Part shown: piece after piece, positions 1-64,000 of the stretch | How positions within the stretch are numbered: the first letter of the stretch is position 1 | Layout of the letters: every line of letters begins with the position of its first letter | NCBI GenBank assembly: GCA_025457665.1 | Contig: JALOTY010000005.1 | Location: 4,316-68,315 of the forward strand | DNA length: 64,000 bases | Direction: 5' to 3' | Source of the DNA: Akkermansiaceae bacterium | Lineage (GTDB): Bacteria; Verrucomicrobiota; Verrucomicrobiia; Verrucomicrobiales; Akkermansiaceae | Translations under genes and position numbers: made by a program | The notes under the pieces: generated by a model | Seen by the model: only the letters and a program-made list of their open reading frames with translations | Told to the model about the DNA's origin: nothing | Database searches by the model: none

Positions 1-2015
1 AGATAAGGCGGCGTGATGATCGTCAGCACCGGTGGGCCAGTCACGGTGATCGATCCGGTTTCCACCCATGACGAAAGTGCCCCATTCTCATCCCTCGCCC
101 TCGCACGAATGACATAACTCCCCGGCAGCCGCCACTGTCCCACCAGAGTCCGCGGCTGCCCCGCCGGACCAAAGGCACTCCAAACGGAATTCCGACCGTC
201 TCCCCAGTCCACCTGAACTTGCACGGGATCCGCATCCCCATCTCCCGGCAGAAACGCAAACTCAAGATTGCTTCCGGTTTCACCCGTGGAAGGACCTTCA
301 TGACTGGCCGCCATGGAAGGCGGCTGGTTCCCGGGAGTCGGGATGATTCTCACCCCTGCCGTGCCCAGAGCAGCAGCCTCCTCCGCGCTCAGAGCCTTGC
401 TGAAGATCGCCGCCATTCCCACGACCAGCGCTTGGTTTTCCAGACTCTCATCCGCGAACAACAAAACCTCAGCGGCATTCAAGGCATGCCTGCCATCCAG
501 GGCCGGCCGGGTGTGGGCGAAAAACAACTGACCATCGAGATAGGCCCGGTAAAAACCCGTCCCGCTCAGATCCACCGAAACCACCAATCGCCGCCACTCG
601 TTGGTGGGAAATGGAGAGTTGGAATAAGCCAGTCCACTGATGCCCAGCGCACTGTCGGAATTGCGAATGAAATACTCGCCATCATCCGTGTTCGCGAGAT
701 TCGTCTGCCATAACGTGCGCCACTGTCCTGCTGAGGGAATCAGCAGATCCATCACCATGGTGTAACGGTTCGTGAGATTGCCATCCCCGTTCGGGCCGAT
801 CCCGTGAATCGCCCGCAGATGATTTCCCTGACCGGCCACAGTGGTGATGACACCGGCAAGCGTGTTGGGATCCGCCCGGCCATCCGTCATGCTTGCCGCA
901 GTCACGGGCGATGTGCCGCTGATGATCAGGTCCGTCCCGTAGGTCGCCAAACCCGGATTCCCCGGCGCATCGAAATCCCACAAACCCACCAAACCATCCG
1001 GAATTCCTGCAGCAGGAGAAACATTCACCTGCTGCAAATTCACCCACGCCGATACCGCCCCGGGCAGATCCCGTGCCCGGGCCCGCAGGGTGAAGGTCCC
1101 GGAGTGGGGATAGGCGCGGGAAAAAACCACTGGGGTTCCCGATGGCACAGGTCCCGACCAGGCAGACCATCGACCATCCCCCCAATCGATCTGCATCTGC
1201 ACCGACGCCCCCTCGGGATCGGTCGCTTGCACGGTGAAGTTCTCCCCGGCGAGGGCGACCAGCGATGTGCCGCCGGCGGGAGTGATGGAAACCACCGGGG
1301 GCTGGCCGGGATCGACCGGTGCGGTTTGATCGAAATCCAGGTTGTCGATCGCGATGTTCACCGCAGAGCCACTGCCGCTTCCGCCAATGCGGACCAGATC
1401 CAGGCGGTAAGCCACGCCCGCCGTGCCTTGGAAATCAAGATGGACCGTGGGCGCTCCGGCATGAGTTCCATGGGATGACGGGGTTTGCGAGGTCACCGTG
1501 GTCCACAGCGGCGGAGTGGAGGTCCATTCCACCGCATTCGTCTGCGCATTCACGACATCCACGCGGTACTGATAGGTGTCGTTGTTGGTGTCACCGATGA
1601 AGTTGAACGATTTCAGGATCACCCCAAGGCCCGGAGTCGGCGTGAAAAGAATCGAAAAACGACTGTTGAGACTGCTGCCATCCATTTGCAGGACACCCCC
1701 GCCACTATTTGCGGCCGTGGCTCCGGCCCAGGTATGGAACTCCCAGCGATTCCCGTTGCTGCCACCCGTGGCGGACCATGTTAGATCCACCCCTGGCGTG
1801 CCCACAAGGTTCCCGGCGCCCACCGATGTTTCGAAAACCGCATTGCCCGGAGCTGCCAGCGCAATCTGATCCCCAAAGGTCTGGCCCACGGCGCTGTTGC
1901 TCGCACCCATGCCATTGGTGCCCGGTGAGTTGGCCCGGATGATGGTTCGTCCACTTGCCGCAGACATCATCAGACCTGCGAGAATGACGCTGACGCCGAG
2001 ACGATACATCTTCAT
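1..2015 (-). CDS. Secreted multidomain protein (signal peptide, PKD-like, LamG-like, second PKD-like), running off the left edge (partial)
   Basis: Not in the ORF track because it has no stop in the window. Manual translation from ATG at 2015: MKMYRLGVSVILAGLMMSAASG..., then QMQIDWGDGRWSAW and VQVDWGDGRNSVW (PKD WDFGDG-like motifs), LVGLWDFD...YTMVMDL...WRRLVVSVD...YLDG (LamG-like), ending ...LTIITPPYL at the edge with no stop. Confidence 0.8.
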   Translation of the reverse strand, partial: MKMYRLGVSVILAGLMMSAASGRTIIRANSPGTNGMGASNSAVGQTFGDQIALAAPGNAVFETSVGAGNLVGTPGVDLTWSATGGSNGNRWEFHTWAGATAANSGGGVLQMDGSSLNSRFSILFTPTPGLGVILKSFNFIGDTNNDTYQYRVDVVNAQTNAVEWTSTPPLWTTVTSQTPSSHGTHAGAPTVHLDFQGTAGVAYRLDLVRIGGSGSGSAVNIAIDNLDFDQTAPVDPGQPPVVSITPAGGTSLVALAGENFTVQATDPEGASVQMQIDWGDGRWSAWSGPVPSGTPVVFSRAYPHSGTFTLRARARDLPGAVSAWVNLQQVNVSPAAGIPDGLVGLWDFDAPGNPGLATYGTDLIISGTSPVTAASMTDGRADPNTLAGVITTVAGQGNHLRAIHGIGPNGDGNLTNRYTMVMDLLIPSAGQWRTLWQTNLANTDDGEYFIRNSDSALGISGLAYSNSPFPTNEWRRLVVSVDLSGTGFYRAYLDGQLFFAHTRPALDGRHALNAAEVLLFADESLENQALVVGMAAIFSKALSAEEAAALGTAGVRIIPTPGNQPPSMAASHEGPSTGETGSNLEFAFLPGDGDADPVQVQVDWGDGRNSVWSAFGPAGQPRTLVGQWRLPGSYVIRARARDENGALSSWVETGSITVTGPPVLTIITPPY

Positions 2016-2163
2016 GGGTGAACAAGGAGTCGAGAGGATAGGATTCAATTGGAGAGGTGATACGAATATCCCCTGATCTTCATTTCCGAATGGAAGTTCC
2101 ACCGCCTACGAAAAGGCCGCCCCTTCACGGAGCGGCCCTCAAAACCGATTTTCGCGGCAGCGA

Positions 2164-4422
2164 TCATGGGCGTCTGCGCCAGAACAGCAGACCCAGAGCG
2201 GCCAGACCCAGAGCGGCGCTTCCCGGTTCGGGCACGGCGGTGATGGTCACGAAGCTCGATCCCACGCCGCCATTGAGCCCGCTCAAGGCATCATCATAGT
2301 CGATCATCCAATCCCCGCCGGCATCATTGAAGATCGCACCATCGGCAAGGCCGGAGAAGGTTCCGGTCAGGCTGCCACTGTATCCGAACAGGGTGAATTT
2401 ATCCCCCACGGTGTAGGTGCCCAACTGCACCAGATCGAGCGTCGAATCCCCGAGATCAAGATTCCCTGAAACATTGGCAAAGTCCGCCGCAGAACCACCG
2501 CCGGTGACCTCATGAAGATAGGTCGCCGCGGCTGCGAGCGAAAGATTCGTGAAGTTCATCGATCCCGGCGATGTCCCCACCGAAAGGAGATTGCCCACGG
2601 TGAGATTGCCGGAAACGGTTCCATTTCCCGAGACGTTGTTGATCGTATATCCGCTCTTCGCGGAGATATCCAAGGTAGCGCCCAAACTCACCTGCACACC
2701 GCTGGTGTTGTCGATGGTGCCGGCGGAGGAGAGTGCCAAAGTGCCGGCAGAGACGAGAGTGGCACCCGTGTAGGTGTTCACTCCGGAGAGCGTGAGTGAA
2801 CCCGCACCGAGCTTGGTGAAGGTCGCCCCGCCCTGCACCACGCCACTGATGCCCGCGCTGTTGCCGGTGCCGACACCCACGCTGGCTCCACCCGTCAGTT
2901 GCAGGCTGTTGGCGATGGTGAAGCTGCCAAGCTGCAACGCACCCGCGGGCGGGCTGTTGCTATCGAGTACGATGTTTGCCGTACCTGCGGCACTGGCATT
3001 TCCGAGGATCAGGGGACCACGCTGGACATTGATGGTGCCGGCGAGGGTGTTGGTTCCATTCAAGGTAAGCGCCCCGGTGTTCTGTGAAGGCCCACCGCCT
3101 TGGAAAAAGAGCACCGTTCCGGTGCCACCGCCGGAAATCGTGCCGTTGAGCACCGTCGAGCTGTTGTTCGCGGTCAGGAGGGTGATGTTGCCGGTGCCGC
3201 TGGTGGGCAGGCTGATGTTGTTGGCCAGCGTGGCAGCCGTGCCGGTGATTTCCAAGCCGGTGCCCACGGCGTTGAAGGCGATGCTGCCGCTGCCGAGATT
3301 GCCCGCGCCCGCGATGGAGAGACGACCCTCATCAATCCGCACGCCGCCGGTCCCAGTTGCCGTGCCTGCCAGGGTGAGTGTCGTGGTGCCCTTTTTCACC
3401 AAGGTATTGTTGAAGGTGATGGCCCCATTGATCTGACTGCCGGTGAAGGTCTGGGTATTGATGTTGCTGCGGTCTGAAATGAAGATGCTTCGTGTCGCCG
3501 CCAGCGTGATATTGTTGGCACCGAAACGGAATCCGGTTCCCACCGGATCGTTCGCTGCGCCGACGTTCAGGCGGATCGCATTGTTGGCATTGCCGAGGGC
3601 GGCATCCGAGGTGATTTCCAGCGCCCCGCGCCAGACTTCCCATTCGCTCAGCGTCACAGTGTTGGATGCATTCGTGAGGCGCACCACGGATTGCCCGCTG
3701 CCCACCGTGCCATCGAGGCGGATCTTGGAAGTCGAGACTCCACCAGTGAGGAGCCCGGAGAAGGTCACGGTCTGGGGGCCGCCTGTGGTGTTCGACGTGA
3801 GAAGCAGGCGGGTCTGCCTTCCCGCCGTGGTGGTGAATGCGACGTTGTTAGAGAAGTTAACCGCATTGCCGGCGGCGGTCAGGAAATACAAACCCGTCAT
3901 GTCCGCGGTGTTCGCGAAGGTGATGGGGGCGGTGCCCAGCGCATTGGCATTGCCGAGGCGCAAAGCCCCGTCGCTCTGGCTGTTGGCCCCGGCATTGACG
4001 GTGATGGAGGTGAAGGTGTTGGCGTTGTCAAAACGCAAGCCATTGCTTCCGTTTTTGGTCAGCACACCACCAGTGATGGAGCCGCCCGTGAAAGCGTAGG
4101 AGCCGGAACCGGGCGCATTGAAGGTCAGGTCGCCCGCAGTGACGCCACCGGCGTCCACCGCGATGGAGCCGGCTGCTCCAGCGCCTGCACCGGCACCAAA
4201 AATGACATTGGTGCCGCCAGTGAAGCTCACATTGGTCGTGCCATTCCACCAGTTCGTGTTCGAGGTGTTCCAGGTTCCGGCTCCATCCTGGGCACCGGTG
4301 GTCGTGGTGTTGCTATCCCATGTCAGGGTCGATTGGGCGACGGCGGCGCACGGGATGACAAAGGTCGCAGCGAGGGCGAGCCATCGGGGGCTTTCAGTGG
4401 CGTTCATTCGGATTTCTTTCAT
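2164..4422 (-). CDS. PEP-CTERM protein with autotransporter-associated beta-strand repeats
   Basis: Signal peptide, Gly/Thr/Asn-rich repeats (LVKKGTTTLTLAG, FTKLGAGSLTLSGVNTYTGATLVSAGTL) and C-terminal VPEPGSAALGLAALGLLFWRRRP. The start could also be MNATES five codons later. Confidence 0.9.
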   Translation of the reverse strand: MKEIRMNATESPRWLALAATFVIPCAAVAQSTLTWDSNTTTTGAQDGAGTWNTSNTNWWNGTTNVSFTGGTNVIFGAGAGAGAAGSIAVDAGGVTAGDLTFNAPGSGSYAFTGGSITGGVLTKNGSNGLRFDNANTFTSITVNAGANSQSDGALRLGNANALGTAPITFANTADMTGLYFLTAAGNAVNFSNNVAFTTTAGRQTRLLLTSNTTGGPQTVTFSGLLTGGVSTSKIRLDGTVGSGQSVVRLTNASNTVTLSEWEVWRGALEITSDAALGNANNAIRLNVGAANDPVGTGFRFGANNITLAATRSIFISDRSNINTQTFTGSQINGAITFNNTLVKKGTTTLTLAGTATGTGGVRIDEGRLSIAGAGNLGSGSIAFNAVGTGLEITGTAATLANNISLPTSGTGNITLLTANNSSTVLNGTISGGGTGTVLFFQGGGPSQNTGALTLNGTNTLAGTINVQRGPLILGNASAAGTANIVLDSNSPPAGALQLGSFTIANSLQLTGGASVGVGTGNSAGISGVVQGGATFTKLGAGSLTLSGVNTYTGATLVSAGTLALSSAGTIDNTSGVQVSLGATLDISAKSGYTINNVSGNGTVSGNLTVGNLLSVGTSPGSMNFTNLSLAAAATYLHEVTGGGSAADFANVSGNLDLGDSTLDLVQLGTYTVGDKFTLFGYSGSLTGTFSGLADGAIFNDAGGDWMIDYDDALSGLNGGVGSSFVTITAVPEPGSAALGLAALGLLFWRRRP

Positions 4423-4478
4423 GGCAGGGTGGAGAAAGATGCGGTTGAGATGAGTGAGGCGGAAGTGGCGAAAATCGA

Positions 4479-7400
4479 TCAGGGAGCGTCGGCAGCCAGA
4501 CGGGCAAAGAGCCTGCCACCGCTGGCCAAGGTCTGAGGAAGTCGGACTTCCACACGATCGATGCCAGCCGCATAGTGATCGGGAGTCACCGTGATCGTGG
4601 CATTGCCCGGATCCGTCGCCGTCGTCCAGGTCGCGAGGAGATCCGTATCAAACTCCGCGCGGGGATTGACCGAGAGCGCCAACTGCTGGCGGCGGAAAGT
4701 GAAAACCCAATCCGTGCCATCCTGCACGAAGCTCGGCAGGTCCGCCGTGGAATTGCCTCCCGGGTTCGCGGGGTTGGGTTCCGTGCCCAGAACAAACTCA
4801 ATGCCGTTTTCAATCCCATCGTTGTCAGGATCGGCATCAAAGTCCGCATCGCCTCCCGTGAGACCCTTGGAAGCGATCCATGATTCATAGCCGGCCTGCT
4901 CGACGAGTTTGATTTGACCCGGTGTGGCGTAGTCCACGGCATAGCCGGGAGTCACCGTGCCGAAGGTCCCCGTCAGCGTGCCGCTGTAGGTGGCAATGAC
5001 ATAAGGAAACGCGGTTCCGGCGGCGATCTCGTTCACCACCAGACCGGATCCAGCGGCAAGCGTGATATCGGTGGCGGCAATGGCATCGGAGGAGGCACCG
5101 GAGATGTCGCACTGATAGTTGCCGGTGATGGTGGCCGCCGCGGTCGTCAGGGTGCCGACGGTCGTGCCCGGAGCGATTGCGCCGCCGGTGTTGACTGCCA
5201 CGGCGCGGTTGATGGTGCCGCTGCCACCCAAGGTGCCGCCGGTCTGCACGGTGACCGTGCCGCCCCCTGTGGCAAAGGTCCCGTCCACCCGGAGCGTGCC
5301 GGCGCTGACCGTGGTGATGCCCGTGGCGTTGTTGGTGCCGGTGAGGATGAGTGTGCCGGTGCCTTGCTTCACCAGATTGCCCACGCCCGCGAAGTTTCCT
5401 GCAATGGTGCCGGTGAACGCCTGCGTGTTGATCGGCATGGGCTGGGTGTTCGTGTAAAGGGTGATCGAGCGGCCGGCGTTCAGCGTGATATTGTCGGCAT
5501 CAAAACGCAGCGCGCCGTTGAGATTCTCCGTGGAGTGGGAGATGTCATTGTCGGCGTTGCCCAGAGCGGCATCAGAGGTGAAAGCAAGAGTGCCACGCCA
5601 CATTTCGATCGTGCCCTGGAAATCATTCGCCGCGTTCTGGAGGACAAGCACGCCATTGTGGTTGCCGACCACTTGGGAATCACAGAGCCGGAGGATCTGG
5701 GCGGGATTTCCTCCCGTAAGCTTGCCACTGAGAATGAGAGTGGTCGGCGCGGAAGGATTGAGGATGTTCAAGACACTCAACTGCGGCGCGAAAGTGCCGG
5801 ATGGCAGAGTGATGTCACCCGGAAGGGTCACCGTGGATCCGCTGGTGAGATTGAAGTTCACCGCGCCGTCCTGGATCACGATGGGTCCGGAAGAGAAACC
5901 GGCGGACAAGGACGCCGTGAGGTTTCCAAGACCGGTCTTGAGCAGCCCGCCACTCCCGGAAACGGCGTTGTTCAGGGTCGCGTTGGTGGCCAGTCTCATT
6001 TCCAGGGTGCCATCATTCACCACGGCCCCACTGCCCAGAACTGCACTGGATGTGGCCGCCAGCGTCGCCCCGCTGAGGATGGTCGTGGCACCCACAAGGC
6101 TCCCGGTCCCACTGAGGGCGACCTTGCCATTTCCCCCCACCGTCAGAGCGCCCGCAGCGCTGATCGCCCCGGTGTAAAGCGATTCCACTCCGGTCGTCAG
6201 CGTGTCCAGCCGGGCACCATTGCTGCCGATGTTGAGAGTCCGGTTGCTGAAAACATCCGTGGCGGAAGTCACCACCAGGCGGGCATTGTCGATCGAGATC
6301 GAGGAACCGGCACCCAGCGAACTCACAAAGGTCGAATCCTCGAGTTTCGCCACTTCCACCGTGCCTCCATTCAGGTTCACGGGACCGTTGAAATCGTGGC
6401 TCGTTCCCGTGATGGCGAGCAGTCCGTCGCCGCTCTTGGTCAGACCCGTCGATCCCGTGATGACCCCGCTGCCACCGAAACCGTAGGCAGTTCCCGCCGC
6501 AGTGTTGTTCACGACGATGCTGGCAGGATTCACAGAGGTGCTCAGATCGAGGTTTTGCACCGGCGTGCCGGAGATGTCATTGAAGGCGACCTGGTCGGCA
6601 TTGAAGAAGCGATCCTGGGAATCGGGCGCGGTGAGATTGTTCCAGTTCTCATCGGCCGCATCCGTGCTCCACTCCAGATTCGTCGCTCCTGTCCAGACCA
6701 GCGAAGCGGCACTGCCGCTCACGGCCAGGGTGAGGGAATTCGGCACCGCGGTGATGCTCGGCGTGAAGGTCTGACGGCTGCTGCCCGGAGTCGGCAAGCC
6801 GACGAAGGTGAGGTTGCTCACATCACCCGTGATCGATCCCGCCTCAATCAGGGTATAGGTGCCGCTGCCCAGTTGCCCGTTCAGACGATTGATGCCGATG
6901 TTTGCCGCCACCGTGAGGTCAAGGTCTCCGGTCACCACGATGCGGTCGTTGGTGGCGGCAGGATTGTCGGTGAGGTCGAAGGAAATCGCATTGGCGGGAA
7001 AACCGAAACCATCCACGAGCAGGTCGCCATTCACCGTCAAGGTGCCCGTGCCGCTTCCCGGCATGATTTGAAGAATCCCCCCGGCGGTGTCCACGTCGCC
7101 ATTGACATCGGTCCCCGGAGCACTGCTCCGCCCACCGGACAAGGATTTGCCCGTGGGGATCGCATAAGCCGAGGAAAGGCCGGTCACATCCAACACGCCA
7201 CCGGGCTGGATGACGACGTTTCCTGCGGAACTTCCCGTCCCCGTGAAGGCCAGGGTGCCACTGTTGACATTGACCGTGCCGGTGTGGGCACTGGCGGCAC
7301 TGAGAGTCGTCGTGCCCGTGCCGGCTTGCGTGATCGAGCCAATCCCGGAAATGGCATTCGAAAGCGTCACGGCATCCGAGCGATCCACCGCAAAAGTTCC

Positions 7401-8573
7401 ACCCGCGGCAGGCAGGCTGATCGCGCCGCTGCCCAATGCTCCCGTCGTGCCTCCGTTGCCAAGGCGCAGCGTGCCTTCATCGACTCTCACTCCGCCCGTG
7501 CCGCTCGCGCTGCCATTCAGGGTCAGCGTGGATGCGCCTTTCTTGACGATGCTGTTAGAGAAAGTGATCGGGCCATCGATACGGCTGCCCGTGAAGTTGA
7601 AGGTCTGGATGTTGGTGCGGTCGGAAACAAAGATGCTGCGAGTGGCTGGCAGCACGATGTTGTCCGCGCCAAAGCGCAGCCCGGTTCCCAGAGGGTCGCC
7701 CGTAGCGCCGACATTCAGGCGGATCGCGTTGTTGACGTTTCCGAGGGCACCATCGGAAGTAATCTCCAGCGCCCCGCGCCAGATCTCCCATTCGCTCAAG
7801 GTCACGGTGTTGCCGGAGTTGGTGAGACGAACGACCGACTGGCCGCTGCCAGCGGTGCCATCGGTCCTGATCTTCGAGCTTGCCACACCTCCGGACAAGA
7901 GGCCTGAGAAAGTCACCGTTTGAGGTCCTCCTGCAGTGTTGGAAGTCAGCAGCAGGCGCGTCTGCAGTCCCGCCGTGGTCGCACTGGAGAAGGTGATGTT
8001 GTTGGAAAAGGTCGTCGCATTGCCGAAACCGGTGAGGAAAAACAAGCCGGTGAGACTCGCGGTGTTGTTGAAAGTGATGGGTGCCGTGCCGAGAGCGTTC
8101 GCATTGCCGAGTCGGAGGGCACCATCGGCTTGGGAGTTCGCACCGGCATTGACGGTCACCGAGCTGAAACTGTTGGCATTGTCGAAGCGGACTCCGTTGG
8201 TGCCATTCTTGGTCAAGGCCCCAGCGGTGATCGATGCCCCGGTGAAAGTGTAGGAACTGGTTCCCACGGTGTTGAAGGTCAGACTCCCCGCCGTCACGCC
8301 TCCGGTCACCACATTGATGGTCGCCGCTGCCGCAGGTGACCCGAAGGTGACGTTCGCACCGGCGGTGAAACTCGTATTGGCGGCACCATCCCACCAGTTG
8401 GTGTTGATGGTATTCCATGTTCCGGCTCCATCTTGGGCTCCGGAAGTCACGGCATCGGCATCCCATGTCAGGTTCGCTTGGGCAAACAGGGCACCGGGGA
8501 GGGACAGGGCGGCGGCGATGGAATGCCGCCGGAAACAGAAAAGGAAACGGCTTTTGTTGCAGGGAAGGGACAT
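4479..8573 (-). CDS. Large surface protein with autotransporter-associated beta-strand repeats and a Verrucomicrobia-type C-terminal domain
   Basis: The track starts it at 8822; the more likely start is MSLPCNKSRFLF at 8573, which precedes a signal-like segment. Many LTKxGxGxL repeats. C-terminus YESWIASKGL...DADPDNDGIENGIEFVLGTEP...GRLFARLAADAP. Confidence 0.85.
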   Translation of the reverse strand: MSLPCNKSRFLFCFRRHSIAAALSLPGALFAQANLTWDADAVTSGAQDGAGTWNTINTNWWDGAANTSFTAGANVTFGSPAAAATINVVTGGVTAGSLTFNTVGTSSYTFTGASITAGALTKNGTNGVRFDNANSFSSVTVNAGANSQADGALRLGNANALGTAPITFNNTASLTGLFFLTGFGNATTFSNNITFSSATTAGLQTRLLLTSNTAGGPQTVTFSGLLSGGVASSKIRTDGTAGSGQSVVRLTNSGNTVTLSEWEIWRGALEITSDGALGNVNNAIRLNVGATGDPLGTGLRFGADNIVLPATRSIFVSDRTNIQTFNFTGSRIDGPITFSNSIVKKGASTLTLNGSASGTGGVRVDEGTLRLGNGGTTGALGSGAISLPAAGGTFAVDRSDAVTLSNAISGIGSITQAGTGTTTLSAASAHTGTVNVNSGTLAFTGTGSSAGNVVIQPGGVLDVTGLSSAYAIPTGKSLSGGRSSAPGTDVNGDVDTAGGILQIMPGSGTGTLTVNGDLLVDGFGFPANAISFDLTDNPAATNDRIVVTGDLDLTVAANIGINRLNGQLGSGTYTLIEAGSITGDVSNLTFVGLPTPGSSRQTFTPSITAVPNSLTLAVSGSAASLVWTGATNLEWSTDAADENWNNLTAPDSQDRFFNADQVAFNDISGTPVQNLDLSTSVNPASIVVNNTAAGTAYGFGGSGVITGSTGLTKSGDGLLAITGTSHDFNGPVNLNGGTVEVAKLEDSTFVSSLGAGSSISIDNARLVVTSATDVFSNRTLNIGSNGARLDTLTTGVESLYTGAISAAGALTVGGNGKVALSGTGSLVGATTILSGATLAATSSAVLGSGAVVNDGTLEMRLATNATLNNAVSGSGGLLKTGLGNLTASLSAGFSSGPIVIQDGAVNFNLTSGSTVTLPGDITLPSGTFAPQLSVLNILNPSAPTTLILSGKLTGGNPAQILRLCDSQVVGNHNGVLVLQNAANDFQGTIEMWRGTLAFTSDAALGNADNDISHSTENLNGALRFDADNITLNAGRSITLYTNTQPMPINTQAFTGTIAGNFAGVGNLVKQGTGTLILTGTNNATGITTVSAGTLRVDGTFATGGGTVTVQTGGTLGGSGTINRAVAVNTGGAIAPGTTVGTLTTAAATITGNYQCDISGASSDAIAATDITLAAGSGLVVNEIAAGTAFPYVIATYSGTLTGTFGTVTPGYAVDYATPGQIKLVEQAGYESWIASKGLTGGDADFDADPDNDGIENGIEFVLGTEPNPANPGGNSTADLPSFVQDGTDWVFTFRRQQLALSVNPRAEFDTDLLATWTTATDPGNATITVTPDHYAAGIDRVEVRLPQTLASGGRLFARLAADAP

Positions 8574-8827
8574 GGCTGGGGAGGCGAGGGGTTGGCACCG
8601 GACCACCGGGATGCGTGCCATCATTTCGACTGCCCGGCCTTTTCGCCATGACGGAGATGCAAGAAAGATTGGCATTTTGCCACTTTTTCGAATCAGGAAA
8701 CGCCACACGGGAGCACCCGAGGGTTTCCCCGAAAAAAGCCGCCGAGACGCGGTCTCCTCTTCGGGATCGGCCGCGATATTCTTCGGCCCGCCCCTTGCGT
8801 CACCCTGCACCCCGGGCATCATCCGTC

Positions 8828-9970
8828 ATGACGGTGACCCGCCAGCACGCCTTGGATGCTCTCGATCTCTTTCTCCCCAAAGCCGCGAACTACGCCAGAT
8901 ATCGTAATTTCGACACCGGTCCCGATGGCCCGCTCCACGTTTCCCGCCTCTCGCCCTATCTCCGCACCCGCCTCATCAACGAGGAGGAAGTCTGCACCGC
9001 CGTCATCGCCCGCCATGGCATCCATGCCCCGGAAAAATTCCTTCAGGAGGTCGCCTGGCGAACCTACTGGAAGGGCTGGCTGGAGTTGCGCCCGGGGGTC
9101 TGGGATGCCTGTCGCGAAAGCCTTTCCTCGCTCCAAGCCGATGACGACTGCCAGCGAGCCATGCGCGGGGAAAGCGGGATCGATTGCTTCGATGCCTGGT
9201 GCCGCGAACTTCTGGAAACCGGCTACCTCCACAATCACGCCCGCATGTGGTTCGCCAGCATCTGGATTTTCACCCTCCGCCTGCCCTGGGAACTTGGTGC
9301 CGACTTTTTCCTCCGCCATCTGCTCGATGGCGATCCCGCATCCAACACCCTTTCCTGGCGCTGGGTCGCCGGACTCCACACGCCCGGAAAACACTACCTC
9401 GCCCGCGCCGAAAACATCCGCACCTTCACCCTTGGTCGCTTCGATCCCCAGGGGCAGCTCGATGAATCCGCCGCCCCACTGCCGCCCGATTTCATCCCCG
9501 CCGCTAATGCCCCCGACTTCCCCAAGCCCCCGCCGTCCGGCGCCCGACTCGGCCACCTTCTCCTGCCCGATGACCTCTCGCCCCTTCCTTCAGGCCCCCA
9601 GGGCGGACCAAGCCTCACCGCCACCGCGGGCTGGATGCCCACAGCCACCGCTGCCCTTTCCGAAAAAGTCCGCCGCTTCCTCTCGGACGCCCTCGATGAT
9701 GCTCTGACCCGAAGCCGCGGGGAAAAACTCAGTGGCGATCTTTCGTCAGCCGCCGCCGATTGGGCACGGCGTTGGGGTTTGGAGGGCATCGTCATCACCC
9801 GCCCCACCGTCGGACCATGGCGGGAGTTGTTAGAAAACTTCGATCCCGGATTGCCCGTTTACCATCACGTCTCCGCCTGGGACCGACGTCTCTGGCCCCA
9901 CGCCACTGCGGGTTACTTCCGATTTCGCAGCCAGCTCCCCAAGATCTTCAACGAAATCCGTTCATCATGA
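8828..9970 (+). CDS. Short photolyase/cryptochrome-family protein with an N-terminal FAD-binding domain
   Basis: VSRLSPYLR, FLQEVAWRTYWK, GYLHNHARMWFAS, GADFFLRHLLDGDPASNTLSWRWVAG lie in the first ~200 of ~380 aa. Start ATG 8828 (MTVTRQHAL) is in frame with track ORF 8417..9970. Confidence 0.85.
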   Translation: MTVTRQHALDALDLFLPKAANYARYRNFDTGPDGPLHVSRLSPYLRTRLINEEEVCTAVIARHGIHAPEKFLQEVAWRTYWKGWLELRPGVWDACRESLSSLQADDDCQRAMRGESGIDCFDAWCRELLETGYLHNHARMWFASIWIFTLRLPWELGADFFLRHLLDGDPASNTLSWRWVAGLHTPGKHYLARAENIRTFTLGRFDPQGQLDESAAPLPPDFIPAANAPDFPKPPPSGARLGHLLLPDDLSPLPSGPQGGPSLTATAGWMPTATAALSEKVRRFLSDALDDALTRSRGEKLSGDLSSAAADWARRWGLEGIVITRPTVGPWRELLENFDPGLPVYHHVSAWDRRLWPHATAGYFRFRSQLPKIFNEIRSS

Positions 9971-9985
9971 CGTTATCCTCCCTGC

Positions 9986-10561
9986 ATGCTCCGTCTGATT
10001 TCCGCCCTCCTCGCCGTTTTCATCAGCACCGTCCATGCGGAGAAAAATCCTGGTGAATCCATCGTCGAAGCCGCCCGCAGCCAGATCGGCGTGACCACCT
10101 CCTACGATCCCGCTTACGTCGCCCTCGCTTACCCCGGCGGTGATGTCCCGATGGACCGCGGCGTCTGCACCGATGTCGTCATCCGCGCCCTTCGCAAAGC
10201 ACTCCAGGCCGATCTGCAGGCCCTCGTTCACGCTGACATGCGCGCCCATTTCGCGAAGTATCCGAAAAACTGGGGACTCACGCGCACGGACCGGAACATC
10301 GACCACCGCCGCGTGCCGAACCTCCAGACCTACCTGAAACGCCGCGGGTTTTCTCTCCCGGTCAGCAAAGACCCCGCCGACTACCTTCCCGGCGACCTCG
10401 TCACCTGCACCGTGCCACCCCACCTGCCCCACATCATGATCGTCAGCGACCGCAAATCCGCCGATGGCACGCCGCTCATCATCCACAACATCGGCCGCGG
10501 CACAGTCGAGGAAGATCGCCTGTTCTCCTTCCCCCTCACCGGCCACTACCGTTGGAAGTAG
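9986..10561 (+). CDS. DUF1287 (YijF-like) exported protein
   Basis: Signal peptide; YDPAYVALAYPGGDVPMDRGVCTDVVIRALR, DRNIDHRRVPNL, PGDLV, HIMIVSD, HNIG motifs typical of DUF1287. Confidence 0.85.
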   Translation: MLRLISALLAVFISTVHAEKNPGESIVEAARSQIGVTTSYDPAYVALAYPGGDVPMDRGVCTDVVIRALRKALQADLQALVHADMRAHFAKYPKNWGLTRTDRNIDHRRVPNLQTYLKRRGFSLPVSKDPADYLPGDLVTCTVPPHLPHIMIVSDRKSADGTPLIIHNIGRGTVEEDRLFSFPLTGHYRWK

Positions 10562-10626
10562 CAGGCCTTTGAGAAAGGTCCCGGATCCGGGATTGCGCGA
10601 TGGCTGCGGACCGCTAGCTTCCCCGC

Positions 10627-11748
10627 ATGGCCATTGCCGATTTCGCCAACCGCTTCGTCTGCGACCTCCACGCCTATCAGACCGGCAAACCCATCGAGGA
10701 AACCGCCCGCGAACTCGGGCTCGACCCCGCCGCCATCATCAAGCTCGCCTCCAACGAGAACCCGCTCGGCCCCTCGCCCAAAGCCCGCGAAGCGATCCGC
10801 CGCGCCGCTGAAAAGGCCCACATCTACCCGGACGGTGCCGGATACCGCCTGCGCGAAGCCATCGCCGCCAAGTTCGGCCTCGGCATGGAAAACGTGATTC
10901 TCGGCAACGGCTCGAATGAAATCATCGAACTCCTCTGCCACAGCTTTCTCAATCCCCGCGCCGGCCTCATCGCCGCCGAACACGCCTTCGTCGTTTACAA
11001 ACTGATGGCCACCCTCTTCGGCGCGAACTACATCGAAGTCCCCGATCCCGGCTTCGTCCACGACCTCGATGCCATGGCCGCCGCCATCACTCCGGACACC
11101 CGTCTCGTCTTCATCGCCAACCCTAACAACCCCACCGGCACCGTCGTCGGCCAGGAGGAAATCGACCGCTTCATGGCCCGTGTGCCCGATCATGTGGTCG
11201 TCTGCTTCGATGAAGCCTACCACGAGTTCCTCGAAAACGCCCCCGACACCCTCCGCTACGTCCGCGAGGGCCGGAACGTTTGTGTCCTGCGCACCTGCTC
11301 CAAGGTCCACGGCCTCGCCGCCCTGCGCATCGGTTACGGCCTTGCCTCGCCCGCCGTCGCCGCCGTGCTCCAGAAGGCCCGCCAGCCCTTCAATACCAAC
11401 CAACTTGCCCAAGACGCCGCCCTCGCCGCCTTGACCGACGACGACCACGTCCGCCGCACCTGCGAGCTGAACCGCGAAGGCCTCGCCTTCTGGCAGGACG
11501 CCTTCACCACCCGCGGCCTGCACTTCGTCCCCAGCGTGGCGAACTTCGTCCTCGTCGAAGTCGGCGATGGCGATGCCCTCTTCGCCGCCATGCTCCGCCA
11601 GGGCGTCATCGTCCGTGCCATGAGTTCCTACAAGCTGCCCGGCTGGGTCCGCATCAGCATCGGCACCATGGAGGAAAACCGTCGTGCCTTGGAGGTCATG
11701 GATCTCGCCCTCGCCGGGATTCGCACGCCCGCCGGGATCCCCGCTTGA
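10627..11748 (+). CDS. hisC: Histidinol-phosphate aminotransferase
   Basis: IKLASNENPLGPSP, GNGSNEII, IANPNNPTG, DEAYHEF, RTCSKVHGLAALRIGY (PLP lysine). Confidence 0.92.
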   Translation: MAIADFANRFVCDLHAYQTGKPIEETARELGLDPAAIIKLASNENPLGPSPKAREAIRRAAEKAHIYPDGAGYRLREAIAAKFGLGMENVILGNGSNEIIELLCHSFLNPRAGLIAAEHAFVVYKLMATLFGANYIEVPDPGFVHDLDAMAAAITPDTRLVFIANPNNPTGTVVGQEEIDRFMARVPDHVVVCFDEAYHEFLENAPDTLRYVREGRNVCVLRTCSKVHGLAALRIGYGLASPAVAAVLQKARQPFNTNQLAQDAALAALTDDDHVRRTCELNREGLAFWQDAFTTRGLHFVPSVANFVLVEVGDGDALFAAMLRQGVIVRAMSSYKLPGWVRISIGTMEENRRALEVMDLALAGIRTPAGIPA

Positions 11749-11779
11749 GTCCGCGCCAGCCTTCCTCCACCCTCCTCTT

Positions 11780-13118
<1,339 letters not shown>

Positions 13119-13132
<14 letters not shown>

Positions 13133-14456
13133 CACCATCGCCGCCATCGCCACCGCCGGAGGCACCGGAGCTGTCGCCCTCATCCGCGTCTCCGGCCCCG
13201 CCGCCATCGATGTCGCCACACGCGCCTGCCTCCAAGCACCCGGCCCCGCTCGCCGGGCCAGCCTACGCACCATCCGCGACAGTGCCGGCCGCGTTCTCGA
13301 TCAGGTCCTCCTCACCCTCTTCGTCGCCCCCGCCTCCTACACCGGGGAAAACACCATCGAAATCACCACCCACGGCGGCCGCCTCGTCACCCGCCGCGTC
13401 CTCGAACGCCTCCTCGAATGCGGCGCCCGCCACGCCCGCCCCGGCGAGTTCACCGAACGCGCCTTTCTCCACGGCAAGCTCGACCTCACCCAGGCCGAGG
13501 CCGTCATGGACCTCATCTCCGCCCAGTCCGACCTCGCCCTCCGCGCCGCCCACGAGCAGCTCGATGGCCGCCTCGGCCAACTCACCGAGTCCCTCCGCAC
13601 CGACCTCATCGGCCTCGTCGCCCACGTCGAGGCCTGGATCGATTTCCCCGAAGAAGACATCGACCCCGAAACCGGCTCCGCCCTCGATTTCCGCATCGCC
13701 TCCCTCCAGGACCGCATCGCCTCCCTCCTCGCCACCGCCGATCAAGGCCGCATCCTCCGCGAAGGCCTCCGCACCGTCCTCTGTGGCCTGCCCAATGCCG
13801 GGAAATCCAGCCTTCTCAACCGCCTCCTCGGCACCGCCCGCGCCATCGTCAGCGATACCGCCGGCACCACCCGCGATACCATCGAGGAAATGCTCGTCGT
13901 CGATGGTGTCCCCCTCCGCCTCATCGATACCGCCGGCCTCCGCCTCGCCGGCGATGACATCGAAGAAGAAGGCATCCGCCGCGCCCACCTCGAAGCCACC
14001 CGGGCCGACCTCCGCATCCTCGTCGCCGATGCCTCCCTGCCGCCCAGCGCCGCCCTCCCGCCCGATCTTCCTGCCGCCCCGCGGGAAATCCTCGTTCTGA
14101 ACAAGTCCGATCTCGGCATCCACCCCGCCTGGGACGCCCCCGATGCCCTGCCCCTCTCCTGCCACACCGCCACCGGTATCGATGCCCTCCGCCGGAAAAT
14201 CCGCGAACTGGCCGACCTCGGCGAGGCGGATTGGGGCGAACACTCCGTCGCCGTCAACGCCCGCCATCGCGACTGCCTCCAAACCGCCGCCGCCGCCCTC
14301 ACCCGCGCCCGCGAACTCCTCGCCGCCGCCGCCGCCGCGGAAATGGCCGCCCTCGACCTCCGCGAAGCCCTCGATGCCCTCGGCGAAATCGCTGGAAAGG
14401 TCGATAGCGAGGAAATCCTCGGTGAAATCTTCTCCCGCTTCTGCATCGGAAAATGA
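13119..14456 (+). CDS. mnmE: tRNA modification GTPase MnmE
   Basis: DTIAAIAT, SYTGEN, PGEFTERAFLHGKLDLTQAEAV, GLPNAGKSSLLN, GTTRD, DTAG, NKSD, C-terminal IFSRFCIGK. Confidence 0.97.
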
Positions 14457-15145
14457 ACCTCGTCATCCTCACCGGCGCAGGCATTTCCGCGGAATCCGGC
14501 ATCCCCGTCTTCCGCGGCAGTGATGGGCTTTGGGAAGGCCACCGCGTCGAAGACGTGGCCACCCCCGATGGCTTCCGGCGCGATGCCGAAACCGTCCACC
14601 ACTTCTACAACCTCCGCCGCAGCCGCCTCCTCGAAGTCACCCCCAATCCCGCCCACCTCGCCCTCGCCCACCTCGCCCGCCACTGGCCCGGACGGCTCAC
14701 CCTCATTACCCAGAACATCGATGACCTCCACGAACGCGCCGGCTCACCGGACGTCATCCACATGCACGGCGAACTCCTGAAATCCCGCTGCACCCACTGC
14801 GGTGCCGTCGCCCCCTGCACCACCGATCTCTCCCGCGCCTCCCTCTGCCACGCCTGCGGCGGCATCGATGTCCTCCGGCCCCACGTCGTCTGGTTCGGTG
14901 AAATGCCCTTCCAGCTCGGCCTCATCGAACGCGAAATCCAGCAAGCCCACCTCTTTGCCGCCATCGGCACCTCCGGCCGCGTTTACCCCGCCGCCGGATT
15001 CGTCAGCCTCGCCCGCTCCTGCGGGGCCCGGACTCTCGAAATCAATCTCGATTCCACCCGCTCTTCCCCGGACTTCGATGAAATCCTCAGCGGCCCCGCC
15101 AGCGAAACCGTTCCCCACTGGGTCCGCGAACTGCTCGATTCCTGA
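14453..15145 (+). CDS. cobB: NAD-dependent protein deacylase (sirtuin)
   Basis: GAGISAESGIPVFRG, TQNIDDLHERAG, HMHGEL, Zn-binding CTHC/CHAC, RPHVVWFGE, IGTSGRVYPAAG. Confidence 0.93.
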   Translation: MNLVILTGAGISAESGIPVFRGSDGLWEGHRVEDVATPDGFRRDAETVHHFYNLRRSRLLEVTPNPAHLALAHLARHWPGRLTLITQNIDDLHERAGSPDVIHMHGELLKSRCTHCGAVAPCTTDLSRASLCHACGGIDVLRPHVVWFGEMPFQLGLIEREIQQAHLFAAIGTSGRVYPAAGFVSLARSCGARTLEINLDSTRSSPDFDEILSGPASETVPHWVRELLDS

Positions 15146-15181
15146 TTTGCATTTCCCGCCAATCCGCCAACCCTTTCCCCC

Positions 15182-17833
15182 ATGAGAGCCGCCCTCGCCC
15201 TCCTTTGCCTCGTTTCCACCTCCGTGGCGGCACCCTCGGAGCAGGCGAAACCTGTCGATTCCTCGGAACTCATCCGCGACCTCGGAGACGATCGCTACCC
15301 CGTCCGCGTCCGCGCCAGCCACGAACTCTGGTCCCGCGGCGAGTCCGCCCTGCCGCTTCTCGAAAAAGCCATCCAGAGCCCCGACCCCGAAGTCGCCGCC
15401 CGTGCCCGCGACGTCCACCGCAAGATCCGCATCGGCATCCTCCCGGAAAGCCCGCCCGAAGTCGTCGCCCTCGTCGAACAATACGACTCCGCCAATCCCG
15501 CCAAACGCCGCGAGATCATCGCCAGCCTCAAAAAACTCCGCGCCTGGCGGCAAGTCCTCCGCCTCTACCAGTTGGAACAGGACCCCGCCACCCTCTCCGC
15601 CATCGCCGAGGAAATGGAAGGCGTCGCCGTCTCCGCCGCCCGCGAACTCCTCGCCAGCGAAACCCCCGACTACCCCGGCGCCCGCGAAATGCTCGAACTC
15701 GGCCGCAAGGACCCCGGCCAAATCATGGCCCTTGCCGATTTCCTCCGCTTCCGTGGCGAACTCGATACCACTCTCCGCCAGCTCCGCGAACCCCGTTCGG
15801 AGGCCTCACGCCTCCGCCGCGCCTTCTTTCTCGCCGCCGCCGGCCGCCCCCTCGATGCCGCCCGCGAGGCGGAACTCGGGAAATACACCGAAACCGCCGC
15901 CCGCCTCCACCTCCTCGCCGGCGATCCCGTCCCCTGGCTCTCCCATGCCAAAATCCCCGATCGCGAAATCCCCCCCGCCGCCCTCGAAGCCTACCGCCAG
16001 GCCGCCGTCGGCCTCTGGAAAAACCAGCCCGTCCCCGCCGCCTTCACCAAAGACCTCGTCCAAAGCATCACCACCGCCGATGACGACGAATCCTGGCACT
16101 CCCTCGGCATCCTCTACGCCCTCGGCCTCCATGCCGAAGCCGATCGCGCCCTCGCCCGCATCGATCCCGTCAGCGCCTTTTCCCTCTTCGATTCCCTTGA
16201 GGACATCGATGAAGCCCTCCGCGTCCTCGGTCTGGATCCCGCCAAGCCCGACTTCGCCGCCTGGACCGCCAAACGCTTCGAAGTCCTCATCGATGAACCC
16301 GGCGATCGCGGCAACGAAATGTCCGAACTCGCCATCCTCGGATCTTTCCTCGAACGCCGCGGCGAAATCCGCCTCCTCGACGACCTCTTCACCCCGCCCC
16401 TCATCACCATCGGCAAGGACGACCCCGAAGCCTTCATCGAAATCATCGGCGAATTCTTCGGCGGCGCGAACTACGAGACCTCTCGTATCACCAGCCCCGT
16501 GATCAAGGCCGCCGCCAGCTTCGCCGGCGATGATGAAGTCCGCCTTGCCGCCGTCCTCGCCGCCATCCTTGGCGAAGGCGAACACGTCAACCAGGTCTGG
16601 GAAACCCTCGATGCCTACATGCCCGGGGCCGATCTCGCCAGCCGCCTCCGCACCGCCGCCGCCATCCTCGGCACCGTGCCCGATACCCAGGGCGATTTCC
16701 CCAAATGGTGGGACCTGACCCTCGCCTCCACCACCGAGGGCCAGCCCTTCGAGCGCACCGAACGCCTCGGCCTCCTCGCCGCCGTCGCCATGCTCAATCC
16801 CGATGCCCGGCGCTTCCTCGATGTCCTCGAGCGCGCCGAAGCCGCCGGCTTCAAAATCACCGAACTCGGCGGCTTCAGCGAAGACTTCGGCTTCAGCGAA
16901 TGGCGGCCCGAATGCATGCTCGCTCTCGGCCAGTGGAAAGAACTCGCCGCCCTCTACGAAGCCGCCCTCCCGAACAATCCCTGGGATGTCGAACTCCTCA
17001 TCCGCTGCGCCGCCACCCTCCGCCGCGCCGGTCAGGAAAAACTCGCCGCCGAACGCGAAAAAACCGCCGAACGCCTCGTCCTCGGCGATACCGGCATCAT
17101 GCGCCGCATCGGCCAGATCTATTCCTCTTTCGGCGACTTCAAACGCGCCGCCGATTGGTGGAACCGCGGTGCCCTCGCCTCCGTCGCCGCCGATGGCGAA
17201 TTCCTCTACTGCGGCATGCTCCTCGGCCTCGAAGCCAAGAACCAGGGCGATTGGAAACTCGCCTCCTCGCTCGGCGAAATGACCCTTCTCTTCCAGGTCA
17301 TGCGCGGCGATTTCCGCGATGAACAACTCCCCATCCTGCGCTCCCGTCGCGAAATCCACGTCGCCCGCGCCCTCGCCCTCCTGCGGACCGATCGCTCCAC
17401 CGCCCTTGAGCTTCTCGACTCCGCCGGCCCCGGTTCCGCCATTGATGGTTCCATGGCCGATTTCTTCTTCGAGCCCCTTCGCCGGGCCGGCCTCACCGAC
17501 CGCCACGACCGCTATTTCGAAATCGTCTGGGACCGCCAGAACCGCGTCGTCCAGCGATACCCGGGAAGTTACAACACCATGAACTCCCTCGCCTGGATCG
17601 CCTCCCGCGCCTGCCGCCGGCTCGATGAAGCCGAGGCCCTTGTCACCCGCGCCCTCGACCTCATGCCCCGTCAAGCGGCCTACCTGGATACCCTTGCCGA
17701 AGTCCACTTCGCCCGCCGGGATCGCGGCAAAGCGGTCGAATTTTCCCTGCAAGCCGTCGTCCGTGATCCTTCGGACAGCGGCCTTCTCCGCCAGTATGTC
17801 CGTTTTGCCGAGGCCCCCTTCCCTCCGCCCTGA
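15182..17833 (+). CDS. Large exported helical-repeat (HEAT/TPR-like) hypothetical protein
   Basis: Signal peptide; LIRDLGDDRYPVRVRASHEL (HEAT-like start); C-terminal NSLAWIAS...AAYLDTLAEVHFARRD (TPR-like). Confidence 0.7.
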   Translation: MRAALALLCLVSTSVAAPSEQAKPVDSSELIRDLGDDRYPVRVRASHELWSRGESALPLLEKAIQSPDPEVAARARDVHRKIRIGILPESPPEVVALVEQYDSANPAKRREIIASLKKLRAWRQVLRLYQLEQDPATLSAIAEEMEGVAVSAARELLASETPDYPGAREMLELGRKDPGQIMALADFLRFRGELDTTLRQLREPRSEASRLRRAFFLAAAGRPLDAAREAELGKYTETAARLHLLAGDPVPWLSHAKIPDREIPPAALEAYRQAAVGLWKNQPVPAAFTKDLVQSITTADDDESWHSLGILYALGLHAEADRALARIDPVSAFSLFDSLEDIDEALRVLGLDPAKPDFAAWTAKRFEVLIDEPGDRGNEMSELAILGSFLERRGEIRLLDDLFTPPLITIGKDDPEAFIEIIGEFFGGANYETSRITSPVIKAAASFAGDDEVRLAAVLAAILGEGEHVNQVWETLDAYMPGADLASRLRTAAAILGTVPDTQGDFPKWWDLTLASTTEGQPFERTERLGLLAAVAMLNPDARRFLDVLERAEAAGFKITELGGFSEDFGFSEWRPECMLALGQWKELAALYEAALPNNPWDVELLIRCAATLRRAGQEKLAAEREKTAERLVLGDTGIMRRIGQIYSSFGDFKRAADWWNRGALASVAADGEFLYCGMLLGLEAKNQGDWKLASSLGEMTLLFQVMRGDFRDEQLPILRSRREIHVARALALLRTDRSTALELLDSAGPGSAIDGSMADFFFEPLRRAGLTDRHDRYFEIVWDRQNRVVQRYPGSYNTMNSLAWIASRACRRLDEAEALVTRALDLMPRQAAYLDTLAEVHFARRDRGKAVEFSLQAVVRDPSDSGLLRQYVRFAEAPFPPP

Positions 17834-17921
17834 GCCATCCTGAATCCCGCTCAAGCGTCTTCATTTCCGTGCTTGCCCCCCTGGCCCTGCCAAGCCATAT
17901 CCACCGCACCGCGAATCATCA

Positions 17922-18011
<90 letters not shown>

Positions 18012-18059
18012 TCCGGTTTTTCTTGAGGCGTTGAACTGGCTGATGCGCCAGGTATTAGA

Positions 18060-18149
18060 GATGACCCTGTTGACAGAGGTGACAAAGTTGACCCCGTCAA
18101 CAACGTCAACAACGTCAATCCCGTCAACCCCGTCAACCCCGTCAACAAC
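18060..18149. repeat. 9-bp-period repeat array with core GTCAAC: inverted units followed by direct units
   Basis: GATGAC/GTTGAC/GGTGAC/GTTGAC at 18060, 18069, 18078, 18087, then GTCAAC/GTCAAT at 18096, 18105, 18114, 18123, 18132, 18141; every unit is 9 bp apart. Confidence 0.9.
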
Positions 18150-18158
18150 ATCCCCCCC

Positions 18159-18917
18159 ATGTCCGAGCTTTTTGACAAACACGGTGGCTTTCGCAAACTC
18201 CACTCGTTCACGCTGGCCACCATCGTGCAGCTCGAGACCCTGCGCTTCTGCCGACGCTTCCTCACCCACGACCACCGCGAGGCGCCGGAAAAATTCTACG
18301 ACCCCAAAGGCCGCCAATACGACCAAATGACCCAAGCCGCCCGCAGCGGACGCCAGAACATCATCGAAGGCTCGGAACGCTCGTCCACCTCCAAGGACAC
18401 GGAGATGAAACTCACCGATGTCGCCCGCGCCAGCCTCAGCGAACTGCGGGGGGATTACGAGGTCTTCATCATCGACAGCGGCGAGCTTCCATGGTCCGTC
18501 CACTCCGAGGAAGCCCGCGCGGTGAATGCCATTTCCATCGATGACGCCCCCTTCACGGACGACGTGGTCCATCAGTCTGCCAAGCACGCGCTGACTCAAC
18601 GCCGGAAATACGCCCCTTGGCTGGACTCGCAGGACCCCGTGGTGTTTGCCAATGCCATGTTGCTCATCATCGGCCGGGCCTTGAACATGCTGAAAAGCCA
18701 GATCGCCGCGCAAGGCAAGGCCTTCGAGGAAAGCGGTGGATTCAACGAGCGCCTGATGACTAAACGCCTCGAAGCCCGCGAAGGCCAGCGCGCCACCGAA
18801 CCCGCCCCCAACTGCCCGAAATGCCAAGCACCCATGCGCCGCAGAAAATCCGCCAAAGGAGAATTCTGGGGCTGCACCGCTTACCCGGACTGCAAGGGAA
18901 CGAAAGCTCTGGAATGA
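18159..18917 (+). CDS. Four-helix-bundle (23S rRNA IVP-like) protein with suffix domain and C-terminal topoisomerase-type C4 zinc finger
   Basis: GGFRKLHSF, DQMTQAARSGRQNIIEGS, KLTDVARASLSELRGDYE, ANAMLLII, FEESGGFNERL, CPKCQAPM...FWGCTAYPDCKG. Confidence 0.88.
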   Translation: MSELFDKHGGFRKLHSFTLATIVQLETLRFCRRFLTHDHREAPEKFYDPKGRQYDQMTQAARSGRQNIIEGSERSSTSKDTEMKLTDVARASLSELRGDYEVFIIDSGELPWSVHSEEARAVNAISIDDAPFTDDVVHQSAKHALTQRRKYAPWLDSQDPVVFANAMLLIIGRALNMLKSQIAAQGKAFEESGGFNERLMTKRLEAREGQRATEPAPNCPKCQAPMRRRKSAKGEFWGCTAYPDCKGTKALE

Positions 18918-18982
18918 GTTTATGAACGGCATTGACCCCACTGTCAGCGTCGGCAACGAAGTCCGCACTCTGGATTCAGAGC

Positions 18983-19573
18983 TCAAGGCTTGAGCACCGG
19001 GGCGACGGAGGCGTCATCGCCGCGCCAGCGATCGAAGACCGCCTTGGCTTCGACACGCACGGAGTCATCGGCAAGGACCGGGATGTTGAGGTGGTCGAGA
19101 CGGTGGAAATCCAGCGGATACTGCTTGCCGCGGCGGAGCAGGGTGACATTGCGTCCGCCGAATTCATCGCGTCCGCCGGCAGCATCGATGGCCTGGATGA
19201 TCGTCATGCCCTTGCGCCAGGGCACCTGGCCGTTGCGCTTCACATTTCCGCCCACGGTGATGATCGCGCCGACCTGTTGGATGTCTTTTTTCGCCACGAC
19301 CTCGATGGCCGGATTCGCATAGATCCCGGAGCGGCGGTAGGCAGCCTCCGAACGCCGGGCCAGTCCAGCCGGAGTCAGTCCCGCGGCCGGAATGCTATCA
19401 TCCAGCATGGGCAGGCGGATCCGCCCTTCATCGTCCACCGTGTAATCGCCATCGATCTCCTTCTGCGCCGCCGGTGCGCCCCTCATGGTCAGCGTGACCA
19501 CATCCCCCACCGTGAGCACCTGCCCGCAAAGGATCGCGGGAAACATCAGCAGCACGAAAAACAGCTTCTTCAT
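18983..19573 (-). CDS. Polysaccharide biosynthesis/export family protein (Poly_export plus SLBB)
   Basis: Start MKKLFFVLLMF at 19573; YTVDDEGRIRLPML, AAGLT, ITVGGNVKRNG, TIIQAIDAAGG. Confidence 0.82.
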   Translation of the reverse strand: MKKLFFVLLMFPAILCGQVLTVGDVVTLTMRGAPAAQKEIDGDYTVDDEGRIRLPMLDDSIPAAGLTPAGLARRSEAAYRRSGIYANPAIEVVAKKDIQQVGAIITVGGNVKRNGQVPWRKGMTIIQAIDAAGGRDEFGGRNVTLLRRGKQYPLDFHRLDHLNIPVLADDSVRVEAKAVFDRWRGDDASVAPVLKP

Positions 19574-19721
19574 GCCGACCGACCTTAACTGGATTTCACT
19601 TTGTGTCAAAAAGTAAATAGCGGGAGGCTGAGCGCGGGAAAGAGGGCGATTCCTGCCAAAGCTCGCAAATTCGCCGAATCCCGGCATTGCCCCGGAACGA
19701 AAAAAGGGGGAGAGTCGTTTT

Positions 19722-20729
19722 GTGCAGAGAGATGGTGAAAGGAAATTCCCCCGCTGCTGGCCGATCGCGGCCGTGCTGGCGCTGGGAGCGCTTTCGTCCT
19801 GCGGGCCGGGCCTGCCCTTGCCCCAGGCATCCGCGAAGTGCCAGGTGGAAAGGGCCGAACGCACCGAACGGAAGCTCAAGGAAGAGACCTTTCCCTACCG
19901 CAAATGGATGCGAGCGGGAGCGGAGCCGGATGTGGTGGTCATCGGCCTCCACGGCTTCGGCGGGGCCACCGTGGACTACGCAAATCTCGGCAAACACCTC
20001 CTGCGCGAGCAGCCGAAAACCGCTCTCTATGCCTACGAAGTCCGGGGCCAGGGGAGCGATCCGAAACCGGCACGGCGCGGGGACATCGATGATCCCCAAA
20101 ACTGGTCGCGCGACCTGCTGGCCTTCACCGATCTGGTCCGCAGTCGACACCCCGATGCCCGGATCGTCTGGTTTGGCGAAAGCATGGGCGGACTGATCCT
20201 TTCGCGCACCTACCGGCAGGAAATCGATGCCGGCCGCCCCTCGCCCTGCGACGCGCTGGCCCTGTCCTCACCCGTGGTGAAGATCCGCGGTGATTTCCCG
20301 GTGTGGAAAAAAGAACTGGTGCGCACGGCATCCAAAGTCGCCCCGGTGGCCAGAATCCCGCTCGATGCCTTGGCTGGCGGCGAGGCGGTGCAGATGACCG
20401 AAAGCTCGAACCACCAGGACCAGAGCAAGACGAATTCGTGGAATGTCGAATCCCACACCCTCCGCTTGCTCGTCACCCTTGGCGACATGATCGAGGAAAT
20501 GCCGGAAAATGCCGCCCGTTTCCGTGAACCGGTTTTGGTGCTTCATGGCGGTCAGGATTTTTTCACCACGGCGGACGACGTGAAGGATTTCGTCCACCAC
20601 GTGCCGGGCCGCACGCCCTTGACGCGGCGCTACTACCCGGAGGCCCATCACCTGTTGATGTATGATGCCGGCAAGGACGAGGTGATCCGCGATATCGGTC
20701 GCTGGCTGAACCGCCTGCGTCGCGAGTGA
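19722..20729 (+). CDS. Alpha/beta hydrolase (lysophospholipase-like), probable lipoprotein
   Basis: Lipobox-like LSSC, GLHGFGG, RGQG, nucleophile elbow GESMGG, HGGQDFF, EAHHLL. Confidence 0.85.
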   Translation: MQRDGERKFPRCWPIAAVLALGALSSCGPGLPLPQASAKCQVERAERTERKLKEETFPYRKWMRAGAEPDVVVIGLHGFGGATVDYANLGKHLLREQPKTALYAYEVRGQGSDPKPARRGDIDDPQNWSRDLLAFTDLVRSRHPDARIVWFGESMGGLILSRTYRQEIDAGRPSPCDALALSSPVVKIRGDFPVWKKELVRTASKVAPVARIPLDALAGGEAVQMTESSNHQDQSKTNSWNVESHTLRLLVTLGDMIEEMPENAARFREPVLVLHGGQDFFTTADDVKDFVHHVPGRTPLTRRYYPEAHHLLMYDAGKDEVIRDIGRWLNRLRRE

Positions 20730-21943
20730 TGGCGGGGAAACGGCGCAGGGTGGCCATCGTCGGCGCGGGGCCAGCCGGGCTTTTTGCTGCGGAATCCGCT
20801 GCCCGGGCAGGGGCGGACGTGGTCGTTTACGAAGCCCAACGCGGTCCGGCGCGGAAGTTTCTGGTCGCCGGATACGGCGGTCTGAATTTGACCCACGGCG
20901 AAGACTTGGAGGACTTCATCGGCCGCTATTCCGGGCCCGGGCTGCCGGGATTTTTCGCCGATATCATCCGCGATTTCCCCCCCGCCGCCCTGCGCGCCTG
21001 GGCGGCGGACTTGGGGATCGAGACCTTCGAACAAAGAACCGGTCGCGTTTACCCCCGTGCGATGAAGGCAGCACCGCTGGTCAGGGCATGGCTCGCCAGG
21101 CTCGGAGAAATCGGCATCCGCCTCGAAAAGGGCAAGAGGCTGCGCTCGCTCGACCCCAGCCATGGACAGGTGCGGCTGGAATTCACCGATGACTCGCAGA
21201 CCGATGCCGATGCCGTGGTGCTTGCCCTGGGCGGAGGATCCTGGAAACGGACCGGATCGGATGGCTCCTGGGCGGCCATGCTCGGTGCCATGGGCATCAT
21301 GGTGAACCCACTCGTCCCTGCCAATGTCGGCTGGGAATGCCCCTGGCCGGAGGCTCTGGCAGAGCGCATCGAAGGCAAGCCACTCAAGAACCTCACCGCC
21401 CGGGCGACCGGGACGGAAATCCGCGGGGAAATCATGCTCACCCGCTACGGCATGGAAGGCGGGCTGATCTATCAACTCGGACCGGAACTGCGTCGAATGA
21501 TGGAGCCGGCCGTGTTTCTCGATTTGAAACCCGACAGCCCGCCCGAAGTTCTCATCCGGAAAATGGAGAGCGTGAGGGGCGATTTCCTCCACGCCACCGC
21601 CGACCGCTGGAAACTCGCCCCGCAAGCGATCGAGTTGCTGCGGAACTTCGGCCATCACCACCGCCTGGACGCTCTTGTTGCCTCGGTGAAATCCCTGAGG
21701 ATTCCCATGCAGAAACCCCGCCCCATCGATGAAGCCATTTCCTCCGCCGGCGGGGTCGCGTGGGAGGAAATCACGCCCTCGCTGATGCTGCGTTCGCTGC
21801 CCGGCGTTTATCTCGCAGGGGAAATGATCGATTGGGAGGCCCCCACAGGCGGCTATCTCATTCAGGCTTGTTTCGCCACCGGTTTTCGAGCGGGAAGGAG
21901 CGCTGCAGATGGCGGCGGACCTCTTGCCGATCAAGGTGCCTGA
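20729..21943 (+). CDS. HI0933/BaiN-family NAD(P)/FAD-dependent flavoprotein
   Basis: IVGAGPAGL, RKFLVAGYGGLNLTH, GRVYP, LALGGGSW, EAISSAGGV, GEMIDWEAPTGGYL. Confidence 0.9.
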   Translation: MAGKRRRVAIVGAGPAGLFAAESAARAGADVVVYEAQRGPARKFLVAGYGGLNLTHGEDLEDFIGRYSGPGLPGFFADIIRDFPPAALRAWAADLGIETFEQRTGRVYPRAMKAAPLVRAWLARLGEIGIRLEKGKRLRSLDPSHGQVRLEFTDDSQTDADAVVLALGGGSWKRTGSDGSWAAMLGAMGIMVNPLVPANVGWECPWPEALAERIEGKPLKNLTARATGTEIRGEIMLTRYGMEGGLIYQLGPELRRMMEPAVFLDLKPDSPPEVLIRKMESVRGDFLHATADRWKLAPQAIELLRNFGHHHRLDALVASVKSLRIPMQKPRPIDEAISSAGGVAWEEITPSLMLRSLPGVYLAGEMIDWEAPTGGYLIQACFATGFRAGRSAADGGGPLADQGA

Positions 21944-22500
21944 ACCACCTTGGCCTCACGGAGGGTCGTGCGGCCATTGGCCAGATCCAGGGTGCCCGCC
22001 ACCCGCACCCAGTCGTCCCTTCTCAGGGTGAGCAAGGCCGCTGTTTGATCCGCCGTGAACTCCACTTGCAAGCTCAAGACGCCGTTCACCGAAGAGTTGC
22101 CGGAGATCGATGCCGCGTAAGGCAGAAGGAATTTCCCCGAAGCCGCTCCATCCTTGGAAACCAGCTCGCCCACTTGCAGGTCCCAGCTCACCTGCGAACC
22201 CTGCGCCGCCTGGTTGAAGGCATCCTTGGCAAGCTGCGTGATGCGGCTGTCCTGTTGGAAACGGAGGAACGTCTCACGCGGCACCGCATCACCCGGCGAT
22301 GGCGGCGGGCCCAAGGGGGCATTGAAATCCATTTGCACCGCCCCGGCCAGAGGGGCCGAAGGAGACTTCGATTCGGCGCTGGAGCTATCGGATTTCGCCA
22401 CCTTCACCAGCCCGTAAATCAGCCCGAGCACCATCAGGATGACCACCGCCACCGCGACCCACGCCGCGATCCAACACCCGCTCGGTTTCTTGGTTTCCAT
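21931..22500 (-). CDS. Hypothetical single-pass membrane protein, possibly OB-fold-like
   Basis: Start METKKPSGCWIAAW at 22500; N-terminal TM helix followed by ...GSQVSWDLQV...DDWVRVAGTL. Confidence 0.6.
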   Translation of the reverse strand: METKKPSGCWIAAWVAVAVVILMVLGLIYGLVKVAKSDSSSAESKSPSAPLAGAVQMDFNAPLGPPPSPGDAVPRETFLRFQQDSRITQLAKDAFNQAAQGSQVSWDLQVGELVSKDGAASGKFLLPYAASISGNSSVNGVLSLQVEFTADQTAALLTLRRDDWVRVAGTLDLANGRTTLREAKVVQAP

Positions 22501-22768
22501 GCCGCAAACGTGGCAGATGCCCCGACCGCCGCCACTCCAAAAATCCGCCGTGGATCGAATCACCTCCCGGGTGAAATCAGAGATGCTCTGGTGACTTGGC
22601 TCTGAAACTCTTGTCTCAGCCCATCGGTAATTCCTGCCTCAGGCAATCCCCCATCCCGAAACGTCTCCATGCATCGGCGTCGATTTCCCACCACTGCCAC
22701 CGCCGCGGGCTTGGGCCTGCTCAGTGCCCCGCCCGCCGTCGGCTGATCCCGCATCCGGAAGCTTTCCT

Positions 22769-23827
22769 TCAGGGTGCGGGACGCAGGGGAATGGCCACCA
22801 GAAAACTGTGGTTCAGATCTTCGCGATCCGCTACCGCGCAGAACAGCACCTCGGGGCGGCCGTCCTTGAACCACAATTGCGGCCGCTCCAGCTTCTTCAA
22901 CTCCTGCCATTCCCCGCCTTCCCATTTCACACCGATCTTGGAAACCAGCGCCTCCACCGCCGGACTCCAGGAAATGCCGTCCTGCGATTCGAACAAAGCC
23001 AGCGAAGGCCCGGCCTTGGTGAAATGTCCGCGGAAGTCTTTCACGATCGCCCGATACCACCCCGCCTCCACCCACACAAAAGGATCCTCCGCCGGGAAAT
23101 CCGAACCCGCTGCGGTAAACACCGGATCCGGTCGCTTCTCGAATGGCCCGGTCGGCGAATCCGAAGTCGCCACCACATGCACCACCGGCCCTCCAAAGGG
23201 CTTCGGCCCCTTGTCCGCCACTGCCTTGTAAACCATCAGATAGCCCCCTTCCGGTCGCTTCACCACGCTCGGATTCGCCAGACAAAGCGCATCGTGAAAT
23301 CCGGGCGTCGGCTGGATCAGAGGCTCATCCATCCTTTTCCACGGACCTGCCGGCGAGTCCGCCACCGCCACGCCGATCCGCTGCTGGTTCCGGTGCGACC
23401 AGTTCAAGGTCTTCATCGCTTTGCCATCGCCCACATTCCCCATGTAGTAGAGGTAGTATTTCCCATCGAAGCACTGGATCGTCGGGTTATGCGTGCAATG
23501 GCCGTCCCAAAAATCCTCACCGCGTGCCGGAAGCACCACTTCCACATGCCGGTAGGGACCCAGCGGATCGTCCGCCACCGCCCTTGCCACCTCGGAATGC
23601 GTGACCCAGGCCAGATGCCCGAGCGACGCCGGCCAGCGGGAATAAAAAAGGTGATACTTGCCATCCTCCCCCGTCACCATCGATCCGCACCAGATGTTGT
23701 AATCCGGATCGGAAAACTTCGCCCTCGCCGGAATCTCTCCGGGAAGGATCGGCACCGGCCCGGCCTTCAAAACCATGGGTATCCCGAGAAATCCCGCCGC
23801 CGCAAGGATCGCCAAACCTTTCATCAT
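22769..23827 (-). CDS. Exported five-bladed beta-propeller glycoside hydrolase (GH43/32/68-like)
   Basis: Start MMKGLAIL at 23827; WCGS...GKYHLFYSRW, HNPTI, SPAGPW, ANPSV, AEDPFVW, KLERPQL. Confidence 0.8.
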   Translation of the reverse strand: MMKGLAILAAAGFLGIPMVLKAGPVPILPGEIPARAKFSDPDYNIWCGSMVTGEDGKYHLFYSRWPASLGHLAWVTHSEVARAVADDPLGPYRHVEVVLPARGEDFWDGHCTHNPTIQCFDGKYYLYYMGNVGDGKAMKTLNWSHRNQQRIGVAVADSPAGPWKRMDEPLIQPTPGFHDALCLANPSVVKRPEGGYLMVYKAVADKGPKPFGGPVVHVVATSDSPTGPFEKRPDPVFTAAGSDFPAEDPFVWVEAGWYRAIVKDFRGHFTKAGPSLALFESQDGISWSPAVEALVSKIGVKWEGGEWQELKKLERPQLWFKDGRPEVLFCAVADREDLNHSFLVAIPLRPAP

Positions 23828-23912
23828 CGCCCCATCCTGCCAGCCCCCGGCACGCCGCGTCCATGGGCATTTGCGCATCGTTTCCCCGAATTTCCCCACC
23901 CGTTCCACCCCC

Positions 23913-23952
23913 AAAAAAGCGAGGCCGCCGGGGTCCCACGCCCGGCGGCCTC
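23913..23952 (-). terminator. Rho-independent terminator on the minus strand
   Basis: Perfect 12-bp stem GAGGCCGCCGGG (23921-23932) / CCCGGCGGCCTC (23941-23952) with an 8-nt loop, followed on the minus strand by GCTTTTTT. Confidence 0.75.
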
Positions 23953-24112
23953 AAGTTTGTCAAAATCCCACACCCATGGGAGATCGACTGTGCTGTTTAC
24001 CCTTACTTTGAACCCGCTTGCGCGGTGTTCGAGGAGATAGACCATCGACAAGTGGCGACGTTCAAAGAAAGTTGATTAATTTTTAAAAATACTTTCGCGA
24101 GACCCCGTCGAA

Positions 24113-24793
24113 TCATCGCAAGCCCCTGGAAGCCAATTCATAAGGGATTTCCACCAGCTTTTCCCGCAAGGCGGCGAAGTACCGCTCGCCGGGCTCCGGG
24201 GTCAGCGGATGGGACCCCGTGAAGCTGCCGAATGCCGGAATGACCAATTGCTCGCCCCGCAAACGGAAACATGCCTGCCGCAGCGACGAACGCGGCGATG
24301 CCGCGATCCGCAGGGACGGATGCAGATGCCCGGCGATCCCCGGCTGGTCGGCGGCAAGATCGGCCGGATCATGCACCACCCGCAGTCCGCCGATGTCGAG
24401 AAAAGGCACCGTCTCCATCGCGATCCGGCCGGCCCGGCGATCGTGATTTCCCTCGATGAGCAGGATGTCGCAATCGAGCGACTCACACCACTCCGCCAGT
24501 CGCACCGGGAAACCGCCCCCCAGCGAAGCCGGAGCGTGGACCAGATCCCCGGCCACCAGCAAACGCTTCGCCGCCATGCTCCGCGTCAGATCGCTCAGAC
24601 GCTCCAGATCCGCCGCCGTTTCCCCCTCCGGCACCGGAATGCCCCGGGCCCGGAACGCGGCCGACTTGCCCAGGTGGACATCGGCCACGATCAAATCCCC
24701 ACTCTCCGGCAGCCAAACGGCAGGGGCGGGCAGGAGATCGATGGCGGTGCGGGCGATTTCGAGACGCATGGCGGCAGGGGCAGACTCCGGCAT
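24113..24793 (-). CDS. pdeM: Ligase-associated DNA damage response metallophosphoesterase/endonuclease
   Basis: LIVADVHLGKSAAFRARGIPVPEG, AGDLVH, EGNHD, HDP, AGHLHP, LVIPAFGSFTG. Start at 24793 or 24769; track ORF 24113..26008 is over-extended. Confidence 0.85.
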   Translation of the reverse strand: MPESAPAAMRLEIARTAIDLLPAPAVWLPESGDLIVADVHLGKSAAFRARGIPVPEGETAADLERLSDLTRSMAAKRLLVAGDLVHAPASLGGGFPVRLAEWCESLDCDILLIEGNHDRRAGRIAMETVPFLDIGGLRVVHDPADLAADQPGIAGHLHPSLRIAASPRSSLRQACFRLRGEQLVIPAFGSFTGSHPLTPEPGERYFAALREKLVEIPYELASRGLR

Positions 24794-24862
24794 GCTCCGG
24801 GCCCGCGCGAAAGTGACGCATTCGATACTGGATGACAACGGGAGGCGTGCAAAATCCCCACC

Positions 24863-25858
24863 ATGAAGCGGGTCCTTGTTTTTCTGGCGATGATCTTGCC
24901 CCTGAGTCCGGCGAGCGCCGCAGAAGTCGTGCCCCGACTCCGCGTCATCGTGGACAACGACTTCGGCGGCGATCCCGATGGCCTTTTCCAGCTCGCCCAC
25001 CTGCTGCTTTCTCCCGCCGTCGAAGTCCGCGGGGTCATCGCTTCCCGCCACCATGCTGCCGGCTTTTACGGCTTCCCCGGAAACGCCGCCCACGGTCGGA
25101 AAATCGCCGCCGATCTCGTGGCTCTCATGGATCGTTCGCAAGCTTTCCCGCTGGTGGCCGGGTCGGAGGAGTCCATGGAAACATCCCTGGACGCCCCGCT
25201 TTCCGAGGCGGCGACCTTGATCCGCGATGAAGCCCTGCGAAAAGACGACCCACGCCCGCTTTTCGTCCTTTGTGGCGGGGGCTTGACGGATGTCGCCCTC
25301 GCCTTGAGGAAAGAACCCTTGATCGAAGACCGCCTCACCGTGGTCTGGATCGGCGGCCCCGAACATCCCGGCACGGCCGCCCCACCGCCCGGCAAACCGC
25401 GGATGGAATACAATCTCTCCATCGATCCCGCCGCCGGGCGCTGGATCTTCGGCGATTCGAAAGTCCGGCTCTGGCAGGTGCCGCGAAACACCTATCGCCA
25501 GGCCCTCGTTTCCCATGCGGAACTCCGCACCGGCCTGGACGCCCGGGGAAAACTGGGCGGCTTCCTCTGGCAAAGCCTCGTGGATCTGCTGAAACGGGCC
25601 GATGGCCGTCTCGGCGAAGCCTACGTCCTCGGCGATAATCCCCTGGTCCTGCTCACCGCCCTCCAATCTTCCTGGGAACCGGATGCCGCGTCCTCGGTTT
25701 TCCAGGAAATCCCCGCACCCGGGATCGATGCCGCCGGAAACTATGTCGGCAGCAAGGATGGCCGAATGATCCGCGTCTGCCAGGAAATCGACATGCGGCT
25801 GATGATGGCCGACTTTTTCGCCAAGGTCGCCGAGTTCGATGCCGCGGTGAAACCTTAG
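24863..25858 (+). CDS. Exported nucleoside hydrolase (IU-NH family-like)
   Basis: Signal peptide; RVIVDNDFGGDPDGL, GGGLTDVA, VWIGG, EYNLSID, LGDNPLVL. Confidence 0.75.
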   Translation: MKRVLVFLAMILPLSPASAAEVVPRLRVIVDNDFGGDPDGLFQLAHLLLSPAVEVRGVIASRHHAAGFYGFPGNAAHGRKIAADLVALMDRSQAFPLVAGSEESMETSLDAPLSEAATLIRDEALRKDDPRPLFVLCGGGLTDVALALRKEPLIEDRLTVVWIGGPEHPGTAAPPPGKPRMEYNLSIDPAAGRWIFGDSKVRLWQVPRNTYRQALVSHAELRTGLDARGKLGGFLWQSLVDLLKRADGRLGEAYVLGDNPLVLLTALQSSWEPDAASSVFQEIPAPGIDAAGNYVGSKDGRMIRVCQEIDMRLMMADFFAKVAEFDAAVKP

Positions 25859-25916
25859 AATCGGCTCCGCCCGGAAGACCCATTTGACGCCGCAAGGAAG
25901 CTGGCGAGGGTGGGGC

Positions 25917-26618
25917 ATGAGTGAAGGAACGATCTTGGTGGTGGGCGCAGGTTCGGGAATCGGTCGCGCCGTCGCGGTGAAAGCCATCGAAGCCGGCAGA
26001 CCCGTCATCGCCGCCGTGAGGGATGCATCGAAAGTCGCAGACCTCGGGATCGAGACCCTGCCATTCGACGCGGAAACCCCACCCCAGTGGCAACTTCCGG
26101 AAAAACTCGGCGGCCTCGTTTACTGCCCCGGCAGCATCTTGCTCAAACCCTTCCATCGCCTCTCCGATGAAGAGTTCCTGCGCGACTTCGAGATCAATTG
26201 CATGGGCGCGGTGCGATCCATCCGCGCCGCCCTGCCCGCCCTGAAGGCCTCCGGCTGCGGATCCATCGTGCTCTTTTCCACCGTCGCCGTCGCCCAAGGC
26301 ATGCCCTTCCACGCTTCCATCGCCACTGCCAAGGCCGCCATCGAAGGCCTCGCCCGCTCCCTCGCCGCCGAACTCGCCCCGGCCATCCGCGTGAATGTCA
26401 TCGCTCCTTCTCTCACAGACACGCCGCTTGCCGCCACACTTCTCAATACCGACCCCAAACGCGAAGCCGCCGCGAAGCGACATCCGCTGCAGAACGTCGG
26501 TGCCGCGGCAGACGTGGCATCGCTCGTGATGTTTCTGTTAGGCAGTGGGTCCGGCTTCATGACCGGCCAGGTCCTCCGGCCCGATGGCGGCCTGAGCTCC
26601 GTCCGCACCTTTGCCTAA
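25917..26618 (+). CDS. Short-chain dehydrogenase/reductase
   Basis: Start MSEGTILVVGAGSGIG at 25917; FSTVA, IRVNVIAPSLTDTP, TGQVLRPDGG. The catalytic YxxxK position reads IATAK, i.e. atypical. Confidence 0.85.
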   Translation: MSEGTILVVGAGSGIGRAVAVKAIEAGRPVIAAVRDASKVADLGIETLPFDAETPPQWQLPEKLGGLVYCPGSILLKPFHRLSDEEFLRDFEINCMGAVRSIRAALPALKASGCGSIVLFSTVAVAQGMPFHASIATAKAAIEGLARSLAAELAPAIRVNVIAPSLTDTPLAATLLNTDPKREAAAKRHPLQNVGAAADVASLVMFLLGSGSGFMTGQVLRPDGGLSSVRTFA

Positions 26619-26641
26619 CGGCATCGTCGCCCGCACTTCTG

Positions 26642-27007
26642 TTAGACCGCCTTGCTTTTCAGAAAGGCGACCGCGGCGGCGATCCATGAGGCGATGATCA
26701 GCACGCCACCCACCGGAGTCACCGGGCCCAGGAAGGAAACGTTTTCTAACAGACAGAGCAGATAGATGCTGCCGGAAAACAGCAGCACGCCCGCCAGCAT
26801 GGTCCATCCCGCCCGGGTCAATCCGGCCTGGGCGAGCACCAGCGCGGCGATGGAGTGGGTCAGATGATAGAGCACGGCGGTATCGAAGGAGTCCACATGA
26901 CCGGCCTTTTTCAGAAAGTCATGAAGCGCATGGGCCGCCAGCGCGCCAAGGCCCACGGAGAGGGCGGCGGAAAGGGCGGCGGCAGCGGCGAGGGGACGTG
27001 ATTTCAT
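26642..27007 (-). CDS. DUF423 (YgdD/TMEM256-like) membrane protein
   Basis: Start MKSRPL at 27007; GALAAH, TAVLYHLTH, LFSGSIY, GPVTPVGG. Confidence 0.88.
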   Translation of the reverse strand: MKSRPLAAAAALSAALSVGLGALAAHALHDFLKKAGHVDSFDTAVLYHLTHSIAALVLAQAGLTRAGWTMLAGVLLFSGSIYLLCLLENVSFLGPVTPVGGVLIIASWIAAAVAFLKSKAV

Positions 27008-27358
27008 GCCCCGGACGCTATCCGGCCCACCCGCGGTAGGCCACGGAAGTTTTTCGGAAATCCCCGCCCGGCCGACCCCGGGAAATGCCCATCCCCACCG
27101 ACCCAACCCGGCCACTTCCCTCCATTTCAGGCCCTCTCCCCCCCTCAAAGTACACTGCCATCCCCTTGGCTGAGGCAGAGTACACCGGAAAAGCACCCCA
27201 ACACCCGAAAACCCCAATTTGGGCCCTCTTTTCCAAAATTTTGGGCGGTTTTCGCCCGATTTTTTATCCCAGTACACCGCGAATCACACCAAAATACACC
27301 GCGCTAATCATTGACAATCAAATGGTTAAAATTTTGTTTGGGGTCATTAGATTTTTAC

Positions 27359-27387
27359 TTGCGGATTCTGGTGTACTCCGGTGTAAT
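27359..27387 (+). promoter_or_regulatory. Candidate sigma70 promoter of the dcw operon overlapped by GGTGT direct repeats
   Basis: TTGCGG (27359-27364), 17 bp, TGTAAT (27382-27387); GGTGT at 27370 and 27380; lies in an AT-rich block upstream of mraZ. Confidence 0.5.
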
Positions 27388-27422
27388 TCGGGAGTCGTCA
27401 GCAGCGACGACGCCCTTTTCGA

Positions 27423-27875
27423 ATGTCGGCCAACGCCAAACCACTGGAGAGTCACTACGACTACAAGATGGACCCGAAGTATCGGGTTTCCGTCCCGGTG
27501 GATTACCGTCCCGACGGCGAGGGGTCGGCGCTTCGCCTGCATTCCCACAAGGAACACGGTCTTCCGGTGATCAAGGTCTACACCTCCGAGATCTTCGATG
27601 ACAAATACCGCCAGATCCGCGAGTCGGAGCTTCCGCAGGCGAAAAAGAACTCCCTCGAAGGCGCCCTGCGGATGCACTCGAAAGTCGCGACCATCAACCC
27701 GCAAGGCAAGCTGTCGATCCCCAAAGACTGGGCCGAGAAAATCGGCCTCAAAGCGGACGGCCCGGTGAAACTGGGTGGCCGCGGACACTATTTCATCATC
27801 TGCAGCGAAGAGACCTTCGACCGTCTCGAGGAAATCGAGAACAACATCGACGACGACGGCCTCGGAGTTCTCTAA
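27423..27875 (+). CDS. mraZ: Division/cell wall cluster transcriptional repressor MraZ
   Basis: Two SpoVT/AbrB-like halves (KMDPKYRVSVP; INPQGKLSIP), 150 aa, first gene of the dcw cluster. Confidence 0.85.
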   Translation: MSANAKPLESHYDYKMDPKYRVSVPVDYRPDGEGSALRLHSHKEHGLPVIKVYTSEIFDDKYRQIRESELPQAKKNSLEGALRMHSKVATINPQGKLSIPKDWAEKIGLKADGPVKLGGRGHYFIICSEETFDRLEEIENNIDDDGLGVL

Positions 27876-27921
27876 ACCGAAACATTTTCACCCAACGAAC
27901 GACAACATGCTGTTCGCCCTA

Positions 27922-27991
27922 CCAACCTCGGCATCCGGCCACACCCGTCCGGAAGCACCCACTTCCGCGATGGCGCGGATGTCGGGGTTGG
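27922..27991 (+). ncRNA. Candidate structured RNA element (long hairpin) in the mraZ-rsmH interval
   Basis: 27922-27937 pairs with 27976-27991 over 16 bp, including two G-U pairs, and encloses CGGAAG/CTTCCG (27950-27955/27962-27967) with a 6-nt loop. Confidence 0.55.
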
Positions 27992-28021
27992 GCGTTATTT
28001 TCCTGCCATGGCCCGAAGCTC

Positions 28022-28332
28022 TCGGGACAGCGCTGCGCGCCATGGCTCACAAGACGGTTGTCCGCTCCGGTTTCCATGGCTGGTTTGCGGGGCGGACGCC
28101 GGTGATTTTCCAGGCTGAGCGGAAGGAACCCATCGGGACAGCGGTCCTTTCGCCAATCAACCCGCGTGTCCGTGCCGGTTTCCATGGCTGGTTTGCGGCA
28201 CGGACCGCGGAAATTTTTCCAAAGAAAACTCCCTCACCGCCAATCGGGACAGCGGCGGCGTCGGAGTATCGCAAAACGGTTGTCCGCTCCGGTTTCCATG
28301 GCTGGTTTGCGGAGCGGACGCCGGTGACTTTC
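28022..28332 (+). repeat. Three ~111-bp tandem units, each with TCGGGACAGCG and a covarying hairpin with an invariant 18-nt loop
   Basis: TCGGGACAGCG at 28022, 28133, 28244; hairpins at 28060-28097, 28168-28205, 28282-28319 with loop GTTTCCATGGCTGGTTTG. Confidence 0.92.
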
Positions 28333-29289
28333 ATGTCGGCAGCGGGCGATGCCGCCCTGCCCCACTACCACCTGCCCGTCCTGCCCCGCGAAACCGCGAG
28401 CTGGATGAATGCCGGTCCGGGCAAATTCATCATCGATGGCACCCTCGGAGGAGGCGGCCACAGTGAAGCCATGCTCGAAGCCGGAGCCCGCGTCCTCGGC
28501 GTCGATCGCGACCCCGAGGCCATCGCCCACGCCAGCCGCCGACTCGAACGCTTCGGCGACCGCTTCCAAAGCTGGCAGGGAAATTTTGGAGAACTCCATT
28601 GCTACCCCGAGGTTCAGGGGGGAGAGCTGGCCGATGGCCTGCTTCTGGACCTCGGGGTTTCTTCTCATCAGCTCGATGACGCCTCGCGCGGATTTTCCTT
28701 CATGCGTGAAGGCCCGCTCGACATGCGCATGGGCCCGGCCAGCCGGATGACGGCGGCCGATGTCGTGAATACCTACGCGGAAAGCGACCTGGTCCGCATC
28801 CTTCGCGAGTATGGCGAGGAACCCCAGGCCCGCCGGATCGCCGCCGCCATCGTCCGTCAGCGCGAAAAGACCCTTTTCGAAACCACCGCCGATCTCGCCC
28901 AGTGCATCGAGCGCGCCATCGGCCGCAGCGGCAAGACCCACCCCGCCACCCGTGCCTTCCAGGCCATCCGCATCGAGGTGAACGATGAGTTCGGCTCCCT
29001 CCGCAGCGCCTTGGAAAAGGCCGATCGACTCCTCAAACCCGGAGGGCGACTCCTCGTCATCACCTTCCACAGCCTGGAGGACCGGATGGTGAAACAGTTT
29101 TTCCGCGACCGCTCGCGAGAGTGGATCGACCAGCCCGAATGGCCGGAACCCCGGCCGAATCCACTGCGAACCTTCCGGCTGCCACAGCCCAAGGCCATCG
29201 CCGCCAGCCCCGAAGAAATCCGAACGAACCCCCGGGCCCGCAGTGCAAAACTGCGGGTCGCCGAGCTTCTGGACCCCAAGCCCCGCTAA
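28333..29289 (+). CDS. rsmH: 16S rRNA m4C1402 methyltransferase
   Basis: HLPVL, IDGTLGGGGHS, GVDRDPEA, LDLGVSSHQLD, GPLDMRM, HPATRAFQAIRIEVN, ITFHSLEDRMVK, NPRARSAKLRV. Core start ATG 28333 gives 318 aa; the frame is also open upstream to ATG 27907. Confidence 0.93.
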   Translation: MSAAGDAALPHYHLPVLPRETASWMNAGPGKFIIDGTLGGGGHSEAMLEAGARVLGVDRDPEAIAHASRRLERFGDRFQSWQGNFGELHCYPEVQGGELADGLLLDLGVSSHQLDDASRGFSFMREGPLDMRMGPASRMTAADVVNTYAESDLVRILREYGEEPQARRIAAAIVRQREKTLFETTADLAQCIERAIGRSGKTHPATRAFQAIRIEVNDEFGSLRSALEKADRLLKPGGRLLVITFHSLEDRMVKQFFRDRSREWIDQPEWPEPRPNPLRTFRLPQPKAIAASPEEIRTNPRARSAKLRVAELLDPKPR

Positions 29290-29292
29290 ATC

Positions 29293-29631
29293 ATGAACCG
29301 CCGCCGATCCGAACCCCAAAGGTCGAACTTCCCGCTGTTTCTCGCCCTCGCGATCTTCGCGCTGGTGGGTGTCACCGGTGGCGCCATGCACGCGATCTAC
29401 CGCAACGGCCAGATCAAACTCGAACGCCAGATCACCGATGCCCGCAAACGCATCGAAGGCTATCGCTCGGACATCCAACTCATCCAGGTCCGCAAGGAAC
29501 GCCTGCTGGATCGTTATGAAATCCGCGATCAGATCGCCCGCTTCGATCTTCCCCTTGTGGACGTTCCTCATGGTCAGATGGAAAAAGTCCGGCCCGAACC
29601 CGAGCCCATGCCGGTGGTGCTGCGGCCCTGA
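29293..29631 (+). CDS. ftsL: Cell division protein FtsL-like
   Basis: Lies between rsmH and ftsI; short cytoplasmic N-terminus, one TM helix, then a coiled coil; 112 aa. Called mostly from synteny. Confidence 0.65.
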   Translation: MNRRRSEPQRSNFPLFLALAIFALVGVTGGAMHAIYRNGQIKLERQITDARKRIEGYRSDIQLIQVRKERLLDRYEIRDQIARFDLPLVDVPHGQMEKVRPEPEPMPVVLRP

Positions 29632-29643
29632 GGATCCCTCGAC

Positions 29644-31575
29644 ATGTCCCCGCGTGCCTTCCAGAAACGCTGCATTTTCCTGTGCCTGATCCTCGTGATC
29701 CTGCTCAGCGGGCTCTCCGTCCGCCTCATCCAGATCCAGCTCTGGGATCGACAGAAATACGCCGAACGCGCCCGCGCCGCCTACGACCGCAGCGAGATCC
29801 TCGTCGGCATGCGCGGCAATGTCGTCGATCGCAACGAAGAAGTCCTCGCGAAAAGCATCGCCCACAGCACGGTGATGGTGGATGCGAAACTGCTGACCGA
29901 TCCGGTCGTCGTCGTCCGCGCCCTTGCCTACGAAAAGGCCTCAAGTCAGGAAGACTGGGACAAGCTCGATGGCAACCAGCGCGCCAAAAGACTCCGCAGC
30001 CTGCGCAACGCGATCCTTGAGGAGGAAACCAAGCCGGAAATCATCGTCGAGCGCCACCTCGCCCGCGCCGTCGGCCTGCTTTCCCGCCCCCTGGAAATCT
30101 CCCGCGAGGAACTCCGCAAACGCATCGAGGAACCGATCTCCCGGGGCCGACTCTATTTCCCTATCGCCAAGGACCTTGAGGAAGAAGTCGCCGACCGCAT
30201 GCGCAAGATCATCGAGGAAAACGAGCTGAAAGGCTTCCGTTTCCAAAACTCGATCAAACGCTGGTACCCCTCCCCGGAAAGCGCCGTCCACGTCGTCGGC
30301 TACATGGGCGAAAGCACGGTGGAAGACGAGGATGGCGAGAAACGCTTCGTTCAGGAAGGCAAGTTCGGCATCGAGGCCGCCATGGAAGAATTCCTCCGCG
30401 GACAAGACGGCCGCTGGGACCACCTGAACATTCCCATGCCCGATCAGGAGGGCACCCTCATCCCGCCGCGCCATGGCCTGAATGTGCAACTCACCATCGA
30501 CATGGGCATCCAGGCGATCGCCGAGGAGGAACTCGATGCCGGGTTGAAGGAGTTCGACAGCCGCCGCGGCTGCGCCATCGTGCTCGATCCCCACACCGGC
30601 GAAGTCCTCGCCATGGTCAGCCGGCCCGCCTTCAATCTGAACCTGAAAAAAGGCATGGCGGAAGGCGCCATGAACTACGCGCTCCAGGGCATCTACGAGC
30701 CGGGTAGTACTTTCAAGATCGTCGCCACCGCCGGCGCTTTGAATGAAGGCATCGTTTCCCCCACCACCCAGATTTATTGCCACAATGGCCTTTTCACGGA
30801 AGGCAAGCTGCGCATCCCCGATCACCACCCCTACGGCATGCTGTCCATCATCGGCATCCTTCAGAAATCCAGCAACATCGGTGCCTTCAAGGTTGCCCGT
30901 CAGATGGGAGTGAAAAAATTCTACCGCTACGCCGCCGACTTCGGCTTCGGTGAAGAAACCGGCATCCACCTCAGCGGCGAGTCCTCGGGCGTCGTCCGCA
31001 ATACCGGCAATCTCATCGACTTCTCCCGCGCCACCTACGGCTACGCGCTCAATGTCACCCCGCTCCAGGTGGCGAATGCCTACGCCGCCCTCGCCAATGG
31101 CGGCAATCTCATGCGCCCCCGCGTGGTGCGTTCCATCATCGCCAGCGATGGTGCCCTGCTCCAACGCTTCGAACCCGAAATCATCCGCCGCGTCATCAAC
31201 GAACGCAGCGCCCGTCAGATGCGCGAGGCCCTCGCCACCGTGACCGAAGAAGGCGGCACCGCCCTTACCGCCGCCGTTCCCGGCTTCAAGGTCGCTGGCA
31301 AGACCGGCACCGCCCGCCGCGTGGAAAAAGGCCGCTATCAGGAAGGCCACTACACCGTTTCCTTCGCCGGCTTCATGCCCGCGGAAGACCCTCGTTTCGT
31401 CTGCCTCGTGGTGGTCGATGACCCCCTCACCACCGAGGTGAAACGCTACGGCGGCACCATCGCCGCGCCGATCTTTGCCAAGATCGCCAGCCGCGTGGCC
31501 ACCCACATGCACCTCGAACCCACCGAGCCCATCGAGGGCGAAGAGGAACCCCTCGCCGAAAACCAGGAGGACTGA
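29644..31575 (+). CDS. ftsI: Class B penicillin-binding protein (FtsI/PBP3)
   Basis: N-terminal TM, RGNVVDRN, YEPGSTFK (SxxK), KSSNIG (SxN), GKTGTA (KTG). Confidence 0.92.
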   Translation: MSPRAFQKRCIFLCLILVILLSGLSVRLIQIQLWDRQKYAERARAAYDRSEILVGMRGNVVDRNEEVLAKSIAHSTVMVDAKLLTDPVVVVRALAYEKASSQEDWDKLDGNQRAKRLRSLRNAILEEETKPEIIVERHLARAVGLLSRPLEISREELRKRIEEPISRGRLYFPIAKDLEEEVADRMRKIIEENELKGFRFQNSIKRWYPSPESAVHVVGYMGESTVEDEDGEKRFVQEGKFGIEAAMEEFLRGQDGRWDHLNIPMPDQEGTLIPPRHGLNVQLTIDMGIQAIAEEELDAGLKEFDSRRGCAIVLDPHTGEVLAMVSRPAFNLNLKKGMAEGAMNYALQGIYEPGSTFKIVATAGALNEGIVSPTTQIYCHNGLFTEGKLRIPDHHPYGMLSIIGILQKSSNIGAFKVARQMGVKKFYRYAADFGFGEETGIHLSGESSGVVRNTGNLIDFSRATYGYALNVTPLQVANAYAALANGGNLMRPRVVRSIIASDGALLQRFEPEIIRRVINERSARQMREALATVTEEGGTALTAAVPGFKVAGKTGTARRVEKGRYQEGHYTVSFAGFMPAEDPRFVCLVVVDDPLTTEVKRYGGTIAAPIFAKIASRVATHMHLEPTEPIEGEEEPLAENQED

Positions 31576-33077
31576 TGACCCTGCGCGATTTGCTTTCCCG
31601 ACTTTCCCGGCCCCTCGTCGAAGGGCCTCTCGACACCGTGCCCACTTCCGTCACTGCGGATTCACGCCTCGTACAGCCGGGATCGATCTTCGTCGCCATC
31701 CGCGGCGAATCCGGTGACGGACGTCGTTTCATCGATGCCGCCCTGGCCGCCGGAGCCAGCACCATCGTGGCGGACTCGCCCGTGGAAACCGGCCTGCCGG
31801 AAGGCTGCACCTGGATTCAGGTGGCCGACCCGCGCCTCGCCATCTCCGCCCTTGCTGCGGCGCTGCATGGAGATCCATCGGCGAAACTCCGCCTCGCCGG
31901 CATCACCGGCACCAATGGCAAGACGACCACCACTTTCCTCATCCACCACATCATGAAATCCGTCTGGCACCGCGCCGGACTGATCGGCACGGTCTTCGTG
32001 GATGATGGCGAAAACGCCGTCCCCGCCAGTCACACCACGCCGGATTCCGCCGTCCTCCAGGGCCTGCTCGCCCGCATGGTCGATCACGACTGCCGCGGCG
32101 TGGCCATTGAGGTTTCCTCCCACGGCATCGATCAAAAACGCGTCGCCCATGCCGCCTTCGATGCCCTCGTCTTCAGCAATCTGACCCAAGACCACCTCGA
32201 CTACCACGGCACCATGGAGGCCTATGCCGAGGCGAAATTTTCGTGGTTCGAGGCCGCCGCCGCCGATCCCCAGGGGAAAAAGCCGCTGGCCGCCATCAAC
32301 ATCGATGACGCCGCCGGCGAGGAACTCATGACGCGCCTGGATGGCCGCATGCCCACACTCGGATACGGCTTCGCTGCCAAGGCCGCCCTGCGTGCCCTCG
32401 ATTTCCGCCAATCGCCCCGCGGCATGGAGCTGAAGATCGAAGTACGAGGAAAGCAGTACTTGGTCCGCGCCCCCCTCATCGGCCGCTTCAATGCCTACAA
32501 TGTCATGGCCGCCCTCGCTGCCGCCAAGGGTTGCGGCATCAGCATGCGCTCCGCCGTGGCCGCCATGGCGGATGCCCCCCAGGTTCCCGGACGCATGGAA
32601 AACTGCGGCACCCGCGGGGGTGTCACGGTTTTCGTGGACTACGCCCACACCCCGGACGCCCTCGAAAACGCCTGCCGCACACTCAAGGAACTGCAACCCA
32701 AGCGCCTCATCACCGTCTTCGGCTGCGGTGGAGATCGCGATAAAACCAAGCGCCCGCAAATGGCCCGCGCCGCTGCGCGCCATAGCGATGCCTGCATCAT
32801 CACTTCCGACAATCCCCGCAGCGAGGATCCGGAAGCCATCATCCGCGCCATCGAATCCGGCATGGGCAACGCGAAATACCGCTCCGTGACCGATCGCGCC
32901 GAGGCGATCCGCATCGCCGTCCATGCCGCCGGTCCCGGTGACATCGTGCTCGTCGCCGGCAAGGGCCACGAAACCTATCAGCAGTTCGCTCACGAAACGC
33001 TCGATTTCGATGACCGCCGCGAAGTCCGCCGCGCCCTGGAGGAACGCCCCGAGGAAGAGGAAAGGAGGACCCGGTGA
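31575..33077 (+). CDS. murE: UDP-N-acetylmuramoyl-tripeptide ligase MurE
   Basis: GITGTNGKTT, HTTPD, EVSSHG, QDHLDYH, PGRME, DYAHTPDAL, FGCGGDRD, DNPR (meso-DAP specificity motif), AGKGHE. Confidence 0.96.
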   Translation: MTLRDLLSRLSRPLVEGPLDTVPTSVTADSRLVQPGSIFVAIRGESGDGRRFIDAALAAGASTIVADSPVETGLPEGCTWIQVADPRLAISALAAALHGDPSAKLRLAGITGTNGKTTTTFLIHHIMKSVWHRAGLIGTVFVDDGENAVPASHTTPDSAVLQGLLARMVDHDCRGVAIEVSSHGIDQKRVAHAAFDALVFSNLTQDHLDYHGTMEAYAEAKFSWFEAAAADPQGKKPLAAINIDDAAGEELMTRLDGRMPTLGYGFAAKAALRALDFRQSPRGMELKIEVRGKQYLVRAPLIGRFNAYNVMAALAAAKGCGISMRSAVAAMADAPQVPGRMENCGTRGGVTVFVDYAHTPDALENACRTLKELQPKRLITVFGCGGDRDKTKRPQMARAAARHSDACIITSDNPRSEDPEAIIRAIESGMGNAKYRSVTDRAEAIRIAVHAAGPGDIVLVAGKGHETYQQFAHETLDFDDRREVRRALEERPEEEERRTR

Positions 33078-34438
33078 TCGCCACGGATGCGGAAACCATC
33101 GCCAGGGCCATCGGCGGCGAAGTCATCGCCGGTGATCCCGCGCGCAGCGCCACCACCGTTTCCACGGATACCCGCACGCTCGAACCCGCCGCCTGCTGGG
33201 TCGCCCTGCGCGGCGAGCGCTTCGATGCCAATGATTTCGCCCCTGCCGCCATCGAGTCCGGGGCCGGCATCGTCATCGTCGAACGTTGGGATGGCGCACC
33301 GCCGCAGGATGCCACCGTCATCCGCGTCGATGACGGCCTCAATGCCCTTCAACGCCTCGCCCATTGGCATCGCTCGCGGCTGGATCTTCACGTCGTCGGC
33401 ATCACCGGCTCGAACGGCAAGACCAGCACCAAGGATTTCACGCGCGCCGTTTTGGCCGCCCATTACGAAACCCTCGCCACCCGCGGAAATCTCAACAACC
33501 ACATCGGCGTCCCTCTCACCGTGCTCGGCATCGGCTCGGAACACCAGGCCGCCGTGGTCGAAATGGGCATGAACCATCCCGGCGAGATCGCCCCGCTCTG
33601 CCAGATCGCCCGCCCCCGCGCCGGCATCATCACCAATATCGGCACCGCCCACATCGAACACCTCGGCAGCCGCGAAGCCATCGCCGAGGAAAAAGGTGCC
33701 CTCGCCCGCTCGCTTCCGGAGGATGGCGCGCTCTTCATCCCGGCCGGCTGCGATTTCGCCAACTACTTCATGTCTCGTACCAAGGCCCGCGTCATCACCG
33801 TGGGCAATGGCCGCGGACTGGTGCGCGCCGAAAACCTCTCCCAAGACGGCGTCGGCTCGCGCTTCACGCTCGTCATCGAAGACCGCGCGGTCGGCGAAGT
33901 GACCCTGCCGGTCATCGGCCGCCACATGGTGAAAAACGCCCTCCTCGCCGCCGGAGTCGGCTGGTTCTTCGGCGTGCCCGCCGAGAAAATCGCCGCCGGC
34001 CTCAGCGCCTCATCCGTTACCAGTGGCCGCCTCCGCCGCTTCGAGCGGAATGGGATCACGGTTTTCGACGATACCTACAATGCCAACCCGGAATCGATGG
34101 CCGCAGCGATCGATACCCTCGGCGATGTCCCCGTGGGACCCGGCGGAAAACGTCACATCGTCATGGGCCGCATGGGCGAACTCGGCCCCCACGCGGCGGA
34201 AGCCCATCTCGCCGCCGGTCGCCTCGCCCGTTCACGCGGGCTCGAAGTCAGCGTCGTCGGCCCCGGAGCGGAAGGCATGGCCCAGGGTGCCGGTGGCGCG
34301 CCCCACTATGCCACGGCCGATGATGCCGCCGCCGCCCTCACCGCCCTGCTCAAGCCCGGGGATGTCGTGCTTTTCAAAGCCAGCCGCAGTGCCGCGCTGG
34401 AGCAAGTCATGAACCGGATCTTCCCTCCCGAAAACTGA
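33074..34438 (+). CDS. murF: UDP-N-acetylmuramoyl-tripeptide--D-Ala-D-Ala ligase
   Basis: ITGSNGKTSTK, NLNNHIGVP, EMGMNHPGEI, DDTYNANPESM, MGELG, KASR. Confidence 0.96.
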   Translation: MIATDAETIARAIGGEVIAGDPARSATTVSTDTRTLEPAACWVALRGERFDANDFAPAAIESGAGIVIVERWDGAPPQDATVIRVDDGLNALQRLAHWHRSRLDLHVVGITGSNGKTSTKDFTRAVLAAHYETLATRGNLNNHIGVPLTVLGIGSEHQAAVVEMGMNHPGEIAPLCQIARPRAGIITNIGTAHIEHLGSREAIAEEKGALARSLPEDGALFIPAGCDFANYFMSRTKARVITVGNGRGLVRAENLSQDGVGSRFTLVIEDRAVGEVTLPVIGRHMVKNALLAAGVGWFFGVPAEKIAAGLSASSVTSGRLRRFERNGITVFDDTYNANPESMAAAIDTLGDVPVGPGGKRHIVMGRMGELGPHAAEAHLAAGRLARSRGLEVSVVGPGAEGMAQGAGGAPHYATADDAAAALTALLKPGDVVLFKASRSAALEQVMNRIFPPEN

Positions 34439-35646
34439 TGTTGTACTGGATCTACGATTTCTGGAAGTCGGCCTTCGATGCCGAGAAAGCCGCCGGCACC
34501 GAAGGCTGGGCTCACACGATGAGTTTCCTCAACCTTCTCGGCTACATCACTTTCCGCGCCGCCGTCGCCTGTCTGCTCTCCTTCGGCCTGAGCATCCTTT
34601 TCGGCCCTCGGGTGATCCGTCGGCTCATTTCCCTGAAGGTCGGCCAGCCCATCCGCACCGCCGAGGAAGTCCACAAGCTCGCCGAACTCCACGGCGGAAA
34701 GGTCGGCACCCCCACCATGGGCGGTGTCCTCATCCTCGGTTCCGTCCTCGCCTCCGTCCTCATTTGCGCCCGCCCCTTCAATCCCTTCGTCGCGGTCTGC
34801 GCCTGCACCATGGGCGCCCTCGGCCTGTTAGGGTTCATGGACGATTACACGAAGGTGAAAAAGAAGAACTCGGATGGCGTCAGCGCCCGCACGAAGTTGT
34901 TCTGGCAGCTCGTCATCGGCCTCATCGCCGCCTGTTTCCTCTACTTCAAGACGGAGATCTCCGGCTTCGGCGCAGGACCGGACATGGCCGGCACGGTCGG
35001 CTATCAGTTCGGAAATGAACCACTGAAAATCAGCCAGATCACCTTCCCGCTTTTCAAGACACCGCTCATCGATCTTCACTGGTTCGTCATTCCTTTCTAT
35101 GTCGCGATCATCATCGGCTGTTCGAATGCCGTGAACCTCACCGATGGCCTCGATGGCCTCGCCACCGGCTGCACGATCACCGTTTCCCTCGCCTACGCCG
35201 GTCTCGCCTATCTCGCCGGCCATCACTTCATGGCGAATGATTACCTGACCATTCCCTACAACCCCTTCGTCGGCGAGCTGTCCGTTTTCCTCATGGCCCT
35301 CGCCGGTGCCGGCTTCGGTTTCCTGTGGTTCAACTGTCACCCTGCCAAGGTCTTCATGGGCGATACCGGCTCGCTCGCCATCGGCGGTGCCATCGGCACG
35401 GCGGCCCTTTGCGTGAAACAGGAACTGCTGCTGGTCATCATCGGCGGTGTCTTCGTGATGGAAGCACTCTCCGTCATGCTCCAGGTGGGCAGCTTCAAGC
35501 TCCGCAAAAAGCGGATCTTCGCCATGGCCCCCATCCACCACCATTTCGAACTCCGCGGCTGGCATGAAAGCCAGGTGATCATCCGCTTCTGGATCCTCTC
35601 CATCATGCTCGCCCTCGCCGGGCTGGCCCTTCTCAAAATTGTCTAA
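34438..35646 (+). CDS. mraY: Phospho-N-acetylmuramoyl-pentapeptide transferase
   Basis: KVGTPTMGG, MDDYTK, NAVNLTDGLDGL, FMGDTGSL, MAPIHHHFEL. Confidence 0.97.
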   Translation: MLYWIYDFWKSAFDAEKAAGTEGWAHTMSFLNLLGYITFRAAVACLLSFGLSILFGPRVIRRLISLKVGQPIRTAEEVHKLAELHGGKVGTPTMGGVLILGSVLASVLICARPFNPFVAVCACTMGALGLLGFMDDYTKVKKKNSDGVSARTKLFWQLVIGLIAACFLYFKTEISGFGAGPDMAGTVGYQFGNEPLKISQITFPLFKTPLIDLHWFVIPFYVAIIIGCSNAVNLTDGLDGLATGCTITVSLAYAGLAYLAGHHFMANDYLTIPYNPFVGELSVFLMALAGAGFGFLWFNCHPAKVFMGDTGSLAIGGAIGTAALCVKQELLLVIIGGVFVMEALSVMLQVGSFKLRKKRIFAMAPIHHHFELRGWHESQVIIRFWILSIMLALAGLALLKIV

Positions 35647-35649
35647 CGG

Positions 35650-36951
35650 ATGCAACTCCACGGAAAACGCGTGAACATCCTCGGGGCGGGCCGCAGCGGC
35701 CACGCCGCCGCCCAACTCTGCCTGCACCACGGCGCCGCCTCGGTGCATGTCTTCGATGCCAAGCCGGAAATCACCGGCATGCCCGAAGCGGTGGTCCTCC
35801 ACCCCTCCGCCAGCCCGGAAAGCCCGGAAGCCTGCGATGTCCTCGTCGTCAGCCCCGGCATCGATACCTACGGACCCCTCGTTGGTGCCTTTGCCAATCT
35901 CGCCGGAGAAACGATCGGCGAAATCGAACTCGCCATCCGCTACTATGAAGGCCGTATCATCGCCATCACCGGCACGAACGGCAAAACCACCACCACCGAA
36001 CTCGTCGAACGCCTGCTGCGCGCCGCCGGGATCGATGCCGTGGCCTGCGGCAACTACGGCGTGCCGGTCTGCGAGGTCGTCATGCGCGATCCCCAGCCGC
36101 AGGCACTCGCGCTTGAGGCCAGCTCGTTCCAGTTGGAAACCATCGTCGATTTCCGCCCGGAGGTTTCCGTGTGGCTGAACTTCGCTCCGGACCACATGGA
36201 CCGCTATCCGGATGTCGATACCTACCGCCGCGCGAAACTGCGGATCTTCGAAAACCAAACCGCCGCAGACATTGCCGTGATCCGTCATGGCGAGCCCATC
36301 GATGGCATCGCTCCGCGCCGGATTTCCTTCTCCACCGAATCCCGCGATGCCGATTGGTGGTCGGACGGCGAGACGCTCTACCATGGCAAGGATCCCGTGC
36401 TCGATATGATCCAAGGCTCGCACCTCCGCGGCCTGCACAATGCCGAAAATGCCATGGCCGCCATCGCCGCCTGCGAGGCTCTCGGCATCCCGCGCGAGGC
36501 TGTCGTCCGTGCTTTCGATGGCTATGCCCCACCCCGCCATCGCTGCGAGTTGGTGCGCACGCTCGATGGCGTGGAGTGGCTGAACGATTCCAAGGCCACG
36601 AACCTCCACGCCTTGGAAAGCGCCCTGCGTTCGCAGACCCGCCCCGTGGTCCTCATCGCCGGCGGCAAGGAAAAGGGCCTCGATTACACCCCGGTCCTGC
36701 CCCTCTTGGAAAAGAAAGCCGTGGCCGTCGCGACCTTCGGCCAGATCGGCTCACGCCTGGCCGAACTCTTCCGCCCGGTGGTCGCCACGGACGCCTGCAC
36801 GACCCTTGCCGAAGCCGTCGCCGCCGCCCGCAAACGCGCCCCACGCGGTTCCACCGTTCTCTTTTCCCCCGGCACTTCCTCTTTCGATCAATTCCATGGC
36901 TACGAAGACCGCGGCGACAGCTTCTGCCGCCTGGTCCATGAACTCCGCTGA
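35650..36951 (+). CDS. murD: UDP-N-acetylmuramoyl-L-alanine--D-glutamate ligase
   Basis: SPGI, ITGTNGKTTT, EASSFQL, DHMDRY, HRCE, NDSKATN, GGKEKG, FSPGTSSFDQF. Confidence 0.96.
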   Translation: MQLHGKRVNILGAGRSGHAAAQLCLHHGAASVHVFDAKPEITGMPEAVVLHPSASPESPEACDVLVVSPGIDTYGPLVGAFANLAGETIGEIELAIRYYEGRIIAITGTNGKTTTTELVERLLRAAGIDAVACGNYGVPVCEVVMRDPQPQALALEASSFQLETIVDFRPEVSVWLNFAPDHMDRYPDVDTYRRAKLRIFENQTAADIAVIRHGEPIDGIAPRRISFSTESRDADWWSDGETLYHGKDPVLDMIQGSHLRGLHNAENAMAAIAACEALGIPREAVVRAFDGYAPPRHRCELVRTLDGVEWLNDSKATNLHALESALRSQTRPVVLIAGGKEKGLDYTPVLPLLEKKAVAVATFGQIGSRLAELFRPVVATDACTTLAEAVAAARKRAPRGSTVLFSPGTSSFDQFHGYEDRGDSFCRLVHELR

Positions 36952-36966
36952 CACCCCACGACCCTT

Positions 36967-37812
36967 ATGAAGAACCAACGCATGTCCGTGAAACGACGCA
37001 CCGTCCGCAAAGGCGCGCTCCGCACGCTCTTCGCGAACGTGATGCGCAAGAACAAGAATCATCGCGCCGCTACCGCCGTCCCCACCGCCGACGACTTCGA
37101 GGACGATGTGCCCAATGTCGGCATCGGCCGCGCGCTTTTGGTGATCCTCATCATCCACGTCATCGCCATCGGTGGGATTTTCTATCACAGCCACCGCGTG
37201 GAGAAAAAGAATGAGGCCACCGTGGACAACGCGCTACCCGCCCGCGTGGTGACTCCCGCCCGCCCACTGACCACCACTGCGGACACGCGCAGCGATGAGG
37301 AGGCTCCCCAGCTCCGTCAAGGCGATCAGCACTACACCGTCGGCACCGGCGAGACTTATGCCAGCATCGCCGCAAGCTTCGGGATCGATGAAATGGAACT
37401 TCGCTCCACGAATCGCAGAACAGAGCTCCGTCAAGGCGACCGTCTGGTGATTCCGCCGAGGGCTATCACCGCCTTGGAATCTCCGGAAATCGCCCAACTC
37501 CGCATGGCTCCCGCCACCCCGGCCGCACCGGTGGAAGCGCCGACCACTCTTGCCGAAGGCCCGGCCGCAGGGCTCATGCCCACGGAAGCCGCGCTGGAGG
37601 TCGATGCCCTTGCCGCCGATCCCGCCCCCGCCGCGGCCGAACCCGCTGCAGCCCCTGTCCAAGCCGAAGCTTCCGCCTACACCGTGAAATCCGGCGACAC
37701 GTTCTGGGGCATCGCGAAAAAACACGGCACCACGGTGGATGCCTTGATGAAACTCAATGGTATCACCGATGCCCGCAAACTCCGCGCCGGCATGAGCCTG
37801 AAGATTCCCTGA
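36967..37812 (+). CDS. Membrane-anchored LysM-domain protein
   Basis: One TM helix; two LysM-like segments (HYTVGTGETYASIAASFG; YTVKSGDTFWGIAKKHGTTVDALMKLN...LKIP). Confidence 0.88.
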   Translation: MKNQRMSVKRRTVRKGALRTLFANVMRKNKNHRAATAVPTADDFEDDVPNVGIGRALLVILIIHVIAIGGIFYHSHRVEKKNEATVDNALPARVVTPARPLTTTADTRSDEEAPQLRQGDQHYTVGTGETYASIAASFGIDEMELRSTNRRTELRQGDRLVIPPRAITALESPEIAQLRMAPATPAAPVEAPTTLAEGPAAGLMPTEAALEVDALAADPAPAAAEPAAAPVQAEASAYTVKSGDTFWGIAKKHGTTVDALMKLNGITDARKLRAGMSLKIP

Positions 37813-37837
37813 AGCTTCTTTCCCGCCTTCCCCTTCC

Positions 37838-38989
37838 ATGGTCAGCCGCTACCTGAACTTCGCTCTCTGCGCTGCCGTCGTCGCCCTCGTCGGCCTCGGC
37901 TTGGTCATGCTCGCCAGCACCAGTGCATGGGTTCAGGGACAGGAGGATCCCTACTATTTCTTCTGGCGACAGACCGCCATGGCCGTTCTTGGGGTGGTCG
38001 GCGCCGTGAGTCTGGCGATGATCGATCCCGCCTATCTCCGTCGTCATTGGGTCTGGCTGATGCTCGTTTCCTGCTTCCTCCTCTCCCTCTGCTTCGTGCC
38101 CGGAGTGGCATCGGAAATCAACGGCGAACGGCGCTGGATCAATGTGCCCATCGTAAACCGCTTCCAGCCTTCGGAAGTGGCCAAGGCCCTCACGATGATC
38201 GCCCTCGCCGGCTGGTTCGCCCGCTGGCAAACCGAAATCTCGACCTTCTGGAGAGGTTTCATCGTCCCCAGCCTGCTCCTTGGCATTCCCTTCTGCCTGA
38301 TCTTTTTCGAGACGGACATGGGCACTGCCGTGGGTCTCGGAGCTGCGGGTTTCGCCGTTCTTTTCACCGCTGGCGTGCGCCTTTGGTATCTCCTGCCCAC
38401 GGTGATCGCGGGGATGGCGGCTTTCTGGGTCCTCGTGCAGTCCAACGAAAACCGCTGGAGCCGTATCGAAGCCTGGTTGAATCTGGAAAACCCCTACCAC
38501 CAGATCCGCAAGGGACTGCAACAATGGCGCGCCCTCCTCGCTTTCGGCAACGGCGGTGCCACCGGCCAGGGCCTCGGCAATGGCTTCGAAAAATTCGGCC
38601 ACATGCCCTATGCCCACACCGACTTCATCTTCCCCAACATCGGTGAGGAACTCGGCCTCTACGGCACGCTCTCCACAGTCTTCTGCTACGTGATCATCGC
38701 CTGCGCCGGAGTCGGCATCGCCCTCCATGCCACGAACGTCTTCAACCGCTGCCTCGCCATCGGACTGACGACGGTGATCGTCGTACCAGCCATGGTGAAC
38801 ATCGCCGTCACCACCGCCGTCCTGCCCAATACCGGCCTGCCCCTGCCCTTCGTCAGCTACGGCGGCACGAACCTCGTCTTCACCCTCGCTGCCGTCGGCA
38901 TGCTTTGCGGCATCCACCGCCGTTCGCGCTTCGATCTCCGCCACGTCCGCGGCCTCAGCGCCCCCAAGGCAGAAGAAGTGCGGATCTGA
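37838..38989 (+). CDS. ftsW: SEDS peptidoglycan polymerase FtsW
   Basis: NGERRWI, FQPSEVAK, DMGTA, GQGLGNG, AHTDFIFPNIGEELG, LPNTGLPLPFVSYGG; position in the dcw cluster. Confidence 0.92.
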   Translation: MVSRYLNFALCAAVVALVGLGLVMLASTSAWVQGQEDPYYFFWRQTAMAVLGVVGAVSLAMIDPAYLRRHWVWLMLVSCFLLSLCFVPGVASEINGERRWINVPIVNRFQPSEVAKALTMIALAGWFARWQTEISTFWRGFIVPSLLLGIPFCLIFFETDMGTAVGLGAAGFAVLFTAGVRLWYLLPTVIAGMAAFWVLVQSNENRWSRIEAWLNLENPYHQIRKGLQQWRALLAFGNGGATGQGLGNGFEKFGHMPYAHTDFIFPNIGEELGLYGTLSTVFCYVIIACAGVGIALHATNVFNRCLAIGLTTVIVVPAMVNIAVTTAVLPNTGLPLPFVSYGGTNLVFTLAAVGMLCGIHRRSRFDLRHVRGLSAPKAEEVRI

Positions 38990-39040
38990 TTTCCACCGCA
39001 GTCACACGCCTGAGAGCGGTGGATTCGGTGGGAGAAACGC

Positions 39041-39081
39041 AAAAAGCGAAATCGCCCGTCTTGATTTTCGGGAAGTTTCGC
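39041..39081 (-). terminator. Possible terminator between convergent ftsW and the glycosyltransferase gene
   Basis: GCGAAAT (39046-39052) / GTTTCGC (39075-39081) with inner CCCG/CGGG, followed on the minus strand by TTTTT. Confidence 0.4.
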
Positions 39082-39083
39082 GG

Positions 39084-49900: not shown

Positions 49901-49981
49901 ACAATCCCCTCCCTCATCCCCCATGGCAAAGATCGGGGCACCACATTTCAGGCAAGGGGAACTGGGGGGCGGTGCATCCAT
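46946..49981 (-). CDS. Hanks-type Ser/Thr protein kinase with TM segment and C-terminal WD40 repeats
   Basis: CLKC...CPAC N-terminus, GSGASGVVY, ALKM, HRDLKPANIL, DFG, GTPAYMAPE; WD40 units (HSGPVTAVAFHPD, GHEDKIHAL...DHTVRLW, GHQATLTDLAFS...DKTLRLW). Confidence 0.93.
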   Translation of the reverse strand: MDAPPPSSPCLKCGAPIFAMGDEGGDCPACLLSLSLDPHLPEQAGFARPGVVGGYLLDEVIGSGASGVVYRARRAGNGPALALKMLASGPWSGPEDLRRFRFEMESCAGLDHPNLVRILEVGEEAGVPFYVMDLAAGTLADELSKFSGKEQVRDAVCLLVKVARAVQHAHDRGVLHRDLKPANILLRDDGEPQVADFGAGRALNAASGLTMTGAAVGTPAYMAPEQAAGLALTTAADQYGLGAILYHLLTAHPPFAGVGAMDVLRQVMTAEILDPSLRAPWLDKDLAMIVLKSLRREPGRRYSSVGEFADDLDRWLEGRAVVARPMPPLERLARWARRHPLGAGVAITATGSFVVLAAVYVAGAEALKMERDRALHHEKEARAAAMEAARVRDESRLNAYAADLYVGFQALAEGHLGKAREMLAKQVPASGENGGDLRGFEWRVLEERCKGQDVKVWREHSGPVTAVAFHPDSPLLASGGRDGRIVVREWPEGRETLRLPREDAPRDFAEIPFLAGVAARSEELSKLMVAGKSNFDDLRMRSRPSRLGEIHSLAWSADGRWLASGGTGSFVRIWTYPEGDLLAVIPDLMVTNLAFSRDSGTLAVFAHSHEDPHRFDLRIYDTHRFSRLHVISDLRAAQAFFPGSDLVATSPHDGRSVEIRGMKTGKVLRSWSSGGVLRQMSFGGNGDRLYGSLESGFEVLCWELEEGRPTGYVSLRAEEIDRISGLARSSGLAWTGAGQSITWQKDSRKPGQAIQLLGHEDKIHALVSDPSGAWMASGGNDHTVRLWRTEERDEDLQEDVGFPEAPTLPAEAEGKIIAMAPEGYWIGDGKRNGLLMFHPLDPSKPPMAAARPPEKYFKLAVARDGNLVMLAWPRFARILRPGAREWGASFQLTSGTTGPVVFSPDSRFIASGGDDNRITIRETATEREVAVLRGHQATLTDLAFSHDGRTLASSSADKTLRLWHVPTWRQLGTLYSGEILGNLEFSKGDRALRGRRDDGRHLVFRAVGKKS

Positions 49982-50008
49982 CGGTTCGGGATCATCGATT
50001 GACAGTAT

Positions 50009-50794
50009 TCACCCTCCTCTCAAGGCCGCGATCAGATGCCTGAGTTCGTCCTCCACCTCTTCCATGGTCCCGACCGTTCTCGCCACTTCCGCACGCAGCA
50101 ATTCCCCGAACCTCTGCCGCAGCTTGTAAACGGCCGACTTCACCGCCGCTTCGGAAATCCCCAGCATCGCAGCGGTTTCGGCATAACTCCGCGGATGGCC
50201 ATCGTCTGTTAGATAAACCTTCAGACGCCGATATCGATCTCCCTGTCCCACCGCCTCATGTTCCCTGCGGATGCGCTCGCGGACCCGGGCAAGCAGCGTC
50301 ATGGCCCATTGGCGGTCGTACGCCTGTTCGGGATCATCCCCGGATCGCGGCTCACAGGCATCCCTCACCCCCGGCGGCAAACCATCCAGATCCACAAACA
50401 CCAGCCCGCCACCGCGCTTCTGCGCCTTGCTTTTTTTCCACTCGTTGATCAGGAAATGATTCACTGCACCTAACAGGAAGGCACGGAACCGACCCTTGTC
50501 GGGATTCGCCCCTCCGAGCGAGGCTCCCTGAAGCATTCTCGCGAAGAATTCCTGGGTCAGGTCCATGGATTCCTCATGCCCGTGACCCTTGCCCCGCAAA
50601 TGGGCATACACCGGCGGCCAATAAGCGCGGCACAAGTGCTCCAGCGCCTCGCAGGGTCGCTCCCCGCTGCCATGAACCGCAGCCAACACCATGCTCCACT
50701 GCGTGGGCTCGAAACCACCACGCTCCGCCTGCCCGAGAGGCGGCAAGCCGGGCAATTCATCTTCGGGCGTTCGGGGCTGCAAAGGCTGGCTCAT
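50009..50794 (-). CDS. ECF-type RNA polymerase sigma factor, kinase-associated
   Basis: Likely start MSQPLQP at 50794; FEPTQWSMV, LCRAYWPPVY, DLTQEFF, GRFRAFL, QKRGGG, SYAETAAMLGISEAAVKSAVYKLR; immediately upstream of the kinase. Confidence 0.88.
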   Translation of the reverse strand: MSQPLQPRTPEDELPGLPPLGQAERGGFEPTQWSMVLAAVHGSGERPCEALEHLCRAYWPPVYAHLRGKGHGHEESMDLTQEFFARMLQGASLGGANPDKGRFRAFLLGAVNHFLINEWKKSKAQKRGGGLVFVDLDGLPPGVRDACEPRSGDDPEQAYDRQWAMTLLARVRERIRREHEAVGQGDRYRRLKVYLTDDGHPRSYAETAAMLGISEAAVKSAVYKLRQRFGELLRAEVARTVGTMEEVEDELRHLIAALRGG

Positions 50795-50908
50795 GGGTCC
50801 TTGCCAATCTGGGATCACCCGACTTAGGCACGACCGCCCCCTCAGGATCAAGCCCGCAAAGCTCCATCACCCCATCGCGACAAAACCGTTCCTCAACGGG
50901 TGATTGCC

Positions 50909-52648
50909 ATGACCCGCAAAAATCGACAAGCTGCCCGGGTGATAGGGATCGATCTCGGAACCACCAACAGCCTCGTCTCGCATTTCCAGGCAGGAGTGCC
51001 CCACATCCTTGCCAACGAACTTGGTGAGGAACTGACACCCTCGGTCGTGGCCGTGGCTGCGGATGGCCAGGTGCTTGTGGGACGCGCCGCACGGGACCGA
51101 CTGATCACCGAGCCCGGCTCCGGTTGCGCATTCTTCAAACGCGATATGGGCACATCCGCCCGTTACCATTTCGGCGGGCGGGAATGGAGCCCGGTGACCT
51201 GCTCGGCCGCCATCCTCGCGGAAATGAAACGCATCGCCTCACTCCGCTTGGGGACCGATGTCACCCAAGCCGTCATCACCGTCCCCGCCTATTTCCACGA
51301 CGCCCAACGCCAGGCCACCGTCGAGGCCGCGAAAATCGCCGGACTCAAGGTCGAACGCATCATCAATGAACCCACAGCCGCCGCCCTCGCCCACGGCTAT
51401 CGCAACCCTGATCAAGAAACCCGCCTGCTGGTCTTCGACATCGGTGGCGGGACCTTCGATGTCACGCTGCTTGAGATTTTCGATGGCGTCGTCGAGGTGA
51501 AATCGACCGCAGGCGAAAGCCGGCTCGGTGGCGAAGATTACACCGATGCCCTTTGCCAGTGGCTGGAATCGAAACACGACTGGAAACCGGATCCGCGCCA
51601 GCAGGGCCTGTGGAGACAACGAGTCGAGACCGCCAAGCGCCTCCTTGCTTCGCGTGAGTCGGTCGAAATCGATATCGACGGCAGCACGGTGGCTCTCCAG
51701 CGCACCGATTTCGCCGATGCCACCGCCGCCATCACCGCCCGCCTCCGCCCGGTGATCACCCGCTGCCTGCGGGATGCCGGCATCAGCGCCAGCGATCTGG
51801 ATGATGTCCTTCTCGTCGGCGGTGCCAGCCGCATGCCAGTGATCCGCGACTTCATCATCGAAAACCTCAGCCGACTCTCTAGCAGCAAGGTGGATCCCGA
51901 TCGCGTCGTCGCGCTGGGAGCCGCGATTCAGGCCGGTCTCTGCGCCTCGGATGATGCCGTGAGTGATCTGGTGCTTACCGACGTCTGTCCGCACACCCTC
52001 GGTGTGGAAATGGCGAAGCCGGGTGTCGATGGTCGCCCCATCCCCGGATTCTTTGCTCCCATCATCGACCGCAATACCACGGTTCCCACCAGTCGCAGTC
52101 GCCTTTTCCATACCATGCACCCCGACCAGAACATCATCGAGGTGCAGGTCTTTCAGGGTGAGGCGCGCCTGACTCGGGACAATCAGGCCATCGGCCAGAT
52201 CACCGTGCACGGCGTCCGCCAACAGCCCGGCCAGCAGCGCCCTGGCGAAGTCGAAATCCGTTTCTCCTATGACATGAATGGCATTCTCGAGGTGGAAGTC
52301 ACCGTCCTCTCCAGCGGCAGGAAAAAAACCCTGGTCATCGAGCAAAGGCCCGGATGCCTGAGCCAGGCGGAGATCGATGAAGCCGTGCTCCGCCTCCAGC
52401 CTCTCAAGTTCCACCCCCGCGACCTCCTTCCCAACCGCGCCCGACTCGAACGTGCCGCCCGTGTTTACCTCGAACTCGTCGGTCCGGCCCGGGAGCATCT
52501 GAATGCGGTCACCGATGCCTTCGAATCCGCGCTCGAATCCCAGGACGCGCTTCTCATCAAGCAAAGTGCCGCGGTGCTCGACACTTTCCTCCGGCCCTTC
52601 TTCGAACACGAAAGAGAAGCAGATCCCATCCGCCACGAGGAGCCCTGA
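50909..52648 (+). CDS. hscC: Hsp70-family chaperone, HscC-like
   Basis: IGIDLGTTNS, TPSVV, ITVPAYF, INEPTAAA, DIGGGTFDV, LGGEDY, VGGASRMP, IIDRNTTVPTS; about 580 aa with a short C-terminus; J-domain gene downstream. Confidence 0.8.
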   Translation: MTRKNRQAARVIGIDLGTTNSLVSHFQAGVPHILANELGEELTPSVVAVAADGQVLVGRAARDRLITEPGSGCAFFKRDMGTSARYHFGGREWSPVTCSAAILAEMKRIASLRLGTDVTQAVITVPAYFHDAQRQATVEAAKIAGLKVERIINEPTAAALAHGYRNPDQETRLLVFDIGGGTFDVTLLEIFDGVVEVKSTAGESRLGGEDYTDALCQWLESKHDWKPDPRQQGLWRQRVETAKRLLASRESVEIDIDGSTVALQRTDFADATAAITARLRPVITRCLRDAGISASDLDDVLLVGGASRMPVIRDFIIENLSRLSSSKVDPDRVVALGAAIQAGLCASDDAVSDLVLTDVCPHTLGVEMAKPGVDGRPIPGFFAPIIDRNTTVPTSRSRLFHTMHPDQNIIEVQVFQGEARLTRDNQAIGQITVHGVRQQPGQQRPGEVEIRFSYDMNGILEVEVTVLSSGRKKTLVIEQRPGCLSQAEIDEAVLRLQPLKFHPRDLLPNRARLERAARVYLELVGPAREHLNAVTDAFESALESQDALLIKQSAAVLDTFLRPFFEHEREADPIRHEEP

Positions 52649-52662
52649 AACCCGCCAATACC

Positions 52663-54048
52663 ATGCCTTGGGAAACTCTCAATCTCGATCCCGCCACCGC
52701 CACCGTGCGGGATGTCAAGAAAGCCTACGCCACCCGTCTCAAGACCTGTCGTCCCGATCAGGATCCGGAATCCTTCCGCAAGCTCCACGAGGCCTACACG
52801 CTGGCTCTTCACGAAATCGAAACCCGCGGCAAGGATCCCAGCCCGCCCGAACTGCCCATCCCTGAGACTCCGGCGCCCACCGCCGAGCCGCAGGAACCTG
52901 CGGTGCTTTCCCCGATTTCCGGGAGCCTTGACCGTCTTGCCACCGCTCTGGAATTAGGGGCTGGTGACATCGCCACCCTGCTCCGCGAGGCAGAGGCGGA
53001 AGTCCGCAAACATCCTGCCGAAATCCTCACCTGGGGCGAGCGGATCTTCGATCTCATCCAACGCCATCCCGATCACCCCGACCTTCGCCTCAAGCCCGAA
53101 GCCATCCTCTTCGAACTCGAGCACCAGGGCCTCGCGGCCACACTGGCCATCATCGGGCGGGCCGACCTTCAGGGCAATCAAAAGACTCTCGGCAGTCTAA
53201 GCAAGCTGCTGTTAGAAAACTCCCTCCGCATCGGCAATCCCGCCGGTGGCCTCGCGGCCGCCCGTCTCGCCTGTGCGGTGGCCTTTTGGTGCCCGAACGA
53301 GGTCTCCGACCTCAGTGACTTCGCCTACTCGACGCTGGCACGCGGAGAAAGGGATCATCACATGGCCATGATCGATCAGCATGGAGGCATGCGTCAGTTT
53401 CTTCGTTCCGCGCCCGATTCGCTGCTCTCCTTCCTCCGGCAGCGTCTGCTTCAGCCTGGCGATGGGAGCGAGTGGTACACTCCGGAAGGCACCACAGCCC
53501 TCGTATGGCTGGGCCGCATCCGCCGTCGCGCTCCGGACCTGTACGATACCTTTGCGCAGCTCCTGCCTCCGGAACTCGCCACGGAACATCCTCCGGTTCG
53601 CCCACTCAACGAACTCGAGCCCCCGGCCCATTCCACCTCCACTTCCGGCGGGGGGAACGAGGACCCGCCATTGCGCTGGCAGCCGAAACAATCGAAACAA
53701 GGCACAACCCGCAAAGGCGGTCCCCAGGATCCGTTTGAGGCCAGTTTCGATGACCCCGGCTCCCCCCCTCAACCTGCGAAGAAATCCCCGGCTCCACCTC
53801 CATCCCCCGCCCGGCCCGCAAGCAAACCCAGCCCCAAGGAAGTTCCCGCCAGCGCTCCACGCAGCGGCGGTCATGGCGATTGGCTCAATGATGAAATTCA
53901 GCCCCAAGGTCGCAAATCGAAATCGGTTTCCCAAAGCGACACCGCGCATCCCCCACGCAGCAGCCCGGTCAAAGCCATCATCTTCGGCATTTTCTTCGCC
54001 CTCTTCGTCATCCGCATCCTGTGGGCGCTGCTCCGCGAGATTCTCTAA
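52663..54048 (+). CDS. J-domain protein (DjlB/DjlC-like) with C-terminal membrane anchor
   Basis: PWETLNL...DVKKAYATRLKTCRPDQDPESFRKLHEAY; Pro-rich linker; C-terminal TM AIIFGIFFALFVIRILW. Confidence 0.8.
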   Translation: MPWETLNLDPATATVRDVKKAYATRLKTCRPDQDPESFRKLHEAYTLALHEIETRGKDPSPPELPIPETPAPTAEPQEPAVLSPISGSLDRLATALELGAGDIATLLREAEAEVRKHPAEILTWGERIFDLIQRHPDHPDLRLKPEAILFELEHQGLAATLAIIGRADLQGNQKTLGSLSKLLLENSLRIGNPAGGLAAARLACAVAFWCPNEVSDLSDFAYSTLARGERDHHMAMIDQHGGMRQFLRSAPDSLLSFLRQRLLQPGDGSEWYTPEGTTALVWLGRIRRRAPDLYDTFAQLLPPELATEHPPVRPLNELEPPAHSTSTSGGGNEDPPLRWQPKQSKQGTTRKGGPQDPFEASFDDPGSPPQPAKKSPAPPPSPARPASKPSPKEVPASAPRSGGHGDWLNDEIQPQGRKSKSVSQSDTAHPPRSSPVKAIIFGIFFALFVIRILWALLREIL

Positions 54049-54069
54049 CAAATCACACCTTGCACGGAC

Positions 54070-55746
54070 TCACCCCGACCATTCCTGTTCGATGGTCTTC
54101 AGCTCCAGGTAGAGCGTGTTCCACTTTTCGGCCAAGGGGCCGAGCTCTGCCTGACGATCGGCGAGACGGCGGCGGACGGAGATCAGGCCCTGGCCGTAGC
54201 CTTCGAAAACCTCGCGGATGGCCTCGGTGTGAAATTTCCTGAGAGCCTCGCCAAAGCGGCCGGAGGCATGGATCAGCCGGTCCTTGAATCCACGGATCGC
54301 GGTGCGACGGGTCAGCCAGCCGAGAAAACCTAACAGAAGCGCCCCGGCCACCACCGCCCAGACCAGCCAGCCCGTCCATGGCTCCAGGCCGAAGCTGCCG
54401 CAAATCCCCATCAGGGTGACCAGCACCAGCCAAAACCCGAACCAGCCACGGAGTCGACGCGACCGCTGCCGCATCAGGCCATCGATCAACACCCGCAGGC
54501 GCAGGCCACCGAGGTATTCCGGCACGGCACGGCCGACGCGATCATCGAAACCAGCGGCCACTTGTTCGCGATGGCTGGCCAGCATGGGAGGCATTTCTCC
54601 GGGGTCGAAACCCATGCGCTCGATGACCCGCGGCCGCACTGCGCCCCAGTGACCGGAGCATTCGGCGAAAATCCGTTCGAGATCCCGCGCTGCGAAGGCG
54701 GAAACCAGGGCTTTGAGCCGGACGTCGCAGGCCACTTCCGCTTCACCGCCGGCGGCATCGCCCAACAACAGGCCCTTGAAAGTTCCCCAAAGGCCCATTT
54801 TCCGCCGAAGCTCCCGAGCGAAGCCTTCCACGGCCATGCCATAAACATGGAGTTGCTTGTCCAGCTCATCCGCGGAGGATTCGACCAGCAGATCGCGCAA
54901 TTGTTCGCCTTCGCGCTCCAGTCCACCGAGGAACCAGCCATCATCGGCCATGCCGCGCTTCTGGCGGTCCAGCCCGTCCTCGATTTCCCGCATGCGGCGG
55001 TAGGATTCGTGAAATGCACGGTCGAGCAAATGGCGCCGACCCGGCTCAAGGCACATCCGGTCCTCAAGAAACTCCTCCAAGCCCCGCAGCTCAGGCGCGC
55101 CGCCGGGAGGCAGGGCGGAAAGAATCAGGATGGGCAATTTCCGACCGATCTTTTTCAAGGTCAGATCGGTCATGTGTCCCCGGATGACACGCAGGTCCTC
55201 CGGGCCTTTTTTGTCGGCCATCTGAACCACCAGGGCCGTGCGTTCGAGGGTCTCGTCACCCAGCATGCTCAGCCATTCCCAGGTGGCCGCGGTCCAGGTG
55301 TTGTCCGCCGGGAAAACCACCAACAGGACGTCGAGCCGCTCGAAATCGGCGAGCGCGGCAAACATTTCCTCGCGCTGCGGGCCGTTGAGGCCGGGGGTAT
55401 CGATCCACCCGATGCGGTCCAAGCCCGGAGCCTGATGCACTTCCACCAGGCAACCCGGGGGAAGGGCGGAACTTTCAGTGAAACCCGGGCCGACGTGAGC
55501 CGTCATCCCGCGGGTGGTGGGCACCGGGGCCACCTCGGCGAGCTTCGCTCCGGCCAGGGCATTGAGGAGGGCGGACTTGCCGGCATTGACCTCTCCCACG
55601 ATGCCCCCCAACCAGCGACGGCCAAGTTCGGCAGCCGCTTCTTCCGACTCGCGCGGACTCAGGCCGCTTTCTCCGGCGAGGGATTCGATCCGGGCACGGC
55701 AGGCCGCCAAGCGATCGCGGGTGTGGAAGAAACGCTCACCCCACAT
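54070..55746 (-). CDS. Dynamin-like/Era-like GTPase with a C-terminal TM hairpin
   Basis: GEVNAGKSALLN (G1), PTT (G2), DTPG (G3), long helical stalk and two hydrophobic helices near the C-terminus. Confidence 0.7.
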   Translation of the reverse strand: MWGERFFHTRDRLAACRARIESLAGESGLSPRESEEAAAELGRRWLGGIVGEVNAGKSALLNALAGAKLAEVAPVPTTRGMTAHVGPGFTESSALPPGCLVEVHQAPGLDRIGWIDTPGLNGPQREEMFAALADFERLDVLLVVFPADNTWTAATWEWLSMLGDETLERTALVVQMADKKGPEDLRVIRGHMTDLTLKKIGRKLPILILSALPPGGAPELRGLEEFLEDRMCLEPGRRHLLDRAFHESYRRMREIEDGLDRQKRGMADDGWFLGGLEREGEQLRDLLVESSADELDKQLHVYGMAVEGFARELRRKMGLWGTFKGLLLGDAAGGEAEVACDVRLKALVSAFAARDLERIFAECSGHWGAVRPRVIERMGFDPGEMPPMLASHREQVAAGFDDRVGRAVPEYLGGLRLRVLIDGLMRQRSRRLRGWFGFWLVLVTLMGICGSFGLEPWTGWLVWAVVAGALLLGFLGWLTRRTAIRGFKDRLIHASGRFGEALRKFHTEAIREVFEGYGQGLISVRRRLADRQAELGPLAEKWNTLYLELKTIEQEWSG

Positions 55747-55775
55747 GGCGGCAAAAGGGGATCAGGCCGGATTTC

Positions 55776-56642
55776 TCACTCGCCGCTGGTGGATGCCTGA
55801 GCGGGCGATTCCGAGGGCTTCATGGCCAGCAGTTGGGAAACGGTGACGAACTTGTAGCCCTTGCGCAGCAGGCCATCCACGGTGCCGGGCATGGCATCGA
55901 CGGTGGGCGCGTGCAGGTCGTGAGCGAGAATGATGGCACCGGGAGTGGTGGAAGCGAGGATGCGGGAGGTCACCACGGAAGGTCCGGGGCGCTGCCAGTC
56001 GCGCGGGTCCACGGCCCACATGATCGTGGGGTAGCCAAATTCGGAGTGGATCCATTCCCGCTGGCGCTGGAGCAGGGCACCGTACGGCGGGCGCATGGTG
56101 CGGGGTTGCACGCCGGTGGCGCGGGCGATCGCATCGCGGGTCTTGGTCATTTCCTCGCGCACCGCATCATCGCTGAGCTTGGTCATGTTGCGGTGAGTGT
56201 AGGTGTGATTGCCGATTTCGTGACCTTCCGCCACGATGCGACGGGTGATGGCGGGATAGAGATCCACGTTCCGGCCGATCACGTAGAAGGTCGCTTTCAC
56301 ATTCCGCTCGCGCAGCAGGTCCAGCAGGCGGGGAGTGTTCTGGGGGTGCGGGCCATCATCAAAAGTCAGCGCCACATAGGGCTGACTGATCGGCACGCGG
56401 GAAAAGGTCACCCCGGAAGAACGGGAAAAGTTTGCCGAGAGGTTCATGTCCGGATTCCGCGGGGCCGGGCCACGGGTCGTGGGGGTCTGGTATCCCCGAT
56501 TCTGCGGGCTCTTCACCGGAGCCACCGTTTCCGTCTCCGCACCGGGAGTGGGAGCGGCGGCTTCCTGTTTGTCGGCGTTCGAACAGCTGCCAAGTCCCAT
56601 TCCGAGGACGGTGCAGGCGAGGAGGGCGATCGTGGACTTCAT
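55776..56642 (-). CDS. Polysaccharide deacetylase (CE4/NodB), lipoprotein
   Basis: Start MKSTIALLAC at 56642, lipobox LGSC; ALTFDDGP, HEIGNHTYTH, RPPYG, DPRDW, GAIILAHD. Confidence 0.92.
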   Translation of the reverse strand: MKSTIALLACTVLGMGLGSCSNADKQEAAAPTPGAETETVAPVKSPQNRGYQTPTTRGPAPRNPDMNLSANFSRSSGVTFSRVPISQPYVALTFDDGPHPQNTPRLLDLLRERNVKATFYVIGRNVDLYPAITRRIVAEGHEIGNHTYTHRNMTKLSDDAVREEMTKTRDAIARATGVQPRTMRPPYGALLQRQREWIHSEFGYPTIMWAVDPRDWQRPGPSVVTSRILASTTPGAIILAHDLHAPTVDAMPGTVDGLLRKGYKFVTVSQLLAMKPSESPAQASTSGE

Positions 56643-56857
56643 CAGAATGGCGGGAAGGTTGCTCGGCATGAGATGGGGGGATGATGCGCATCACTTTGCA
56701 AATGTCACGCCCACATTTGCGCCCATTTTGCGCGGCCGGAGCCCGGTCATGGCCCGGGGGAAATTTCCAACAAGTCAAAAAACGCAACATCCCCGCCAGC
56801 CCATGCGGAGCCATGATTATTCCGCGCCAGGCATATTCCCCCCAGTCCTTCACGCCC

Positions 56858-58264
56858 ATGGCCAGCACCCCTCCCAAGAAACCGAATCTGGATTCGGTCA
56901 CCACCATCAATACCGATGGCTCCCGCTATTTCCTCCACCCGGCCGATGTCCACGGGAAATGGACCCTCGCCCGCCGGATCTTCGGGCTTCTCCTCATCGC
57001 GATCTACGTCCTTCTCCCCTGGATCCCCATCAATGGCGCACCTGCGGTGTTCTTCGATGTCGAGCACCGCCAGTTCTATTTCTTCGGCCTCAACTTCCGC
57101 CCGCAGGACCTGTGGATGATGTTCTTCGGCATCACCGGCCTCGGCTTCAGCCTCTTTTTCATCACCTCCCTGCTCGGCCGTCTCTGGTGCGGCTGGGCCT
57201 GTCCCTACACGGTGTTTCTCGATCACATCTACCGCCGGATCGAAAGGATGATCGAGGGCGATGCCCAAGCCCGTCGCAAACTCGCCGCCGCCCCCTGGAC
57301 CGCAGGAAAAATTTCCAAGCGCGTCCTCAAACACGGCCTCTATGCCCTCTGCGCCACGATCATAGCCCACGTCTTCCTCTCCTACTTCGTCTCCATGGAG
57401 CGGCTCTACGGATTCATGAATGAAGGCCCGCTGGCCCACGCCACCGCCTTCGGCATCGTCGCCTTCCTCACCTGCGTGCTGTGGTTCTGCTTCGGCTATT
57501 TCCGCGAGCAGTTCTGCGTGATCATGTGCCCCTATGGCCGCCTGCAAAGCGCGCTGACCGATGATGACACCGTGATCATCGGCTACGATGAAGGCCGCGG
57601 CGAACCCCGCGGAGCCAAGGACAAGACCACGGGCGATTGCATCGACTGCCGGCGCTGCGTGAACGTCTGCCCCACCGGCATCGATATCCGCAATGGCCTG
57701 CAGCTCGAATGCATCGGCTGCGCGGCCTGCATCGACGCCTGCGATGACATCATGCGCAAGATCCAGAAACCCACCGGCCTGGTGCGATACGACTCGCTCA
57801 ATGGTTTGAGCAAAAAGAAACGCCGCTTCATCCGCCCGCGCATCATCGCTTATACCATCCTCGGTTTGTTAGGGATGGGAGCCTTCCTCTTCACCGCCAC
57901 TCGCAAGGCGGGACCCTACACCGCGCGTTTCTCGAAAATGGCCATGGCCGGCCAGCCTTACCTTGCCGACCAGGAGACAGTGAAGAATTTCTATCAGCTC
58001 CGTTTCCTCAACAAGCGTAACGAAACCGTCACCTTCCGTGTCACCGCCGTGGATCCCCCTCCCGGTCTCATTCTGAGCGGTGGCGACCAGGACATTCCGG
58101 TCAGTCCACGGGGTGAGGTCGCGCGGCAGTTCGTCGCCATCCTGCCCTTGAAAGGCATCGAAGGCCGGACCTCCCTCACCTTCCGCATCACCAGCGAACC
58201 CGGAGGCCATCAAACGGAGCAGACCCTCAATTTCCTCGGTCCGAACGCCCACCAAAATCCCTGA
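56858..58264 (+). CDS. ccoG: Cytochrome c oxidase accessory ferredoxin-like protein CcoG (FixG/RdxA)
   Basis: Start MASTPPKK at 56858; WCGWACP, CVIMCPYGRLQ, CIDCRRCVNVCPTGIDIRNGLQLECIGCAACIDAC. Confidence 0.93.
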   Translation: MASTPPKKPNLDSVTTINTDGSRYFLHPADVHGKWTLARRIFGLLLIAIYVLLPWIPINGAPAVFFDVEHRQFYFFGLNFRPQDLWMMFFGITGLGFSLFFITSLLGRLWCGWACPYTVFLDHIYRRIERMIEGDAQARRKLAAAPWTAGKISKRVLKHGLYALCATIIAHVFLSYFVSMERLYGFMNEGPLAHATAFGIVAFLTCVLWFCFGYFREQFCVIMCPYGRLQSALTDDDTVIIGYDEGRGEPRGAKDKTTGDCIDCRRCVNVCPTGIDIRNGLQLECIGCAACIDACDDIMRKIQKPTGLVRYDSLNGLSKKKRRFIRPRIIAYTILGLLGMGAFLFTATRKAGPYTARFSKMAMAGQPYLADQETVKNFYQLRFLNKRNETVTFRVTAVDPPPGLILSGGDQDIPVSPRGEVARQFVAILPLKGIEGRTSLTFRITSEPGGHQTEQTLNFLGPNAHQNP

Positions 58265-58274
58265 AACTCACGCC

Positions 58275-58409
58275 ATGACCCGCAAATCCCCATGGATCTT
58301 CGTCGTCCTCGCCTTCCTGCTCCTCATCGGTGCCTGGGCGGCGCTCATCACTCTCGCCAAGCGCCACGCGCCGCAGCAGATCGATCCCACCCCCTATCTC
58401 CAGAAATAA
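58275..58409 (+). CDS. Small single-pass membrane protein (44 aa), FixH/CcoH-position gene
   Basis: Below the track size cutoff: MTRKSPWIFVVLAFLLLIGAWAALITLAKRHAPQQIDPTPYLQK; fills the gap between ccoG and the next gene with 10- and 12-bp spacers. Confidence 0.7.
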   Translation: MTRKSPWIFVVLAFLLLIGAWAALITLAKRHAPQQIDPTPYLQK

Positions 58410-58421
58410 CCCCACACGCTC

Positions 58422-59138
58422 ATGGAACCCACCACCGTTGTCGGAGCCCTCGCCGTGGGCCTCGCCACCTCCCTTCACTGCGCGGGAATGTGCGGACCCA
58501 TCGCCTGCGGAGTCGGCACCCTCGCGAAAACCGAGACCGAACGACTCACCGCCGCCAGCCTCTATCACAGCACCCGCCTGCTTTCCTACGGAATCATCGG
58601 TGCCATCTGCGGGGCGATCGGCAAGGAACCGCTGCATTGGTTTTTCGATTCCCCCGCCGTGCTCCTCCCTTGGGCGCTCGTGGTCGCGCTGCTGCTGTTA
58701 GCCAGCGGTCTCGATAAGAAAATCCCGCGACCGAAGATCCTCAGCCGACTCGTGGCACGTGCCCGATTCAAGGCCGGGCGATTCTCCACCATCGGCGGTT
58801 CCGCCGCCATGGGATTGCTCACGCCCTTCCTTCCCTGCGGACCCCTGTATGCCGTTTTCATCGCTCTCATGGCCTCCGGTTCCGCCGCCCGTGGTGCGGA
58901 AGCCGCACTCGCCTTCGGTCTCGGCACCGTGCCGCTGCTGTGGTTGGCACAACACCAGTTCCACCGCCTGCGCCTGAAACTCACCCCCATCCGCCTCGCC
59001 CGACTGCAACGCGGCCTCGCCCTGGTCACCGCCCTCTTGCTCGCCTGGCGCCTGCACGACACCCTCCCCTCCTGGAATCCCGCACCCGAAACCCCCGCAG
59101 TCCAGGAAACCAAGGAGCTGCCTTCCTGTTGTCATTGA
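58422..59138 (+). CDS. TauE/SafE-like (DsbD_2) membrane protein of heme-copper oxidase maturation clusters
   Basis: SLHCAGMCGPI, YHSTRLLSY, GLLTPFLPCGPLY, FGLGTVP; C-terminal CCH. Confidence 0.85.
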   Translation: MEPTTVVGALAVGLATSLHCAGMCGPIACGVGTLAKTETERLTAASLYHSTRLLSYGIIGAICGAIGKEPLHWFFDSPAVLLPWALVVALLLLASGLDKKIPRPKILSRLVARARFKAGRFSTIGGSAAMGLLTPFLPCGPLYAVFIALMASGSAARGAEAALAFGLGTVPLLWLAQHQFHRLRLKLTPIRLARLQRGLALVTALLLAWRLHDTLPSWNPAPETPAVQETKELPSCCH

Positions 59139-59211
59139 GGTCCGTGCGGCAAACAAAATGCCGTGCGACCGGGAGATCGCACGGCGGGAGGCTTATCTAA
59201 CAGATTCCCAC

Positions 59212-60966
59212 TCAGGGACGGCGAAGACGGAAGAAGCGCGGACCCGCAGGAACCGATTCCACCTTCTTGAGACCATCGGCTTCCACCACCGGAAGGGTCG
59301 ATGGCACCCATGCCCCATCCGCGAGACTGGTGCTTTCCTCAAGAACCCAATCGGAGGCATTCGCCGGCCACTCGATCCGATAAGCGGAACCGCTTGTCGC
59401 GACGACTTCCATCACCGGATGGAACTCCGCAACCAATTGCCGGTTGAAGGTCGCAGGAAAGGAAAACAAAGCGGAATTCGAAACCACCGCGCCCATCTCC
59501 GTCCAAGCGACGAAGCGATAACCCGCAGCCGCCGTGGCCTCGATCACGGCGTCCGATCCATCGATGACCAGACCACCCCCACTCACCGTTCCACCGGCAT
59601 CGCCGACAGGAACCACAGGCTCCACGGTCCACGTCGGCGGACCCACAGCCGCGACATCGGCGATGACGAGTTGATAGGCTTTCGTCACGGCAGGCGTGGC
59701 CGGATCGGTGGCTTCAATCGCAAACTCGAAAACCCCCGCTTCCTCAGGAGTCCCCGAGAGAATGCCGGTCGCCGGATTGAAATCCATACCCGCGGGAAGA
59801 TCCCCGCTGATCGTTGCCGACCATGGCAAATCTCCACCGGCAACCACCGTGCGGTCGGGATAGGCCACACCCTTTTCACCCTCCTGCACATGGTCGCAGA
59901 GAAACAAGGAGGGATTCACCTCGAATGCCGCCATCTGCGCGCCCAAGTAGCCACCGACGACCTCCTCGGCGGAAAGATCGATTTCCACATCATCAATCAT
60001 CACCGTGCCGACTCCATGCAAGTCATCGGGTGCCACCTCATCGGCCAAAGCTTCGCCATCCTCGGGATGGAGCGGACCGGTGTATTCAAAAAATTCCCAA
60101 CGACGCGTCACGATCTCATCTTCATCGGCAAGATCCTCCTCATTGCCCTCCAGAGCTTCATCACGCTTGGGCTGCCCGGCTTCATCGTATTCCACCTGCA
60201 TCAGGTGCCACTCGATCTCGACTTCTTCCTCGGCCCCATTGCGCCAACTGTCGTCGTTTTCATCCTCAGGATCATCGGACCGCAAATCACGAAGTTCGAC
60301 CTTTCGCTCGCTGTGCGTCTTCGTCTTGATCGAGCGCACCCACAGCGGCTTGCCGAAACGGTTGAAGACCGCCTCCGCCGGTTCGGGCGGCTCGATTTCC
60401 GCAATGACCCCGCCACCCGCACCGCCACCACCACCACCAGCCGGAGGATTGTAATTGAAGACCGGTGCCGAAATCTGGACTTCCTCCGGACCGCGCACCA
60501 ACTCCCCGCCTCGATCCACCAGCCAGAAATACCTCACCTTCGTCGGCGTGATGCGATAGCTGACCCCGAAATGCTCGCCGCCGAAATTCACCGCAGGATT
60601 GGTGAATTGGTGACCATCCGTGGGATTGATCTGACCCGCGGGCACGGCGGTGTAGGCCGTCCATGAGCCATCGGGATTCTTCTTCGCCTCCCAGCGGACA
60701 AAACAACGCACCACGAGCGGATCGGAGCTGTCCTCGGAAATACGAGGAGTGCCGTAGTGGTTGTAATCGTAGGTGCCGAGAACATCACTGGAATGGCACC
60801 CTTCCAGTTCGATCTCGAAACCGTGGGTCTGCTCGCCACTGTCATTGACGGTATCGAAATTGCACAAGGTTCCATAAGAAACCGCCCGGACCGGCGCAGG
60901 CGCCAGCAAGGCGAACAAACAGGCAAGACCCAGGCCTTGCGGAATCGGATTCATCTTCATCTTCAT
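59212..60966 (-). CDS. Secreted acidic protein with Ig-like and B-repeat-like domains and a Verrucomicrobia-type C-terminal domain
   Basis: Signal peptide; GDLPAGMDFNPATGILSGTP (He_PIG-like); GGTVSGGG...AAAGYRFVAW (InlB B-repeat-like); C-terminal WPANASDWVLEESTSL...RFFRLRRP. Confidence 0.8.
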   Translation of the reverse strand: MKMKMNPIPQGLGLACLFALLAPAPVRAVSYGTLCNFDTVNDSGEQTHGFEIELEGCHSSDVLGTYDYNHYGTPRISEDSSDPLVVRCFVRWEAKKNPDGSWTAYTAVPAGQINPTDGHQFTNPAVNFGGEHFGVSYRITPTKVRYFWLVDRGGELVRGPEEVQISAPVFNYNPPAGGGGGGAGGGVIAEIEPPEPAEAVFNRFGKPLWVRSIKTKTHSERKVELRDLRSDDPEDENDDSWRNGAEEEVEIEWHLMQVEYDEAGQPKRDEALEGNEEDLADEDEIVTRRWEFFEYTGPLHPEDGEALADEVAPDDLHGVGTVMIDDVEIDLSAEEVVGGYLGAQMAAFEVNPSLFLCDHVQEGEKGVAYPDRTVVAGGDLPWSATISGDLPAGMDFNPATGILSGTPEEAGVFEFAIEATDPATPAVTKAYQLVIADVAAVGPPTWTVEPVVPVGDAGGTVSGGGLVIDGSDAVIEATAAAGYRFVAWTEMGAVVSNSALFSFPATFNRQLVAEFHPVMEVVATSGSAYRIEWPANASDWVLEESTSLADGAWVPSTLPVVEADGLKKVESVPAGPRFFRLRRP

Positions 60967-61209
60967 ATCTCGGGGTGGTTAGGAATCGGCTGCGGGATCG
61001 CCCTTACGCACTCTTCCGAATGACCGGGCTCTGCAACGCCGCGAGGGATAGCCGGGCACGGATTCTTTCCGCAAATCGCGGAGATTAACCGTTTGGTAGG
61101 ATTTCATCACAATGCCCCGCGATGCTTGATGGAATGTTGCCAATCCTAATGAACGGTTACCAAGCGGCGGCTTGCGGCGGGCCCTTTGACATGATCGGAT
61201 GGCGCGGTC

Positions 61210-61887
61210 ATGGACATCCTGCTTGTCGAAGATGAACCCCAACTCGCCGCCCATGTGGTGCGCGCCATCAAACGCGCAGGACACGGCGTGGATCACGCGG
61301 CAGACGGCCCCTCAGCCGTCGAAACCGCCATGAAGCGGCATCACGATCTGATGGTGCTCGATGTCAATCTCCCGGGCTTCGATGGCTTTGAAGTCCTCGC
61401 CCGCCTGCGCGCCGCCGGACTCCCCATGCGGGTGCTCATGCTCACCGCAAGATCGGAAGTCGGCGATCGTGTGGCCGGGCTCAAGGCGGGAGCGGATGAC
61501 TATCTCACCAAACCCTTCGCCCTTGAAGAACTCCTCGCCCGGATCGAAGCACTCGGCCGCCGCAACCCCCATGCGGAACCCGGTAACGTCCTTCATGTGG
61601 GCGATCTCTGCCTGGACATCAGCAAACGCCGCCTCACCCGCGCCGGCGAACGCATCGAACTCTCCCCCCGCGAGCTTGAGGTCTTGCAAATTTTCATGCA
61701 GGAACCGGGCAGGACCTTTTCGCGGGATGAAATCTGCGAGCGGATCTGGGAACGCGAACATGAATATGACACCCGCACCGTGGAAATCTTCATCATGCGG
61801 CTGCGCAAAAAGATCGACCGCAAGGGCGCCCCATCGATCATCACCACGGTGCGCGGCATCGGCTACCACCTGGAGTTGCCCGGCTGA
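61210..61887 (+). CDS. OmpR-family response regulator
   Basis: ILLVEDE, LMVLDVNLPG, LTAR, GADDYLTKPF, winged helix (RTVEIFIMRLRKK, TVRGIGY). Confidence 0.95.
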   Translation: MDILLVEDEPQLAAHVVRAIKRAGHGVDHAADGPSAVETAMKRHHDLMVLDVNLPGFDGFEVLARLRAAGLPMRVLMLTARSEVGDRVAGLKAGADDYLTKPFALEELLARIEALGRRNPHAEPGNVLHVGDLCLDISKRRLTRAGERIELSPRELEVLQIFMQEPGRTFSRDEICERIWEREHEYDTRTVEIFIMRLRKKIDRKGAPSIITTVRGIGYHLELPG

Positions 61888-61935
61888 CCCCGTCTCCCCA
61901 TCTCCGGCCCCCTTCGCCAACCCCCGAATGCCCCT

Positions 61936-63282
61936 GTGACCAAGCGCGGATCCCTCAAGTTCAAGGTCGGCCTCTACTCCGCCCTGCTCACGATCATCGC
62001 CCTGCTCACCGGTGCCTCAGTGCTGGTTCCCGCCGTGCGCATCCATCAGATCACCGATCTGGATGCCACGCTGGAAAGCGACGCGCATGAACTTGTCAGG
62101 GACCTGCGGAACTTCCGTGGTGCCCCTGTGGACCCGCGCCGGCCGCTGACGCTCAAGTTCATCCCGCTTTCCCTCCGCGGACGTTACCTCGTGGTGGAAG
62201 GTCCGGAAGGGCAGACGCTCTACCAATCCCCGAACCTGCGCGGCACCCGCCTCGAAACCTCCACCGGTGCCGAAACCCGGGAACTCTTTGGCCACTCGTG
62301 CCGTCTCGTCACCGTACGAGAAGAACCGTACTTGATCCGCATCGGCACTCGCCTCGGCACCATCGAGCGCTTCCAGCGCGATCTCCTGCGCGGCATCGGC
62401 GTCTCGGTCCCCTTCGTCGCCATCGTCGTTTTCCTCGGCGGATGGTGGCTCGGAAAACGTGCCGTGGCTCCGGTCACCGCCATCACCGATGCCGCGGAAA
62501 GCATCACCGCCCGGAGCCTCCATGAAAGACTGCCGATGCCCACAAGCCGCGATGAAATTGCCCGTCTCACCGCCGTGCTCAATCGCACCTTCGACCGCCT
62601 TCAGGCATCCTATGAATCCGCCACCCGCTTTTCGGCCGATGCCTCTCATCAACTCAAGACTCCCGTCGCTGTGCTGCGCGCGGGTCTCGATCACCTGGCT
62701 TCGACGGCGGATCCCGCCATCCTTCCCGAGGTCGATGGCCTTCGCCATCAAACCCGCCGACTCACCGCCCTCATCGAGGATCTCCTCCTCCTTGCCCAAG
62801 CCGATGCCGGCCGACTGCACCTGGAAGCGGAGCAAACCGACCTCGCCCCGCTCATCGCAGCCAGTCTGGACGATCTCGACGTGCTTGTTGACAACCGCGA
62901 CATCACCGTCAAGGCCGACCTCACCGCTCCCCTCCATGCGCGGGCCGATGCGCGACGGATCCGCATCATTCTGCAAAACCTGATAGAAAACGCCGCGAAG
63001 TACACCCCGGACCAGGGGGAAATCCATGTTTCCAGCAAAGTGGTCGGGAGCCGCATCCTTCTGCGATTGGCAAACTCCGGGGCGCTGATTCCCGAACCGG
63101 ACCGGGAAGCCGTTTTTGAAAGATTCCGTCGTGGCTCGGCCGTCGGGGAAAACATTCGCGGTCATGGGCTGGGACTCAATATCGCCCGGGAACTTGCCCG
63201 TGCGCATGGCGGTGAGCTTGCCTACGAAGTCACGACCGATGGCCTGAACTGCTTCGAGCTCACGCTCCCTTACTTCGGCTGA
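61936..63282 (+). CDS. Sensor histidine kinase (HAMP-HisKA-HATPase)
   Basis: Two TM helices, HAMP (DEIARL), ASHQLKTP, NLIENAAKY, GHGLGLNIA; GTG start. Confidence 0.93.
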   Translation: MTKRGSLKFKVGLYSALLTIIALLTGASVLVPAVRIHQITDLDATLESDAHELVRDLRNFRGAPVDPRRPLTLKFIPLSLRGRYLVVEGPEGQTLYQSPNLRGTRLETSTGAETRELFGHSCRLVTVREEPYLIRIGTRLGTIERFQRDLLRGIGVSVPFVAIVVFLGGWWLGKRAVAPVTAITDAAESITARSLHERLPMPTSRDEIARLTAVLNRTFDRLQASYESATRFSADASHQLKTPVAVLRAGLDHLASTADPAILPEVDGLRHQTRRLTALIEDLLLLAQADAGRLHLEAEQTDLAPLIAASLDDLDVLVDNRDITVKADLTAPLHARADARRIRIILQNLIENAAKYTPDQGEIHVSSKVVGSRILLRLANSGALIPEPDREAVFERFRRGSAVGENIRGHGLGLNIARELARAHGGELAYEVTTDGLNCFELTLPYFG

Positions 63283-64000
63283 AATTCCCTGGCCTGAATG
63301 CCGGAAAGAGTTTGTTGTGACGCCGCAGGCAAGCTCGTCCAGTGGGTTTCCAGCCAGTCCTGGGCAGAGACATCATCACGCTTCCGCCATTCCGAATAAT
63401 ATCTCGCCAAAGCCGCATCCCGCGCTGCGGCGGAGTTCATCGCCAAAGCCAGATCCATCGCTTCCGGCGGGGCCTCCTGACTCACCACATCCCCGAGACT
63501 GCGCCGGGCCCGATCGACCAAGGGATCATCCCCGCTTTCATCGATCCACTGCCGCAAACCCACGGGATCGCTACCCGCCCACGAGTACATCGCCCCGGTC
63601 ACCCCATCGGCCGCGAGATCGGCAGGCAAGGATTCCAGCCAGTCGAAGGCTTCGTAGGGATCGATCGCTCCCCAACTGGTGCCGATGTTCGAAATCACCT
63701 GCCGCCGCATGTCCGCATCGCTGATGGATTCGCTCCAGGCCACGGCGGCGCGAATGTCCGTGGCGGCCCAGACCGTCGCGAGTGTTGCGGCCGCTTCCGT
63801 TTTGCCGGGACCATCGGTCATGCTCGCGACCCACGATGCTGCGGCCGCCGGATCGGTCGTGGACCAAATGTCCGCAAGAGTGATCGCAACCGCCGTGTTT
63901 TCGCCGGTGGCCAGCGCCTCTTCGAATAGCTCCGCCGCGGCTTCGGGATCGTTCTGCGCCAGAGTGTGGGCGATCGCGACCTCGGCAGTATCCCGCGCTT
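63270..64000 (-). CDS. Helical-repeat hypothetical protein (partial, 5' end outside window)
   Basis: The frame stays open from 63821 to the right edge; repeated W-x-x-x-D-P-x-x-A-x-x-W units (WSTTDPAAAASW, WAATDIRAAVAW, WGAIDPYEAFDW, WAGSDPVGLRQW). Confidence 0.75.
   Translation of the reverse strand, partial: ARDTAEVAIAHTLAQNDPEAAAELFEEALATGENTAVAITLADIWSTTDPAAAASWVASMTDGPGKTEAAATLATVWAATDIRAAVAWSESISDADMRRQVISNIGTSWGAIDPYEAFDWLESLPADLAADGVTGAMYSWAGSDPVGLRQWIDESGDDPLVDRARRSLGDVVSQEAPPEAMDLALAMNSAAARDAALARYYSEWRKRDDVSAQDWLETHWTSLPAASQQTLSGIQAREFQPK

Follow-up and report, generated by a model that had tools for sequence, protein, structure and literature searches.

YTGTTAGR, an over-represented and strand-independent genomic word in Luteolibacter and its relatives

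The octamer in the window and in the genome

The window, by which we mean the whole 64-kb stretch of DNA that was analyzed, belongs to a 4.68-Mb Luteolibacter (Verrucomicrobia) genome assembled in 162 contigs, and it is punctuated by the hexamer TGTTAG and its complement CTAACA. All 24 sites listed in the initial annotation were confirmed, 15 on the plus strand and 9 on the minus strand, and the statement that nearly all of them extend to YTGTTAGR is true of 21. The exceptions, which carry the hexamer only, lie at 1779..1784 (+; ATGTTAGA), antisense to a gene and reading CTA-ACA, at 40979..40984 (+; GTGTTAGG), antisense and reading CCT-AAC-AC, and at 58696..58701 (+; CTGTTAGC), in sense and encoding Leu-Leu-Ala. 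The estimate of about a dozen other TTAG or CTAA tetramers was close, the window total of 39 consisting of 24 within the hexamer and 15 elsewhere.

Gene context was taken from gene-finder calls, and some open reading frames (ORFs) that were left uncalled are given by their coordinates. The frames in the window are those originally described, namely YTG-TTA-GRN (Leu-Leu-Asp/Glu/Gly), antisense CTA-ACA and YCT-AAC-AR, and copies at gene ends or between genes. Sense copies encoding Leu-Leu-Gly were found at 26535..26542 (+; CTGTTAGG, CTG-TTA-GGC), in mraY at 34825..34832 (+; CTGTTAGG, CTG-TTA-GGG), at 39097..39104 (-; CTGTTAGG) in gene 39084-40322(-), at 54329..54336 (-; CTGTTAGG) in gene 54070-55746(-) and at 57866..57873 (+; TTGTTAGG, TTG-TTA-GGG); at the position aligned with the mraY site, the word is absent from the other 34 Luteolibacter genomes. 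Leu-Leu-Glu is encoded in sense at 41056..41063 (-; TTGTTAGA, TTG-TTA-GAA) and 53209..53216 (+; CTGTTAGA, CTG-TTA-GAA), and an EssC-like ATPase gene carries three sense copies, at 43691..43698 (+; CTGTTAGA, Leu-Leu-Asp), 45383..45390 (+; TTGTTAGA, Leu-Leu-Glu) and 45968..45975 (+; CTGTTAGA, Leu-Leu-Asp). Antisense copies occur at 3845..3852 (+; TTGTTAGA) in gene 2164-4422(-), reading TCT-AAC-AA, at 7552..7559 (+; CTGTTAGA) in gene 4479-8822(-), reading TCT-AAC-AG, and at 11122..11129 (-; TTGTTAGG) in gene 10627-11748(+), reading CCT-AAC-AA. Outside called genes are the copies at 9827..9834 (+; TTGTTAGA), 26639..26646 (+; CTGTTAGA), which belongs to a trio within 210 bp, and 26745..26752 (-; CTGTTAGA). 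Uncalled ORFs hold the copies at 49809..49816 (-; CTGTTAGA; ORF 46946-49981(-), a Ser/Thr kinase) and at 50206..50213 (+; CTGTTAGA) and 50469..50476 (-; CTGTTAGG), both in ORF 50009-50851(-). The copy at 54044..54051 (-; TTGTTAGA) overlaps the stop of gene 52663-54048(+), the TAA of CTAACA being 54046-54048, and the one at 59196..59203 (-; CTGTTAGA) lies near the start of ORF 59158-60666(+).

This abundance far exceeds expectation, both in the window (21 octamers versus about 0.95 expected; 24 hexamers versus 3.4 in dinucleotide-preserving shuffles, none of 100 of which reached 24) and in the genome, where 1,341 copies, 648 on the plus strand and 693 on the minus strand, amount to an approximately 30- to 65-fold over-representation and a density of about 1 per 3.5 kb. 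A genome-wide check by Markov z-scores ranked CTGTTAGA highest of all 8-mers under both order-1 and order-3 models, with 613 copies versus 12-20 expected, and 1,614 of the 3,304 TTAG tetramers of the genome are inside TGTTAG. Six positions of the word are fully fixed and two partly, and no single-mismatch neighbor is depleted enough to act as a feeder. Compared with its own complement, YCTAACAR, the word is non-palindromic, its symmetry being limited to the outer Y/R positions. No flank conservation beyond the eight positions was seen among the genome copies, including the intergenic ones, and a longer repeat containing the word was ruled out, as the information ends at 8 positions.

Coding constraints, orientation and placement

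The octamer had been proposed to be a selected signal at the DNA level, a proposal to be abandoned if the enrichment vanished against a codon-preserving expectation. In a model that preserves the amino-acid sequences and the genome codon usage, 29 copies were predicted in the four stop-free frames and 927 were found, and the enrichment therefore survives; it is 9- to 118-fold in the individual frames, versus 1- to 2-fold for the reversed word. Among the 942 copies in called genes, 565 (61%) occupy a single frame, Leu-Leu-(D/E/G), and 399 further copies start outside called genes, 363 of them lying wholly outside. Coding copies depend on the rarest codons of the genome: 59% of its TTA codons are within YTGTTAGR, and 21% of its Leu-Leu-[DEG] tripeptides are encoded through the word. 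With such a share of TTA codons owed to one word, models of codon usage and expression for these bacteria are distorted. A contrast word, CTGATAGA, reaches high numbers in just one frame, and an artefact of codon-pair bias or composition was ruled out by this contrast together with the codon-preserving expectation. The enrichment in all frames and the intergenic flanks without extra conservation support a selected or driven DNA-level signal rather than a coding by-product. YTGTTAGR is, with very little room for doubt, a genuine genomic word installed on double-stranded DNA, and coding, composition, repeats and replication do not account for it.

Polarity of the KOPS kind had been judged absent, rightly so: co-orientation with replication was 588:428 in the raw counts and 424:350 (55:45) once the effect of transcription was removed, and by our own estimate this residual bias is what the G and T excess of the word predicts at the observed skew. 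A polar word of the Chi or KOPS type was ruled out on this ground. Spacing is clustered and uneven (CV 1.22; median 1,538 versus 2,420 bp), with word-free stretches of 20-28 kb, one respiratory operon among them. Inverted pairs within 200 bp number 30 among the 1,341 copies and have no preferred distance, which ruled out inverted-pair terminators and a dimeric operator; dense arrays in particular genes were likewise rejected, with only mild over-dispersion and a maximum of 10 copies, in an 8.4-kb gene. Defence islands contain zero copies, and the density is halved in the most codon-biased genes and also lower in the lowest-GC3 genes.

Distribution among relatives, site turnover and candidate determinants

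Measured as a word/control ratio, the word is abundant in about half of the 35 Luteolibacter species and in at least eight genera of the family, patchily and with many switches on or off that happened independently, with 16 of the 35 Luteolibacter genomes at or near baseline. The nearest relatives of the studied genome are without it, the ratio being 3.3 in the studied genome versus 0.2-0.3 in sister species, an unusual on/off distribution among close species. No substitute word was detected in 390 kb scanned of the word-poor sister species G017, and replacement by a different word was thereby rejected. A Chthoniobacterales genome is filled with a related word, TCGTTAGGC, which has the same GTTAG core and different flanks.

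From one word-rich species to another, the positions of the word turn over. Where orthologous sites were compared, the word-poor sister encodes the same peptide with common codons and shares 0 of 19 sites, and this comparison indicates that the changes creating the word are C-to-T and G/C-to-A. Among close word-rich relatives, 16 of 42 sites were kept versus 14.2 expected for any 8-mer, a comparison based on a small sample. G000 and G001 have 5 of 13 comparable sites in common (odds ratio 6, P=0.007), and one site in murD is retained throughout a subclade of four members. Sequences flanking shared sites are not specially conserved, their similarity being no higher than elsewhere in the gene, which ruled out recent transfer between word-rich species.

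Eleven hand-picked candidates were tested as determinants of the distribution, namely ComEC, the type IV pilus cluster, DprA, RadC, AddAB, an HHH_3-domain protein, three DNA methyltransferases, Vsr and an integron integrase; none of the 11 explains it, and no reader protein was found among them. The studied genome encodes ComEC, the type IV pilus cluster, DprA and RadC, but these genes and PilM are equally present, and syntenic, in word-rich and word-poor species (the pilus being compared as a cluster), and thus do not explain the patchiness. The HHH_3-domain protein also occurs in both kinds of species alike. AddAB is encoded and RecC is absent; AddB was rejected, being present in each of the five species examined, whether word-rich or word-poor, with the closest copy in a word-poor one. 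Three of the ten methyltransferases of the studied genome were profiled: the N4/N6 methyltransferase A is conserved in all species tested, word-poor ones included, the Type IIG-like methyltransferase G is strain-specific, and the C5 methyltransferase H has orthologues in only 4 other species. A C5 methyltransferase is wholly absent from the word-rich G042 (ratio 2.06) and G007, and also from G009 (74% complete).

The Vsr gene adjoins the C5 methyltransferase in the studied genome and in G001. Within Luteolibacter, a Vsr match was found in all 19 genomes with a ratio of at least 0.9, three of these matches being gene fragments only, in genomes of intermediate ratio, and all 10 genomes without Vsr are word-poor. 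Outside this genus, at least 25 word-rich genomes in five genera have no Vsr match, and 13 of 19 Vsr-positive genomes have a ratio below 1.5. Vsr was consequently rejected, as it tracks the word within the genus and fails across the family (151 genomes), and its direction of repair is also wrong. An integron link was tried because GTTAGGC is the canonical attC core, the integron core site being GTTRRRY; the integrase is present in 20 of 35 genomes, of which 11 are word-poor, and is missing from the word-rich G015, G012, G007, G042, G036 and G005, and it shows no correlation with the word.

Possible mechanisms and known genomic words

The functions first proposed for the octamer, a nucleoid-protein site or a recombination or uptake motif, fared less well than the DNA-level signal itself: none of them is established, the search yielded no reader protein, site conservation is at background in close relatives, and spacing is clustered. 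From the combined analyses we tentatively propose a transmission bias for the whole word, like that of the DUS of Neisseriaceae or the USS of Pasteurellaceae, as the most likely of the readings considered. Copies originate mostly when ordinary Leu-Leu-(Asp/Glu/Gly) codons change synonymously from CTS-CTS-GRN to CTG-TTA-GRN, and when corresponding changes occur in intergenic DNA and the remaining three stop-free frames; their positions turn over from species to species, and copy number levels off at about 1 per 3.5 kb. Under the proposed bias, which has lately been suggested for cyanobacterial HIP1 as well, word-bearing conspecific DNA would be preferentially taken up or recombined. Where the reader or the habit of transformation was lost, the word would fall back to the low level usual for words containing TTAG. 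This uptake reading is favored by the equal orientations, the lack of polarity beyond skew, the turnover of positions, the word-free defence islands, the lower density in the most codon-biased and the lowest-GC3 genes, the absence of sites in common with the word-poor sister, where common codons encode the same peptide, the GTTAG-core dialect TCGTTAGGC, the encoded ComEC, pilus, DprA and RadC, and the link of HIP1 to transformation. It is opposed by the presence of the tested uptake genes in word-poor species and the lack of a substitute word there, by the clustered spacing, the few inverted pairs and the failure to find a receptor, and by the GTTAG core common to two orders, which would need a conserved reader and would not be predicted from a lineage-specific pilin. 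A literature search aimed at natural transformation or uptake specificity in Verrucomicrobia found no report, one for YTGTTAGR itself found nothing relevant, and no publication on GTTAG-core words came to light.

Alternatively, each copy may be read on double-stranded DNA by an abundant or patrolling protein and confer a small benefit, either as a Chi-like signal that attenuates a helicase-nuclease such as AddAB or a defence system, or marks the DNA as 'self' to it, or as the site of a nucleoid or architectural protein. We consider such a per-site function rather unlikely. Six full and two partial positions carry as much information as a protein binding site, the density is close to Chi's in E. 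coli, the genome encodes AddAB but not RecC, defence islands lack the word, and the sites shared by G000 and G001 and the murD site kept in a subclade also speak for it. However, the corrected orientation holds nothing beyond base skew, and every characterised Chi or KOPS word known to us is polar; AddB does not distinguish word-rich from word-poor species, sites of close word-rich relatives were kept in the small sample about as often as those of any 8-mer, word-free stretches, including the respiratory operon, interrupt a clustered spacing, and shared sites have ordinary flanks.

A biased conversion linked to repair or modification, as in the classical HIP1 model, in which a sequence-specific methyltransferase or mismatch nuclease tilts heteroduplex repair or mutation towards the word with no uptake step, appears a little less probable again. 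It would account for a patchy distribution with repeated losses, as seen for HIP1 and for modification genes that are mobile or orphan (PMC4390886), for the tracking of the word by Vsr within Luteolibacter and the position of Vsr beside a C5 methyltransferase, and for turnover without site conservation, which fits continual replenishment. Against it stand the Vsr-less word-rich genomes and the low-ratio Vsr-positive genomes of the wider family, the few orthologues of the adjoining methyltransferase, the word-rich genomes devoid of any C5 methyltransferase, and the occurrence of the N4/N6 enzyme in word-poor species and of the Type IIG-like one in a single strain. Moreover, Vsr acts from T:G to C:G, against the direction of the changes by which the word arises; a one-position correction would probably add at most the rare pool of T variants, and no single-mismatch neighbor is sufficiently depleted to feed it. 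That the word is a side effect of codon-pair bias, of composition, of repeats or of errors in assembly is highly improbable, since, although one frame holds most in-gene copies and TTAG is so rare in general that any tolerated context stands out, the word is enriched in all four stop-free frames and intergenic DNA when its reversal is not, the real codon effect of CTGATAGA is restricted to one frame, the flanks of the copies are unique, and the word recurs across dozens of genomes assembled independently of one another but is missing in sister species with the same codon habits.

Returning to the uptake reading, YTGTTAGR in Akkermansiaceae and TCGTTAGGC in Chthoniobacterales may, although we regard this as doubtful, belong as dialects to a single, so far undescribed system by which Verrucomicrobiota recognize their own DNA. 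In that case, GTTAG-core words would add another family to the uptake or recombination signals of Neisseriaceae and Pasteurellaceae, with a reader that comes and goes frequently enough to leave 10- to 30-fold differences between sister species, and cultured Luteolibacter species would provide natural on/off pairs for finding it. The contrast in ratio between the studied genome and its sister species makes a reader findable by comparative screening and testable by uptake, pull-down and methylome experiments, in a phylum without a reported uptake signal and a genus with cultured isolates and complete genomes.

To our knowledge, very few hyper-abundant strand-independent genomic words are known, namely the DUS and USS of Neisseria and Haemophilus and HIP1, and each of these opened a line of work on how bacteria recognize their own DNA. 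Very short patch repair by Dcm and Vsr in E. coli leaves CCWGG over-represented, by about 2-fold for the product word, and CTAG depleted. Such repair-shaped words resemble YTGTTAGR in that Vsr, adjoining a C5 methyltransferase, tracks the word within Luteolibacter; they differ in the failure of the correlation across the family, in the word-rich genomes without a C5 methyltransferase, in the opposite direction of repair and in an effect that is 30- to 100-fold here. Chi (GCTGGTGG in E. coli) and KOPS/SRS occur at a similar density, as 8-mers enriched in the core genome that a translocating enzyme reads on DNA, and AddAB is encoded in the studied genome. Chi and KOPS/SRS are, however, strongly co-oriented with replication, and Chi in E. 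coli rides on common codons, whereas YTGTTAGR is not co-oriented beyond base skew and needs the rarest codons; RecC is lacking here, and AddB does not track the word in the five species tested.

HIP1 (GCGATCGC) of cyanobacteria, over-represented 15- to 300-fold (PMC5861425), is likewise an octamer that is present both within and outside coding DNA and that some lineages have lost (PMC4390886). It is a palindrome read by two known methyltransferases, with sites conserved between genomes (PMC5861425), whereas YTGTTAGR is asymmetric, no cognate methyltransferase was found among the three of ten profiled, and its sites are, in a small sample, kept no better than those of any 8-mer. Unexplained for decades, HIP1 has now been tied experimentally and phylogenetically to natural transformation (PMC13756078; bioRxiv 10.1101/2024.09.10.611283).

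The uptake words are the closest in character. YTGTTAGR differs from them in a distribution that is patchy even within one genus, with 16 of 35 Luteolibacter genomes near baseline and not all clade members carrying the word or a dialect, and in copies that are clustered (CV 1.22) and not concentrated in terminators or inverted pairs. In Neisseriaceae the DUS is GCCGTCTGAA with its dialects, and the minor pilin ComP reads it; the USS of Pasteurellaceae has a AAGTGCGGT core and likewise occurs in variants; the density of uptake words in Neisseria and Haemophilus is about three times that of YTGTTAGR here. About half of DUS and USS copies are located in terminators (bioRxiv 10.1101/2025.10.24.684340), and the surveyed Neisseriaceae carry DUS dialects built on a shared core (PMC3630211). 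Like DUS and USS, YTGTTAGR is short, non-palindromic and far over-represented, equal in both orientations and without replication polarity, intragenic in several frames at a coding cost and missing from recently acquired DNA; as a short, over-represented, frame-independent word in two orientations it resembles them, and the shared core of YTGTTAGR and TCGTTAGGC across lineages is the counterpart of the DUS dialects (PMC3630211).

Abundance, coding context and strand distribution of the octamer

The source genome (G000) is a draft of 4.68 Mb in 162 contigs with 61% G+C, in which the window corresponds to G000:C15:4316-68315. MraY and the dcw cluster assign G000 to Luteolibacter (Verrucomicrobiota), with Luteolibacter sp. 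Populi and Luteolibacter MAGs as its closest named relatives. All 24 TGTTAG or CTAACA hexamers listed for the window in the initial annotation were recovered at the positions given, against 3.4 expected from dinucleotide-preserving shuffles, and 21 of them extend to YTGTTAGR (0.95 expected from such shuffles). This context was also said to hold most TTAG/CTAA tetramers, and indeed it contains 24 of the 39 in the window. Genome-wide, TGTTAG accounts for 1,614 of 3,304 TTAG tetramers, and the 15 remaining NNTTAG contexts contain 34-178 each. The octamer itself occurs 1,341 times in G000 (648 on the plus and 693 on the minus strand), and when all 65,536 8-mers are ranked by z-score under Markov models of order 1 and order 3, CTGTTAGA comes first (613 copies, 12-20 expected). 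There is virtually no variation at positions 2-7; C (67%) or T (21%) stands at position 1, and A (60%) or G (34%) at position 8. No information was found outside these eight positions, in either genic or intergenic copies.

Our gene calls for G000 were rough and self-trained (2,628 genes, 76% of the genome), and crude enough that several real genes in the window were missed. By these calls, 565 copies are read in sense as YTG-TTA-GRN and 37 as NYT-GTT-AGR, 188 are antisense CTA-ACA and 141 antisense YCT-AAC-ARN, 11 lie at TAG stops and 399 fall outside called genes. Of the 958 TTA codons in G000, 565 (59%) thus belong to the word, which also encodes 21% of Leu-Leu-[D/E/G] tripeptides; the genome has one tRNA-Leu(UAA) gene. 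The initial annotation had proposed a DNA-level signal, contingent on a codon-preserving model, and the enrichment survives that model: with expectations derived from amino-acid sequences and genome-wide synonymous codon usage, 927 copies were observed in the four stop-free frames against 8.7 + 2.5 + 1.6 + 16.3 = 29 expected. Ratios per frame range from 9 to 118, and those of the reversed word under the same model are 1.0-2.0. YTGTTAGR is therefore a DNA-level feature. Single-mismatch variants at positions 2-7 do not exceed expectation, with the sole exception of CTGATAGA (307 copies against 35 expected), which is nearly always antisense TAT-CAG. YTGATAGR is likewise abundant, with about 79% of copies in the one antisense frame NYC-TAT-CAG (Tyr-Gln); this ordinary codon-context effect served as a contrast to the word.

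The locally G-rich strand carries 588 copies and the C-rich strand 428, a split reduced to 424:350 once the strong coding-strand C excess was cancelled. By our own estimate, roughly this split would follow from the excess of G and T in the word itself at a skew of 0.09. A polar signal was rejected on this ground, and the word is neither polar nor structural. The GC skew of the window is about -0.1; the coding strand of G000 has a strong excess of C at third codon positions (GC3 skew -0.26), and the C-rich strand holds slightly more gene bases (56%) after this effect is separated from replication-type skew. The copies are clustered, at a median spacing of 1,538 bp where 2,420 bp would be expected (CV 1.22), with only mild over-dispersion of counts per gene; close pairs are in the same orientation in 61 cases and inverted in 30, with no preferred distance. 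Three copies in 210 bp (two plus, one minus) occupy positions 26535-26752 of the window, directly upstream of the mraZ/rsmH region, at the end of the ORF at 25884-26618 and just beyond it.

The least codon-biased genes carry 0.33 copies per kb and the most biased 0.16, and density is likewise low in genes with the lowest GC3. Two restriction/defence islands and a respiratory-chain operon are among the stretches of 20-28 kb that lack the word. One such stretch (G000:C94:136695-162758; 26 kb, 58% G+C, zero copies) encodes an SNF2-type helicase, a 1,006-aa DPPY methyltransferase and a large restriction-like helicase, and is likely a recently acquired defence island. Another, of 28 kb, includes an HsdR-like Type I restriction subunit (G000:C73:43708-47352, 1,214 aa) with an apparent DUF559/Vsr-like endonuclease insert, as judged by eye.

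Phylogenetic distribution

To chart the distribution, copies of the word were counted relative to those of its reversed control. Among 35 Luteolibacter genomes this ratio ranges from 0.10 to 3.3 with intermediates, and in a five-protein tree the word-rich species form several separate groups; G000 is the richest (3.3), and its three sister species are word-poor (0.20-0.29). One of these, G017, shows no alternative over-represented word in 390 kb. In a family panel of 151 genomes, at least 8 of 18 genera are rich in YTGTTAGR (maximum ratio 8.4, 1.1 copies per kb), and the word is patchy inside each of them; in three well-sampled genera, most members are at or near baseline and a few genomes reach 0.5-0.8. 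All 12 genomes from seven other families of the order were at baseline, as was one arbitrary Steroidobacteraceae MAG, and a draw of 251 genomes across the phylum included about 230 from outside the family, all of them below the G000 level. Our literature searches retrieved no publication that describes such a word in Verrucomicrobia.

A related word was observed in a Chthoniobacterales MAG (L006) chosen solely via its MraY. In 21 kb of its dcw region, TCGTTAGGC makes up 31 of 36 GTTAG-containing sites, and YGTTAGR occurs 3,342 times in its 3.4 Mb; the GTTAG core is common to both words, whereas the flanks differ.

Candidate reader proteins

Word-rich and word-poor Luteolibacter alike possess ComEC (35 of 35), PilM (34 of 35), a syntenic type IV pilus cluster, DprA, RadC, an HHH_3 protein and AddB (in all five species tested), and none of these was retained as a determinant. 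RecC is absent from G000. The AddA/AddB pair lies at G000:C6:75473-81192, and its AddB is 66% identical to that of G003 and only 54% to that of sister G017, in conflict with the species tree. GTTAGGC is the canonical integron core site, and the integron integrase was therefore profiled; it occurs in 20 of 35 Luteolibacter, several with more than one copy, and shows no correlation with the word. The G000 copy (G000:C29:578-1519) scores above the curated cut-off.

Among modification enzymes, a 1,065-aa Type IIG-like methyltransferase is strain-specific, and a 284-aa N4/N6 methyltransferase is conserved irrespective of word content. The latter (G000:C94:59395-60249, SPPY motif) shows 79-85% identity across all five Luteolibacter tested and looks like a core orphan methyltransferase. 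Vsr was promising within Luteolibacter, with a match in all 19 genomes with a ratio of at least 0.9 (three, of intermediate ratio, hold gene fragments only) and 10 of 10 genomes without a match word-poor, and was therefore tested on the family panel. There the association failed: five other genera include at least 25 genomes that lack Vsr despite a ratio of 2 or more, and of the 19 Vsr-positive genomes outside Luteolibacter, 13 fall below a ratio of 1.5. Moreover, Vsr corrects T:G to C:G, and the changes that build the word run the other way. In G000 the Vsr gene is directly followed by the gene for a 428-aa C5 methyltransferase (G000:C117:1531-3173), a pair also present in G001; this methyltransferase has orthologues in only four other species, and no C5 methyltransferase of any kind is present in word-rich G042, G007 and G009 (the last 74% complete). 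In another Luteolibacter clade, a lone Vsr lies in a conserved housekeeping neighbourhood between dioxygenase-like and rhomboid protease genes; G042 and G007 retain it without any C5 methyltransferase, as an orphan Vsr.

Turnover of sites and nature of the force

G017 is one of the two nearest species on the tree (74% amino-acid identity), and in 140 orthologues it has none of 39 G000 sites. It mostly encodes the same tripeptide there with common codons, such as CTG-CTG-GAG or CTC-CTC-GGA, from which two or three changes, transversions included, are needed to build the word; thus, one mutational process alone does not account for it. In the comparison with G001, word-rich and more distant, mutually compatible sites comprised 5 in common, 8 specific to G000 and 23 to G001 (odds ratio 6, P=0.007), and the flanks of common sites are no more similar than the remainder of the gene. 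Across the dcw genes of all 35 Luteolibacter species, 10 positions account for 18 site instances. Every instance belongs to a word-rich genome, the 16 word-poor genomes have none, and one murD site is common to an entire four-species subclade. These tests are based on tens of sites, and the small sample of 42 sites in 17 close word-rich pairs gave no sign of site-level conservation (16 kept against 14.2 expected for any 8-mer).

Our results show that a whole-word, strand-symmetric, lineage-specific force acts on DNA, overriding codon preference without holding individual sites. As to its nature, we infer from these properties that it may be an uptake-type drive, in which word-bearing DNA would be favoured by uptake bias and then spread via recombination, although this is tentative and falls short of an even chance. 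Patchiness inside one genus, the absence of terminator pairs, clustered spacing and the universal presence of uptake genes all oppose a simple uptake reading, and for these reasons alternatives keep some weight. A per-site function, in which a protein reads each copy, is unlikely, and repair- or modification-linked conversion towards the word appears somewhat less probable again; the remainder falls to other processes.

Uptake bias with recombination, as for the DUS and USS words, is the best-known process with the properties of this force, and an uptake-type drive would be its analogue here. HIP1 is the other great unexplained word. It has recently been tied to natural transformation by experiment and phylogenetic correlation (bioRxiv 10.1101/2024.09.10.611283; PMC13756078).

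Follow-up and report, generated by a model that had tools for sequence, protein, structure and literature searches.

The rsmH gene heads the dcw (division/cell-wall) cluster and its product modifies the ribosomal decoding centre, and the regulation of the gene is poorly understood. In the window analysed here (the whole stretch of 64,000 nt from an Akkermansiaceae bacterium), a preliminary description of the sequence reported three tandem hairpins directly upstream of rsmH and proposed that they form a triplicated cis-regulatory RNA. The locus thus raises the question of what these hairpins are: whether selection acts on them as DNA, as RNA or through a peptide that they encode, and whether they lie in front of the gene or within it.

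Anatomy of the hairpin array

Eight conserved stem-loops form a chain that occupies the first 153 codons of the rsmH frame: a start-codon hairpin, a long leader hairpin and three modules, each made up of hairpins P1 and P2 (Table 1). The three hairpins of the preliminary description correspond to P2. A sequence and repeat search placed their 10-bp inverted repeats, which enclose one identical 18-nt loop, at 28060-28097, 28168-28205 and 28282-28319. The arms are GTCCGCTCCG/CGGGGCGGAC in hairpin 1 (28060-28069/28088-28097, including one U·G pair), GTCCGTGCCG/CGGCACGGAC in hairpin 2 (28168-28177/28196-28205) and GTCCGCTCCG/CGGAGCGGAC in hairpin 3 (28282-28291/28310-28319). The 22-nt core GGTTTCCATGGCTGGTTTGCGG is present in three mismatch-free copies, for which the expectation from 100 shuffles was 0. 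In copy 2, a CT-to-TG change in the left arm is compensated by an AG-to-CA change in the right arm.

A whole-region minimum free energy (MFE) fold without a span limit pairs the repeats with one another and is misleading; a span-limited fold was therefore used. It agreed with the repeat search on the three tandem hairpins, and it also recovered the lower stems that had been proposed, which a bulged T sets off from the upper ones: CCGCG/CGCGG in copy 2 and CGGT/GCCG in the other two copies. On folding, the array region was more stable than every shuffle (z = -4.1). The sequence TCGGGACAGCG starts at 28022, 28133 and 28244, which confirms the exact 111-bp period noted previously; the hairpin-to-hairpin spacing is unlike this period, at 108 and 114 bp.

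Table 1. Features of the mraZ-rsmH region, in coordinates of the window
Feature	Position	Strand	Basis or remark
mraZ (150 aa)	27423..27875	+	ORF; weak Pfam MraZ/AbrB-type matches; directly upstream of rsmH
Start-codon hairpin CGAACG/UGUUCG, ATG 27907-27909 in loop	27896..27916	+	span-limited MFE fold
Full rsmH frame, 460 aa + stop; codons 1-153 = hairpin-encoding extension	27907..29289	+	open in 26/26 complete loci
Long leader hairpin, 16-bp outer stem with G·U pairs, inner CGGAAG/CUUCCG, loop CACCCA	27922..27991	+	RNAalifold
P1a, outer stem GCCAUGGC/GCCAUGGC, loop CUCGGGACAG (28021-28030)	28005..28046	+	fold
P2a (hairpin 1), lower stem CGGU/GCCG, loop GUUUCCAUGGCUGGUUUG	28055..28101	+	repeat search, fold
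P1b, GCGGAAGGA/UCCUUUCGC, UCGGGACAG (28133-28141) in loop, UUCCAGGCUGAGCGG before	28119..28153	+	fold
P2b (hairpin 2), lower stem CCGCG/CGCGG, loop as P2a	28162..28210	+	repeat search, fold
P1c, ACUCC/GGAGU and CCGCC/GGCGG, loop holds UCGGGACAG (28244-28252)	28228..28267	+	fold
P2c (hairpin 3), loop as P2a	28278..28322	+	repeat search, fold, A-type alignment
In-frame ATG, rsmH start of the preliminary description	28335..28337	+	not conserved (~10/26 genomes)
RsmH catalytic core, Pfam Methyltransf_5, residues 154-453 of 460-aa ORF	28366..29265	+	hmmscan E=5.9e-102

The repeat unit is not a single hairpin, as had been supposed, and consists of two, P1 (loop UCGGGACAG) and P2 (loop UUCCAUGGCUGGUU); the sequence TCGGGACAG that was thought merely to precede each hairpin is the loop of the covarying P1. 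A conserved single-stranded stretch, UUYCNNGGCUGGGCGG, precedes P1. A CCA/UGG mini-stem had also been proposed inside the P2 loop; it is missing in the B-type loops of more distant species (CUUCUGGCUGGUUG), and the loop of the window is invariant. Each P2 loop of this genome contains an AUG that is out of frame with rsmH and opens a 9-codon ORF in the +1 frame (28298-28327 and equivalents; MAGLRSGRR, with its stop at CCGGUGA); such AUGs might serve as decoy or standby starts.

Both the P2 loop and the 5' flank of P1 contain the motif AUGGCUGG. Three other genera have an in-frame AUG in the P1 flank, UUC-AUG-GCU-GGG-CGG, with the peptide FMAGR or FLMAGR (loci L173 and L170 of genus g50; L180, L183 and L188 of genus g22; L062 of genus g21), and internal initiation sites may exist in these genera. 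In genus g22 the last P1 directly follows the apparent RsmH start, and the last flank AUG lies 15 codons before the YHLPVLP core. The recurrence of AUGGCUGG, the flank AUG and the position of the last P1 in g22 suggest that in-frame tandem duplications of the beginning of rsmH enlarged the array.

The stem-loops are selected as sense-strand RNA

BLASTN detected the array in 33 of the 34 other genomes of the genus Haloferula, and 126 hairpin units were extracted. Covariation of the stems, with 93-96% pairing, extends over about 30 Haloferula genomes and related genera. The stems of these units are very different in sequence yet paired, as exemplified by CCGCTCCG/CGGAGCGG, CCGTGCCG/CGGCACGG, CCGCCCCG/CGGGGCGG and CCGCACCGC/GCGGTGCGG, and likewise by CCGTCCTGC/GCAGGACGG, CCGATCCGT/GCGGATCGG, ATCCGCGCGG/CCGCGCGGGT and GGTTCGCGCAG/CTGCGCGAACC. 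Among 78 distinct A-type P2 units, 93.4% of the alignment cells were paired and 7 of the 13 pairs had changed on both sides; in slid controls, with the partner shifted by 1-3 columns, pairing was 29-67%. B-type P2 hairpins were 94-95% paired, with U-A/C-G and G-C/C-G exchanges, and P1 hairpins (52 distinct units) had 96% of their cells paired and both sides changed in 8 of 11 pairs. RNAalifold on 29 genomes gave 20 pairs in the leader hairpin (99% paired, 8 changed on both sides). Since repeats within a genome evolve in concert, independent compensatory events are fewer than these cell counts imply, and templated mutation in quasi-palindromes could yield some paired changes without selection.

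Among the individual stems of the chain, the outer and inner stems of P1a covary in 29 genomes, and those at the position of P1c vary in sequence by species and retain their pairing. The sequence ACGAACGACAACATGCTGTTCGCC of the start-codon hairpin is almost invariant in the same number of genomes and, having no variation, gives no covariation signal; likewise, the invariant loops carry no covariation information on contacts.

Non-Watson-Crick cells distinguish between the strands. G·U outnumbered A·C by 102 to 12 in the P2 hairpins, by 73 to 10 in the P1 hairpins and by 73 to 0 in the leader hairpin, and by 248 to 22 over all structures together. The selected object is therefore the sense-strand RNA, and neither duplex DNA nor an antisense transcript. 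The covariation and the G·U excess uphold the proposal of a selected RNA structure with invariant loops, freely covarying stems and true compensatory changes. A conserved peptide with broken pairing was also looked for, and the reverse was seen: pairing is kept and the encoded amino acids differ.

The reading frame runs through the array

The preliminary description placed the array upstream of rsmH; it lies instead inside a continuous frame. A conserved ATG (...DNMLFA...) at 27907, 31 nt past the mraZ stop, begins a frame that runs open into the RsmH core, and this is the only frame free of stops in 26 of 26 complete loci; the other five mostly have 1-10 stops per locus, and zero now and then. 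In a frame-agnostic search for GGNTGGTY, the true units all fell in one frame. Every spacing between units (105, 108, 111, 114, 123, 126 and 129 nt) is a multiple of 3. The same is true of the ATG-to-first-unit distance (165-174 nt) and of the tail between the last unit and the core, which takes at least nine different lengths between 117 and 153 nt.

The in-frame layout is also found in other genera, and an M-hydrophobic-x-x-x-P-T/S-L start just after mraZ is common even to genera with short extensions. Public gene calls include the extension in RsmH proteins of 394-536 aa. In a collection of 5.8 billion proteins it occurs in 13 clusters, all of them RsmH of that size range and some annotated as RsmH by NCBI. 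Since the frame is kept from the ATG at 27907 to the methyltransferase core in every genome, ribosomes would have to cross the array to make RsmH. From this conservation we infer that translation of RsmH starts at 27907 and passes through the hairpins.

A proposed cis-acting array of recognition sites and the attenuation alternative

The reading that we favour, with moderate confidence, is that the array extends rsmH at its 5' end, is translated and RNA-constrained, and works in cis on the rsmH mRNA, probably through repeated recognition sites for a trans-acting factor. Independent sites are preferred because the loops are invariant, the stems covary freely, the units are modular and the copy number varies. 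A protein or RNA factor would read the invariant P1 and P2 loops and thereby tune the translation or stability of rsmH and, via coupling, the downstream division genes ftsL and ftsI as well. Ribosomes moving along the mRNA would be in competition with folding or binding of the array, and the amino-acid sequence of the extension would for the most part follow from the RNA constraints. Presentation of a ligand-binding loop several times, as suggested in the preliminary description, is a plausible role.

A more specific scheme is put forward as a tentative proposal. The array would consist of as many as about 20 stem-loops in modular series, unwound by the very ribosomes making a ribosome-maturation enzyme. 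A trans factor reading the invariant loops would make the output of the 16S m4C1402 methyltransferase and of the downstream division genes depend on the capacity for translation. Within this scheme the factor might be free RsmH, or it might be the Arg/Trp-rich peptide repeats encoded by the array itself, by analogy with known pairs of Arg-rich peptides and hairpins.

Several candidate targets and partners were tried and rejected. For mimicry of 16S helix 44 (C1402), the 16S sequences came from closed Haloferula genomes (the assembly of the window is without 16S), and the best hairpin alignments were not at h44. The A_win, B_win, B_far and P1 alignments did not rise above shuffles; that of A_far was marginal (2 of 200 shuffles reached its score) and targeted 255-277, not h44. 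Complementarity of the hairpins to Haloferula 16S rRNA was confined to chance-level 7-mers. A CsrA sponge, suggested by the GGA within the GGGAC of the P1 loop, was set aside: none of 81 genomes of the family carried a match to PF02599, and the positive controls were detected. A switch in which the upstream GGGACAG pairs with the 5' arm of P2 (GCUGUCC) can be drawn for many A-type units; GGGACAG is the loop of its own covarying hairpin, and the alternative pairing is lost where the arm reads GAUUGCC and weak in B-type units.

A phylogenetic link to MraZ was also sought. Homologues of mraZ adjoin rsmH in 18 of the 20 genera of the family and the array is present in about 5, so that the profile is uninformative. 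Upstream of mraZ, the sequence GTACAC (GTGTAC on the other strand) occurs 4 times within 230 bp, out of 6 occurrences in the 64-kb window. The sites comprise AGTACACYG at 27150, 27180 and 27272, the related ATACACCG at 27294 and the inverted GGTGTACTCCGGTGTAAT at about 27369, and they are a candidate dcw operator or promoter repeat, possibly MraZ boxes. Between the upstream gene and the mraZ promoter region there is a terminator-like hairpin on the + strand (TTGGGCGGTTTTCGCCCGA then TTTTTTATCC, 27241-27269), and an 8-bp tandem repeat of ACCCCAAA lies at 27195-27217.

The main rival to recognition by a trans factor is translation-coupled transcription attenuation, in which a GC-rich P2 followed by a U-run would act as a weak terminator or pause site unless a ribosome follows closely. 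In this way the array would sense how much translation capacity there is and determine the read-through into rsmH and the division genes, which would explain both the need for an open frame and the near irrelevance of the peptide sequence. In its favour are the established need for an open frame, GC-rich stems of 10-17 bp, and a run of T3-T7 that lies 2-5 nt after nearly every P2 (about 125 units) and is conserved as nucleotides in two codon phases. However, the U-runs are short (mostly 3-4 nt) and stand 3-5 nt off the stem, the extra pairs that would close the gap are not conserved, and UUUCC doubles as the conserved 5' flank of the next P1. A consensus terminator scan showed no enrichment (4 sites against 2.2 +/- 1.6 in shuffles), although the loop limit of the scan excludes these hairpins. 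A terminator role would also leave the invariant 15-18-nt loops and the P1 hairpins unexplained.

The trp and his attenuators rely on a small leader ORF of their own that carries regulatory codons, on alternative pairings and on a canonical terminator. The array resembles them in that hairpin formation would depend on the position of the ribosome, leader translation would be needed and the peptide would be unimportant; unlike them, its 'leader' is fused to the enzyme, it has no conserved alternative pairing and its U-runs are weak. On balance we regard attenuation as unlikely.

Constraint on the encoded peptide

If ribosomes cross the array, the hairpins might be incidental or secondary to a functional Arg/Trp-rich protein repeat domain on RsmH, which could, for example, bind rRNA. 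The frame is indeed conserved, the G-W, L-G-T and R residues are invariant, and the extension is found on RsmH only. To this may be added a median dN/dS of 0.66-0.70, which is below 1, and third codon positions that vary somewhat more than the others. The corresponding dN/dS of the core is 0.14-0.16. In the far clade, the entropies at codon positions 1, 2 and 3 were 0.37, 0.40 and 0.52 in the extension against 0.23, 0.15 and 0.75 in the RsmH core; that is, the profile of the extension is almost flat, with a slight third-position excess.

Other features of the extension point away from selection on a folded protein. Synonymous divergence (dS) is halved, with values of 0.32-0.38 for the extension and 0.62-1.08 for the core, and the blocks TTCCATGGCTGGTTG, CTCGGGACAGCG, TTCCTGGCTGGGCGG and CGGCGGCCG are frozen at all codon positions, the synonymous ones in the loops included, so that amino acids drift and synonymous sites do not. 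The residues encoded by the stems (S/P/T/A/I/F with E/G/V/A/D) swap non-conservatively as pairing dictates, giving RS..AE, RP..AG, RT..AV, RA..AA and RI..AV. Nearly no secondary structure was predicted for the extension, and AlphaFold2 gave a pLDDT of 25-32 for residues 1-154 against 70-92 for the core, both from a single 14-sequence alignment. Pfam returned Methyltransf_5 alone, with no domain before residue 154 of the 460-aa ORF.

The encoded peptide is thus weakly constrained and is predicted to be disordered, and a protein domain as the selected object is very unlikely. The dN/dS below 1 and the mild third-position excess leave room for some protein-level function, and the invariant G-W and L-G-T codons could serve the peptide as well as the RNA.

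The alternative of an untranslated leader

A further alternative is that RsmH starts at or near 28335, so that the hairpins form an untranslated cis-regulatory leader and the open frame is incidental. The ATG at 28335, which the preliminary description took for the start of the rsmH core, lies 12-15 nt beyond hairpin 3 in a UUUC-AUG context, and structured rsmH leaders exist in Actinobacteria (RF01746; PMC3890552, PMC4046766). That start did not hold up in the comparison: an ATG is present at this position in only about 10 of 26 related genomes, and in four genomes (L008, L009, L011 and L014) ATG, GTG and TTG are all absent from the stretch that separates the last hairpin from the conserved YH(L/V)(S/P)VLP start of the core. 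It is the upstream ATG, with its context, that is conserved across genera; the indels are all multiples of 3, and the frame is free of stops in every complete locus. We consider this explanation, too, very unlikely.

The RF01746 mraW motif has been observed as a 5' UTR in Corynebacterium glutamicum (PMC3890552, PMC4046766). Positions 27000-29000 were searched on both strands against Rfam 15 with cmscan; at E<=10 there were eight chance-level matches and none to RF01746, and membership of the array in the actinobacterial family is rejected. The array, like that motif, is a conserved structured RNA that directly precedes the RsmH (MraW) coding core where the dcw cluster begins. The mraW motif is single, untranslated and actinobacterial, whereas the element described here repeats two hairpin types in tandem within the open frame from 27907 and, judging from the frame, is translated. 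To our knowledge, the actinobacterial mraW motif has stood without a mechanism since 2010 and is the sole comparable element.

Distribution and confinement to one locus

In the 4.68-Mb assembly from which the window was taken, a search for the loop motif with up to 3 mismatches found the three copies at the rsmH locus and none elsewhere. Covariance models were run with shortened calibration, which makes their E-values rough. The P2 model matched 38 of 201 genomes of the family, in 3 of 20 genera, and gave no convincing match beyond the family in 151 genomes of the order; the P1 model matched 4 of the 20 genera in the family sample and, among 301 genomes from 155 genera of the class, just those family genera and one marginal match. 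The array thus belongs to Haloferula and a few sister genera, about 5 in all, which form a sub-clade of one verrucomicrobial family. The number of modules per genome ranges from about 2 to 9, with at least 8 in genome G165.

Draft assemblies end inside the array in H. sargassicola (G021, contigs C27 and C34; locus L005) and in G028 (contigs C16 and C11). Because the array breaks short-read assembly, copy numbers from drafts are lower bounds.

In every positive genome the P2 matches cluster at a single locus, rsmH. A repeat scattered genome-wide like a REP element, with no link to rsmH, had been named as a contrary outcome in the preliminary description; the matches lie at the mraZ-rsmH junction only, barring two weak or partial ones (G005:C12 and G027:C104), and REP/RPE-like dispersal is ruled out. 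A DNA-level feature or the relic of a mobile palindrome (MraZ operators, cruciforms or REP/RPE-like insertions without present RNA function) would suit palindromic, tandem units that differ in copy number by species and adjoin mraZ, but it is hardly credible and already largely refuted, as the G·U excess is meaningless for duplex DNA or the opposite strand, the arms covary rather than being conserved in sequence, copies elsewhere are limited to those two matches, and MraZ is far more widespread than the array. The readings as a 5' UTR, as protein only, as a DNA palindrome and as a mobile element are all contradicted.

RsmH homologues of Akkermansia, other Verrucomicrobia and one planctomycete have another conserved extension at the N terminus, about 55 aa long (RRxRYxGKNPRRFExKYKE...ASGKTPAG). 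These homologues have no mraZ in front (L120, L124, L125, L131, L142, L143 and L112) and may represent a distinct RsmH subfamily. As an explanation for the array they were rejected, the extension being unrelated and not beside mraZ.

Relation to other repeated elements

Rickettsia palindromic elements (RPEs) are palindromic units with lengths in multiples of three that lie in frame in conserved genes and are translated. The array resembles them as a set of in-frame palindromic units that add translated peptide. RPEs are dispersed over many genes, and we know of no evidence in them of selected RNA pairing or invariant loops; the array, unlike RPEs, is confined to one locus, probably derives from local tandem duplication and covaries strongly.

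Protein-recognised stem-loops include the GGA-loop arrays of RsmZ/CsrB, the operator of phage MS2 and lambda boxB, which is bound by the Arg-rich N peptide. Invariant loops on covarying stems, the signature of sequence-specific protein recognition, are common to these elements and to the array, and the P1 loop contains GGA as the RsmZ/CsrB loops do. The known examples are non-coding sRNAs or single start-site operators, whereas ribosomes here would traverse more than 400 nt of coding sequence. The literature collection searched contained no paper naming both Haloferula and rsmH, and the rsmH hairpin array appears to be undescribed.

Implications

Bacterial coding sequences in which, across hundreds of nucleotides, selection bears more on the RNA fold than on the protein have rarely been shown. 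Arrays of hairpins with invariant loops are known from non-coding sRNAs and not from within the reading frame of an enzyme. The five genera, with 2-9 modules, two loop types and rich covariation, are convenient for mutational design, and the array is suited to questions that link mRNA structure, ribosome transit and the expression of cell-division genes. For the family itself, these findings suggest that the annotated 'domain' in RsmH proteins of 394-536 aa is probably RNA-driven.
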